Part shown: positions 1 through 35,242 of the stretch, one piece after another | How positions within the stretch are numbered: the stretch's first letter is position 1 | How the letters are laid out: the number at the start of each line of letters is the position of its first letter | From: Phycisphaerae bacterium | GTDB taxonomy: Bacteria; Planctomycetota; Phycisphaerae; UBA1845 | Direction: 5' to 3' | NCBI GenBank assembly: GCA_046757145.1 | Contig: JBHHXS010000001.1 | Coordinates: 1 to 35,242, forward strand | DNA length: 35,242 nucleotides | Made by a program: the position numbers and the translations under genes | Notes under the pieces: model-generated | Databases searched by the model: none | Told to the model about the DNA's origin: nothing | The model's input: the letters and a program-made list of their open reading frames with translations, nothing else

Positions 1-453
1 GGCGACCGCATGTGCCTCGAGGCGATCTGGGGCTTCAACGTCGAGACGCTGTCGGGAGTCTGGCTGGCGGCATCGCATTTCGACGCAGAGTGGTACGACG
101 AGACACACCTCGCTATCTCCGGGGCAAACGCCAACGCCGTGACCTTGCTCGATACAGCCAGCTCCGACCCGTTACATCCCACTAACCCGGTAATCATCGA
201 GGACACCGGTTTCGCCGGGGGCGTTACGTTCGATTCGATGGCCAATCTGTACACTGGCAACGGATACGGCAACGGGCCCGTCTACACCGGAGAATTGCGG
301 GCGTTCGAGCATGGGCGTTGGACCGGCGTACTCAGCGGCGGCGCCCCGCTCGACTTCCTCACGGACGGGACGCTCATCGTGGATATTCTCTCCGCTGCCT
401 CCCTGGGGTTTGACAGCGAGGGCAACATGCACGTTGGCGGCGGAGATTTCCTT
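1..453 (+). CDS. 5'-truncated secreted repeat protein, upstream (frame 1) part; appears to continue in frame 3 as 510..1604
   Basis: Frame 1 is open from base 1 and protein-like (…TGNGYGNGPVYTGELRAFEHGRW…DSEGNMHVGGGDF) up to ~450. Beyond that it becomes Arg/Ser/Cys/Trp-rich junk, while frame 3 becomes protein-like. The end coordinate is approximate. Confidence 0.5.
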
Positions 454-509
454 CGGGTACCGACATCGATTTCGCCGCACTCGTTCGGGCGTCTGCCGTC
501 GGTCGCGCA

Positions 510-1604
510 TTGGCAGGTCTCGGGCCGGCGGACCCAGTTGATCCGCACTTCGTGCGCAGGATCGATCCGGACCCCGACAATGATTCCAACTCATACTCCG
601 TCACCTACAGTGTCGCAGCAAACGAGCTTTATCTGCGCAGTTTCGGGGATGACGTCGTGTACACGTACGCCGCGGCATCAACCGGCGGCGACCCCTGGGC
701 AGATGCGGTGGTGGACGCTCATCCGACGCTGGACGGCGCGGGACTGTACACCGATCCGCAGAGTGTGTTGGGTATGCCGACCACGACCTTCTACGATCCT
801 CTCGTGTCGGAACAGTTCCACGTGTCCCTCGTGGCGGCTCCGTTCAATCTGGATTCCCCCAATGGGCAGAAGGTGGTCACAACGATCAACTCCGGGCAGT
901 TTATAAAAGTCCGGTTTGATGAGCCCGTGCAGGACGATCCACGGAATCCATTCGGAATCGACCTCATCGTCTTCGGCAACTCGTTCTTCATTGGAAACGG
1001 ATTCCCCGGGCCGACGACGGACATGGCGGCGCATATCCTGACAGGCGATGTCTTCTCGGAGTCGGTGACGGTTGCCGTGAGCCCTACAGGCCTGGGTACT
1101 CCCCAGAGCCACCCGGACCATTGGTACGTCTACACGAACGGACCGTTCGCAGACGCTCTCTATCCAAGCAACGCGTACGAGTGGGATCGGCAGCTTAACG
1201 ATTGGGACAGCCAACTGGATTTCGCCACACCGGTGGATCCGTCGCTGGCAGTCGAGGAGTTCGCAGGAGGATCGGTAGCCGACGGCATTGACTTGTATGA
1301 GTGCTCCGGCGGCGGGACGGGGTTCGACCTGGCGGAGAGCGGGTTCTCGTCGATCAGCTACGTATACCTCACCGGTGTCGGCGGGGAGGTGGATGCGCTC
1401 TCGGACGTGTTCCCGTCGTTGGGTGATTTCGACCGGGACGGAGACGTTGACCTGCGCGATGTCGCGAGCTTCCAGAATTGCTTTCATGCAGGGTTCACGG
1501 GGCTGGAGACATGTGCATGTCGCAGTGGCGACTTCGATGGCAACCGCGTCGTCGACCTCGAGGACTACGCCGCCGTCGCATCGTTCTTTGAAGGCCCCTC
1601 GTAG
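510..1604 (+). CDS. secreted protein with two C-terminal dockerin/EF-hand-like Ca-binding repeats (probably the downstream part of a frameshifted longer gene)
   Basis: 364-aa ORF with normal composition. C-terminus carries DFDRDGDVDLRDVASFQNCF and GDFDGNRVVDLEDYAAVASFF (dockerin type I-like pair, ~1423-1590). There is no signal peptide at the TTG 510 start, and frame 3 is already open from 414. Confidence 0.7.
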   Translation: MAGLGPADPVDPHFVRRIDPDPDNDSNSYSVTYSVAANELYLRSFGDDVVYTYAAASTGGDPWADAVVDAHPTLDGAGLYTDPQSVLGMPTTTFYDPLVSEQFHVSLVAAPFNLDSPNGQKVVTTINSGQFIKVRFDEPVQDDPRNPFGIDLIVFGNSFFIGNGFPGPTTDMAAHILTGDVFSESVTVAVSPTGLGTPQSHPDHWYVYTNGPFADALYPSNAYEWDRQLNDWDSQLDFATPVDPSLAVEEFAGGSVADGIDLYECSGGGTGFDLAESGFSSISYVYLTGVGGEVDALSDVFPSLGDFDRDGDVDLRDVASFQNCFHAGFTGLETCACRSGDFDGNRVVDLEDYAAVASFFEGPS

Positions 1605-1626
1605 GAGTCCAAGGAGCACGAGTGAA

Positions 1627-2382
1627 GTGCGGAGTCATTACCCGGCAGTTACTCTGTTGGAAGTGATTGTAGTGGTGGGGATCATGGCGGCCCTGACAGC
1701 CATGCTCGTGCCGTCCCTGCGCACTGCTCGTGCGCAGGCCAGTTCCACCGTGTGCCTGTCGAATGAACGGCAGATCGCCTTTGCTATCTTAAGTTACACC
1801 GATGACTATGGGGGGGTTTTCCCCGTAGCGCAGTACTTTGACGCTGCCAACTCCGCTTTCGTCGCGTGGGACACCATTACCTATTCGGCTGAGCCTCACA
1901 CGGCGCACCCGGGTCTCGTATGGGAATACGCAAGCGGGAACTCGGTGCAGCAATGCCCGGCGTACACCGGTCCGAGTATGACGACAGGCGATCCGTACAC
2001 CGGCTACAACTACAACACGACGTACATCGGCAGAGGGCAGAACGAAGGGGCCTACGGCACGATGACGGAGGCCCCGGCACTGCTGGGACAGGTTCGTTTT
2101 GCCGCCAGAGCTGCGCTGGTGGGTGATGGGGGGTGGGCCTTTGGCGCTAACAAGTTCATGCGCGCCCCGCTCGACGGTGGCGCCAGTGAGGCGACGGTCC
2201 ATGCCGGCGCACAGGCGTATCGCCACCGGGATCAGACGAATGTTGTGTACATAGACGGCCACGGCGCTTCTACGGGGCGCAGATTCAGAAAACCGGATGC
2301 GAGTCCACGCAGCGAAGCTCTGTTGGGGTGGCCGAGGAACGGCTTCCTGTCCGAGGACGACAGTGCATACGCTTATCGCTGA
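1627..2382 (+). CDS. DUF1559 / H-X9-DG protein with prepilin-type N-terminal cleavage/methylation helix
   Basis: GTG 1627 is preceded by AAGGAG (1611-1616). Pilin-like N-terminal helix AVTLLEVIVVVGIMAAL. DUF1559-like CLSNERQIAFAILSYTDDYGGVFP. C-terminal H-x9-DG (HRDQTNVVYIDG). The ORF-track start at 1288 overlaps the previous gene and is rejected. Confidence 0.85.
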   Translation: MRSHYPAVTLLEVIVVVGIMAALTAMLVPSLRTARAQASSTVCLSNERQIAFAILSYTDDYGGVFPVAQYFDAANSAFVAWDTITYSAEPHTAHPGLVWEYASGNSVQQCPAYTGPSMTTGDPYTGYNYNTTYIGRGQNEGAYGTMTEAPALLGQVRFAARAALVGDGGWAFGANKFMRAPLDGGASEATVHAGAQAYRHRDQTNVVYIDGHGASTGRRFRKPDASPRSEALLGWPRNGFLSEDDSAYAYR

Positions 2383-2397
2383 AACACGATTCAGGCA

Positions 2398-3507
2398 TCA
2401 ACAGTCGGTCGACGGTGCGGACCCGCGCAGGGATATCAGAGTGGTGGAAGTGGGCGAACACTCAAGGCAGGCGATCGAGTCTGTGTCGGACAGTTCGCCC
2501 CCGCCAACGAGCAGACGGCATGGCAAGTCTATCCGGCTCTCCCGCGTCGGATAGAGCCGCCCGTCATGCAGGGAGACGCCCGCAACGGCCAGGTCGAAGG
2601 CCAGACCTAGCGGCATGGAGCCGTAGAGCGGCGAGTAGCACGCAACGGCAGCGCTGGCCAGATCGGCCTTCCGATAGGTCCGCGCGCAGCCGCTGCCCCC
2701 ATGGGCGCATAGGAACACGGCTCGATGCGACGCCAGGTTGCCGGCGTCCAGTTGCGAGGGGCAGTCGACGCAAGTTATTTCTCGAATCCTGCCGTACCTG
2801 CCGCCTGCTGTCGGGTTGCCTAGCAGGAAGACGACGAACCCCTCGCCTGGCGAACAAGGGCGGCGATCGACGCACCGGGCGTCGATCGTCGATGATGGAC
2901 CCGTGCTGAGTCGGTGGATAGCATAACCTAGAACCGGGCAGTACTCGTCACCCATACCCGCGAGCACATAGTCGACCCTTCCTTCCGCCAGCCACAGCTC
3001 AGCCGTACGCAGTACCTCCGCCGTGGTGCGCTCGAACGTGGTGAGCGTGACCGACGGCCCAGTGATCTGCATTAGGATTGAGACCGTGGAGGCCGGCGCG
3101 CCGTGTACTGAGTTAGCGAACAGCGTTGGTGACGCGCCCTGGTCACCCTCGTCGATGATCGTGTCTTGATAATGGAAAGTCGTCTGCAAGGGCCCGTACG
3201 CGGTGCCGAACGCGATCCCGACGCGGCTCTTGTCCTCGAGCGTCAATCCTGAGTTCTCGACCGCGAGGAATGACGAGAGTAAAGCCATTCGCGTGAGGTT
3301 ATCGGTGCGGCGAAGCGCCCGGGACGGGATGAAGCGCTCGAGCCCTTCAAGGGTGGGCTTGTGCACCGCAAGCTTGCATTCAGGGGATACGCTCGGCACA
3401 GAGGCGTGAACGACGTGGGGCGACGTTGAACCGTCAAGAGCCGCCCTGAGTGAGTCGACCCCGCAGCCCGTACTAGAGACCATACCAATCCCCAGTATAC
3501 AGCTCAT
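2398..3507 (-). CDS. ketosynthase-like protein lacking the active-site Cys (chain-length-factor / KS-beta type partner)
   Basis: Thiolase-fold KS-like sequence (ILGIGMVSSTG…, ASPTLFANSVHGAPASTVSILMQITGPSV). The position of the nucleophile reads TLTTFERTTAE instead of ACxSG. Lies 9 nt downstream of the KS at 3517. Confidence 0.8.
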   Translation of the reverse strand: MSCILGIGMVSSTGCGVDSLRAALDGSTSPHVVHASVPSVSPECKLAVHKPTLEGLERFIPSRALRRTDNLTRMALLSSFLAVENSGLTLEDKSRVGIAFGTAYGPLQTTFHYQDTIIDEGDQGASPTLFANSVHGAPASTVSILMQITGPSVTLTTFERTTAEVLRTAELWLAEGRVDYVLAGMGDEYCPVLGYAIHRLSTGPSSTIDARCVDRRPCSPGEGFVVFLLGNPTAGGRYGRIREITCVDCPSQLDAGNLASHRAVFLCAHGGSGCARTYRKADLASAAVACYSPLYGSMPLGLAFDLAVAGVSLHDGRLYPTRESRIDLPCRLLVGGGELSDTDSIACLECSPTSTTLISLRGSAPSTDC

Positions 3508-3516
3508 GCTCCGCGT

Positions 3517-4710
3517 CTACCTCTGAAACACAAGGACTGCGTTGTTGCCGCCGAAAGCCAGCGAAGTCGATATCGCAACATCCGTTCGGATGCTCGTGTT
3601 CTCCCGCGTCGGGCGAATAGCCACGTCGGCATCCTCCTCGTCAAATCCAGGCGTGGCCGGCAGGCGCTCATCATGCAACGCCTGGAGAGTGAGGATAGCC
3701 TCCAATCCCCCCGCGGCGCCGAGCGTATGTCCTGTGTACGCCTTGGTGGCAACGGCTGGGATGGACTCGGTGAAGAGTTGAGCGAGTACTCGCCCCTCCA
3801 CGCGATCGTTGTCCGGAGTAGCGGTTCCATGGGTGTTGACGAAGCCTACGCGGTCGTGGTCAAGTCCAGCCGTGCGCAGGGCATGTTGGATGGCGCGTTT
3901 CAAACCCAGGCCGTTCGGATGGGGTGCGGTCGTATGATACGCGTCTGCGAAGCTGCCATATCCCGCCACCAGCGCCAGCGCGCACACTCCTCTTTTCTTC
4001 GCGACACTGTCCCGCTCCAAAATGACCACTCCGGCCCCCTCCCCGAGATTCAATCCTTGCCTGTTCTTGTCGAAGGGCCTGCACGGGTGCCGCGAGCTGA
4101 TCAAGAGTTGGATAAACCCCAGATAGGGGATACGGGAAAGCTCGTCGCACCCGCCAGCAAGAGCGATGTCACACTGGCCCTGTTCCACCCAAGCCTTTGC
4201 CAGCCCGATCGCGTCCGTTCCGGAGGAGCATGCATTGGCCACCGTGGCTGCGGGGCCGGACAGGCCGAATGTTGCAGCAAGAAACTTGGCCGGATTGCTG
4301 TCGAGATAACGCTGCACCGGATGCACATCCGGCCTCTGGCCACGCCTGAACTGTCGATAAAACGGCTCGTCGTTGAGCGTGCATCCTACTGTCGTGCCCA
4401 TGCACACGCCCACCCGCAGCGAGCGTAGGGTCTTAAGGTCAAGCTTCGCGTGCGACAACGCTTCCTCAGCCGCTATCAGCGAGAGCTGCGCGGTGCGAGA
4501 GGGTTGGGCTTCCGCCCGCGACTTATACAACGCATCCAGCGGTTCGAGCACTTCAAAGACCGGATAGTCGTCTGTCAGATCAGCGGCGATATTCCGGGGC
4601 GGGCCCGGACGGCGCTCACCCGCATAGAGCGAGCGCATAACCCGCCTGACCGAACTCCCCGCGGCGCATATGGCGCCAAGACCTGTTACAACCGCCCTCG
4701 CTGACTTCAC
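3517..4710 (-). CDS. beta-ketoacyl-ACP synthase II-like ketosynthase (KS-D)
   Basis: Cys-His-His motifs VANACSSGTDAIG, VNTHGTATPDND and YTGHTLGAAGGLEA. Start set at GTG 4710, giving the canonical N-terminus MKSARAVVTGLGAI. ATG 4761 is an alternative but overlaps the upstream gene by 26 nt. ORF-track start 4833 is rejected. Confidence 0.9.
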   Translation of the reverse strand: MKSARAVVTGLGAICAAGSSVRRVMRSLYAGERRPGPPRNIAADLTDDYPVFEVLEPLDALYKSRAEAQPSRTAQLSLIAAEEALSHAKLDLKTLRSLRVGVCMGTTVGCTLNDEPFYRQFRRGQRPDVHPVQRYLDSNPAKFLAATFGLSGPAATVANACSSGTDAIGLAKAWVEQGQCDIALAGGCDELSRIPYLGFIQLLISSRHPCRPFDKNRQGLNLGEGAGVVILERDSVAKKRGVCALALVAGYGSFADAYHTTAPHPNGLGLKRAIQHALRTAGLDHDRVGFVNTHGTATPDNDRVEGRVLAQLFTESIPAVATKAYTGHTLGAAGGLEAILTLQALHDERLPATPGFDEEDADVAIRPTRENTSIRTDVAISTSLAFGGNNAVLVFQR

Positions 4711-4735
4711 CGGTCGCCCCAACGCCAACAGGTCG

Positions 4736-5659
4736 TCAGCCTGCCTGCGACTTCTCGCCATCGTCCCAGAAATCGAAGAAATTAAACCACATAAGCGGAT
4801 TCCTCTCCAGGTACTCCTCGAGACATTTGACATAGCGCTGCAGGAGCAGGTCTATGGCTTCCTCGCGGGGCATTGACCGGAAGTCCTGGTCTTGTGTGAT
4901 ACGGACATGCTCGATCCGGTACGCGCACCTTCCGGTACGAACCGTCAGCAGCACGCCGACATCGGCACCGGTGAGCAGGGCCAGGTGATACGGCGTTATG
5001 GGGAAGTCCGCCTCGTCTCCAAGAAAGGGCACACGCCTCGTCCTGCCCCCCCAGGCTCGATCCCCCATGACGGCTGCGCACTCGCCGGCGTTGAGGGCGT
5101 TGGTCATTTCAACCATACCACCAAGGAAGCCGTCAGGTGAGATGATGTTGAAGCGCTTCCGGTTCCCCGCCAAGTCAAAGAAATGCCGCCCGGTCGTGTG
5201 CGGTTCAAGTCGAAGATGGAAGTGCACCGGTACGTTCAGCGCGTCCATGCTTGCCATCGATGTCTGCCACGCCCCTGCATGGGTGGTAAGCAGAACGATG
5301 CCGGAGCGCGCCCGGGCGGACTCGTACAACTGCCCAGCGCCGGGAAACTCCACTTTGAAAGCGTCAGCGCCCAGCACCCCCATCGCTGCCTGGTCTATAA
5401 GAACCTGTCCGAACGCATAGAAATACTTGACCGTCGCGGCCAATCGTTGGACCGGTGACAAGTCCGGGAATCTGTGGCGGAGGTAAGGAGCTGCCGACCG
5501 CCGCGCGCTGGGACGAAACACCACGTAGTACGGGATTATCAGCATGAGCATGACGTAAGCAGGCACAACGCCGAAGCGCTGGATACACCAGTGGAAGATG
5601 GCATGGCCCAGACGATTACCATAGCGGGGCGAGGCGCGCGGTTGGCCCCTCTTACCCAT
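4736..5659 (-). CDS. LpxL/HtrB-superfamily (lipid A biosynthesis-type / lysophospholipid) acyltransferase
   Basis: N-terminal TM helix (VVPAYVMLMLIIPYYVVF), then an LpxL-like core with IVLLTTHAGAWQ at the usual H-x4-(D/E) position (here H-x4-Q). Start overlaps the upstream GT gene by 8 nt. Same architecture as the acyltransferase of aryl-polyene clusters (from memory). Confidence 0.75.
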   Translation of the reverse strand: MGKRGQPRASPRYGNRLGHAIFHWCIQRFGVVPAYVMLMLIIPYYVVFRPSARRSAAPYLRHRFPDLSPVQRLAATVKYFYAFGQVLIDQAAMGVLGADAFKVEFPGAGQLYESARARSGIVLLTTHAGAWQTSMASMDALNVPVHFHLRLEPHTTGRHFFDLAGNRKRFNIISPDGFLGGMVEMTNALNAGECAAVMGDRAWGGRTRRVPFLGDEADFPITPYHLALLTGADVGVLLTVRTGRCAYRIEHVRITQDQDFRSMPREEAIDLLLQRYVKCLEEYLERNPLMWFNFFDFWDDGEKSQAG

Positions 5660-6959
5660 CGGACGTCGTCCCTCGTCCCGAGCGGGCTTTCCTATAGGTC
5701 AACGCGAGCAGATAGACGCATCCGCCCGCACAAAGCGCGAGCACGGGTGCAAGGATAGACGAGCCGATCAGGTAATCGAGCAGCCTCTGGTGAATCTCGC
5801 GGGCTAGCGTCTGCACGCTGAACTCCGTCAGCCAACGCCCGTGGCGCACGAAGAAGCCGAGCTCGATTGCCAGGGCAGGAACGAGAGGCGGGGCGCAGAG
5901 GTGACTGACGTTGAGTGCCAGCAGCCGATTCAACCGCAAGCGAGTCGCGCAGAATATTATGGCTATGCTGTGGCAGGCGATAAGGGGCAGCGTCCCCAGA
6001 AAGATGCCCAGTGCAGCGGCGGCGGCTAGCTGAGACGGAGAGGACCGTTCGCGCAGCAGCGTGTGCAGCGAACGCAGGGGTCGCTGAAATGAGAATCCCT
6101 CGCCTTTCGCGCGCCACTTCTCCCGGTCGGGGTTGATCTGCCACAATCCAGGCCGCATCGTCTCGGGCCAGAGCACCCTGTGGGGCCAGGGTATGAGATT
6201 CCGGACGACCAGCCGTGTATATGTCCGCGCGGTACGTATGTTGTCCCACCACATGTCGAAGTGAGAGTTGCGCACAGCATCGGCGTCGTAGCGCGCGCTT
6301 ATGTCCACCCAGTCCAGGCTGGCGCCTGACCATGCGCTGCGAACCAGGATCTCGACCTCAAAGTCGTACCGGCGTGCCCGACACTTCATGCGGCGGAGAA
6401 TCTCCACCGGGTACGCCCGGAAACCCGACTGAGTGTCCGGGTGACTGACACCGCACGCTATTCTGGTCCAGAAGTTGGAGAATGCGCGCCCGAACCGGCT
6501 TGAGCGCGGCACCTCGGCGCCCGATAGATCCCTTCTGCCAACGATCAACGCTTGCGGGTTAAGCCTGATTCTCTCCAGGAACTTGGGCGTCTCTCCCGGA
6601 TCATGCTGCCCGTCACCGTCAAGCGTTATGAGGTGAGTGAAAGAATGGTCGTACGCCCAGCGGCCGGCGGCGACGATCGCCGCACCCTTGCCTTGATTCT
6701 CGGAGTAATCGATACGCTCGACACCCAGGCCTGCGAGTTCGGCCGGACCACCGTCAGTGCTCCCGTCATTGACCACCAGTACCGGGAGTCCGAGTTGCAG
6801 GGCCCGCTCGGCTACCTGACGCAACGTGCCTTTGTTGTTGAACGTCGGTATTGCGATCAGCACCCTGATGCCGTCAGCATCTTCAGGGCGTAGTCGAGCC
6901 TCCTGCTCACTCCGCTTGTGCGGTATGGTGGTACATGGAGTTCCAAAGCACGCGGTCAT
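5652..6959 (-). CDS. family 2 glycosyltransferase fused to a C-terminal DUF2062 membrane domain
   Basis: GT2 motifs IAIPTFNNKGTL, VVNDGSTDG and LITLDGDGQHDP. C-terminal polytopic DUF2062-like region (AAAALGIFLGTLPLIACHSIAIIF…). Start set at ATG 6959, which forms an ATGA overlap with the upstream rSAM stop (6956-6959). ORF-track start 7043 is rejected. Confidence 0.85.
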   Translation of the reverse strand: MTACFGTPCTTIPHKRSEQEARLRPEDADGIRVLIAIPTFNNKGTLRQVAERALQLGLPVLVVNDGSTDGGPAELAGLGVERIDYSENQGKGAAIVAAGRWAYDHSFTHLITLDGDGQHDPGETPKFLERIRLNPQALIVGRRDLSGAEVPRSSRFGRAFSNFWTRIACGVSHPDTQSGFRAYPVEILRRMKCRARRYDFEVEILVRSAWSGASLDWVDISARYDADAVRNSHFDMWWDNIRTARTYTRLVVRNLIPWPHRVLWPETMRPGLWQINPDREKWRAKGEGFSFQRPLRSLHTLLRERSSPSQLAAAAALGIFLGTLPLIACHSIAIIFCATRLRLNRLLALNVSHLCAPPLVPALAIELGFFVRHGRWLTEFSVQTLAREIHQRLLDYLIGSSILAPVLALCAGGCVYLLALTYRKARSGRGTTSDG

Positions 6960-8395
6960 GTGGCCCGCCTGAACGCTTTTCTTATACTGAGAAAATCCCT
7001 CAGATTCAGCAGGAAGCGAATCCAACTGCTCGGCGAATGCCACACCATCGTCGCATAGCGCAGCAGCACGGAGGGGCGCTTGAAATACCGGCGGTAGAAC
7101 TCCCGGTAACGCTCCTCGAGGCGTTCAAGCGTCAGCCCCACAGGCGCAAAGATAAAATTAAGGCAGTTCATCAATTCCCAGTTCTCGCAGAACTCCCCAT
7201 GGCGCTCCAGGTCGGCGTACACAGGCGACCCGGGGAAAGGAGTGAACTTGGCCAGGTTGAATTCGTCAAGGGGCAGGCTCAGTACGTACTCGATGCTGCG
7301 GTCGATCGTCTCCTCCGTTTCACCGGGTAGGCCGAGCATGAAAAGCCCCTTCGCCCGGATCCCCACATCTTTTATCCACCCGATGCGTTCACGGATCATA
7401 CCAAGGTCGGCCCCTGACCGGTGTCTCGCCAACAAATCGGGATCGCCGGTCTCCACACCCAGGCTCATCATCCAGCATCCTGCCCGCTTCATGAGGCGCA
7501 GCAAGTCACGATCGATATGTTCGGCACGGGCTGCGCAATTGAATGTCATCTTCATCCGGGAACGCAGCAGACTTTCGCAAAACGCGACCACGCGCCGCCG
7601 GTCGAGCGTAAACAAATCGTCGTACAGATTGACATGGCGGATGCCGAACGCCTCGCGCAGGTGACGAAACAGGTTCAGCATGTACTCCGCGGAATTGTAG
7701 CGGAAGGAGCGCCGAAAAACCGAGCGATCGCAGTAGGAGCATCGGTAGGGGCACCCGCGGCTTGTGACCGCTGTCGTACCCGGGGCCGTGGGGTAGTTGA
7801 AAATAGGGAGCGGATAGGCTCTGGGGAATCCATCGAGCTTGCTGTACGCGGGGAACGGCAGGTCGTCCAGATTCAGCGACGACGTGCGCAGACCGGTGAA
7901 CTCCACCTTCTCGCCCTCTCGCCGGAGCAGCCCCGGCACATCTTCGAGACCCTCGCCATTCCGCTCAAGGATCGCCAGGAGCGCCTCTTCTCCCTCGCCC
8001 ACGACACCATAATCGATCACGGGGTACTCGTGGAGGAGGCGCTCGCGCAGGCCGGATATGTGCACCCCGCCGAAGATCGTTCGAACGTGCGGGTAAGCCG
8101 CTTTGATGTTGGCGGCAATGCGTACAGCGTCGAGAAAGCTCGACGTCGTCGTGCTGAAGCCCACGTAGTCGGGACGCTCCGTGCGCAAGTATCGGTTGAT
8201 TCTGCCATCGCGCCCCGGGTGCGCATAGCAATCATGGATGACGGCGCGATGTCCGTGGCGTTCAACCCACGATGCCAAGCTGCACAAACCGATGGGCGGC
8301 ATGATGTTCGCGATGCGCGACATGTCCTTTTCGCCCGGCATCCAGTTGACGCCCAGCGGGTGAATTAGCAGTATGTTTTTCTTCTTCACGATCAC
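6956..8395 (-). CDS. B12-binding domain radical SAM enzyme (rSAM-1)
   Basis: N-terminal Rossmann-like B12-binding region (KNILLIHPLG…PPIGLCSLASWVERHGH). CX3CX2C cluster motif TSRGCPYRCSYCDRS. GTG start overlaps the previous stop (GTGA, 8392-8395). Confidence 0.9.
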   Translation of the reverse strand: MIVKKKNILLIHPLGVNWMPGEKDMSRIANIMPPIGLCSLASWVERHGHRAVIHDCYAHPGRDGRINRYLRTERPDYVGFSTTTSSFLDAVRIAANIKAAYPHVRTIFGGVHISGLRERLLHEYPVIDYGVVGEGEEALLAILERNGEGLEDVPGLLRREGEKVEFTGLRTSSLNLDDLPFPAYSKLDGFPRAYPLPIFNYPTAPGTTAVTSRGCPYRCSYCDRSVFRRSFRYNSAEYMLNLFRHLREAFGIRHVNLYDDLFTLDRRRVVAFCESLLRSRMKMTFNCAARAEHIDRDLLRLMKRAGCWMMSLGVETGDPDLLARHRSGADLGMIRERIGWIKDVGIRAKGLFMLGLPGETEETIDRSIEYVLSLPLDEFNLAKFTPFPGSPVYADLERHGEFCENWELMNCLNFIFAPVGLTLERLEERYREFYRRYFKRPSVLLRYATMVWHSPSSWIRFLLNLRDFLSIRKAFRRAT

Positions 8396-9846
8396 ACCGC
8401 CCGGTCCGCGCGTCGCCGTCGCGAGGTGCGCGTCCGCCTTCTCAGCAGCATGTCCCAGATTGGCCCGCGATGTCCCATGCGGTGGAACACGTTGAGCCTC
8501 TCGGCGTCCTGCTGCGGGGGATAAATGCGGTCCGGGCGCCCCGCGAACGCCTCCAGCAACGCTTCGTGCACGCGTTGTCGGGACAGCTCAGGAGAGAAGT
8601 AAAACCGTGGGTTCAACAGGTCGTCATCCGCGGGCGCCAGCCCCTGGGCCAGGGCCAGACGGTGAACCCCGGTTCCCGGCAGGATGCGAACTCCGCAGTA
8701 GGCGAATACGACACAATCTGCCAGTCGTCCAATGTTCGCGATTCCCTGCTCCAGGGTCTGCTCCGTCTCGCCCGGGCCACCGAAGATGACAAAGTGGGCG
8801 TTGTTTATGCCGGCTTCCGCGAACAGACTGTTGCTCCGCTCCGCCTGGTCCCAGGTGAAGTCTTTTCCCATGTGTGCCAGCGTGGTGTCGCTGGCGCAGT
8901 CGGTCCCCCACTCCACGGAATGGAGACCAGAACGTCTGAGCAGGGCTATCTCCTCCCGGTCGAATTGCTGCGGGCGAAAGAACGCCATCCACGGGACGTC
9001 GACGCTGCGGCGCACCAGTTCTTCTGCTATGCCCAGATACCGGCCATGGCGGTCGTTGAAAACCGAGTCAGCCATGGCATAGTAGTTCGCTCCGTACCGC
9101 TTTATAAGCGACTCGATCTCGTCGACCACGGCCTCGACGGGGCTGAAGCGGTACGTGCGCCCCTCGAGCACGGGATATGTGCAATAGGCGCAACGGTGAG
9201 GGCAGCCACGCTTGGTCTGCACGTTGAGCATGCCACCATCACGCAGATAGAATGATGCCAGCGCGGGATCACGGCTGTTACATGAAAACTGCTCAGGAGG
9301 GATGACGCGGCTGCTATGAATGACCCGCTCTGCCGGACGATCGCCTGACTCAAGCAGCTCCACCAGCTCGCAGAAGGCGCCCTCACCCTCGCCCACAACT
9401 CCGTAGTCCGCCCCGACGCGATCCACCAGCGAATCCGGGAACAGTGAGAACCCTGCCCCGCCCAAAACGATGGGACGGTCCGTGTGGGCCCGCAGCGCCT
9501 CAACCAACTGCGCTGCTGTGAATCCCGCTCCCGGTCGCACCGGCGCGTCGAGCTCCCTGTCCGCATACGCGATCGGGCACGACGAGTCACAGTTGTCTAT
9601 ATTTCGCAGCGAGATCCCTATCACGTCAGGGTTGAAAGACTCGCGGGCCATCGCCTCCCACATCGTAGCACAGGTGCTTGCTGCGTCGACGATCTTTTCA
9701 TGCGAGCCGACGGCATGGAGCGGGTCCCACTCCCGCACGGTATGGCCTCGTGCCCGCGCTGCCTCGGCCACCAGTGTCATTCCCAAGGGGTATACGGGAT
9801 ACGGTTCACGAGCGAAGTTGCAGGAGATGAGCAGTACGTTGGCCAT
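8392..9846 (-). CDS. B12-binding domain radical SAM enzyme (rSAM-2, 'lipid biosynthesis B12-binding/radical SAM' type)
   Basis: N-terminus MANVLLISCNFAREPYPVYPLGMTLVAEAARARGH (B12-binding fold). CX3CX2C motif TKRGCPHRCAYCTYP. Start ATG 9844-9846 overlaps the upstream stop (TAATG). Confidence 0.9.
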   Translation of the reverse strand: MANVLLISCNFAREPYPVYPLGMTLVAEAARARGHTVREWDPLHAVGSHEKIVDAASTCATMWEAMARESFNPDVIGISLRNIDNCDSSCPIAYADRELDAPVRPGAGFTAAQLVEALRAHTDRPIVLGGAGFSLFPDSLVDRVGADYGVVGEGEGAFCELVELLESGDRPAERVIHSSRVIPPEQFSCNSRDPALASFYLRDGGMLNVQTKRGCPHRCAYCTYPVLEGRTYRFSPVEAVVDEIESLIKRYGANYYAMADSVFNDRHGRYLGIAEELVRRSVDVPWMAFFRPQQFDREEIALLRRSGLHSVEWGTDCASDTTLAHMGKDFTWDQAERSNSLFAEAGINNAHFVIFGGPGETEQTLEQGIANIGRLADCVVFAYCGVRILPGTGVHRLALAQGLAPADDDLLNPRFYFSPELSRQRVHEALLEAFAGRPDRIYPPQQDAERLNVFHRMGHRGPIWDMLLRRRTRTSRRRRADRAV

Positions 9847-11156
9847 TACTCTTGCTCAGTTGATTGACGAGGCGTCGGCTCCCGGCTGCAAACCAGCTCC
9901 GGCCCGCGGCGCAGCCGGCGTCCACCCCCCGCCCTCGCGGCGCGCACATAGGTTCCGTCCTCCATTTCTCGCACAAGGACCTTGCGGAACAACTCGCCCA
10001 TCTTGATTTCCTTGTTGGCTGATGCGTAGAACTTATCCCAGGCGTAGTAGTACATTTCTTGAAGTCGAGCGGGTGACATCCGTTTAGGCGTGAACACCAC
10101 GCGGTCGCACGTGTAGTCCCTCCAATCGCTGCTCAGGATTCGCTTCTCCCGCTCCAACTGCGCGCGGATGGACGTGTGGGGGAAGGGTGTCAGAATCGTA
10201 AACTCCGCCAGGTCCAGTTCGATCTCAAGCAGGAAGTCGACAAGTCGTTTTATGTAATCCTCATCGTGGCCGTCGGTGCCGAGAATGATCGTACCTTCGA
10301 CAGCGATACCATGGTCTTTGTACTTCTTCACCCGCCTGCGTATTACGTCGGAGGTGTCGAAGATGGCCTGGTAGACGTACCAGCACCCCGCCTGGTAGGC
10401 GAGGTCGAGCAGGTCGTCATCGTTCTCAATCGGGTGGCTAACCCATTTTCTCTTGAGTGGAATCAGCGCCCTGAACAGGCGCTCCTGCCACTCGTGATCC
10501 TGGGCCAGCGAGTTGTCGACGAAAAACAGGCGATTGTTGCTGATCGACATGATCTCCTCGACAACTCGCTCGATCGGGCGTGGACGGAAGCGGCACCCAC
10601 CGAGAAACGGAGTGCAGCAGGGGAAGCAATTGAAGCGGCATCCGCGAGAGGCGTGAATCAAATCCAGCATGCGTACGCCGCGATACACGTACTTGTCGTA
10701 GTCGAGAATGTTGCGGCGTGCTGTGCCTACCAGATCGATCAACGGAAAATCGGTGAGATAATCGTACACTCGAGCCGGGCGCCGGTTCTTGAGATCATCG
10801 ATTACGCCTGGCAGCCGCCCCTCGACTTCCCCGAGAAAAACACTGTCGACGTGGGCTGCGAGCTCCTCTGAGTGAAGCATGGCTGCTATACCGCCCGCCA
10901 GCACCGCGATGCCCCGCCGGCGATAATGGTTCGCGATCTCTATCGCCCGCGGCAGTTGTGCGGTCAGCATGATCGAAAGCGCCACCGCGTCCGGGTCGTC
11001 ATCCAGGTGGAGGTCCGCGACGTTCTCGTCCACGAACTCGAGCTGGACGTCATCGGGTATTTCTGCCGCAACGACTACCGGCGCGTGCGGCGGCAGATGG
11101 AATGGAGTCTGCCGCTCAAGCTTGCGCCATTTGGGATAGATCAGTTTCAGTATCAT
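9846..11156 (-). CDS. B12-binding domain radical SAM enzyme (rSAM-3)
   Basis: CX3CX2C motif ASRGCRFNCFPCCTP. N-terminal ~150 aa Rossmann-like region (AVALSIMLTAQLPRAIEIANHYRRRGIAVLAGG). First gene after the 166-nt gap at 11157-11322. Confidence 0.85.
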   Translation of the reverse strand: MILKLIYPKWRKLERQTPFHLPPHAPVVVAAEIPDDVQLEFVDENVADLHLDDDPDAVALSIMLTAQLPRAIEIANHYRRRGIAVLAGGIAAMLHSEELAAHVDSVFLGEVEGRLPGVIDDLKNRRPARVYDYLTDFPLIDLVGTARRNILDYDKYVYRGVRMLDLIHASRGCRFNCFPCCTPFLGGCRFRPRPIERVVEEIMSISNNRLFFVDNSLAQDHEWQERLFRALIPLKRKWVSHPIENDDDLLDLAYQAGCWYVYQAIFDTSDVIRRRVKKYKDHGIAVEGTIILGTDGHDEDYIKRLVDFLLEIELDLAEFTILTPFPHTSIRAQLEREKRILSSDWRDYTCDRVVFTPKRMSPARLQEMYYYAWDKFYASANKEIKMGELFRKVLVREMEDGTYVRAARAGGGRRLRRGPELVCSREPTPRQSTEQE

Positions 11157-11263
11157 TTCGCCGCCTTATCTGCCTTACCGCTTATTGTCCAACTGGGACC
11201 AACGCATCTCCGGGCTTGGGTGTCTCGCGATCTCCCGTCGCTGACACCCCCCTTTGATCACTA

Positions 11264-11277
11264 CCCCTGGCCAGGGG
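11264..11277. repeat. perfect 14-nt palindrome CCCCTGGCCAGGGG in the only sizeable intergenic gap of the cluster
   Basis: Read directly from the sequence. Flanked by C6 (11246-11252) and extended by G-run to 11279. No adjacent U/T tract. Confidence 0.6.
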
Positions 11278-11322
11278 GGAAGGCGCGGGACACGCGCGTA
11301 GTCACTGATGCTGCTCCTGCGA

Positions 11323-13248
11323 TCACTGACGACTGGGCGCCTCACCGAACAGCTCCAGTATTGAAGCGATGCCACGCACGCCGTCCAGTATGACGCTGTC
11401 CCGTGTACATCTGATCCATCTAACCGCACCTGCGGATGCCCGCGGCCTGCTCTCTAGGACGACAAAAACCGCGCCCGGCAGGTCGTCCCCGTCGGCATCT
11501 AGAGCCACCGGCATATCGCCGACCGGGCCGTCGAGCCAACCGGCGATCATGACGGGCGTCAACCGGTCGGCCATTAGGCGCATGGCCGTGCGCAGCGCCG
11601 CAATACCCCTTCCGCCCGCTTCCCCAACGCACAGCGTCGGGCCGGTGAGCTTGAAGCTAAGGGCACATTCCCCCTGCATGATGCAGGGAAGCGTATACGA
11701 GAACAGGTTCGGGCTAGCGAGCGCTCCCCCGTCACAGCGGGCCGTCTCGTAATAAACGCTGTCGGTCACGAGGCACTCTCGCCTGCTCGAGCTGACGACG
11801 CCGCTTGGACATACATCGTTCCCGTCCCGGAGTCGTGCATCGACCAGGGCTAAAGACACCGCACTGCACCCGAGTTTGGTGTACGTATCAAACCGGCCGT
11901 AGCGATTCGGGCGACGCTCGAATATTTCGTCAGGAGGCGGAATCTCAGCACGTCCGGGACCGAGGACCGGAACGGTTCGGTCGCGCAGGCGGCCGTAGCT
12001 GTTCGCGGCGATCCATCCTCCGCCGGTGACAGCGACCTGGAAGTCCTCTTGCCGTACGTCGACGCAGATACGCGAGCGCTTGTGCGCGCGACGATGAGGC
12101 TCGTGCCCTTCGTGGGGCGAGTCCTCCAGCCCGGCTTCGAACACCAGGGCCGCGTTCACTCCACCGAATCCGGAGTTCACGGTAACGATGTTGTCGCCCG
12201 CGAAGGCCTGCGGAGTACCTGCAGCCCTTCCAACGGCGAGCGGCTCCGGTGTCGCCAGCCCCGACGTTGCGGGCACGGTCCGGTTGGCGAGCGCCTTAAG
12301 GCAGATAGCAGCTTCGATGCCACCTGCTGCGCCCAGTGTATGCCCGATCGCCCCTTTGACCGAGAACACCGGGAGAACACGCCCGCCAAAGACCGACTCA
12401 ATAGCGCGCAGTTCCATCGCGTCGTTGTATGCTGTGCCGGTGCCGTGTGCGCACAACGCTTCGACCCCGTCTTGTGACAGGCCGGCACGCAACAGTGCCA
12501 TCCGAATCGCCGTAGCAAGCCCGGTGCCGTCGCGCGATGGGCCCGTGATATGGTTGGCGTCATTGGCTATGCCCCATCCGGTCAACCTGGCCAGCGGCGA
12601 GTAACCGTGCTTCGCAACTACTTCAGCGCTTGCAAGCAGTATTACCACCGCCCCGTCGCCCAGGCTTAGACCGTCCCGTTTTACGTCGAACGGCCGGCAG
12701 GTCGTCGGCGACAGGGCCCCAAGGGCAGCGAACCCGGCGAAAGTGAAATGACTTACCGTGTCGGCTGCGCATACTAAAACCGCCGGGTGCTCTCCCCGAG
12801 CGATCATCTGAGCAGCGACGGCAAGACCCACCGTCGACGACGCACAGGCTGCGTTCACCTCCATCCCCCGGTCTTCTATGCCCAGCTTGGTGCAAACCCA
12901 CCTGCGGTGCTGGCATGGAAGATAGATGTCGGGTACTTCACCTGCCGCGGCTAGGGCCTCGACGTATTCGGCATTGCCCTTCACACCCGCCCAGATGACG
13001 AAGGTCTCGGTAGGCACCGGACGTAGCTGGTCAAGCGCGGTGCCCATCAAAGCGCAAACCCGATTGGGCTCCGTTCCCCGATTCAGGCTGCTGATGCACG
13101 CCGCGCTGTGACACCCAAACGCTTCGGTGCTGAACCCGCGCACTGGGTCTATGGCGCTATGCCCCTCGATGATCCGAGGCCATAGCTCGTCCAGTGAAGC
13201 GCCCAGGGCGCAGACAATTGCGCCGTCGGCAACGTATACCGCACTCAT
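11323..13248 (-). CDS. ketosynthase fused to a C-terminal truncated Cys-less KS-like (CLF-type) domain (KS-C/CLF fusion)
   Basis: N-terminal ~390 aa carry the full triad (NAACASSTVGLAV, LCAHGTGTAYND, KGAIGHTLGAAGGIEA). The C-terminal ~240 aa resemble the N-half of a KS (ASPNLFSYTLPCIMQGECALSFKLTGP) without the nucleophile motif. Start set at ATG 13248, in an ATGA overlap with the dehydratase stop. Confidence 0.85.
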   Translation of the reverse strand: MSAVYVADGAIVCALGASLDELWPRIIEGHSAIDPVRGFSTEAFGCHSAACISSLNRGTEPNRVCALMGTALDQLRPVPTETFVIWAGVKGNAEYVEALAAAGEVPDIYLPCQHRRWVCTKLGIEDRGMEVNAACASSTVGLAVAAQMIARGEHPAVLVCAADTVSHFTFAGFAALGALSPTTCRPFDVKRDGLSLGDGAVVILLASAEVVAKHGYSPLARLTGWGIANDANHITGPSRDGTGLATAIRMALLRAGLSQDGVEALCAHGTGTAYNDAMELRAIESVFGGRVLPVFSVKGAIGHTLGAAGGIEAAICLKALANRTVPATSGLATPEPLAVGRAAGTPQAFAGDNIVTVNSGFGGVNAALVFEAGLEDSPHEGHEPHRRAHKRSRICVDVRQEDFQVAVTGGGWIAANSYGRLRDRTVPVLGPGRAEIPPPDEIFERRPNRYGRFDTYTKLGCSAVSLALVDARLRDGNDVCPSGVVSSSRRECLVTDSVYYETARCDGGALASPNLFSYTLPCIMQGECALSFKLTGPTLCVGEAGGRGIAALRTAMRLMADRLTPVMIAGWLDGPVGDMPVALDADGDDLPGAVFVVLESRPRASAGAVRWIRCTRDSVILDGVRGIASILELFGEAPSRQ

Positions 13249-14297
13249 GCCGACTTCATCCATTCAGCGTCATCGCGCGCGTTTGATCCCCGGCCATCGC
13301 GCACGTCGAACCGTAGTGTTGCGATGTTCCCCCCTTGACTCGTCACGGATGCGCGCACCGACCGGGTGGCACCGTCGGGCGCCAAGCCGACCTCCACTAG
13401 CACGGGTTGTCTGGGAAGCACGCGACCGGTGAACTTCGCCTTCTCCACACAGGCGAGCTCCAACGCCTCCTCGACGACACCTTCCGCCAGCACGAGTGCC
13501 GTCTTCAGCAGGATGACTCCTGGCAGGATCGGGCCGGAGGGGAAATGGCCGTCGAACCCGGGAAACGCCTTGCGAAAGCTGAACTCCGCGGCAACTTGCC
13601 CCCGGGCACCGCACGGATGGATCCGTGTGCCGCTGTCGAGCACGGCCCGATGCATCCGGCTTGCTCGATCCGCGAACCGCAGCCAACGGTCAAGCGCCCC
13701 CGGACTGTGCGCACTCTGCGCTGGGTGTTTCTGAATTGCGGGCGATGTCGTGGACGCGACGGGCGGTGCCGGCAGACCGGGCTCCTCCCATACCTTCAGA
13801 ACACCGTATGCCAGCAACGTGGCACCATTGAGTACACGCGCCTCCATTATCGCCGTCTGCTCCAACACAAAGGTCTGGCGGACCTCTATCGCCAGTGAAT
13901 CATCGGCGCGTGCCGTCGCAGTCAGGTTGAGTTCCTTTATTCCCACGAGGTAGCCTGATGTGGGCCGTCCACCCGCCCGCGAAGCCTCGTATCCCCGCAG
14001 CGCAGCCGCACCCTGGGCCAGCATCTCGATCAATGCGACGCCCTCGAGCGTGCCTTGTGCATCAAGAAAGGGATTGTCGGGCGAGACTGTTGTTCGACAG
14101 CGGGCAACGCCCTCGCCGCACTCCGTCAACTCGTCCAGCATCAGCATGGCACCGCGATGCAGTAACACCCGCTCAGCCGATATGGGTGTACGGACCTCAT
14201 GGTGCACTTCGCCTACACGGTCCGCGGACCTTGGCGGCGCCGACTGCCGGCGTCCAGCCCGGTTGCTGTAGTTCTCCTTGCCGGGTGACTCACTCAC
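13245..14297 (-). CDS. double-hotdog FabZ/FabA-like 3-hydroxyacyl thioester dehydratase
   Basis: Two hotdog halves. N-half: LLHRGAMLMLDEL…GVALIEMLAQGAA. C-half: FPGFDGHFPSGPILPGVILLKTALVLAEG. GTG start overlaps the upstream stop by 8 nt; the start is uncertain. Confidence 0.8.
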   Translation of the reverse strand: MSESPGKENYSNRAGRRQSAPPRSADRVGEVHHEVRTPISAERVLLHRGAMLMLDELTECGEGVARCRTTVSPDNPFLDAQGTLEGVALIEMLAQGAAALRGYEASRAGGRPTSGYLVGIKELNLTATARADDSLAIEVRQTFVLEQTAIMEARVLNGATLLAYGVLKVWEEPGLPAPPVASTTSPAIQKHPAQSAHSPGALDRWLRFADRASRMHRAVLDSGTRIHPCGARGQVAAEFSFRKAFPGFDGHFPSGPILPGVILLKTALVLAEGVVEEALELACVEKAKFTGRVLPRQPVLVEVGLAPDGATRSVRASVTSQGGNIATLRFDVRDGRGSNARDDAEWMKSA

Positions 14298-15198
14298 CCA
14301 AGTACTCCCTCAAGACTCCCTCGACGTGCCGCCGCAGCTTCAACGCGCGGTTGCGGTCCGGGAACGAGCACGGGTCCACTGCTGGAAAAAACTCCATGGT
14401 AACGTAGGCGGGCTTGAACTCATGCGACCCGGGGGCGCACAAACGCTCCGTGCCCCTGATACAAACCGGGACGATCGGCAGGTTGCACGCTACCGCTAGC
14501 CTGAACGCACCTGACTGAAAGCGCTGCAGACACCCATCGCGTGAACGGTGCCCCTCCGCGAAACACAAAAAGGAAACACCGCGGCGCGACAACGCCACGA
14601 CCATCTCTGCCGCCTCATCGAATGAGACCCGCTCGATATCGATGTATCCCGCTCGACGCATGAACCACCCGAAGATGGGCAGGTCGAAAGGCCACGAACG
14701 CACCAGAACGGCTACGTTGGGAAGCGTCGCCAATCCGAAGAAGAAGATGTCGAACAGCGATCTGTGGTTCGTGACCATCATCACCGATCCCGTGGCTGGA
14801 ACCCGCGCCCCTTTCACAGCGGCGGAGCGCACGAAGCCATCGGCCGAACCAAGGCGATAGGCACCTCCACCTCTGCCGCATCTTAGCAGATTAGCCAACC
14901 CACGGCGCCGCAACCTTACGAAAGGCCAGAAGAACCTGACCATGAACGCCCCGTAGTACCCGTTGTGCATCCGCCATGCATCATCCCGGTCTCCGAGGTT
15001 CAGCAGCACATGGAACCCCAGGAATACAAGAAAGCACGTCTCAAACACGGCTGACAACATCGCGGCATAGAGGATGCAGACAGCGTTGACGCACCATGAC
15101 ACAGCGTGCTCCGCCGGCCCGTCAGCCCGCCCCCGCCTGCAAGGTGCGTCAGCCTTTTTCCGGTGTCTGCTGCTTACCTGCTCATAGCAAGCGCGCAT
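14290..15198 (-). CDS. PlsC-family (1-acyl-sn-glycerol-3-phosphate-type) acyltransferase with N-terminal TM segments
   Basis: Acyltransferase motifs NHRSLFD (H-x4-D), FAEGHRSRDG and PIVPVCIRG. Hydrophobic N-terminus (VCILYAAMLSAVFETCFLVFLGF). The start lies 1 nt after the upstream KS stop. Confidence 0.85.
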   Translation of the reverse strand: MRACYEQVSSRHRKKADAPCRRGRADGPAEHAVSWCVNAVCILYAAMLSAVFETCFLVFLGFHVLLNLGDRDDAWRMHNGYYGAFMVRFFWPFVRLRRRGLANLLRCGRGGGAYRLGSADGFVRSAAVKGARVPATGSVMMVTNHRSLFDIFFFGLATLPNVAVLVRSWPFDLPIFGWFMRRAGYIDIERVSFDEAAEMVVALSRRGVSFLCFAEGHRSRDGCLQRFQSGAFRLAVACNLPIVPVCIRGTERLCAPGSHEFKPAYVTMEFFPAVDPCSFPDRNRALKLRRHVEGVLREYLGE

Positions 15199-15199
15199 G

Positions 15200-16438
15200 T
15201 TAACGCGTCCGCACGACGAGCACCGCGTTCACACCGCCGAATGCGAAGTTGTTCTTGACGAACCTGCGGACGCTTCCACGTCGCCTCGTCATAACGTGAG
15301 CCAAATCCTCACACCCCTCTCCGGGAATCTCGAGGTTCAACGTGGGAATCACGTACCCGTCTTCCTGCATACACAGACAAGCTATCAGCTCGAGCGCCCC
15401 GCTGGCACCAAGGGTGTGCCCTAGATGACCCTTGAAGCTGCTGACCGGAACGCCGCGCTCCCCGAATACGAGTTTGAGTGCTGCTGCCTCCTCGCGGTCT
15501 CCTTGAAGAGTGCCGGTTGCATGGGCGTTCACGTAGTCGATGGCGTCTGCAGGCACTCCGGCGTCATCCAACGCCTGCCTCAAGCACTCAACGATAGAGT
15601 CGCGGTGCGGCTGCGCTATGTGGCTTCCATCGCTCGTCGTGGCGTAGCCGATCACCTCACCCAGAATCTCCGCTCCACGCTCCGAAGCGCTCCGTTCACT
15701 CTCAAGGACAAGTGCGCCCGCACCCTCCCCGCACACGATGCCGTCTCTATCCCGGTCAAACGGGCGCGGTGTGCGCGTCGGCTGATCGTTGAAACGCGAG
15801 GACGCCGCGTGCACCAGATCGAAGCAAGCCGTTACCATAACGTGCAGTTCGTCAGCGCCGCCGCACAGCATGATTTCCTGGTAGCCGCCTTTGATCGCCT
15901 CGACCGCGCAACCGATAGCCTGCAGCGAGGATGCGCACGCACACGCGGGCGAGTGCACCCGGCCTGGTAGGTTCAGAGCGTGTGCGAGGTTGGCCGCACA
16001 CGTATGGCTCATGAACCTGAAGAAGGTGTTGGCAGGAAGACCTTCAATCCTGCCCTTCTCGAAGCATGCCGCAAAGAACTCCTCCAGGCTGCTTGTGCTC
16101 CCCATCGTCGACGCGAAGCTCACGCCCATCCGTCTCGAGCGACAATCCGCAGGGGGGATGTGGGCACGCGCCAAGGCCTCGAGGCACGCGACGTAGGCAA
16201 GCTGGGCGACACGGCCCATCGAGCGGCGCACCGTCCGGGGAATCGACTCGGAATCGAGTGACTCGCGCAGCGGGGCCGCAACCCAGCTCGTTAGATCGCT
16301 CAGGCTGGCCTGCCACTCGTCCTTTCTGTTGACGACGGCTGAGCAACCGCTGTTCAATGAGGCCATGAGACGCTTCACCCCTATTCCAAAAGGAGAAATG
16401 GCTCCCACGCCGGTGATGACGACTTTGTTCAGCGGCAT
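15200..16438 (-). CDS. beta-ketoacyl-ACP synthase II-like ketosynthase (KS-B)
   Basis: Start set at ATG 16438 (MPLNKVVITGVGAISPFG). Triad motifs SPACACASSLQAIG, VNAHATGTLQGD and KGHLGHTLGASGALE. ORF-track start 16684 lies inside the upstream gene. Confidence 0.9.
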   Translation of the reverse strand: MPLNKVVITGVGAISPFGIGVKRLMASLNSGCSAVVNRKDEWQASLSDLTSWVAAPLRESLDSESIPRTVRRSMGRVAQLAYVACLEALARAHIPPADCRSRRMGVSFASTMGSTSSLEEFFAACFEKGRIEGLPANTFFRFMSHTCAANLAHALNLPGRVHSPACACASSLQAIGCAVEAIKGGYQEIMLCGGADELHVMVTACFDLVHAASSRFNDQPTRTPRPFDRDRDGIVCGEGAGALVLESERSASERGAEILGEVIGYATTSDGSHIAQPHRDSIVECLRQALDDAGVPADAIDYVNAHATGTLQGDREEAAALKLVFGERGVPVSSFKGHLGHTLGASGALELIACLCMQEDGYVIPTLNLEIPGEGCEDLAHVMTRRRGSVRRFVKNNFAFGGVNAVLVVRTR

Positions 16439-17949
16439 TTTTGAAGCCCCTCCCAGACAGTCTCCGCTCCGAGTATCTCGCTGACAGCCAGAAGACCTGA
16501 GATTAGCACTCCCAGCAGTCCCGGCGCCAAGACGCTCTGCCCGGCCAGGTACAGGCCGCTGAGAGGAGTCCGCGCCATCAACCCTGCTTGTGCAACGCTC
16601 TGCTTCATGCCATAGGCCGACCCGCCCACAGTACCGGTGTAGGACTCGTATGTGCAGGGTGTCGCTGAGTCCAGCACGCGGCATTTGCCACGGAGCTCGG
16701 GAAAGCGAAGGTAAAATGCCTCGACGGTCTTTTCGGTCGCCCGATGCTTCATGTACTCATAGGTCTTGTCGCGAGCCCACGCACCGCCGACGTGGTTGGT
16801 GGGCACTCCAGCGTCCGCGGCGCCGCAGCCGCCTCGCATGGACTTACCAACGCCGGAGCCCGCGCTCTGCACCGAGATGACGGCAAGACTCTTGGGTTCG
16901 AGTCCATTGCCGCCGTCACCGCACGCCGGAACCACGTAGATAGCTCGCGCTCCGGCGGGCTCGCATGGGGCGTCGATGAAGTAACGGTTGCTGCGCCCGA
17001 GCTCTTTGGGAGTGTCGTCAAGACCTAGATAGACGGTGAACAGACCCGGCGTGTTCTCCTGCCAACGCACGCGAGTCATAAACGATTTGCGAATCGACTG
17101 GGCCGGGAGCAGTTCCGCCAACCGGTGAGGATGCACGGTACAGACGCAGGCCTCGCACCGCAATTGGCCACCACCATCCAGTTGCACACCGCAAACACGA
17201 CGATGTCGATCGACGACAAGTCGAGAAGCCCGTTGTCCGCTGTAGATCGCGGCGCCGGCTTCATTGATCCGACGCTTAAAGGCATCCACAACCTCGTCAC
17301 CGCCTCGCGCAAATGTGTGTGCGGAGAAGAAGAATGAGCCGAGCACCATCGCGTGAACCATCATCGGACATTCGTCGCCGTGCATGCCGTACAGGCAGAA
17401 CCCATACTCGCTGAGCATGTCCTGGAGCGCTTCTTCCGCGCCATATGTTGCCAGCGACGTAGCCAAGCTCTCCGTCGGTGTGTGCATGTGCGAGCGGAGT
17501 AGGCTGGCGGGATGGTCGAACCCCAGGAACGGCGTCTCCCGGTGCACGGCTTGCACAGCATCCAGATAGGCTTTGATCGCCCGCTCACTACGCGGGTAAT
17601 GGCGAATCAGCGTTTCTTGCACGCGGAGCGGCCCGACGGGAAACCGTATGGGCTCCGCATCACCCACCTGGACGATGTCGTAGGCGTCCCGGTCCAATGG
17701 CAAGGGTTCAACGAGGGTATCAAGGGCAAGATAGCGGAAGATCACCGCGAGCGGGCCGGACGGGGACAGCCCACCTACATAGTGCAAACCCGGGTCGCAC
17801 CACCATCCGTCGCGACAGAAGCGGCGCAGGAGCGGGGCCAGCTCGTCATCCTGTTCCACGAGAGCTACACGCTGACCGTGCCGTGCAAGTGCCAACGCCG
17901 TGCACATGCCGCTGGCTCCGGACCCTATTACCACCGTGTCATACGTCAT
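16429..17949 (-). CDS. NAD(P)/FAD-dependent oxidoreductase of the phytoene desaturase (CrtI/CrtD-like) family
   Basis: Start set at ATG 17949 (ATGA overlap with the KS-A stop). Dinucleotide fold YDTVVIGSGASGMCTALALARHGQRVALVEQ. The ~500 aa length and the C-terminal GLYLAGQSVLAPGLLG are typical of CrtI-type flavoenzymes. Confidence 0.8.
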   Translation of the reverse strand: MTYDTVVIGSGASGMCTALALARHGQRVALVEQDDELAPLLRRFCRDGWWCDPGLHYVGGLSPSGPLAVIFRYLALDTLVEPLPLDRDAYDIVQVGDAEPIRFPVGPLRVQETLIRHYPRSERAIKAYLDAVQAVHRETPFLGFDHPASLLRSHMHTPTESLATSLATYGAEEALQDMLSEYGFCLYGMHGDECPMMVHAMVLGSFFFSAHTFARGGDEVVDAFKRRINEAGAAIYSGQRASRLVVDRHRRVCGVQLDGGGQLRCEACVCTVHPHRLAELLPAQSIRKSFMTRVRWQENTPGLFTVYLGLDDTPKELGRSNRYFIDAPCEPAGARAIYVVPACGDGGNGLEPKSLAVISVQSAGSGVGKSMRGGCGAADAGVPTNHVGGAWARDKTYEYMKHRATEKTVEAFYLRFPELRGKCRVLDSATPCTYESYTGTVGGSAYGMKQSVAQAGLMARTPLSGLYLAGQSVLAPGLLGVLISGLLAVSEILGAETVWEGLQKCR

Positions 17950-19178
17950 AGTTCGTTGCCCGCCGAGTCCATGCGAATGAGGATGCAGGAGTTCGTACCG
18001 CCGAACCCCGCCGAGTTGCAAAGTGTGTGACGCGGCGCACGGTCGATCGTCTCCGCTGCGATACGGACCTTAGCCGCCTCGTCCTCCTGGCGTGTGAAGT
18101 TGATGTTGGGCGCTATGAACCGCGCTTGCCCCATTATTGCCGTATACACGACCTGCGCCGCCCCGGCCATCCACATCTCGTGTCCGGTCATCGACTTGAC
18201 CGACGAGACCCACGGTCCCGGCCTGCCGAACACCGAGGCGATCGCCCGCGCCTCCGCGGCGTCGCCGAGCGGTGTGGACGTCCCGTGCGCACAAACGTAG
18301 TCGACGTCGTCCGCCCTGACACCTCCACGCCCGAGGCAATCCTCCATGCAACGCCGCAGCCCTTCCCCGGTGGGAACGGCTAAGTCACGCCCGTCGGCGG
18401 AGAAGCTGTAGCTAAGCACATGCCCGAGTACCACGACTCCGCGTGCGCGGGCCGAGTCCGCACGCTCCAGCGCCACAACGGCAGCGCCACCGCTGGGAAC
18501 CAACCCATCACGCGCCGCGTCAAAGGGGCGCGAAGCCTCCTCGGGAGACTCCTCACGCACCGAGAAGGCGTTCGTCGCATCGAAACTGGCAACTGACTCC
18601 CAGTTGATCTCCTGTACTCCGCCACAGAGCATGCGGTCCTGACGCCCGCAGGCGATCAAGTCGGCAGCCTGTCCCACCGCATGCCCGCCGCTGGCGCACG
18701 CGCCGCTAACAGTCCAGCAGGCGCCCAGATTACCCAGGATCGCGTTTAGGTTCATAGTCACCGTGGAATTCAGTGATTGAAATACCTGACTGGCACCAAG
18801 CGAGAAGGTGCTCTGCTCCTGTTTGACGGTCTCTATTTGCCTGGCGTTAGCTGCGGTACTGGTGTCGTTGCCGAGTATAAGACCGGTCGCCGGGCTTCGC
18901 ACATCTCCATCGCTCCACCCCGCCATTTCGATCGCCTGGAGCGCTGCTCCATAGGCCTGTAGGCCGAAGTCGGTAGTAGTCCGTCGCAGCTTGCGGTCCA
19001 AAGGCGGCGGAGTGAAATCACTGATGCAGCCGGTAAGTACCCCCCGGAATCCGAGCTCCTTGCGTTTGGCATCGACGCGCACTCCGGATCGCCCCAAGCG
19101 CAGCGACTCCGTCACTTTGCGCACGCCTGTCCCCAAGCACGAGACGATGCCTATCCCGGTGATAGCTACCTCGTGCAT
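17946..19178 (-). CDS. beta-ketoacyl-ACP synthase I/II-like ketosynthase (KS-A), first gene of the cluster
   Basis: Start set at ATG 19178 (MHEVAITGIGIVSCLGTG). Triad motifs VSGACASGGHAVG, VCAHGTSTPLGD and MTGHEMWMAGAAQ. ORF-track start 19301 adds a junk-like 41-aa extension. Confidence 0.9.
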   Translation of the reverse strand: MHEVAITGIGIVSCLGTGVRKVTESLRLGRSGVRVDAKRKELGFRGVLTGCISDFTPPPLDRKLRRTTTDFGLQAYGAALQAIEMAGWSDGDVRSPATGLILGNDTSTAANARQIETVKQEQSTFSLGASQVFQSLNSTVTMNLNAILGNLGACWTVSGACASGGHAVGQAADLIACGRQDRMLCGGVQEINWESVASFDATNAFSVREESPEEASRPFDAARDGLVPSGGAAVVALERADSARARGVVVLGHVLSYSFSADGRDLAVPTGEGLRRCMEDCLGRGGVRADDVDYVCAHGTSTPLGDAAEARAIASVFGRPGPWVSSVKSMTGHEMWMAGAAQVVYTAIMGQARFIAPNINFTRQEDEAAKVRIAAETIDRAPRHTLCNSAGFGGTNSCILIRMDSAGNEL

Positions 19179-19321
19179 GAACCAGCCCCTGCCCACGCCT
19201 TCGAGCGTACGACGCGGCTTACTGAAGCTCAGGGTTAAGTCGTAAGGGGTGCGGCACGGACGTTCGATCCGGGTGTTTTGCCTCCGCAACTCTCGGCCCA
19301 CGAGCGCTGGCGAGCGAGTCG

Positions 19322-19930
19322 CTAGAAATCGTCCTCATCGAACGGAGGGCGGATGGTACGACCGTTGTCATCAAAGTGGACGTACTTGGTCCTGAACCGA
19401 TTGTCCCAGTATAGCCACTGGTTGGCATCAAGTGACGGAGTGCGGTGTTCAGGTGGATATCCCCTGCACGTCAAGACCGCCTTCTTGCCCATGCCGACGA
19501 TCAGCTTCCCCTTCTTAATCGCGTCAATCTCCTTCTCAGAAAACCCCTTCGTGAGCTCCTCGAAGGATTCATTGGTCACCATACGTCGCATGAACTCCTC
19601 AGGGGTCAGGCCGGGGTGGAACTTCTTCCGGAAATGTATTACGTACCGACCTTGTCCTTGGGACGTGGTGAACGATATAAGCGGCTTGCCACGCCTGCTG
19701 CCGAGTTCTATGGACGCCAGCTCCGTCCCAGCTGGGATCATGACGCCGCGTCTGTAGTTGACGCACGAGATGTTCTCCGGCTTCTCATACCATAGATTGT
19801 AGGCTGTGTAGATCTTAGCTCCGCCTGCGGGCTTAGCCTGTGCCTCCGGCTGTGATTGTTCCTGCCCGGGGGATCGAGCCGACGACATCAAGACAACCAA
19901 CAGCAACGTGGTAGGTATACGGCTTACCAT
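19322..19930 (-). CDS. secreted protein of unknown function (signal peptide; C-terminal BamE/SmpA-OmlA-like segment, tentative)
   Basis: ATG 19930 is preceded by GGAGGG 8 nt upstream. Signal-like MVSRIPTTLLLVVLMSSARSPG. C-terminal GKLIVGMGKKAVLTCRGYPPEHRTPSLDANQWLYW resembles BamE-type folds. Visibly lower GC than its neighbours. Confidence 0.7.
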   Translation of the reverse strand: MVSRIPTTLLLVVLMSSARSPGQEQSQPEAQAKPAGGAKIYTAYNLWYEKPENISCVNYRRGVMIPAGTELASIELGSRRGKPLISFTTSQGQGRYVIHFRKKFHPGLTPEEFMRRMVTNESFEELTKGFSEKEIDAIKKGKLIVGMGKKAVLTCRGYPPEHRTPSLDANQWLYWDNRFRTKYVHFDDNGRTIRPPFDEDDF

Positions 19931-20803
19931 AATGCGAGCCCTCCACACGTCACAAGATAACCCACGCCGAATCATGACATCGACAACAGGCGCCGACGCC
20001 AGTTTCAGCTACCAGCGCACGGGTGTCAAGCTGCAGGGAGCGTTGAGCGCGCATGGCCGCCGCAGAATCGCAAACGGATGATCAATCGCTCAACCCGCTC
20101 GCCGGCGCGAGCGAGGGAGTCTTTACTTAGCGAATCACCCAAGCCGTGCTCCGCTTCGGCGAACAGCTCTGACGGACTGAGCAACAACCGCACAGAGAGC
20201 TGGCCCGGCCACTCGTAAAGCTCTCCGCGAAACCGCGGGCGCTGCACGGTCCGTTGCAGTTCAGGCACACTTCATGTTGCGGTGACCGCTGTCGGTCGTC
20301 CGTATCTGGACGGGCAACGAGCAGAGGGCGCCCGACCGGTAACGGAGTCCGCTCCGGCACTCGGGCAGGGCGACCGGACGGGTCTCTGAGTCGGCAGGCG
20401 ACACACCTGGTGCCGGGAGGCTTGCCCAGTTTTCCGGACCTCAACTTGTCTGCGCGCTCTCGTGTCCGGTCGCGGCTCTTCGGTGCGCCGTTGGACCTTA
20501 ATCGGGTTCATCATACCTTGCGCCCCGTTGAAGCAGGTGACCATTGTTGCTAAAGTATTGTAGAAAGTCGCTCTACGGGGGGTGCGCAGGCTAGGAGGCC
20601 CGGGAGGAGCACCTGCATAGAGACAGACCACGATATTTGGAGCAGCACGCGCTCGACCAGGCAACGTGCGGTTGATCGCAGCATGATGACAGTGTGCTGT
20701 AGCGGGGGAGAGATCCAGCGCGCAGCTGTCCGGCGAGGGGAGAGGTGCGCCATAGGCGACGGCGCCCCCGCCTGCAACTTGAAAGCTGGTGTGAAAGAAT
20801 CCT

Positions 20804-23611
20804 ATGCGTAGGGGTGTCTTGCGCTTGTCGGATCGCGGCGCAGCGGCGGCGGCCGCTGCCCTTCTACTGTGCAGCGCACTGCTCACGGTAGCAGTTCCGG
20901 TGTGGGCGGACCCGAGCGGCGCGTCGGCTTTCCCCATGTCGGGACCCGGCCCCTCAACCGGCGTCTTCTGTTCAAGTGACGCCGACTGTGATGATGCCCT
21001 ACCGTGCACCTCGGATGCTTGCGTCGACCACTCTTGTGTCCATGTGCCTATTGTGGACTGCGTACCGTGTGATCCGGTTGCCTGTCCGTTCCCTCAGGGC
21101 ATATCGGCCCACGAGTCGTGGGGGCCGGCGACCGCGATTGTCGCTGAGCGATTCCCGTGGACCGCCGGCGCCGTGCGACTTATCGTTCCAATCGGTGACG
21201 AAGGCCCCTGCAACGGCAACTTCCCGGACGGATGCGACGTGGAAGGCGACGACGGTGAGTCCATCACCAATGCCATCGCGATAGCAAAGCGACATGATGT
21301 GATTGTCTCCCCCATCGCCGGGACGAATTCCAACAGTTGCGTGATCTCGCTTACTGCCCAGCTCGCTGCGGAGACGGGGGGGGTGACGTATATGCTGCAG
21401 AACGCGCTCACGGAACTCAGCGGCGCTATTGATAATGCTTTGAATGATGCGTGCCCCGCGTGCAAGCTCGTCGATCTCGTTGTCGTAATGGACACGTCCG
21501 GGTCGATGGGCGATGAGGCAGTAGCCTTATGTTCGAACACGGCGCAGATCATCGCTGGCCTGCGCGACGCGGGTGTTACCGTGAACATGACACTGCTGGG
21601 CATAACGGAGAACCCCGGCGGCCTCTTCTCCTGCATCAGCGACAACGTGCTTGAGCGACTGGGAGGAGAAGTTACCAGCGCCTGCGATGATCTGAACCCG
21701 TGCACGGGGAATGACAGTTGCACGGGGCACGTATGCGCGGGCGCTGAACTCCGCGACTGCATCAAGTGCGACTGGGACGTGGAATGCGGCGATGCCGACC
21801 AGTGCACGGATGATTTCTGCGGTGACCAGGGCGTGTGCACCTCCGTTCCCAACTTCGACGACACGGTCTACTGCTGTAACCCGGCCACGCGGGAACTTAC
21901 GCAGCTCGACGACGGCGACCCCTGCACCGACGACATATGTGATCCCGCGACGGGCAGCGTTGGTCACCCACCGGCGGCCGTCGGCACATCCTGCGACGAC
22001 AAGGAAGTGTGCACAGCCAACGATACCTGCGACGGGAGCGGCGCGTGCCTGGGAACGGACCTTACGCTGATCCCTTGCACTTCGGACGCGGATTGCTTCG
22101 AGTCTGTCTGTGATGAAACGACTGGACTATGTGAATGCCTCGACCAGCCTACGCTGTGCCTCACCGCGGATCGGAGCGACTGCTATGCGGAAGGCGACAT
22201 CGTACAGATCAACGTCGAGCTTGGATACGGTCTACATGTGATTTCCGGTGGGCAGTTCTCGGTTTCGTATGACCCATCGGTGCTCAAGTACGTCTCCTTG
22301 GCCCCGGGCAGCACGGTCACCGTCGAGGATCCGTTCGTCGAGTCTCCTTTCGGTATAGAAATCCATCGCATCGTGGACGAGGTTGCAGGGACGATCTTTT
22401 ATGCCGTCGGGGTCGATTTCCGTGCCAAGCTGCAAGGCACTCGGGGGCCCACGGTAATGGCAGTGATGCGCTTCCGCGCGCTCACCCCCTGCAGCAGTAG
22501 TGACGTCTGTTTCTTCGATGACCCGCCGCGGACCACACTGTTAACCGACGACAAGGGGTCGCGGGTTTTTCACGTACCCTGTTGTGCCGATGGCGTCTCG
22601 GTCAGCGGGCCGCCACTCGAGCTCAACGCCCCGGAGAGCCTCGTAGTCGACGCCGACGCGGGCACGCTCTCCAGCGACGTCACGTGGGATCCGGTGACTT
22701 CGTCTGGCGGATGCAACGATCAGGTTGAGCTTACCTGCACCGCGACGCATAGCGATGACATCTCGATCGACCATCTTATCGCCCACGGTGGGCGGTTCGC
22801 CGCGGGCGAGTCACGGTTTGAGTGTGTAGCGAATGACCTTAACTGCGCCGGCGCAGCTGCAGCATCTTGGACAGTCACGGTGCGCGAGGTGAACCAGGTG
22901 GATCTAGACGTTCAACTGGCGCCTACCGTGTCCACCGGTCCGCTCGAGCGCTGCATTGAGTTTGAGTTCTTCAGGAACTGCCTTGAGGAATCAGTCGCGG
23001 CAAGCAGACAGGTGAGCTTCGGTCGCCCCTTCAACCTACCTGGCCACACGCGTCACGTGGGGATCAGCCTGCCGGCAGGCCAGTACGGCTGTGTGACCGC
23101 GTGGGACCCTGTACACACGCTCCGATCCGCCGCCGGCTTGGAGATATCGGGCTCGTCGTTCGTGGCCGGTTTTGGGGATGACCCGCTGTTCGGAGGCAAC
23201 TGGCTGATTGGGGGCAACCTCGACGGCAGCAGGGCCATCGACGTGATCGACATAGGGATCTGGTACGTTCAGAACGGTACCGTTGTTGATCCTAACACGA
23301 CTTGTGACTTCGCTGCCTTGCATGCTGATATTAACGGCGATGGCATCGTCGATGCCCTAGATAGGGTGTTCATCGATCAGAACTGGCTTACAGCCGAAAC
23401 CGACACCTGCTGTGCCGACACCTCCGATCCCGCTCAGGTTACACCAGTCACCGAGATCTCCATTAGAGATCTGAAGCGGATGGGCCTGGGAGATTTGAGC
23501 GATGCGGATATCAATCGCGACGGGCTGCTGAACCTCGCGGATGTTGCCCTCATCCGCCAGGGACTTCAACCGACGCCCCCGAAGGGGGTTCGTCTGCGGG
23601 ACGCACAGTAG
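20804..23611 (+). CDS. large secreted multidomain protein: Cys-rich repeats, VWA-like (MIDAS DxSGS), cohesin-like, HYR-like, C-terminal dockerin-like pair
   Basis: Signal peptide AAAAAALLLCSALLTVAVPVWA. At least 6 repeats of the type CDDLNPCTGNDSCTGHVCAG or DDGDPCTDDICDPATG. VVVMDTSGSMGDE (DTSGS at 21491-21505). Cohesin-like GDIVQINVEL…SGGQFSVSYDPSVLKYVSLAPGS. HYR-like APESLVVDADAGTLSSDVTWDPV…GESRFECVANDL. Dockerin-like DINGDGIVDALDRVFIDQN and DINRDGLLNLADVALIRQG. Confidence 0.9.
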   Translation: MRRGVLRLSDRGAAAAAAALLLCSALLTVAVPVWADPSGASAFPMSGPGPSTGVFCSSDADCDDALPCTSDACVDHSCVHVPIVDCVPCDPVACPFPQGISAHESWGPATAIVAERFPWTAGAVRLIVPIGDEGPCNGNFPDGCDVEGDDGESITNAIAIAKRHDVIVSPIAGTNSNSCVISLTAQLAAETGGVTYMLQNALTELSGAIDNALNDACPACKLVDLVVVMDTSGSMGDEAVALCSNTAQIIAGLRDAGVTVNMTLLGITENPGGLFSCISDNVLERLGGEVTSACDDLNPCTGNDSCTGHVCAGAELRDCIKCDWDVECGDADQCTDDFCGDQGVCTSVPNFDDTVYCCNPATRELTQLDDGDPCTDDICDPATGSVGHPPAAVGTSCDDKEVCTANDTCDGSGACLGTDLTLIPCTSDADCFESVCDETTGLCECLDQPTLCLTADRSDCYAEGDIVQINVELGYGLHVISGGQFSVSYDPSVLKYVSLAPGSTVTVEDPFVESPFGIEIHRIVDEVAGTIFYAVGVDFRAKLQGTRGPTVMAVMRFRALTPCSSSDVCFFDDPPRTTLLTDDKGSRVFHVPCCADGVSVSGPPLELNAPESLVVDADAGTLSSDVTWDPVTSSGGCNDQVELTCTATHSDDISIDHLIAHGGRFAAGESRFECVANDLNCAGAAAASWTVTVREVNQVDLDVQLAPTVSTGPLERCIEFEFFRNCLEESVAASRQVSFGRPFNLPGHTRHVGISLPAGQYGCVTAWDPVHTLRSAAGLEISGSSFVAGFGDDPLFGGNWLIGGNLDGSRAIDVIDIGIWYVQNGTVVDPNTTCDFAALHADINGDGIVDALDRVFIDQNWLTAETDTCCADTSDPAQVTPVTEISIRDLKRMGLGDLSDADINRDGLLNLADVALIRQGLQPTPPKGVRLRDAQ

Positions 23612-23770
23612 CCTGGCTCTGCCGCTTGACCGTCTTACCCCAACGCAACGCAAAGTCGATTCGTCCGGACGTCGCTCCCCCTGTCACGCGGTGCTCTGCA
23701 CACCACACCCCCGCTGCCGCGCGCATGCGTACCCTCCCACGCAGTCCGGTACATCCCGAATGCCGCGGAG

Positions 23771-23798
23771 TTGATCCCGCGTGTGGGGCTGGTACAGT
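23771..23798 (+). promoter_or_regulatory. possible sigma70-type promoter for tRNA-Sec (TTGATC-N16-TACAGT)
   Basis: TTGATC at 23771-23776 and TACAGT at 23793-23798. The predicted start would be ~7-10 nt upstream of the mature tRNA 5' end. Based on motif reading only. Confidence 0.35.
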
Positions 23799-23812
23799 CT
23801 TATGCCGTCCAA

Positions 23813-23908
23813 GGGGGTGTCAGGACGCCTGGTGGGTCCCGCGGCCTTCAAAGCCGTTGAGGCGTCGTTCACGCGGCGCCTGGTGGGTTCGATTCCCATC
23901 CACTCCCG
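23813..23908 (+). tRNA. selC: tRNA-Sec (selenocysteine tRNA, anticodon UCA), CCA not encoded
   Basis: Hand-folded 96-nt cloverleaf. Acceptor GGGGGTG (23813-23819) pairs with CACTCCC (23901-23907), with one G-U. D arm is a 6-bp stem (one bulge) with 4-nt loop TGGT (23823-23839). Anticodon arm is GCGGC/CTTCAAA/GCCGT, with TCA at 23848-23850; the loop is identical to E. coli selC. Long variable arm has a 7-bp stem (23861-23880). T arm is GTGGG TTCGATT CCCAT, extendable by G23882-C23900. Acceptor plus T helix totals 13 bp. Discriminator is G23908. Confidence 0.8.
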
Positions 23909-24113
23909 TTCAGCTTGGGTGCCCACCCTTGGTGCCGATACACGCGCTTATGTTAACTACATCATGTCCGTGTGCGGGGGACTAGCGACGCAAGGCCGAG
24001 GGCCTCGAGTCCGATATAACGATGTTCGGGGGCGTGAGAGTGTCTCGTGAGTCCGGCGTGGCAGTGCTGGTCGAAAGGTCGCTTTAGCATTGCGGGGCCA
24101 AAGACATGAGTCG

Positions 24114-25352
24114 ATGTGTCGTAGCCTGAGGCCGGCTGTCAGTGCGCCGGGCTGCCGTCGCCAAGAGCTACCCGCCGGGTCATCCACCGGAGCTGCTCCC
24201 CAGCGCGCAGACCTTCGGGTTGTTCTTGCGCGGTGTCTTCGCGCCGCTCACGCGGGCAGCGCCGAGTTTGTAGACACCGCGGTGGATTGGACCGCCCTGG
24301 CAAACGCTGCCTGTGAAGCGTCCCTTGGCGGACTATTGGTTGAGAGTGTTCAGCGCACCGGCCGACAGCCCACACAGTCGGTGCTGGGACGCCTACGCCG
24401 CCAGGCCGATCAAATCGAGCGCAACAACAGCGGATTGCTGAGACAGCTAGCCCGCATCACGCGTGCGCTGCAAAGCCGGGGCGTCGAGGTCTTATTGCTC
24501 AAGGGCGCCGCCCTGAATCTGACTTTGTACGACCGGCCCAACCTGCGCCCGATGTCCGACCTTGATCTTCTTGTACGTCCGGACTCGGCTGAGCGGGCAA
24601 TTACGATCCTGGAAAGCATGGGGTTTCGTCGCGGGCCTAGCCTGTTGCGCGCGGACTTCTTTCCTCGCTTCCACTACGAGGTTGAATTGTCCAGCGCAGA
24701 CTATCACCCGACGCGAATTGACCTGCACACACGTCCGTTTCGCCCGCTAAGATGGGCTACGACGATCCCGGATGGAGCGTTCTGGCGTGGTGCGCGCCCG
24801 GTCGACGAGCGTGACGCGGCAGCTTCTGTCCCTGCGGGTGAGGAGATGCTGGTTCACCTTGCGACTCATTCCGCCTGCCACGGCCACCGACGACTTCTCT
24901 GGCTTTATGACCTTTGCCGGCTGATAGACACGGTGGGCGCTTACTTGGATTGGGAGAGGGTTGTGCACATCTGCTGGCTTCTGGAGCTTGTGTTGCCGGT
25001 TCGCGAGGCGCTGCACAAAGTCGAGACGCTCTGGGGGCCGATCATCCCTAGCTACATCCGTGATGATCTAAACGCAGGGCGTACGACCTGGCGAGACAGA
25101 CTCTGCCTCGCGCAGGCACCGCACGATGCCACGCACCCCGTGAGGCACGTCGCGGTGAATCTGTTGTGCATGCGGGGCGTGCGTTTCCGTATGCAGTATC
25201 TGCTTCGTGTGCTGTTGCCCGATAGGGGGCATTTGGGGCAGGGTTACGGTCGTCGCCATTGCGCCTGGGTGTTTGTAGCCCACCTACGTCGGTCGTTACG
25301 GCTGCTACTGGGCCCGGTTTTCCGCCGGATGGGCGTTCTCTCCCCGCGCTAG
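24114..25352 (+). CDS. uncharacterised nucleotidyltransferase family protein (NTP_transf_5 / PF14907-like)
   Basis: LLLKGAALNLTLYDRPNLRPMSDLDLLVRPDSAERAITILESMGF matches the conserved core of this family (from memory). Start uncertain: ATG 24114 or TTG 24090. Confidence 0.75.
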   Translation: MCRSLRPAVSAPGCRRQELPAGSSTGAAPQRADLRVVLARCLRAAHAGSAEFVDTAVDWTALANAACEASLGGLLVESVQRTGRQPTQSVLGRLRRQADQIERNNSGLLRQLARITRALQSRGVEVLLLKGAALNLTLYDRPNLRPMSDLDLLVRPDSAERAITILESMGFRRGPSLLRADFFPRFHYEVELSSADYHPTRIDLHTRPFRPLRWATTIPDGAFWRGARPVDERDAAASVPAGEEMLVHLATHSACHGHRRLLWLYDLCRLIDTVGAYLDWERVVHICWLLELVLPVREALHKVETLWGPIIPSYIRDDLNAGRTTWRDRLCLAQAPHDATHPVRHVAVNLLCMRGVRFRMQYLLRVLLPDRGHLGQGYGRRHCAWVFVAHLRRSLRLLLGPVFRRMGVLSPR

Positions 25353-25371
25353 CGCCCGTGTCTGACGGGCG
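25353..25371 (+). terminator. stem-loop immediately after the stop codon (CGCCCGT-gtctg-ACGGGCG), no U-tract
   Basis: 7-bp perfect stem with a 5-nt loop, between the convergent genes ending at 25352 (+) and 25418 (-). No T-run follows, so the intrinsic-terminator call is weak. Confidence 0.3.
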
Positions 25372-25417
25372 TGCGACGCGGGCTGTCCAGCTCCGTAGAA
25401 CGGATAAGGACGGCATT

Positions 25418-26560
25418 CTACTGCATGGCTTCGGCGAAGATCTTCTGCGCGGCAGCCACTCCGGCGCCGTACTGAAGTGCATAGCCCTGCCCAGCGAGTG
25501 TTGCTTCTAACGCAGCGATAGCTCCGAGCGTCTCGAAAGCATCGACATAGCCCATGTGCGAGAAGCGTATGATCTTGCCCTTGAGGTGTCCCTGTCCCCC
25601 GGCAATCTGAAAGCCATGTTTGTCCAGCATGGTCTTACGAAGGGTTGCTTCGTTGACACCTTCGGGTACTAGCAGCGCGGTCACGGAGTCCACCGGGTCC
25701 GCTGCAAAGAGTTCAAGCGCCAGTGCCGCCGCCGCTGCCCGCATCCCCCTGGCCAGCACCGCGGTTTCAGCCCATATCGCCTCCAGTGTCCGTTCCTTTA
25801 TGCTACGCAGCACGTGCAGCGCACCGCGGACGAGTGCGACATTGGGGGTGTAGGGCGCGTCGAAAGTTTCCAGCGACTTTCGGTAGGCTTTCAGGTCATT
25901 GTAGAGCGTTGGGGTCTTTCCGGAGTCGATGCGCTCCCATGCGCGATCGGATATCGCTGCGAACCCGAGACCGGGCGGGAGCATCAAGGCTTTCTGGGAC
26001 CCCGTGACGTAGGCGTCGACTCCCCATTCATCCATCTTGACGGGAAGCGCCCCGACGGAGGTAATCCCGTCGACTATCAGAATCGCCCCGCGTTGTTGCG
26101 TCGCCTTGGCTATGCCCTCCACGTCGGTCAGGGCGGCGGTCGACGTCTCGCTGTGCACGACGATAACGGTGTCGATCTTGGGATCGGCGTCCATCGCTTC
26201 GATGATATCGCTTTCTTTGGCTCCGCGTCCCCATTCCAGATCCAGGGGCGTATGGTCGATGCCGAACGTCGCACATACCTGTGCCCAGCGTTCGGCGAAC
26301 TTGCCGTTGCGTATCACCAGAGCCTTGTGCCCCGGCGGACAGCACCCGACGATGGCCGCCTCAGCAGCCGAGGTCCCGCTTCCCGTGAAGGTCAGGCACG
26401 TCCCCTTCGTCTGGAAAAGATACTGCAACAAATCGTGCACTTCCTTGGCCATGTCCCGATACCAAGACGTGCGATGATGCCTGATCGGCCTTGCCATCTC
26501 CAGGAGCACTTCCTCTGGGACCATGGTCGGACCCGGCGTAAACAATCTAAGTTTTTTCAT
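25418..26560 (-). CDS. class V aminotransferase (serine-glyoxylate / alanine-glyoxylate aminotransferase family)
   Basis: N-terminus MKKLRLFTPGPTMVPEEVL. PLP-lysine region YVTGSQKALMLPPGLGF. 380 aa. Confidence 0.9.
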   Translation of the reverse strand: MKKLRLFTPGPTMVPEEVLLEMARPIRHHRTSWYRDMAKEVHDLLQYLFQTKGTCLTFTGSGTSAAEAAIVGCCPPGHKALVIRNGKFAERWAQVCATFGIDHTPLDLEWGRGAKESDIIEAMDADPKIDTVIVVHSETSTAALTDVEGIAKATQQRGAILIVDGITSVGALPVKMDEWGVDAYVTGSQKALMLPPGLGFAAISDRAWERIDSGKTPTLYNDLKAYRKSLETFDAPYTPNVALVRGALHVLRSIKERTLEAIWAETAVLARGMRAAAAALALELFAADPVDSVTALLVPEGVNEATLRKTMLDKHGFQIAGGQGHLKGKIIRFSHMGYVDAFETLGAIAALEATLAGQGYALQYGAGVAAAQKIFAEAMQ

Positions 26561-26636
26561 GGCAGGTTACCTCAACGAGACGAACATGCAGCACGGAACT
26601 CGACCGACACACACAGGCCGGATTACGCACGGTGAT

Positions 26637-27884
26637 TCAGACATCACGGAGTTGATGCCCAAGTTTCTGCCTTTTTGTGGCAAGGTACTTGCGGTTGTGC
26701 TCATTCGGTTGGATCTGAAGCAGCAACTGCTCGACCACCTTGATGCCGTATACCTCAAGCCTGTTCACCTTCTTGGGATTGTTTGTCAGGATGCGCAGCT
26801 TCCGCAAGCCCAGATCGCGTATGATCTGCGCGCCGATTCCGTAGTCACGCCGATCAACGGGCAGGCCCAGTCTCTCGTTGGCTTCAACCGTGTCCAGACC
26901 CTCATCCTGGAGTCTGTAGGCCTTTAGCTTGTTGTGCAGACCGATGCCCCGCCCTTCCTCCCGAAGGTAGACGATGGCACCGGAGCCTGCGGCTTGTATC
27001 GTCTGCATGGCGGCGTCGAGCTGCTCACCGCAATCGCAGCGTGCGGAGTGGAACACATGGCCCGTCATACATTCTGATTCGACGCGAACGAGCACCGGCT
27101 CGTCATGTATTATCGGGGAACCTTGTGCGTCCAATTCACCTATCCCGCCGCAACATAGTGCCAGGTGCGGCTCAGGATCTATCGGCGAGTGATACTCCAG
27201 CAGCTTGAATTCGCCGAACCTCGTGGGCAGCCTGGTGGTGACGCCACGCGTCACGAAGACCTCCCGCTGCATCCGGTAGTCTATGATATCGGCGACCGTG
27301 TACATTCTTATGTTGTGTTGCCGGCCAATCCGCACCAGGTCAGGCGTGCGAGCCATCGACCCGTCCTCGTTCATGATCTCAATGATTGCTGCCATTGGCC
27401 GCAGACGTGCCAGGCGGCACAGATCCACCGATCCTTCAGTCTGGCCCGCCCGGACGAGGACGCCTCCGTCGCGCGCCATCAGCGGGTTGATGTGCCCCGG
27501 ACGGATCAGATCCGTGGGACGCGTGTCCGGAGCGCAGGCGACCTCAATCGTCTTCGCCCTGTCGTGGGCTGAGACCCCCGTAGTGACACCGAAGCGGCTG
27601 TGGGCGTCAACGGAAACGGTGAACGCGGTGCCGAAACGCGTCGTGTTCACCGACGCCTGCAGATGGAGATTCAGCTCCTCGCAGCGCCGGCGGGTCATGG
27701 GCATGCACAGTACGCCGCGCCCGACCTTTAGCATGAAATTGATCGCTTCCGGAGTGACCTTCTGAGCGGCAATGACAAGGTCCCCCTCGTTCTCGCGACT
27801 CTCGTCATCGAGCAGGATAATGAACTTGCCGGCGCGCAGGTCGTCGAACGCCTGCTCGATCGGCGAAAAGGGTGAGTCAGCCAT
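26637..27884 (-). CDS. ribBA: bifunctional 3,4-dihydroxy-2-butanone-4-phosphate synthase / GTP cyclohydrolase II
   Basis: DHBP synthase N-half (GKFIILLDDESRENEGDLVIAAQ) and GTP cyclohydrolase II C-half (VRVESECMTGHVFHSARCDCGEQL, YLREEGRGIGLHNKLKAY). Confidence 0.95.
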   Translation of the reverse strand: MADSPFSPIEQAFDDLRAGKFIILLDDESRENEGDLVIAAQKVTPEAINFMLKVGRGVLCMPMTRRRCEELNLHLQASVNTTRFGTAFTVSVDAHSRFGVTTGVSAHDRAKTIEVACAPDTRPTDLIRPGHINPLMARDGGVLVRAGQTEGSVDLCRLARLRPMAAIIEIMNEDGSMARTPDLVRIGRQHNIRMYTVADIIDYRMQREVFVTRGVTTRLPTRFGEFKLLEYHSPIDPEPHLALCCGGIGELDAQGSPIIHDEPVLVRVESECMTGHVFHSARCDCGEQLDAAMQTIQAAGSGAIVYLREEGRGIGLHNKLKAYRLQDEGLDTVEANERLGLPVDRRDYGIGAQIIRDLGLRKLRILTNNPKKVNRLEVYGIKVVEQLLLQIQPNEHNRKYLATKRQKLGHQLRDV

Positions 27885-28485
27885 CGTCTGTGCTCCTCTG
27901 ATACATCGCGTGATAGTCTGCCGCGAACCGATTGCCCACGCGCAGGTAGTCTACGGTAGCTATGATCGCCAGCCCACTGGCCAGCCACCATGCCGGCCTC
28001 AGCCCGTGTGCGAAACTCACTGGCAAGTCGGGTGCCAGCAGCACGAACGCTATCATCGCCAATTGTACCAGTGTACACAGTTTGCCGCAAAGTCGCGGCT
28101 TGATGAAGAACTGTCCCGTCGTGGCGTACACCAACCCGAAGCCGATCACCGTCAGCACATCCTTGCCGACCGCGATCACCGCAACCCACACGGGCAGCCT
28201 CGTCCCCGTGTCGCCAGGCGAACCACCCGCCAGCACTATCACCGCGCACACTATAAGCAGCTTGTCAGCCACCGGGTCGAGGAATCGCCCGAGCGGGGTC
28301 TCCTGTTTCAGAATGCGGGCTAAGATGCCATCCAGGGCGTCACTCAGGGCCAGCACCGAGAACAGGAACAGCGCCGCGTGACGCAAGACAGGCACGTTGC
28401 TGTCAAGGTAGAGCAGGCAGATCACGAACGGGCCGACGAGCGCGATTCGGGCGATAGTGATTCTGTTAGGCCAGTTGAGCCACAT
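27877..28485 (-). CDS. pgsA: CDP-alcohol phosphatidyltransferase (CDP-diacylglycerol--glycerol-3-phosphate 3-phosphatidyltransferase-like)
   Basis: Signature D-x2-DG-x2-AR-x8-G-x3-D-x3-D in SDALDGILARILKQETPLGRFLDPVADKLL. Multi-TM, 202 aa. Its stop overlaps the ribBA start by 8 nt. Confidence 0.9.
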   Translation of the reverse strand: MWLNWPNRITIARIALVGPFVICLLYLDSNVPVLRHAALFLFSVLALSDALDGILARILKQETPLGRFLDPVADKLLIVCAVIVLAGGSPGDTGTRLPVWVAVIAVGKDVLTVIGFGLVYATTGQFFIKPRLCGKLCTLVQLAMIAFVLLAPDLPVSFAHGLRPAWWLASGLAIIATVDYLRVGNRFAADYHAMYQRSTDDG

Positions 28486-28641
28486 GCGGTAGTTACGATC
28501 AACACCCGGCTACACACCATGTTATACACGATACGGAACGGTCTATCGCGACGATCCAGCCTCCAACCCCGGGCACGGTGCCGTGGAGCCGACGTGCTGC
28601 CTCCGCGCCGGTAAGTCCACAGCAGACGCGGTTATCACCGT

Positions 28642-29511
28642 CTAGGGCGTCACCGCCTTTAGGGGCGACAGTGTACTCATGGCGGTGGGGTGTTCCTGCG
28701 ACGCATCGGCGAAGCGTACCACTGCCTCATAGCTCGTAGGAGTCTCAAGAATGCTGTACGTGCCGTCGTGGCGGGCGATCACCAATGCGGGTAGTCGCAG
28801 GGCGCCGAATTCGGAGATGTGCACGTCAGCCCACGGTATTGGCGTCACCACGCGGCAGTGCACCATATCCCCAAGGCGCTGGTACACCTCACGCCTCGAG
28901 AGCAGCTTCTCCAATCTCCACCAGTCGCCTGTGAGCCGCCTGTGAAACACAAACAGTATCGGCCGTTGAGTGGGTTCCGCCGCACGGCGAGCTGGCTCGG
29001 GGGTGCGGTACCAGCGGTAATCTGCGCGACGCGGGATGTGCCGGTTGACCATCACCGCCCGCCCAGGTGCCTTAGCGCCGAGGAGGAAACTGTAGACCGT
29101 TTCCGTCGACATGAGCCCACTATGAGAATGGCAAGTGCCGTCGGTGTGTACAAGGATAAGCGCCGGGGCACGCTCGACGCCGAATTGAGCAACGTAGCGC
29201 CGGTCCGGCTCGTATGATTTGAACAATCTGCACAGCACGTAGCCCCGGATGCGGCTCTTGATTATCGGTGTTCTCAGGACTTCCTCCAGCGGGTCCGTAT
29301 TGCCCGGGCGCGGGTCCTGGTACCAGATGAGCATATCGCGGCCGGTTTCGCGGACACGGGATTCCGCTGTGTCGTAGTCGGCAAGCCAGCCAACGTGCAA
29401 CCGCAAACGAACGGGTCCGCACCCGGCAGAAAAAGCGGAAAACGCTGCGGCAGCGAACGCCAGGGCGTGCCCGAACCGGCCCTGCCTACCGCCCACGAAA
29501 ACCAGTGACAT
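28642..29511 (-). CDS. putative lipoprotein with two thioredoxin-fold-like domains lacking CxxC
   Basis: Signal plus Cys (AAAAFSAFSAGC). Two similar halves (DMLIWYQDPRPGN…APALILVHTDGT and PILFVFHRRLTGD…LPALVIARHDGT). Neither half has a CxxC at the expected position. Confidence 0.65.
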   Translation of the reverse strand: MSLVFVGGRQGRFGHALAFAAAAFSAFSAGCGPVRLRLHVGWLADYDTAESRVRETGRDMLIWYQDPRPGNTDPLEEVLRTPIIKSRIRGYVLCRLFKSYEPDRRYVAQFGVERAPALILVHTDGTCHSHSGLMSTETVYSFLLGAKAPGRAVMVNRHIPRRADYRWYRTPEPARRAAEPTQRPILFVFHRRLTGDWWRLEKLLSRREVYQRLGDMVHCRVVTPIPWADVHISEFGALRLPALVIARHDGTYSILETPTSYEAVVRFADASQEHPTAMSTLSPLKAVTP

Positions 29512-29723
29512 ACGCTCTCAGCTCCCGTTGTTCGGCGATGCGCCTTGGGTTCGTAAGCGACACGCATCCAGCCGATCCTCCCCCGGCGGCGTACTCCCAG
29601 GACGGCCGCGGGAAGTCTACAGCGCGCGGACAAGGCCGGCAACGGATGGCGACAGCGGACATTGGAGAGGCGTCGGCACGCGGCACCCTATGGGGTACAC
29701 CCGGTTCAGAGTATAAACCTGTC

Positions 29724-32420
29724 TCATGGGGCCGGTGCGCCGGTGCAGGCCCGGGTGGGCAACTCCTTATAAACCCGGTCGGGAGCAGTTCTCGGGACGG
29801 CGTTGTCTGCAAGCTCGGTCGCCAGCCGGCTGAAGTCTTTTTGACGCCGTCGGAAGGCCTCGACCACGTCAGGGTGGAAGTGTACACCCTTAGATGAGCA
29901 GATAATCTCAAGCGCCTGGGTGTGGGGCATCGCATCCTTGTAGGAACGCCTCGTTGTAAGGGCGTCGTAGACGTCTGCTACTGCCGCGATACGAGCGGAG
30001 AGCGGGATGTCATCGCCGCAAAGTCCGCGCGGGTAACCCGTGCCATCGTACCATTCGTGATGCGCGTGGGCGATCTCCTCGGCCATCTTCAAGAAACCTG
30101 CGCCCGGTACTCGCTCGTTCACCGAGCGGATGGTGGTCGCGCCGATCGCCGCATGTGCCCTCATGACCACTATCTCCTCATCACTCAGCGGCCCGGGCTT
30201 GAAGAGAATGCTGTCCGGGACAGCTACCTTCCCGATATCGTGCAGGGGGGCAGCACGCTGAATGTCGCTGATGAACTGATCGGTGATCACCTCGCGATAC
30301 TGCTCTACCGAGCGCAGTTCTTCCGCGATTATGCGACAGAAGTGGGCAACGCGGTCCACGTGCCTGCCGGTGTCCGAATCACGGTACTCCGCGAGGGTGG
30401 CAAGGGCGATGACAATCGAGTCGCGGGCGTCGTCGCGCGAACGGCGCGTGAGTCGCTCATGTATTGCGGCTGCTGCGATATTGCAGACAAGGTCGATACA
30501 CTCGATTTCGAACGGCCCAAACGGCTTGCGACCCAGCCGATCGGATACGTTAAGGACCCCAACAGTGTATTCAGATCCCGTAAGAGCCTTGGAGATCAAC
30601 GGCGCGCTGACGAAGAAGTCGGAGTCGTAACGTTGATCGCGCAGCTCCAGGTCCGTCTCCTTGTTACCCACAACCGGTTCGCCGGATTGGAACACGCGTC
30701 CGCAGATACCGGCACCTACCGGCACGCGAATCTCGGTCTCCCTGCTCCGCTCGATTCCGATGGAGTGCGCGAGCAACAGATGTCGCCTTTGCGGATCAGG
30801 CAGCATTACCGAAACGCGCCGGCTGCACGAGAGCTGAGCGGTCACCAGCACCGTCTTCTCCAGGACGTCGTCAAGGTTCTCAAGGGAAACGAGATCGCGT
30901 GAGAAGTCCAACAGCAGGTTCATTGCCAGACTCTGTTCCCCGCGCATCTCGTGGTCGCTGCTGAGCTCCTTGCGGAGCCCGCGCCCGCGAACGGCGCTGC
31001 GCACGCGCGCCGGTAACTCCCGCGCGAGCACCTCCTGCGAGACACATTCATCCGCACCCGCCGCGAAAGCGAAGCCCGTCTTCGTCGAACCACCTTCTTC
31101 GGTGATTACCAGCACGATGCTGTCGCCGGCACCGGGGTGCTTTTTGAATGCGCGCACGCGCTCGGCCAGCTCACCCCCGGATTTCCCTGACGCCGTGACA
31201 ATCATCGAGGGGGAGGCCTGCCCGATGCTTTCAAGGGCGCTACGCTGATCGGGAGCTTCCCTGACCGCGTAACCTTCTTGCTCCAACAGCTTCCTGCAGG
31301 CCTTACGCAACTGTACATCGCTGGCAACCACCAGCGCGTACAGCGTGTCCTCAGGGCCGGCACACGCGGGTAAGGACGGAGGCTCAGCACTGAGATCGTC
31401 GTGGGCATCTTCGTCGGGTGCCGTTTCGCGCTCGCAGCGGGAGGCCAGCCGGACTATGTTTCTTCCATCGCGCTTGGCCGTGTAGAGCGCGCGGTCTGCA
31501 ACGGCGAGTAGATCATCGGGGCTCAGCATCGCCGGCCTACGCTCAGCTACACCCAGACTGATCGTTACACTCAGCTGATGCGCGCCGGTGTCGATCTTGT
31601 TCTCTTCCACAGACCTGCAGAGGCGTTCAGCGGCAATGGCGGCCTCGCTCTCGGTCGTCCTCGGGCATATCACGAGGAACTCCTCTCCCCCTATGCGGCA
31701 GACCTGCTCTTCGGTCCGCGCCTTACGCCGCAGCACGCCAGCTGTCTCCTTCAGAACAAGGTCGCCGACAGCGTGTCCGTACGTATCGTTGATGCCTTTG
31801 AAGTGATCGATATCCAGCATGATGCATGCCAGTGCATCACTGTGTCGGCTCGCCGACATCCAGTGTTCCGCAAGCCGCTGCATCGACGCCCGTCGATTCG
31901 TCAGGCCGGTCAGCTCGTCTGTCGTGGCCATATGACGCAGCTTCTCGTTGGCATCGTGCAACTTGCTGTGCGCAAGTGCCATCTCGGCGTTGAAGCGGTG
32001 CACTTCGCGGTTGCGCCGGTCCAGGTCGGCGCGTAGCTGAATCACACGGCTCCCCGCCCGCACCCGGGCGAGCAGTTCCTTGCGACGGAAAGGCTTGGAT
32101 ATGCAGTCATCAGCCCCGGCGTCGAGGGCCTCTACGATCCGATCCTCGTCGGAATGCGCGGTTACTACTATGATGTAAACGAATGCAATTCCTTCGTGGG
32201 AGTGAATCCTGCGGCAGAGCTCGAGCCCGTCGACCTTCGGCATCATCCAGTCGGTGATGACCATCGGCGGACCTTCAGAGAGCAGAATCTGCATCGCCTC
32301 GGCGCCGTTGGTGGCGGTAAGAACCTGGTGCCCACCGCTTGTCAAATGCGACTCGAGCAAGCGCAGAGCCTCCGGGTCGTCATCGATGAGCAGGATACGA
32401 TGCGGCTCACCGTCGGTCAT
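29724..32420 (-). CDS. response regulator with REC - GGDEF - pseudo-REC - GAF - HD-GYP domains (c-di-GMP synthase/phosphodiesterase)
   Basis: REC (ILLIDDDPE…VITDWMMPKVDG). GGDEF (TGLTNRR…RIGGEEFLVI). A second receiver-like segment has no acceptor Asp (MIVTASGKSGG). GAF-like segment. HD-GYP (APLHDIGKVAVPD, HHEWYDGTGYPRGL). Confidence 0.9.
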   Translation of the reverse strand: MTDGEPHRILLIDDDPEALRLLESHLTSGGHQVLTATNGAEAMQILLSEGPPMVITDWMMPKVDGLELCRRIHSHEGIAFVYIIVVTAHSDEDRIVEALDAGADDCISKPFRRKELLARVRAGSRVIQLRADLDRRNREVHRFNAEMALAHSKLHDANEKLRHMATTDELTGLTNRRASMQRLAEHWMSASRHSDALACIMLDIDHFKGINDTYGHAVGDLVLKETAGVLRRKARTEEQVCRIGGEEFLVICPRTTESEAAIAAERLCRSVEENKIDTGAHQLSVTISLGVAERRPAMLSPDDLLAVADRALYTAKRDGRNIVRLASRCERETAPDEDAHDDLSAEPPSLPACAGPEDTLYALVVASDVQLRKACRKLLEQEGYAVREAPDQRSALESIGQASPSMIVTASGKSGGELAERVRAFKKHPGAGDSIVLVITEEGGSTKTGFAFAAGADECVSQEVLARELPARVRSAVRGRGLRKELSSDHEMRGEQSLAMNLLLDFSRDLVSLENLDDVLEKTVLVTAQLSCSRRVSVMLPDPQRRHLLLAHSIGIERSRETEIRVPVGAGICGRVFQSGEPVVGNKETDLELRDQRYDSDFFVSAPLISKALTGSEYTVGVLNVSDRLGRKPFGPFEIECIDLVCNIAAAAIHERLTRRSRDDARDSIVIALATLAEYRDSDTGRHVDRVAHFCRIIAEELRSVEQYREVITDQFISDIQRAAPLHDIGKVAVPDSILFKPGPLSDEEIVVMRAHAAIGATTIRSVNERVPGAGFLKMAEEIAHAHHEWYDGTGYPRGLCGDDIPLSARIAAVADVYDALTTRRSYKDAMPHTQALEIICSSKGVHFHPDVVEAFRRRQKDFSRLATELADNAVPRTAPDRVYKELPTRACTGAPAP

Positions 32421-33317
32421 AGTGACGGCCTCCGTAGCCCATGATTCTGTCGACTGTTTGTCGATTCAAAGTACTTTACCCGTGAGTGGTCCACCCCTGC
32501 GTCGGACTAAGCAACCGTGCGCGGCTACGCTCCATCTCTGCGAGAAGGGAGCGCAGGCGACCTGTGCATGAGCCCCGCCCCTGCGCTTGGGGCTCGGATC
32601 CGGGGCGCAGGGTTTATGAAGCACTGTGAAAGGCTGCCGCCTCATCCGGAAAGACTCCCCCGACCGCATCAAGCTGGCGCTGTCGAGCCGCGCATACTGC
32701 TTCCACACCGTGCGGTGCCGTCGAAGCACTGAGCTCGGCAGCTCGGACAGCGTACGGCACAACGGTCCCGCGTGATGTACATCGTCCCGCAGGATTGTCC
32801 GGCTGAGCTAATCCATTCCCTGCGTGGCGGGGCGTGCCGCTCGTCGTCCGATACTCTCTGCGTCCGGCGAATGGCGGCAGCGACGTGACCCCATTACGCC
32901 CCATTCCAACGGGTGCATCCTATTTTGGGCGGCACCCTTGAATAATCCGCACCTTGCTGTACGGACTCGGGCACCGGCAGGCGGCATCGCCTCTGTTTTC
33001 GTCGAGAGAAATGTGAGGCTGTCCCCGGTGCTGCACGTGCCAAGAGGCCGGAGATTGCACCCCCGAGATTCGCCGTGCTTTCGCGAGTCCGTCCCATTCC
33101 AACCTGGCTAAGGGTCTATAATCGACGCACGCTCGGATTCATGGTATCAGTGTCCTACAACCCAAGCGGAGCGTGAGCGCATCGGGCGCCCCGCTAAGCG
33201 GGCCAGGGTATAAGGACGGTTATGCTCCAAAGGTGACGATGGGCTCGCCGCAGCCGACCGGTGTCGAAGAGCCTGTTCTGAAGAGGCTCTGGGATAAGTC
33301 GTTAACGGAGAGTACGG

Positions 33318-34043
33318 ATGGCAGTAGAACTGGCTGATTTGAGTCAGGTTGTTGAACCTATGCGTGCGCCCTTGAAGGAGTATGCCGGACTGGCGGCGGA
33401 TCTAGCGGGGGCGTCGGGTAAGGCGTTGACCCTGTTCGGCGCGATTACAACTGATGGATTCGACCGTGCTCGCCATACCGCCCGCAGCGTCCTCGTTGTG
33501 ACGCGGGTCGACCTGGGCATGTTGCGACGCCTGGCGGAGCACGGGGTCAAGCTCGGGAAGGCTCGAATAGCTGCCCCGCTTGTAATGACGCCAGAGTACA
33601 TCGCCAATTCCCTCGACACTTTCCCCTTGGAGTTCATCGAGATTAAACAACAGCACATTACCGTTTTCGGAGAAGATTGCTTCGACAGCATCTCGCTCGA
33701 GGACGCGCACGTGCGCCTGCAGTGCGAGCGCGAGCTGAAGGTCATCCAGATGGGGCTAAGGCAGGGGCTGCTGGCCGCCGCAGGCCGATATAAACTCCTC
33801 GGCACACTTGAGCAGGATGCGGGCGAACGCCTGCTGCGGACCCTGCGCGGGATGCTATGGCTGAAAGGCAAACGCGACGCCAGGCCCGCCCAAGAGGTCA
33901 TCCGCGAGATCGAAGAAGTCGCCGGGCGTAAACTCGCAGGGATTCGCTCCGCCCTCGCTCCCGGGGCCGAGCAGGGCTGGTCCGGATTCGAGCGTCTTTA
34001 CGGCGACGTGGAAGCCTTGGAGAAGATCGCCGATGCGTGGTGA
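33318..34043 (+). CDS. hypothetical protein (function unknown), first gene of the TPM/LemA module
   Basis: ATG 33318 is preceded by GGAGAG (33307-33312). 241 aa of normal composition. Its 3' end overlaps the TPM gene start by 11 nt. No family recognised with confidence. Confidence 0.7.
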   Translation: MAVELADLSQVVEPMRAPLKEYAGLAADLAGASGKALTLFGAITTDGFDRARHTARSVLVVTRVDLGMLRRLAEHGVKLGKARIAAPLVMTPEYIANSLDTFPLEFIEIKQQHITVFGEDCFDSISLEDAHVRLQCERELKVIQMGLRQGLLAAAGRYKLLGTLEQDAGERLLRTLRGMLWLKGKRDARPAQEVIREIEEVAGRKLAGIRSALAPGAEQGWSGFERLYGDVEALEKIADAW

Positions 34044-34902
34044 TGCACTAATCGCAGGAGCATTCATGCTGCTTTCGGCGCTGCCGTCGGCGAAGCTGTA
34101 CGGGCAGGTGACGATCCCAGACCCCGGCACGTTCGTCGTCGACCGCGCAGGCGTCATCGATTCCAATACCGAACGCAGGATCGAGGGCTGGCTCCGGGAG
34201 CTCGAGCAGAAGACGACAGCTCAGGTCAAGATTCTGACGGTCCCGAGCACGGAAGGGGAGGACTTTTTCGGATTCGTGCAGAGACACGTCGAGCTCTGGA
34301 AGCTGGGACGCAAAGAGAAGGACAACGGGGCGCTGATAGCCTTCGTACCTAAAACTGCGGAACAACGCGGCAGAGTGCGCATACAGACCGGGTACGGCTT
34401 GGAAGCCACCATGCCCGATTCGTGGTGTGGGTCGCTCTCACGCGAGATCGCCGAATCCTATTTCAAGAAGGGCAAGACTGCCGAGGATCTGCTGGCTGCG
34501 GCCGTCGCCGTCACCAATAGAATCGCCGACGCCGCGAAGGTAACCGTGACGGGCGTCCCTAGTTACCGATACAGCCGTCATGCGACGCCTTTCGGCCGTC
34601 GCACACGGCTCCGCCCGGGGGGCGCCCTATGCGGGGGGATCTTCCCGATCATCGTCCTTCTGCTGATTCTATCGTCAGGAAGACGGCGAGGCCGATATCG
34701 CTCCGCGTGGGGCGGCGGTGGACTCTGGCAGGGGATGCTCTTGGGTAGCCTGCTGTCGCGCTCGCTCGGGGGTGGACACGGCTCGACGTGGGGCGGAGGG
34801 TTCGGCGGCGGATTCGGTGGAGGGTTCGGCGGAGGGTTCGGCGGAGGATCGTTCGGTGGAGGCGGGGGCTTCGGCGGAGGAGGTGGCGGTGCAAGTTGGT
34901 AA
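34033..34902 (+). CDS. TPM-domain (YgcG-type) protein with signal peptide, TM segment and Gly/Phe-rich tail
   Basis: VVDRAGVIDSNTERRIEGWLRELEQKTTAQVKILTVPS…NGALIAFVPKTAEQRGRVRIQTGYGLE is typical of TPM domains. TM segment GGIFPIIVLLLILS. Tail is (GGGF)n. Confidence 0.9.
   Translation: MRGDALIAGAFMLLSALPSAKLYGQVTIPDPGTFVVDRAGVIDSNTERRIEGWLRELEQKTTAQVKILTVPSTEGEDFFGFVQRHVELWKLGRKEKDNGALIAFVPKTAEQRGRVRIQTGYGLEATMPDSWCGSLSREIAESYFKKGKTAEDLLAAAVAVTNRIADAAKVTVTGVPSYRYSRHATPFGRRTRLRPGGALCGGIFPIIVLLLILSSGRRRGRYRSAWGGGGLWQGMLLGSLLSRSLGGGHGSTWGGGFGGGFGGGFGGGFGGGSFGGGGGFGGGGGGASW
34789..34890 (+). repeat. coding low-complexity tandem repeat, ~12-nt units encoding (GGGF)n / poly-Gly
   Basis: WGGGFGGGFGGGFGGGFGGGSFGGGGGFGGGGGG at the C-terminus of the TPM protein. 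It generates Pro-rich antisense pseudo-ORFs (34578..34979). Confidence 0.8.
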
Positions 34903-35242
34903 CAGCTGCCCATCATGCAAAACGGTAACAACGCGGAGAGCAAGTTTCTGCCCCAACTGCGGGGCGGCGCTGGCTTCACTTAAGAGCGAAAGACGAGGTG
35001 GATCTATGAATCTCGGAAGAGTGCTTGTGCTCCTGCTCCTGGCTCTCGTGGGGGGCCTTGTTGTGGTGGGAGGATGCGTCTACAGCGGCTATAACAAGGC
35101 GGTATCACTTGACGAGGAGGTCAAGCAAGCGTGGGCCCAGGTCGAAAGTCAGCTTCAAAGGCGTTACGAGCTCATTCCCAACGTGGTCGAAACGGTTAAA
35201 GGCCTAGCAGAGCAGGAAAAAGGAATCTTTCTGGGGATCGCC
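34889..35242 (+). CDS. lemA: LemA family protein, 3'-truncated by the window end, probably with an N-terminal zinc-ribbon extension
   Basis: Absent from the ORF track because no stop lies in the window. Frame 2 reads MNLGRVLVLLLLALVGGLVVVGGCVYSGYNKAVSLDEEVKQAWAQVESQLQRRYELIPNVVETVKGLAEQEK from ATG 35006 (LemA signature). The same frame stays open upstream and encodes CPSCKTVTTRRASFCPNCGAAL (34907-34972), with GTG 34889 preceded by AGGAGG (34878-34883). ATG 35006 (RBS GAGGTGG) is the conservative start. Confidence 0.75.
   Translation, partial: MQVGNSCPSCKTVTTRRASFCPNCGAALASLKSERRGGSMNLGRVLVLLLLALVGGLVVVGGCVYSGYNKAVSLDEEVKQAWAQVESQLQRRYELIPNVVETVKGLAEQEKGIFLGIA

Follow-up and report, generated by a model that had tools for sequence, protein, structure and literature searches.

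What does a run of 13 genes in a non-anammox planctomycete make when it appears to merge aryl polyene (APE)-type genes with genes of the ladderane type, and is this merger peculiar to the locus? The window, that is, the whole stretch of 35,242 nucleotides that we analysed, is the entire contig of a Phycisphaerae MAG. An ORF check recovered all 13 ORFs at 2398-19178, on the minus strand, together with every junction quoted in a preliminary description of this DNA: start/stop codon overlaps (ATGA at 17946-17949, 13245-13248 and 6956-6959; GTGA at 8392-8395; TAATG at 9844-9848) and longer overlaps of 10 nt at 16429, 8 nt at 14290 and 8 nt at 5652. The only large gap in the run, as that description had it, spans 166 nt, and our Pfam and NCBIfam scans agree with its list of domains. 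A conserved 14th gene, g0, falls outside the interval it covered. The features are as follows.

19322..19975, minus strand: g0, conserved secreted protein, 14th cluster gene (synteny, signal-like segment)
17946..19178, minus strand: g13, FabB/ApeR-like ketosynthase (Pfam ketoacyl-synt and Ketoacyl-synt_C; Cys-His-His intact)
16429..17949, minus strand: g12, CrtI/CrtD-like FAD enzyme of the amine-oxidase family (desaturase, isomerase or saturase)
15200..16438, minus strand: g11, ApeR-type ketosynthase (ApeR similarity; Cys-His-His intact)
14290..15198, minus strand: g10, PlsC/LPLAT-type acyltransferase with an N-terminal membrane segment (Pfam Acyltransferase, TIGR00530)
13245..14297, minus strand: g9, fused double-hotdog dehydratase, ApeP-like N-half and ApeI-like C-half (BLAST, PDB)
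11323..13248, minus strand: g8, KS-CLF fusion (Pfam/NCBIfam, catalytic-residue alignment)
11157..11322, minus strand: intergenic gap between g8 and g7
9846..11156, minus strand: g7, B12-domain/radical SAM protein (CxxxCxxC as CRFNCFPC)
8392..9846, minus strand: g6, TIGR04072 'lipid biosynthesis B12-binding/radical SAM protein' (531 bits, cutoff 360)
6956..8395, minus strand: g5, third B12-binding radical SAM enzyme, BchE/HpnJ/ApyD-like (Pfam)
5652..6959, minus strand: g4, GT2 glycosyltransferase with a DUF2062 membrane domain (Pfam Glycos_transf_2 and DUF2062)
4736..5659, minus strand: g3, LpxL/PatA-type acyltransferase (Pfam Lip_A_acyltrans, 32 bits)
3517..4710, minus strand: g2, ApeO-type ketosynthase, Cys-His-His intact (ApeO similarity; start probably GTG 4710, the ORF reaching 4833)
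2398..3507, minus strand: g1, Cys-less CLF-like partner of g2 (KS N-terminal domain only detected)

These 13-14 genes form one real operon and are functionally linked, since the order g12-g11-g10-g9-g8-g7-g6-(g5)-g4-g3-g2-g1 is repeated, far beyond chance, in dozens of genomes spread over more than 10 phyla. At least 600 species genomes contain homologues. The uniqueness implied by the preliminary description therefore does not hold: the combination did not arise in this locus but is an old, conserved and widespread architecture, which Rattray et al. already noticed in 2009 (PMC2649909). Such loci have been reported as 'ladderane' biosynthetic gene clusters by genome mining in non-anammox phyla (PMC9902471, PMC7298704), and the locus is thus one more member of a widespread, already flagged 'ladderane-type' family, to which the Kuenenia kuste3335-3352 locus also belongs. 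An NCBIfam model already exists for the family. Our literature search returned no characterised product for any radical SAM-bearing member.

Pfam and NCBIfam place ketosynthase (KS) domains in g1, g2, g8, g11 and g13. We aligned them to E. coli FabF; in agreement with the four complete KSs and two Cys-less CLF-like domains described previously, Cys-His-His is kept in g2, the N-terminal part of g8 (g8N), g11 and g13, while the Cys position holds Glu in g1, which has also lost both His, and Gly in the C-terminal part of g8 (g8C). Compared by BLAST with the E. coli ape cluster, g11 (41% identity, E = 5e-96) and g13 (31%, E = 1.5e-53) resemble ApeR, and g2 (34%, E = 2e-58) and g8N (36%, E = 1e-34) resemble ApeO; no similarity of g1 or g8C to ApeC was detectable. 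In NCBIfam, g11 and g2 indeed score best on the ApeR and ApeO families, with scores under the curated cutoffs (g11 on NF006587, 382 bits, cutoff 470, against 779 bits for E. coli ApeR; g2 on NF006618, 300 bits, cutoff 407, against 556 bits for E. coli ApeO). The g8 protein consists of an ApeO-like KS (residues 1-385) followed by a half-size, Cys-less CLF-like domain (residues 386-641). Of 39 relatives, 34 have KS and CLF of this type as two neighbouring genes and 7 have them fused. The g1 homologue adjoins that of g2 in 38 of 39 complete relatives. A g13 homologue is found in a subset of relatives only, always upstream of g12.

The remaining APE-like enzymes would process and load the chain. 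The g9 protein corresponds to a fused ApeP-ApeI: residues 47-158 match E. coli ApeP (30%, E = 5e-11), residues 247-303 match ApeI (26%, E = 1.6e-5), g9 scores under the curated cutoffs of the ApeP-like and ApeI-like models, and the top PDB matches are the two chains of the ApeP and ApeI structure (6qsr_B and 6qsr_A). The N-half retains the Glu helix and the C-half the GHFP His motif; in 25 relatives the halves are two separate genes. Together, g4 and g3 correspond to a split ApeJ, with g4 matching the N-terminal glycosyltransferase half (residues 9-230; 35%, E = 5e-34) and g3 the C-terminal acyltransferase half (residues 280-549; 24%, E = 7e-13). Both g4 and ApeJ match the PpgS polyprenyl-phospho-GalNAc synthase model. 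As for g10 (Pfam Acyltransferase, 79 bits; TIGR00530, 71 bits), its translation shows HX4D (NHRSLFD) and EGHR motifs; it has no direct BLAST match to ApeD, but the TIGR00530 model is matched by both, and we take it as the functional counterpart of ApeD.

Canonical APE clusters lack the tailoring genes g5, g6, g7 and g12 seen here. CxxxCxxC can be read in the translations of g5, g6 and g7. With g6, the preliminary description's merger of APE-type genes with ladderane-logic genes, namely extra FabF-like KS, a phytoene-desaturase homologue and B12-radical SAM enzymes, is borne out: g6 is a family-level orthologue of Kuenenia kuste3342 (31% identity, E = 6e-74) as judged by sequence, the latter scoring 402 bits on TIGR04072. 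After TIGR04072, g6 scores best on the BzaD and TsrM families; in the PDB its top match is TsrM (6wte, 97 bits). The g7 protein (Pfam B12-binding, 34 bits; Radical_SAM, 20 bits) belongs to no curated family in the Pfam and NCBIfam scans; no other cluster protein is as conserved, its identity across phyla being 59-78%. It has only two full-length 50%-identity representatives, beyond which identity falls to at most 40%. Among the proteins of the window it is the one closest to kuste3608 (29%, E = 3e-46) and kuste2803 (28%, E = 5e-37). These are uniformly ~29% identical to every g7 member and hence form a sister family rather than orthologues. The g5 gene is optional, being present in 24 of 46 complete loci, and its product (Pfam B12-binding, 78 bits; Radical_SAM, 85 bits) reaches ~160-180 bits on the NCBIfam ApyD, BchE and HpnJ models, each time under cutoff, with AprD4 as top PDB match (90 bits). 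Finally, g12 carries a GxGxxG motif and belongs to the CrtI family of flavoenzymes (Pfam Amino_oxidase, 56 bits; NCBIfam CrtD, 87 bits, far under cutoff), with 22% identity to kuste3336 (E = 1.5e-17), 20% to kuste3607 and E = 1e-4 against CrtI.

The window holds a stripped core of the family. Six-frame HMM searches of the 35-kb contig found no acyl carrier protein (ACP), ketoreductase (KR), thioesterase, CoA ligase or exporter; the lack of a starter-activating ligase accords with the earlier remark that aryl-starter genes are missing. Any pathway drawn from these genes consequently depends on others outside the window. In relatives that share this gene order we found ApeE/F-like ACPs (47-49%), an ApeQ-like KR (47%), ApeK-like thioesterase, ApeM-like MMPL and LolA-like proteins, and relatives also carry ApeL homologues, an aromatic ammonia-lyase (12 loci) or a PaaK-like ligase (20 loci). 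Even in the wider family, few loci (7 of 46 complete ones) have a dedicated KR gene. Unlike the APE system, the family loci have no ApeB methyltransferase.

We consider, with a probability of about 60%, that the operon is a stripped-down APE-like type II PKS/lipid cluster with cobalamin-type radical SAM enzymes, which would build a polyene-type membrane lipid. Ape homologies likewise make probable the modified polyene or long-chain acyl lipid on a membrane glycolipid that was suggested before. In APE lipids, ApeD and ApeJ attach two polyene chains, each made separately, to a glycerol-phosphate-GalNAc backbone (bioRxiv 10.1101/2020.12.19.423268; PMC8253772). Building on gene content, catalytic residues, Ape homology, g6 family membership and conserved synteny, the chemical steps, the substrates of the radical SAM enzymes and g12, and the nature of the anchor would be as follows. 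The KS:CLF pairs (g2:g1 and fused g8) and the ApeR-like KSs (g11 and g13) would extend ACP-bound chains with malonyl units, KR and ACP being supplied from elsewhere in the genome, and g9, with one composite His/Glu site, would act with the KR to introduce conjugated double bonds, giving one or two polyene acyl chains. These would be tailored by the three B12-radical SAM enzymes and g12, and loaded onto a glycerophospho-sugar anchor: g10 would esterify one chain to a lysoglycerophospholipid, g4 would add a sugar-phosphate head group, and g3 would esterify the second chain to that group. The most likely role of g6 is C-methylation at an sp2 carbon, as suggested by its nearest characterised relatives, BzaD and TsrM, and by the family's lack of ApeB; g12 could act as a desaturase, an isomerase or a saturase.

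An unlikely alternative is that FASII-like enzymes make a long acyl chain that the CrtI-like enzyme and the radical SAM enzymes desaturate without O2, yielding polyunsaturated fatty acids or hydrocarbons, as hypothesised by Rattray et al. in 2009. In Desulfotalea psychrophila, where they found a syntenic cluster, polyunsaturated hydrocarbons of an unusual kind are indeed present, and ladderanes are not (PMC2649909). The family of g12 also fits. Carriers, going by taxon names, apparently come mostly from anaerobic lineages. However, the chain-building and lipid-loading enzymes are APE homologues (KS:CLF pairs, ApeP/ApeI-type dehydratase, split ApeJ), and the APE machinery omits enoyl reduction, giving conjugated polyenes that are then esterified to a lipid anchor. 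No Ole-type hydrocarbon-forming or decarboxylating genes were seen in the window or among recurrent accessory families. Moreover, phytoene desaturase activity was not seen with kuste3336 or kuste3607, and E. coli expressing the Kuenenia genes made no new fatty acids, though most of the proteins were insoluble (PMC4790861).

It is quite unlikely that this copy is a decaying or non-functional remnant that stopped making a product after losing its ACP, thioesterase, ligase and exporter. In favour of this reading, the whole contig lacks six accessory functions that relatives commonly have, among them the ACP gene, which even in the closest relative (L001) lies between g11 and g10. Against this, each of the 13 ORFs is intact and of full length, with catalytic residues conserved and translational coupling kept, and the KS-CLF and DH-DH fusions, both of which recur in other lineages, look like streamlining. 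What is missing could be provided by the housekeeping AcpP and FabG or by genes located on another contig of the MAG; in E. coli, substitution of this kind partly complements apeF mutants (PMC8253772).

We regard as very unlikely a ladderane-type lipid outside anammox bacteria, in which the radical SAM enzymes would link carbons of a polyene chain to one another to give a cyclobutane or otherwise radical-cyclised lipid. The link to ladderane genes is real, g6 sharing an equivalog family with kuste3342 and g7 being the best homologue of the 'Cluster I' enzymes kuste3608 and kuste2803, but identities to Kuenenia proteins are low (31% for g6, 29% for g7, 20-22% for g12), those two enzymes are not g7 orthologues, and the locus has neither amxACP nor single-domain amxFabZ. 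The D. psychrophila result also argues against it, as does a family spread over so many species when ladderanes are described as unique to anammox bacteria.

That two or more unrelated pathways lie adjacent by chance, for example a lipid cluster beside cofactor or RiPP radical SAM enzymes, as the gap and the second-best matches of g5 and g6 might suggest, is effectively refuted by synteny, the radical SAM genes lying between the KS-CLF gene and the glycosyltransferase/acyltransferase genes in the same order, as one unit, across dozens of genomes and more than 10 phyla, with start/stop codon overlaps on both sides of their block. In the gap itself we found no structure stronger than in shuffled sequences (z = 0.34), no Rfam match and no promoter or terminator signals above background. 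The gap is missing from most relatives, where the CLF gene abuts or overlaps g7, so it is peculiar to this locus and does not mark the end of an operon.

The g0 ORF encodes 217 aa (202 aa as called by NCBI) with a hydrophobic, signal-like N-terminus. It matches no Pfam or NCBIfam family, its AF2 model (pLDDT 86) has no fold match in the PDB (best E = 0.49), and its 89 homologues are all annotated 'hypothetical'. It travels with the cluster in many phyla, adjoining it at either end in L001, L020, L036, L038, L042, L047, L052, L056, L069 and L070.

The cluster lies in a run of minus-strand ORFs that extends without a break from 2398 to 19301 in a window of 35,242 bp and ~62% GC. We number its 13 genes from g1 (2398-3507) to g13 (17946-19178). 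They encode three ketosynthases (KS; g2, g11 and g13), a fusion of a KS with a CLF-like domain (g8, with halves g8N and g8C), a separate CLF-like protein (g1), a double-hotdog protein (g9), LpxL-type (g3) and PlsC-type (g10) acyltransferases, a GT2-DUF2062 protein (g4), three B12-type radical SAM enzymes (rSAMs; g5 to g7) and a CrtI-like flavoenzyme (g12).

Junctions of the cluster genes (minus strand), as read from the sequence
17946-17949, 13245-13248 and 6956-6959: ATGA overlaps
8392-8395: GTGA junction
9844-9848: TAATG junction
16429, 14290 and 5652: overlaps of 10, 8 and 8 nt, respectively
g11/g10, g2/g1 and g3/g2: remaining junctions, of 1 nt, 9 nt and, if g2 starts at the GTG at 4710, ~25 nt
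11157-11322: the sole large gap, 166 nt, between g8 and g7

The preliminary description of this DNA had claimed 13 same-strand genes with these junctions (apart from those of g11/g10, g2/g1 and g3/g2), the domain content just listed, and four intact KSs accompanied by two Cys-less domains. Every junction that it quoted was located in the sequence, a Pfam and NCBIfam scan bore out the domain content, and the count of intact and Cys-less domains was confirmed by alignment to E. coli FabF, in what we take to be its reference sequence, which served as a ruler only. In this alignment, g2, g8N, g11 and g13 keep the Cys-His-His residues, whereas at the Cys position g1 has Glu and g8, in its C-terminal domain of half size, has Gly. 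The translations further display a CxxxCxxC motif in all three rSAMs, HX4D in g10 and GxGxxG in g12. The 166-nt gap is a local peculiarity that is not conserved, the CLF gene abutting g7 in most relatives. No promoter or terminator signal rises above shuffled sequences within it, and a regulatory RNA or internal promoter was rejected, with a fold z of 0.34 against shuffles and no Rfam match. The gap holds short G/C-rich inverted repeats, CCCCCCTGGCCAGGGG and GGGGGGTGTC...GAGACACCC.

On TIGR04072 ("rSAM_ladder_B12", cutoff 360), the rSAM g6 reaches 531 bits, and it is 100% identical to an NCBI entry already named "lipid biosynthesis B12-binding/radical SAM protein." Of the other components of a TIGR04072-type family, the window has several FabF-type domains (the four intact KSs and two Cys-less, non-canonical ones), a phytoene-desaturase-like flavoenzyme (g12, with a Pfam Amino_oxidase domain) and a glycosyltransferase (the GT2 protein g4). 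When 185,579 species-representative genomes were pattern-scanned with a profile of g6 homologues, at least 600 genomes matched, and 599 of the matches listed were confirmed by tblastn. Among the matches listed, the majority of carriers are Desulfobacterota, the others being Phycisphaerae and other Planctomycetota, Nitrospirota, Calditrichota, Cloacimonadota, Sumerlaeota, Omnitrophota, Verrucomicrobiota/Kiritimatiellia/Lentisphaerae, Hydrogenedentota, Elusimicrobiota, Spirochaetales, Holophagaceae and some Alphaproteobacteria. When every ORF of the best 80 of these at least 600 loci was assigned to its best-matching window protein, the order g12-g11-g10-g9-g8N-g8C-g7-g6-(g5)-g4-g3-g2-g1 was found to recur across carrier phyla, being recovered in Nitrospirota, Calditrichota, Cloacimonadota, Alphaproteobacteria, Desulfobacterota, Lentisphaerota, Verrucomicrobiota, Omnitrophota and Hydrogenedentota. 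Within the 46 of these 80 loci that have at least eight core genes, g6 is present in all 46, g7 in 43, g3 in 42, g9 and g4 in 41 each, g2 in 39, g1 in 38, g8N in 36, g8C in 35 and g5 in 24, counts for g10 to g13 being lower bounds since the loci hold just 10 kb upstream of g6. Both g7 and the g8 KS-CLF pair are missing from three loci of Maridesulfovibrio and Desulfomicrobium (L027, L045 and L048, the first being that of Maridesulfovibrio sp. FT414, NZ_CP104854.1, around 569-591 kb), which otherwise keep the cluster, including g6 and a SPASM rSAM; from this joint absence, g7 and g8 may be a functional sub-module that is lost as a unit.

We also compared the window proteins with those of the aryl polyene (ape) cluster of E. 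coli CFT073 (L081:28728-43749), whose gene roles have been described (PMC8253772).

Window proteins and their counterparts in the E. coli CFT073 ape cluster (protein identity by BLAST)
g11, ApeR: 41%, E = 5e-96
g13, ApeR: 31%, E = 1.5e-53
g2, ApeO: 34%, E = 2e-58
g8N, ApeO: 36%, E = 1e-34
g9 residues 47-158, ApeP: 30%, E = 5e-11
g9 residues 247-303, ApeI: 26%, E = 1.6e-5, the two halves being in the right order
g4, ApeJ residues 9-230 (glycosyltransferase half): 35%, E = 5e-34
g3, ApeJ residues 280-549 (acyltransferase half): 24%, E = 7e-13

All window scores fall below the curated Ape family cutoffs. The best NCBIfam model for g11 is NF006587 (ApeR family; 382 bits, cutoff 470, compared to 779 for E. 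coli ApeR) and that for g2 is NF006618 (ApeO family; 300 bits, cutoff 407, compared to 556 for E. coli ApeO), and g9 reaches 20.9 and 21.3 bits on the Pfam ApeP-like and ApeI-like models, whose gathering cutoffs are 27 and 28.5. The top PDB matches of g9 are ApeP and ApeI of Xenorhabdus (6qsr), and its alignment reveals that a Glu-bearing helix is kept in the ApeP-like half and a GHFP His motif in the ApeI-like half. FabZ-type dehydratases use a His/Glu dyad. Since the Glu helix lies in one half of g9 and the His motif in the other, the two would form one composite active site. As for the remaining proteins, neither g1 nor g8C has a BLAST match to ApeC at E <= 0.01, both being Cys-less and adjacent or fused to a KS, and g10 has no BLAST match to ApeD, TIGR00530 being matched by both. 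In the window's relatives, the ACP is 47-49% identical to ApeE/F, the thioesterase 33% to ApeK, FabG 47% to ApeQ and the MMPL protein 21% to ApeM (E = 4e-15), and the LolA-like protein resembles ApeL weakly.

By homology below the curated cutoffs, the window resembles the ape clusters of E. coli CFT073 and Xenorhabdus doucetiae, whose products are APELs, in its ApeO/ApeR-type KSs with their Cys-less CLF-like partners, its ApeP/ApeI-type dehydratase, its GT2 and LpxL-type acyltransferase (ApeJ) and its PlsC-type acyltransferase (ApeD). Its relatives have in addition an interleaved DH-LolA-MMPL order and homologues of ApeE/F, K, L, M and Q. The canonical core set is apeO/R, apeC, apeI/P, apeE/F, apeQ and apeM (Grammbitter et al. 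2020). Beyond what the ape cluster has, the window contains three B12-type rSAMs, the CrtI-like g12, another KS:CLF pair and a 14th gene, g0. Absent from it are the ApeB methyltransferase, ApeH, ApeG and ApeN, and it has no ACP, KR, thioesterase or exporter either. The two halves of ApeJ are separate genes here (g4, which carries DUF2062, and g3), and ApeP and ApeI are fused. Judging from these homologies, "ladderane-type" clusters appear to be homologues of the APE lipid pathway to which a block of radical SAM and CrtI-like tailoring enzymes has been joined. Discrete KSs with a catalytically dead partner, acting on ACP-bound chains, also occur in the polyene- or small ring-producing ishigamide (Iga11/Iga12) and cispentacin (AmcF/AmcG) systems, and g2 and g8N match AmcF (211-231 bits) and Iga11 (6kxd, 121-150 bits), g1 matching AmcG weakly. 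However, these similarities are no higher than those to ordinary FabF, and neither system shares the tailoring and lipid-loading genes of the window.

The APE lipid backbone is glycerol-phosphate-GalNAc, on which ApeD puts a conjugated C26:5 chain at sn-2 and ApeJ adds the sugar first and then the aryl polyene chain (bioRxiv 10.1101/2020.12.19.423268). We infer every chemical step of the following pathway from homologies, motifs and synteny. The KSs and their partners (g2:g1, g8, g11 and g13) would build, with g9, one polyene chain or two on an ACP which, like the KR, would be supplied from elsewhere in the genome. One chain would be loaded by g10 onto a lysophospholipid, after which g4 would add a sugar or sugar-phosphate to which g3 would esterify the second chain. 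Among characterised proteins, BzaD and TsrM are closest to g6, and both are cobalamin-dependent methylases of aromatic sp2 carbons. As these are its nearest relatives and the family is without ApeB, our best guess for g6 is C-methylation of the head group or the polyene. No reaction can be assigned from nearest relatives to g5 (nearest to BchE, HpnJ, ApyD and AprD4), g7 or the CrtI-like g12. The anaerobic pathway to polyunsaturated fatty acids or hydrocarbons considered by Rattray et al. fits in part, accounting for g12 and for the hydrocarbons of Desulfotalea, but it does not fit the APE-type chain-building and lipid-loading enzymes.

The window's version of this APE-like pathway is a sparse one. 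Among the best 80 of the at least 600 loci, several accessory families, that is, recurrent ORFs with no counterpart among the window's 13 genes, are found: an ACP, often in two copies (45 of 80 loci), a LolA-like protein (35/80), an MMPL-type transporter of ~800 aa (33/80), a 4HBT thioesterase (28/80), a PaaK-like AMP-ligase (20/80), an aromatic ammonia-lyase and a SPASM rSAM (12/80 each) and FabG (8/80). None has a match in the window by tblastn or when the relatives' HMMs are run against all six frames, and the 35-kb window likewise holds no ApeE/F-type ACP, ApeQ-type KR or ApeM-type RND/MMPL transporter, homologues of which are present in many relatives. In the closest relative, L001 from a member of the Phycisphaerales, an ACP gene lies between g11 and g10; an ACP hidden in another frame at this place in the window was rejected, no ACP HMM matching any of the six frames at E <= 10. 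Moreover, the hotdog halves, which are separate genes flanking LolA-MMPL-LolA in 25 relatives, are fused in the window and seven close relatives, and the KS and CLF of g8, separate in 34 of 39 loci, are fused in the window and seven others. Since accessory genes are absent and both the hotdog and KS-CLF pairs are fused, we regard the window as a compact core version of the family. Less probably, the cluster is a decaying remnant, with six accessory functions missing from the window; its ORFs and catalytic residues are all intact, however, and the fusions recur in other lineages.

The preliminary description had held that aryl-starter genes are lacking, and the window indeed has neither an adenylating enzyme (ApeH) nor an ammonia-lyase. 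An ammonia-lyase gene, usually beside that of the PaaK-like ligase, occurs in 12 related loci (including L006, L007, L008, L020, L055, L066 and L080), and the starter of those members may accordingly be an aryl unit of the cinnamate or coumarate type; neither gene is found in the window or its nearest relative. In ten related loci (L036, L021 and eight others), a kuste3343-like SPASM rSAM and an ApeP-like hotdog dehydratase share one stop-free frame, which suggests a natural rSAM-dehydratase fusion protein.

A synteny group comprising Kuenenia, Desulfotalea, Geobacter and Pelobacter was described by Rattray et al. in 2009 (PMC2649909), and Kuenenia candidate genes have been listed by Javidpour et al. 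(PMC4790861), from whose Table S6 we took the sequences (for most proteins up to about residue 400, for kuste3343 in full). Even though truncated, kuste3342 is a TIGR04072 member (402 bits), with 31% identity to g6 (E = 6e-74) and 35-40% to g6 proteins of Desulfobacterota, and kuste3343 is ~50% identical to the relatives' SPASM rSAM. Besides the TIGR04072 rSAM (kuste3342/g6), the kuste3335-3352 locus and the window both have a glycosyltransferase, a flavoenzyme resembling phytoene desaturase, a dehydratase and several FabF paralogues, of which one is non-canonical, and the locus's SPASM rSAM (kuste3343) and PaaK-like ligase (kuste3344) are found in the window's relatives. The window, in contrast, is without the dedicated ACPs, FabG, SPASM rSAM, ligase and SAM methyltransferases of that locus, and identity is just 20-31%; in the wider family, the ligase, SPASM rSAM, ACP and FabG are frequent, not universal. 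By sequence, we therefore place the window in the Rattray et al. synteny group and not with Cluster I, KustE3603-3608 (PMC10139942; bioRxiv 10.64898/2026.05.19.726425).

Cluster I (amxACP, amxFabZ, amxFabF2/amxFabFmut, a PDH-like protein and a B12-rSAM), found in Kuenenia, Brocadia and Scalindua, is the leading candidate for ladderane synthesis and has been described as exclusive to anammox bacteria (PMC10139942). Our sequence comparison with it covered the rSAM and PDH-like proteins, amxFabF and amxFabZ being compared by enzyme type alone. By type, the enzymes common to both are a B12-rSAM, a PDH-like flavoenzyme, a dehydratase and a KS with a Cys-less, CLF-like partner, a pair shown to be a heterodimer in anammox bacteria. 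PDB entry 9s5h could correspond to the amxFabF pair, although the names given by its depositors leave this unstated. The best match of kuste3608 and kuste2803, rSAMs of "anammox-specific" clusters, is g7, and their identity to every g7 is uniformly 27-31% (29% for window g7 and kuste3608), which indicates that they form a sister family to g7. This rSAM (9846-11156, minus strand) is the cluster's most conserved protein, with 59-78% identity across phyla, and belongs to no curated family, having no NCBIfam model and barely reaching Pfam thresholds; in a 50%-identity library, it has two full-length representatives, after which identity drops to 40% or less. The flavoenzymes kuste3336 and kuste3607 are just 20-29% identical to g12-type proteins, and 22% and 20%, respectively, to g12 itself. 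In contrast to Cluster I, the window has no amxACP or single-domain FabZ, and its contig, of 62% GC, is from a Phycisphaerae MAG, not from an anammox bacterium (Brocadiia). We rejected the possibility that the window's cluster is a Cluster I orthologue, given the low uniform identity (~29%) and the missing amxACP and amxFabZ. A ladderane-like product is unlikely, identities being low, amxACP and amxFabZ missing, Desulfotalea without ladderanes and the family very widely distributed. Finally, that unrelated pathways came to be adjacent by chance is excluded by the synteny.

The window is thus a compact member of a family known since 2009 yet uncharacterised. The orphan status implied by the preliminary description did not hold, given the TIGR04072 model, the 2009 description, the at least 600 genome matches and the recurrent gene order; in contrast, its interpretation of the locus as merging aryl polyene and ladderane vocabularies gains support from the Ape homologies, the TIGR04072 membership of g6 and the Kuenenia comparison. 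"Ladderane" gene clusters have been reported in Desulfobacterota, Verrucomicrobiota, Omnitrophota, Planctomycetota and other phyla, always with an unknown product (PMC9902471, PMC7298704). The literature we searched contained no characterised member of the rSAM-bearing family, no papers on TIGR04072 by id or name, only genome-mining surveys for aryl polyene with radical SAM or for ladderane with aryl polyene and Kuenenia, and no paper equating "ladderane-type" clusters with the APE lipid pathway. Now that the end product and enzyme roles of the APE lipid pathway are known, these clusters can be framed more sharply, the predictions being that the lipid carries a conjugated polyene and has a glycerophospho-sugar anchor and that mutants of the rSAMs differ by 14 Da, for which Maridesulfovibrio, Geobacter and Desulfotalea are cultivable carriers. 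The core of 13-14 genes, with its fused KS-CLF and DH-DH, could be a convenient minimal set for heterologous reconstitution, the ACP and KR still having to be supplied. Should the rSAM reactions go beyond methylation, the family could also be relevant to the unsolved biosynthesis of ladderanes. A bolder reading, which we consider improbable, is that largely anaerobic bacteria use this rSAM-bearing APE-like family to make undescribed polyene glycolipids with radical tailoring (methyl branches or carbocycles) and that the ladderane genes of anammox bacteria arose from it (kuste3342 and, via g7, the kuste3608/2803 lineage). Were it true, the chemistry of g6 and g7 in a cultivable carrier would reveal how the C-C bonds of ladderanes, the missing part of their synthesis, are formed.

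The gene immediately upstream of g13 is g0 (19322-19975, minus strand), which encodes a signal-peptide-bearing protein with no family match in Pfam or NCBIfam. Its 89 homologues are all "hypothetical." The gene lies beside the cluster in several phyla, and we count g0 as the 14th member since it travels with the cluster in 11 of the 46 loci with at least eight core genes, at either cluster end. For the confident AlphaFold model of g0 (pLDDT 86, pTM 0.78), Foldseek gave no structural neighbour among PDB entries (best E = 0.49). Two g0 homologues carry a BamE/SmpA_OmlA Pfam mark. A role for g0 as a LolA-like carrier replacing the absent ApeL was rejected, the match to the relatives' LolA HMM not being significant (E = 1.7).

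The flanks of the cluster are unrelated to it.

Features flanking the cluster
510-1604 and 20804-23611, plus: two large secreted proteins with dockerin/cohesin-like repeats, the one of 935 aa being very rich in Cys
1288-2382, plus: pseudopilin-like protein with a prepilin-type N-terminal segment (weak GspG match, E = 9e-4) and an H-X9-DG motif
23813-23907, plus: tRNA-Sec, anticodon TCA (Rfam 67 bits, gathering 47; also ARAGORN)
29724-32420, minus: signalling protein of 898 aa with two receiver-domain matches and GGDEF, GAF and HD (HD-GYP-like) domains
Other genes: an NTP_transf_5 protein, a class V aminotransferase, RibBA and a PgsA-like transferase

No curated family fits the pseudopilin-like protein or the dockerin/cohesin-like proteins; a prepilin-type segment with an H-X9-DG motif is a combination typical of Planctomycetota. 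We found no evidence tying the 898-aa GGDEF/HD protein, 10 kb from the cluster, to it. A 119-aa ORF (23626-23985) that overlaps the tRNA-Sec gene is probably spurious, and the presence of this tRNA implies selenoprotein synthesis in the source Phycisphaerae MAG.

Follow-up and report, generated by a model that had tools for sequence, protein, structure and literature searches.

The window analyzed here, 35,242 nucleotides in length, is the entire contig of one Phycisphaerae MAG, and three consecutive minus-strand ORFs, hereafter rSAM-A, rSAM-B, and rSAM-C (A, B, and C for short), lie side by side within its lipid-building operon (Table 1). The ORF list and a motif scan bear out what a preliminary description had read from the DNA, namely, three adjacent ORFs of the lengths tabulated, each with a single CX3CX2C motif, at residue 173 in A (ASRGCRFNCFPCC), 215 in B (TKRGCPHRCAYC), and 215 in C (TSRGCPYRCSYC). 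The gene overlaps are likewise as described, with TAATG at the A/B junction (1 nt) and GTGA at the B/C junction (4 nt), and at a further junction, ATGA, the start codon of the GT2-DUF2062 gene overlaps the stop codon of C. In the NCBI model of C (P0121, 477 aa), the start is placed 2 codons downstream, and the genes still abut. NCBIfam and Pfam profiles support a ketosynthase (KS)-rich fatty-acyl/polyketide assembly operon, in agreement with the earlier reading of the surroundings.

Table 1. Genes of the operon in the window
Feature	Position	Strand	Description and basis
rSAM-A	9846..11156	-	436 aa; class-B-architecture radical SAM enzyme of a very highly conserved family without a name
rSAM-B	8392..9846	-	484 aa; TIGR04072 "lipid biosynthesis B12-binding/radical SAM protein"
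rSAM-C	6956..8395	-	479 aa; accessory class B radical SAM, BchE/HpnJ/ApyD-like, under all cutoffs
GT2 + DUF2062 transferase (ApeJ-like)	5652..6959	-	Pfam PF00535 + PF09835; junction sequence; synteny
LpxL-type (Lip_A_acyltrans) acyltransferase	4736..5659	-	Pfam; syntenic in 52 loci
Ketosynthase KS4	3517..4833	-	NCBIfam/Pfam profiles; Cys-His-His intact by eye
Chain-length-factor-like KS homolog	2398..3507	-	Lacks active-site Cys (sequence); Pfam ketoacyl-synt + Ketoacyl-synt_2
KS3 fused to CLF-like partner	11323..13263	-	NCBIfam/Pfam profiles; upstream of rSAM-A in almost every locus
Double hot-dog dehydratase (ApeP-like + ApeI/FabA-like)	13245..14297	-	Weak Pfam matches; homologs annotated with the same domains
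PlsC-type acyltransferase	14290..15198	-	PF01553, 79 bits
Ketosynthase KS2	15200..16684	-	Pfam; ORF longer than homologs (414-416 aa)
CrtI/CrtD-like FAD amine-oxidase-family desaturase ("phytoene dehydrogenase-like")	16429..18021	-	NCBIfam/Pfam profiles
Ketosynthase KS1	17946..19301	-	Pfam
Conserved lipoprotein-like ORF, cluster head	19322..19975	-	51-55% identical to first gene of the L085 and L086 clusters

Homologs of KS4 are 397 to 400 aa long, and its true start probably lies about 38 codons inside the ORF. The pair formed by KS3 and its chain-length-factor (CLF)-like partner is split (377 plus 234 aa) in the related loci L001, L003, and L085 and fused in L086, L006, and L015. In the Pfam search, the double hot-dog dehydratase falls under the gathering score for PF22817 and PF22818 and over it for FabA, and the lipoprotein-like ORF returned no family match.

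The evidence supports three distinct class-B-architecture radical SAM enzymes. Pairwise BLASTP identities are low (30% over 125 aa for A-B, 26% over 232 aa for A-C, and 23% over 358 aa for B-C), so we regard them as old paralogs and, as had been judged by eye, not recent tandem duplicates. All three pass the gathering score of 32.1 for the Pfam B12-binding domain PF02310 (A, 34.2; B, 48.9; C, 78.2 bits), and B and C also pass the threshold for Radical_SAM, whereas A reaches 20.4 bits against 29.5. In the NCBIfam profile search, none of the three falls in HpnR, HpnJ, BchE, peptide-modifying, or other characterized families, all scores being far below the cutoffs; placement in a well-characterized nonlipid family, which the preliminary description had proposed checking, was thus not found.

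rSAM-B is a true member of TIGR04072 (531 bits; cutoff, 360), whose model name is rSAM_ladder_B12, and an identical protein (P0241) already carries the family name at NCBI. The lipid B12/radical SAM family named in the preliminary description therefore exists and includes B, but A and C lie outside it. Foldseek matches the AF2 model of B (pLDDT 90.2) to TsrM at a TM score of 0.77 to 0.79, and the profile of the B family covers TsrM across its cobalamin domain (79 bits) as well as its radical SAM domain. Among solved structures, this tryptophan C2-methyltransferase (PDB 6WTE and 6WTF) is closest to B, with 24% identity over the whole chain, yet B stays below the cutoff of the TsrM family (114 bits; cutoff, 500), and its substrate is certainly another one. 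In the profile alignment, the invariant R81 of B occupies the position of TsrM R69, which we take to be the Arg below the corrin, and V262 occupies that of E273, which we take to be an iron-ligating (cluster-ligating) residue. Given Val at this position, B should cleave SAM radically, unlike TsrM.

rSAM-C matches no named family at cutoff in the NCBIfam search, its nearest named relatives including the distant BchE (159 bits) and HpnJ (158 bits), both far under their cutoffs. Its family is conserved at 57 to 79%, is represented at roughly half of the related loci, and has a profile that aligns with TokK, OxsB, and TsrM, N-terminal domains included. In profile alignments, the families of B and C match the cobalamin domains of TsrM, TokK, and OxsB, and at the sequence level only these two can securely be called "B12-binding"; cobalamin binding by A, B, and C alike is predicted.

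rSAM-A is the most conserved gene in the cluster, with relatives across more than 10 phyla that are 61 to 80% identical, and the NCBIfam search places no family anywhere near cutoff. Its AF2 model (pLDDT 90.4) best matches AprD4 (TM score, 0.72 to 0.74; E about 1e-18), followed by TsrM (0.66). Across the models of A and B, the fold matches comprise AprD4, TsrM, MgmA, CysS, OxsB, and TokK, among which CysS is a precedent for a class B enzyme with a pantetheine-tethered substrate. AprD4, a radical SAM 1,2-diol dehydratase (PDB 6FD2), is also the top PDB sequence match for both A and C, but identity is about 20%, the two proteins reach 38 and 101 bits in the NCBIfam search where the cutoff is 500, and the window has no aminoglycoside context. 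To our knowledge, AprD4 carries no cobalamin, whereas the C profile also aligns with the cobalamin-bound TokK and OxsB. The cobalamin-binding Rossmann domain expected for all three proteins thus stands for B and C by profile alignment, but for A by fold only, with AprD4 closest, and cobalamin use by A is a candidate property. The modeling proposed as a check gave confident models for A and B (pLDDT about 90), B matching TsrM but A matching AprD4 best.

In the genome scan, relatives of A turned up in at least 592 species genomes, and the carriers named there come mostly from groups that we take to be anaerobes. In 70 informative loci, we observe the orders A-B-C (27 loci), A-B (25 loci), and A-C (3 loci), frequencies that are not an unbiased census, as the compared loci (n = 80) are the best matches to A. 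The recurrence of A-B-C at loci of several phyla, and of A-B in a further 25 loci, shows that the arrangement is not due to chance; A-B is the core pair and C an accessory third member. Among the compared loci, A is nearly always preceded by a KS/CLF pair, the commonest A/B junction is a 4-nt overlap, and the typical order is KS-CLF-A-B-(C)-GT2-LpxL-(ACP)-KS-CLF. No SDR gene was found within 10 kb in the 62 loci having B, and a class-I-methyltransferase-like family appears in only 3 loci overall. The trio is a widespread block, not peculiar to its source genome, and its lipid-type neighborhood is conserved. The preliminary description had overlooked this wide distribution, as well as the core pair with its accessory member, the aryl-polyene-like character, the match to the cluster type of Kuenenia and Desulfotalea (PMC2649909), and the loss of both ACP genes here.

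Starting from the observed identity, architecture, family placement, and conserved synteny of these proteins, we propose a substrate, a step order, and reactions. We lean toward reading the trio as a conserved tailoring block that functionalizes a KS-built acyl chain within a widespread type II fatty-acid/polyketide-like cluster of presumably anaerobic bacteria, and such tailoring is plausible. The cluster is built in the style of aryl polyene (APE) clusters, with two KS/CLF pairs, ApeP/ApeI-type dehydratases, GT2-DUF2062, and LpxL/PlsC-type acyltransferases, to which fuller copies add ACPs, a 4HBT thioesterase, an AMP-ligase with or without an aromatic ammonia-lyase, LolA, and MMPL; the CrtI-like desaturase and the radical SAM block go beyond this plan. 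The KS/CLF pairs would produce an unsaturated acyl chain on a carrier protein, aryl-primed in many lineages, and the translationally coupled radical SAM enzymes would then functionalize unactivated carbons of the acyl intermediate. B, whose fold is TsrM-like, would be a canonical cobalamin-dependent radical enzyme, C-methylation being its most likely reaction, and C would be a second cobalamin-type enzyme, either methylating or ring-forming; for A, with its AprD4-like fold, we propose no reaction. The GT2-DUF2062, LpxL, and PlsC transferases would finally attach the product to a membrane anchor. We count against this scheme that the distant relatives of C include nonmethylating enzymes, BchE being a cyclase and HpnJ catalyzing ring contraction.

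These same relatives are consistent with radical C-C bond formation, in which at least one of the trio would close rings or form cross-links, either inside a polyunsaturated chain or joining it to the aryl head, instead of methylating. We consider this possible, if somewhat unlikely: the logic would be that of GrsA/B cyclopentane formation or BchE ring closure, and the CrtI-like desaturase and dehydratases could provide a polyene substrate, but the scores to BchE and HpnJ are far under the family cutoffs. Characterized class B enzymes are mostly methylases, which also counts against ring formation. GrsA and GrsB, radical SAM enzymes with a B12 domain, do form lipid rings (PMC13459092), but Desulfotalea, a carrier of the A-B pair, had acyclic polyunsaturated hydrocarbons and no rings (PMC2649909).

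For the source genome only, the copy in the window could be a decaying remnant that yields no product, though we think this improbable. Relative to fuller copies such as L085, the window has neither of the two ACP genes and no thioesterase, AMP-ligase, LolA, DUF3261, or MMPL gene, so that the pathway either borrows parts encoded elsewhere or is decaying, and in the closest relative (L086) the cluster ends after A. Against decay, each of the 14 ORFs still present is full length, with catalytic motifs intact and overlapping junctions kept, and the ACP deletions are clean; as the contig spans only 35 kb, the absent parts may be elsewhere in the genome.

Head-group chemistry, with A and/or C acting on the sugar that GT2-DUF2062 installs rather than on the acyl chain, is doubtful; the reaction would be a deoxygenation as in AprD4 or a ring contraction as in HpnJ. 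In favor of this reading, C and the GT2 gene are translationally coupled, the sugar diol dehydratase AprD4 is the best solved relative of A and C, and the substrate of HpnJ is a glucosaminyl lipid (PMC13459092). However, five Geobacteraceae loci (L032, L038, L058, L060, and L077) keep A-B-C but lack a GT2-DUF2062 gene in the surrounding 10 kb, and A occurs without any GT2 in L086 and in L087, the locus with the most divergent A ortholog (50% identity). There, B, C, and GT2 are absent, and the neighbors of A are genes for ACPs, a KS-CLF fusion, a desaturase, an ammonia-lyase, and ApeI/ApeP. Together, the Geobacteraceae loci and L087 tie the block to the KS/ACP machinery and not to the glycosyltransferase, and A nearly always adjoins KS/CLF genes.

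Equally hard to credit is oxygen-independent desaturation, the hypothesis of Rattray et al., in which the radical SAM pair and the CrtI-like flavoprotein would help build a polyunsaturated chain anaerobically. The presumed anaerobic physiology of most scanned carriers would fit, but a CrtI-like gene was found within 10 kb in only a minority of compared loci (14 of 82; 10 with an alignment of at least 150 aa). The A-B pair and a "phytoene dehydrogenase" are common to Kuenenia and the polyunsaturated-hydrocarbon maker Desulfotalea (PMC2649909), yet ApeI/ApeP-type dehydratases yield polyenes without desaturases (PMC8253772), and heterologous expression gave no polyunsaturated fatty acids (PMC4790861, PMC10139942). 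That the Phycisphaerae host makes cyclobutane ladder lipids via the trio is highly improbable, for despite the model name of the B family and the name "ladderane" given to this cluster type by genome-mining tools (antiSMASH class; PMC9902471), the block is found in so many species, across many nonanammox phyla, while the lipids are known from anammox bacteria only and are absent in Desulfotalea (PMC2649909), and the cluster considered anammox-specific is another one, kuste3603-3608 (bioRxiv 10.64898/2026.05.19.726425).

The locus, with its putative acyl-tailoring trio, falls among the "ladderane-type"/aryl-polyene-like gene clusters that had drawn notice before. Clusters of this type were reported in 2009 from Kuenenia and Desulfotalea (Rattray et al.; PMC2649909), where the "FASII plus SAM-radical plus phytoene-dehydrogenase" clusters of Kuenenia stuttgartiensis (kuste3335-3352) and Desulfotalea psychrophila (DP185x) share with the window several FabF-like KS genes, inactive ones included, a FabZ-like dehydratase, a phytoene-dehydrogenase-like flavoprotein, a glycosyltransferase, and an adjacent SAM-radical gene pair (PMC2649909, PMC4790861). 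The Kuenenia pair kuste3342/3343 matches DP1853/DP1855 (PMC2649909), the order A-B-GT2-LpxL-ACP-KS of the window is repeated at L039, a locus in a Desulfotalea MAG, and B meets the NCBIfam model named for that context; via Desulfotalea, we infer that A and B are orthologous to kuste3343 and kuste3342, respectively. Counting against the tailoring scheme, no new lipid was obtained when the Kuenenia genes were expressed heterologously, and the kuste3342 and kuste3343 proteins were undetected in that work (PMC4790861). The window differs in adding a third radical SAM gene, in having no ACP, FabG, or SAM-methylase gene, and in its nonanammox Phycisphaerae host.

With APE/flexirubin-type clusters, the window shares the KS/CLF heterodimer logic, ApeP/ApeI-type dehydratases, the ApeJ-like GT2-DUF2062 transferase, and an ApeD-like lysophospholipid/LpxL-type acyltransferase (roles, PMC8253772), and fuller relatives extend the likeness to two ACPs, an ApeK-like thioesterase, an ApeH-like AMP-ligase, LolA plus MMPL export, and often an aromatic ammonia-lyase. 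Canonical APE clusters, in contrast, contain a ketoreductase and a class I methyltransferase and have no radical SAM or CrtI-like desaturase genes (PMC8253772). HpnP/HpnR, HpnJ, and GrsA/GrsB act on isoprenoid lipids, unlike the ketoacyl/polyketide context here, and the window proteins score far under the NCBIfam cutoffs for HpnR and HpnJ; what these enzymes have in common with the trio is the domain architecture, which they direct at inert carbons of membrane lipids (PMC13459092).

The three radical SAM genes lie in a 14-gene minus-strand operon that runs from about position 19975 down to 2398. The ORF list, a motif check and Pfam bear out what the preliminary description had read by eye, namely three consecutive B12-type radical SAM ORFs with the quoted motifs, and pairwise comparison agrees that they are mutually dissimilar, with identities of 23 to 30% over partial lengths. 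Each protein contains a single copy of CX3CX2C, which is invariant across the corresponding family alignment. The Pfam B12-binding domain (PF02310) passes its gathering score in all three proteins, marginally in rSAM-A, and the Radical_SAM domain exceeds its threshold in rSAM-B and rSAM-C and falls below it in rSAM-A (20.4 versus 29.5 bits). The junctions read TAATG between rSAM-A and rSAM-B and GTGA between rSAM-B and rSAM-C, and the start of the adjoining GT2/DUF2062 transferase gene overlaps the rSAM-C stop codon (ATGA), so that four consecutive genes are translationally coupled. Proteins identical to rSAM-B and rSAM-C are recorded from one contig of a Phycisphaerae MAG, all of which the window covers. 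At NCBI, rSAM-B is named “lipid biosynthesis B12-binding/radical SAM protein” and rSAM-C “B12-binding domain-containing radical SAM protein.”

Radical SAM genes of the operon
Gene	Position	Strand	Product
rSAM-A	9846-11156	-	436 aa ORF
rSAM-B	8392-9846	-	484 aa ORF
rSAM-C	6956-8395	-	479 aa ORF

The operon is headed by a 217-aa lipoprotein-like ORF (19322-19975, minus strand) without a Pfam match; it is 51 to 55% identical to the first cluster gene of two related Phycisphaerae loci, L085 and L086, with weaker matches in several distant loci. The ketosynthase KS3 and its chain-length-factor-like (CLF-like) partner are fused into a 646-aa protein (11323-13263, minus strand), as they are in L086 and two Cloacimonadales loci; most loci encode the pair as separate genes (about 377 and 234 aa). 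Between this fusion and rSAM-A lies a 166-nt noncoding gap (11157-11322), compared with fewer than 10 nt in relatives. Neither an Rfam match nor a site resembling a promoter or terminator occurs in the gap, and a scan of the operon for promoters and terminators yielded none exceeding shuffled expectation. When cobalamin riboswitches and other known RNAs were sought with Rfam in the gap and the whole window, the sole match was a selenocysteine tRNA elsewhere (anticodon TCA; 23813-23907, plus strand; Rfam, 67 bits; also found by ARAGORN), and the host organism probably produces selenoproteins, judging by this gene. One flank of the operon encodes a secreted, Cys-rich protein of 935 aa (20804-23611, plus strand) whose weak matches are dockerin- and cohesin-like and which is syntenic in L086; the other encodes a protein with a prepilin-type N terminus, DUF1559-like by eye and typical of Planctomycetota (1288-2382, plus strand). 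Unrelated to the trio is an 898-aa protein (29724-32420, minus strand) with matches to two response-regulator receiver domains, GGDEF, GAF, and HD/HD_5 (HD-GYP type).

Relatives of rSAM-A in the database number more than 6,000. The best 120 share 64 to 80% identity across more than 92% of the protein, and the few with a named source belong to Phycisphaerae, Sumerlaeia, Lentisphaerae, Nitrospirae, Thermodesulfovibrionia, and Deltaproteobacteria. A scan with one genome per species recovered a relative in at least 592 species. The best 80 of these include Geobacter, Desulfuromonas, Desulfuromusa kysingii DSM 7343, Syntrophus, Desulfotalea, Nitrospirota, Cloacimonadales, Omnitrophota, Holophaga, Spirochaetota, and Verrucomicrobiota, among others, and no anammox genome. 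Annotated against the window proteins, the related loci display a fixed gene order, [dehydratase]-KS-CLF-like-A-B-(C)-GT2/DUF2062-LpxL-type acyltransferase-(ACP)-KS-CLF, with a 4-nt overlap as the commonest A/B junction. Among the 70 loci with enough downstream sequence, 27 show A-B-C, 25 A-B, and 3 A-C, and we thus regard A-B as the core and C as accessory, with the proportions indicative only, since the compared loci are the best matches to rSAM-A. The identity and architecture of the block, as well as its synteny, are direct observations; A-B(-C) recurs as a fixed unit of an aryl-polyene-like pathway across hundreds of anaerobes, including cultivable ones. Within Phycisphaerae the block varies: locus L005 lacks C and has A-B-GT2, L085 keeps all of A-B-C in a cluster that adds ACPs, LolA, DUF3261, and MMPL, and the cluster of L086 (1-19572), the closest relative with an rSAM-A 80% identical, ends at A, beyond which unrelated genes lie on the opposite strand.

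Across the compared loci, the median identity to the window proteins is 64% for rSAM-A and 54% for rSAM-C, with the ketosynthases at 42 to 52%, GT2 at 42%, rSAM-B at 40%, and the rest at 29 to 36%. rSAM-A is the most constrained component of the module, and its singular conservation is beyond the reach of whole-cluster transfer, pointing to an unusually strong constraint on this one protein. At 50% clustering its orthogroup is reduced to about two full-length representatives, and the next relatives are only 30 to 40% identical. None of the latter reaches a named NCBIfam family and their neighborhoods are unrelated, so they offer no functional lead.

The surrounding genes resemble those of aryl polyene (APE) clusters. 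On the window, the ketosynthase KS4 is paired with the CLF-like protein CLF369, and KS3 is fused to its CLF-like half. Genes that would serve to anchor the product encode GT2-DUF2062 (PF00535 plus PF09835) and acyltransferases of PF03279 and PF01553. The window dehydratase matches ApeP-like and ApeI-like models at 20.9 and 21.3 bits, below the gathering scores, and its orthologues in L001, L085, and L086 have matches of this kind as well. Within 10 kb, the loci recurrently contain genes for a 4HBT thioesterase (54 loci), ACP (48), MMPL (44), LolA (43), a DUF3261-type lipoprotein (34), an AMP-ligase (30), an aromatic ammonia-lyase (23), and PagL (17). Together with ApeP/ApeI-type dehydratases, GT2-DUF2062, and LPLAT-type acyltransferases, these recurring genes correspond to the APE parts list, using the gene roles described for aryl polyenes (PMC8253772). 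The related loci depart from this list in adding a CrtI-like flavoprotein and the radical SAM block, and in missing the ketoreductase, which is absent from nearly all of them. The ammonia-lyase is present in 17 of 29 loci with rSAM-C versus 2 of 22 without (Fisher p = 3.5e-4, a statistic that ignores phylogeny); contrary to this association, the window and L085 have rSAM-C without the lyase, and we treat it as a lead only.

Placement among characterized families separates the three proteins. The preliminary description had pointed to a family named for lipid biosynthesis B12-binding/radical SAM proteins; this holds for rSAM-B, a full-length member of TIGR04072 (rSAM_ladder_B12; 531.3 bits against a cutoff of 360), and fails for rSAM-A and rSAM-C (43 and 103 bits). 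The next-best NCBIfam families of rSAM-B are BzaD (186 bits) and TsrM (114 bits), whereas rSAM-A reaches at most 59 bits on any family. For rSAM-C, the best matches are ApyD (180 bits), BchE (159), HpnJ (158), and a P-methyltransferase family (150), all far under their cutoffs. Against cutoffs of 650 bits for HpnR, 577.6 for HpnJ, and 481 for BchE, the scores of A, B, and C are 41, 36, and 83; 46, 61, and 158; and 41, 70, and 159, respectively, and HpnP is absent from the NCBIfam matches of all three. Pfam annotation of the window places no hopanoid or bacteriochlorophyll genes near the trio. By profile score, none of the three is an HpnR, HpnJ, BchE, or RiPP enzyme, and the profile HMM placement proposed in the preliminary description leaves rSAM-A and rSAM-C in no named family and puts rSAM-B in TIGR04072. 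Tetraether and membrane-spanning lipid synthases (Tes, Mss) are marked by auxiliary Fe-S clusters and have no cobalamin domain; A, B, and C instead carry a B12-type domain, their family alignments contain no further conserved Cys cluster, and the 50 best fold matches of rSAM-A, like those of rSAM-B, include no tetraether synthase structure.

AlphaFold2 models of rSAM-A and rSAM-B (pLDDT, 90.4 and 90.2) both comprise an N-terminal beta-alpha domain followed by a partial TIM barrel, in line with the Rossmann-like region noted earlier. rSAM-B superposes on cobalamin-bound TsrM along its whole chain (TM, 0.77 to 0.79), and its family profile aligns with TsrM in both the cobalamin domain (79 bits) and the radical SAM domain (93 bits). 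It falls outside the TsrM family itself (TIGR04428; 113.7 bits, cutoff 500). The TsrM structure reportedly places R69 under the corrin and has E273 blocking the unique iron; an invariant arginine of rSAM-B, R81 (LRNID), aligns with the former, and V262 (ADSVFN) occupies the position of the latter. These residues suggest that rSAM-B probably binds cobalamin in a TsrM-like manner yet, unlike TsrM, can bind and cleave SAM in the normal radical way. For rSAM-C, the family profile matches TokK, OxsB, and TsrM along a stretch that takes in their N-terminal cobalamin domains. For rSAM-A, the sequence match is confined to the radical SAM half of AprD4, and beyond the marginal PF02310 match its cobalamin domain is supported at the fold level, with AprD4 as the best hit (TM, 0.72 to 0.74) followed by TsrM (0.66). 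Despite this fold similarity, A, B, and C score 37.6, 62.9, and 101.5 bits on the AprD4 family (NF033070; cutoff 500). AprD4 has a B12-like domain and is not known to carry cobalamin, so rSAM-A may or may not use cobalamin.

For the substrate and reactions we infer a model in which the KS/CLF pairs, dehydratases, and flavoprotein would assemble an unsaturated chain attached to a carrier protein, the translationally coupled radical SAM enzymes would functionalize inert carbons, and the transferases would then anchor the product. Within it, rSAM-B would most likely act as a cobalamin-dependent C-methylase and rSAM-C as a methylase or ring-forming enzyme, with rSAM-A acting in the block through a reaction that the model leaves undefined. 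The preliminary interpretation is supported only in part: the family of rSAM-B and the lipid-type context stand, and three distinct radical steps on the chain would be one way to read them. Cyclization and anaerobic desaturation are rival accounts of the chemistry. Radical SAM modification of lipids has been documented almost only on isoprenoid lipids, and for fatty-acyl-type lipids has been proposed only for ladderanes and jawsamycin (PMC13459092). We consider it rather improbable that the block performs radical chemistry without known precedent on a ketoacyl/polyene lipid (for example, ring closure, cross-linking, or sp2/sp3 methylation of a carrier-bound polyene), defining a widespread, undescribed class of anaerobe envelope lipids, with rSAM-A as a new enzyme family whose conservation its reaction would account for.

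A further rival is that the window holds a decayed local copy. Searches of the window with relatives' proteins (tblastn) found no gene for ACP, AMP-ligase, thioesterase, LolA, DUF3261, MMPL, or ammonia-lyase, and Pfam found no ketoreductase. When L085, whose gene order matches and which comes from a complete Phycisphaerales genome (CP070744.1, 3,671,026-3,692,315), is taken as the reference, both ACP genes are cleanly missing (15198/15200 junction and 4736-4833; compare L086:5820-6134, L085:6049-6321, and L085:16431-16688) between intact flanking ORFs, and the cluster ends without LolA, DUF3261, and MMPL. The remaining window ORFs are all intact, and the pathway here either borrows parts encoded elsewhere or is being lost.

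Modification of a head group or sugar by the trio ranks low, because the GT2 gene is dispensable for the block. Several Geobacteraceae loci retain A-B-C without GT2-DUF2062, the L086 cluster stops at rSAM-A, and the most divergent orthologue (L087, 50% identity) sits amid ACPs, a KS-CLF fusion, a flavoprotein, an ammonia-lyase, and ApeI/ApeP, with no B, C, or GT2 beside it. L087 represents another way of elaborating this type of pathway. These cases tie rSAM-A to the KS/CLF/ACP machinery, not to the glycosyltransferase, which favors an acyl, polyene, or aryl substrate bound to a carrier over modification of a sugar. Next to rSAM-A, the L087 cluster also has a PS-DH/ACPS fusion and two more radical SAM genes that lack a B12 domain (L087:6745-8956, minus strand).

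Ladderane synthesis is rejected on distribution, given rSAM-A relatives in at least 592 species together with published work on Desulfotalea (PMC2649909). The feature is real, conserved, and rightly noticed as unusual, yet it belongs to a known, already annotated, and uncharacterized cluster family. A 2009 study had already described this combination in Kuenenia (kuste3335-3352) and in Desulfotalea: FabF paralogues, some of them inactive, accompany SAM-radical enzymes, a “phytoene dehydrogenase,” a ligase of the phenylacetyl-CoA type, a glycosyltransferase, and a membrane protein. That study also matched the adjoining radical genes kuste3342/3343 with DP1853/DP1855 (PMC2649909). In a MAG of Desulfotalea, locus L039 has the order A-B-GT2-LpxL-ACP-KS, through which our block would correspond to the uncharacterized radical SAM pair suspected since the 2000s (PMC2649909). 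Expressing the Kuenenia genes in Escherichia coli yielded no new lipids, nor were kuste3342 and kuste3343 detected (PMC4790861); the gene cluster at present considered anammox specific is another one, kuste3603-3608 (bioRxiv 10.64898/2026.05.19.726425). In nonanammox phyla, such clusters are routinely labeled “ladderane” BGCs of unknown function (PMC9902471, PMC11968836), a label that these findings argue is misleading. The window holds a reduced copy and adds no new kind of system, nor does it by itself make the long-standing question of the chemistry newly testable. What the analysis adds is an A-B core with an accessory C, the exceptional conservation and uncertain cofactor of rSAM-A, an aryl-polyene-like logic, and cultivable carriers, such as Desulfuromusa kysingii DSM 7343 (locus L052), a Geobacter species, or Desulfotalea psychrophila, which shift the question from intractable anammox bacteria to tractable hosts. 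Unlike a system restricted to anammox bacteria, the module is not tied to them: its host here is a Phycisphaerae MAG, and relatives of rSAM-A occur in Geobacter, Desulfuromonas, Nitrospirota, Cloacimonadota, Omnitrophota, and Holophaga.
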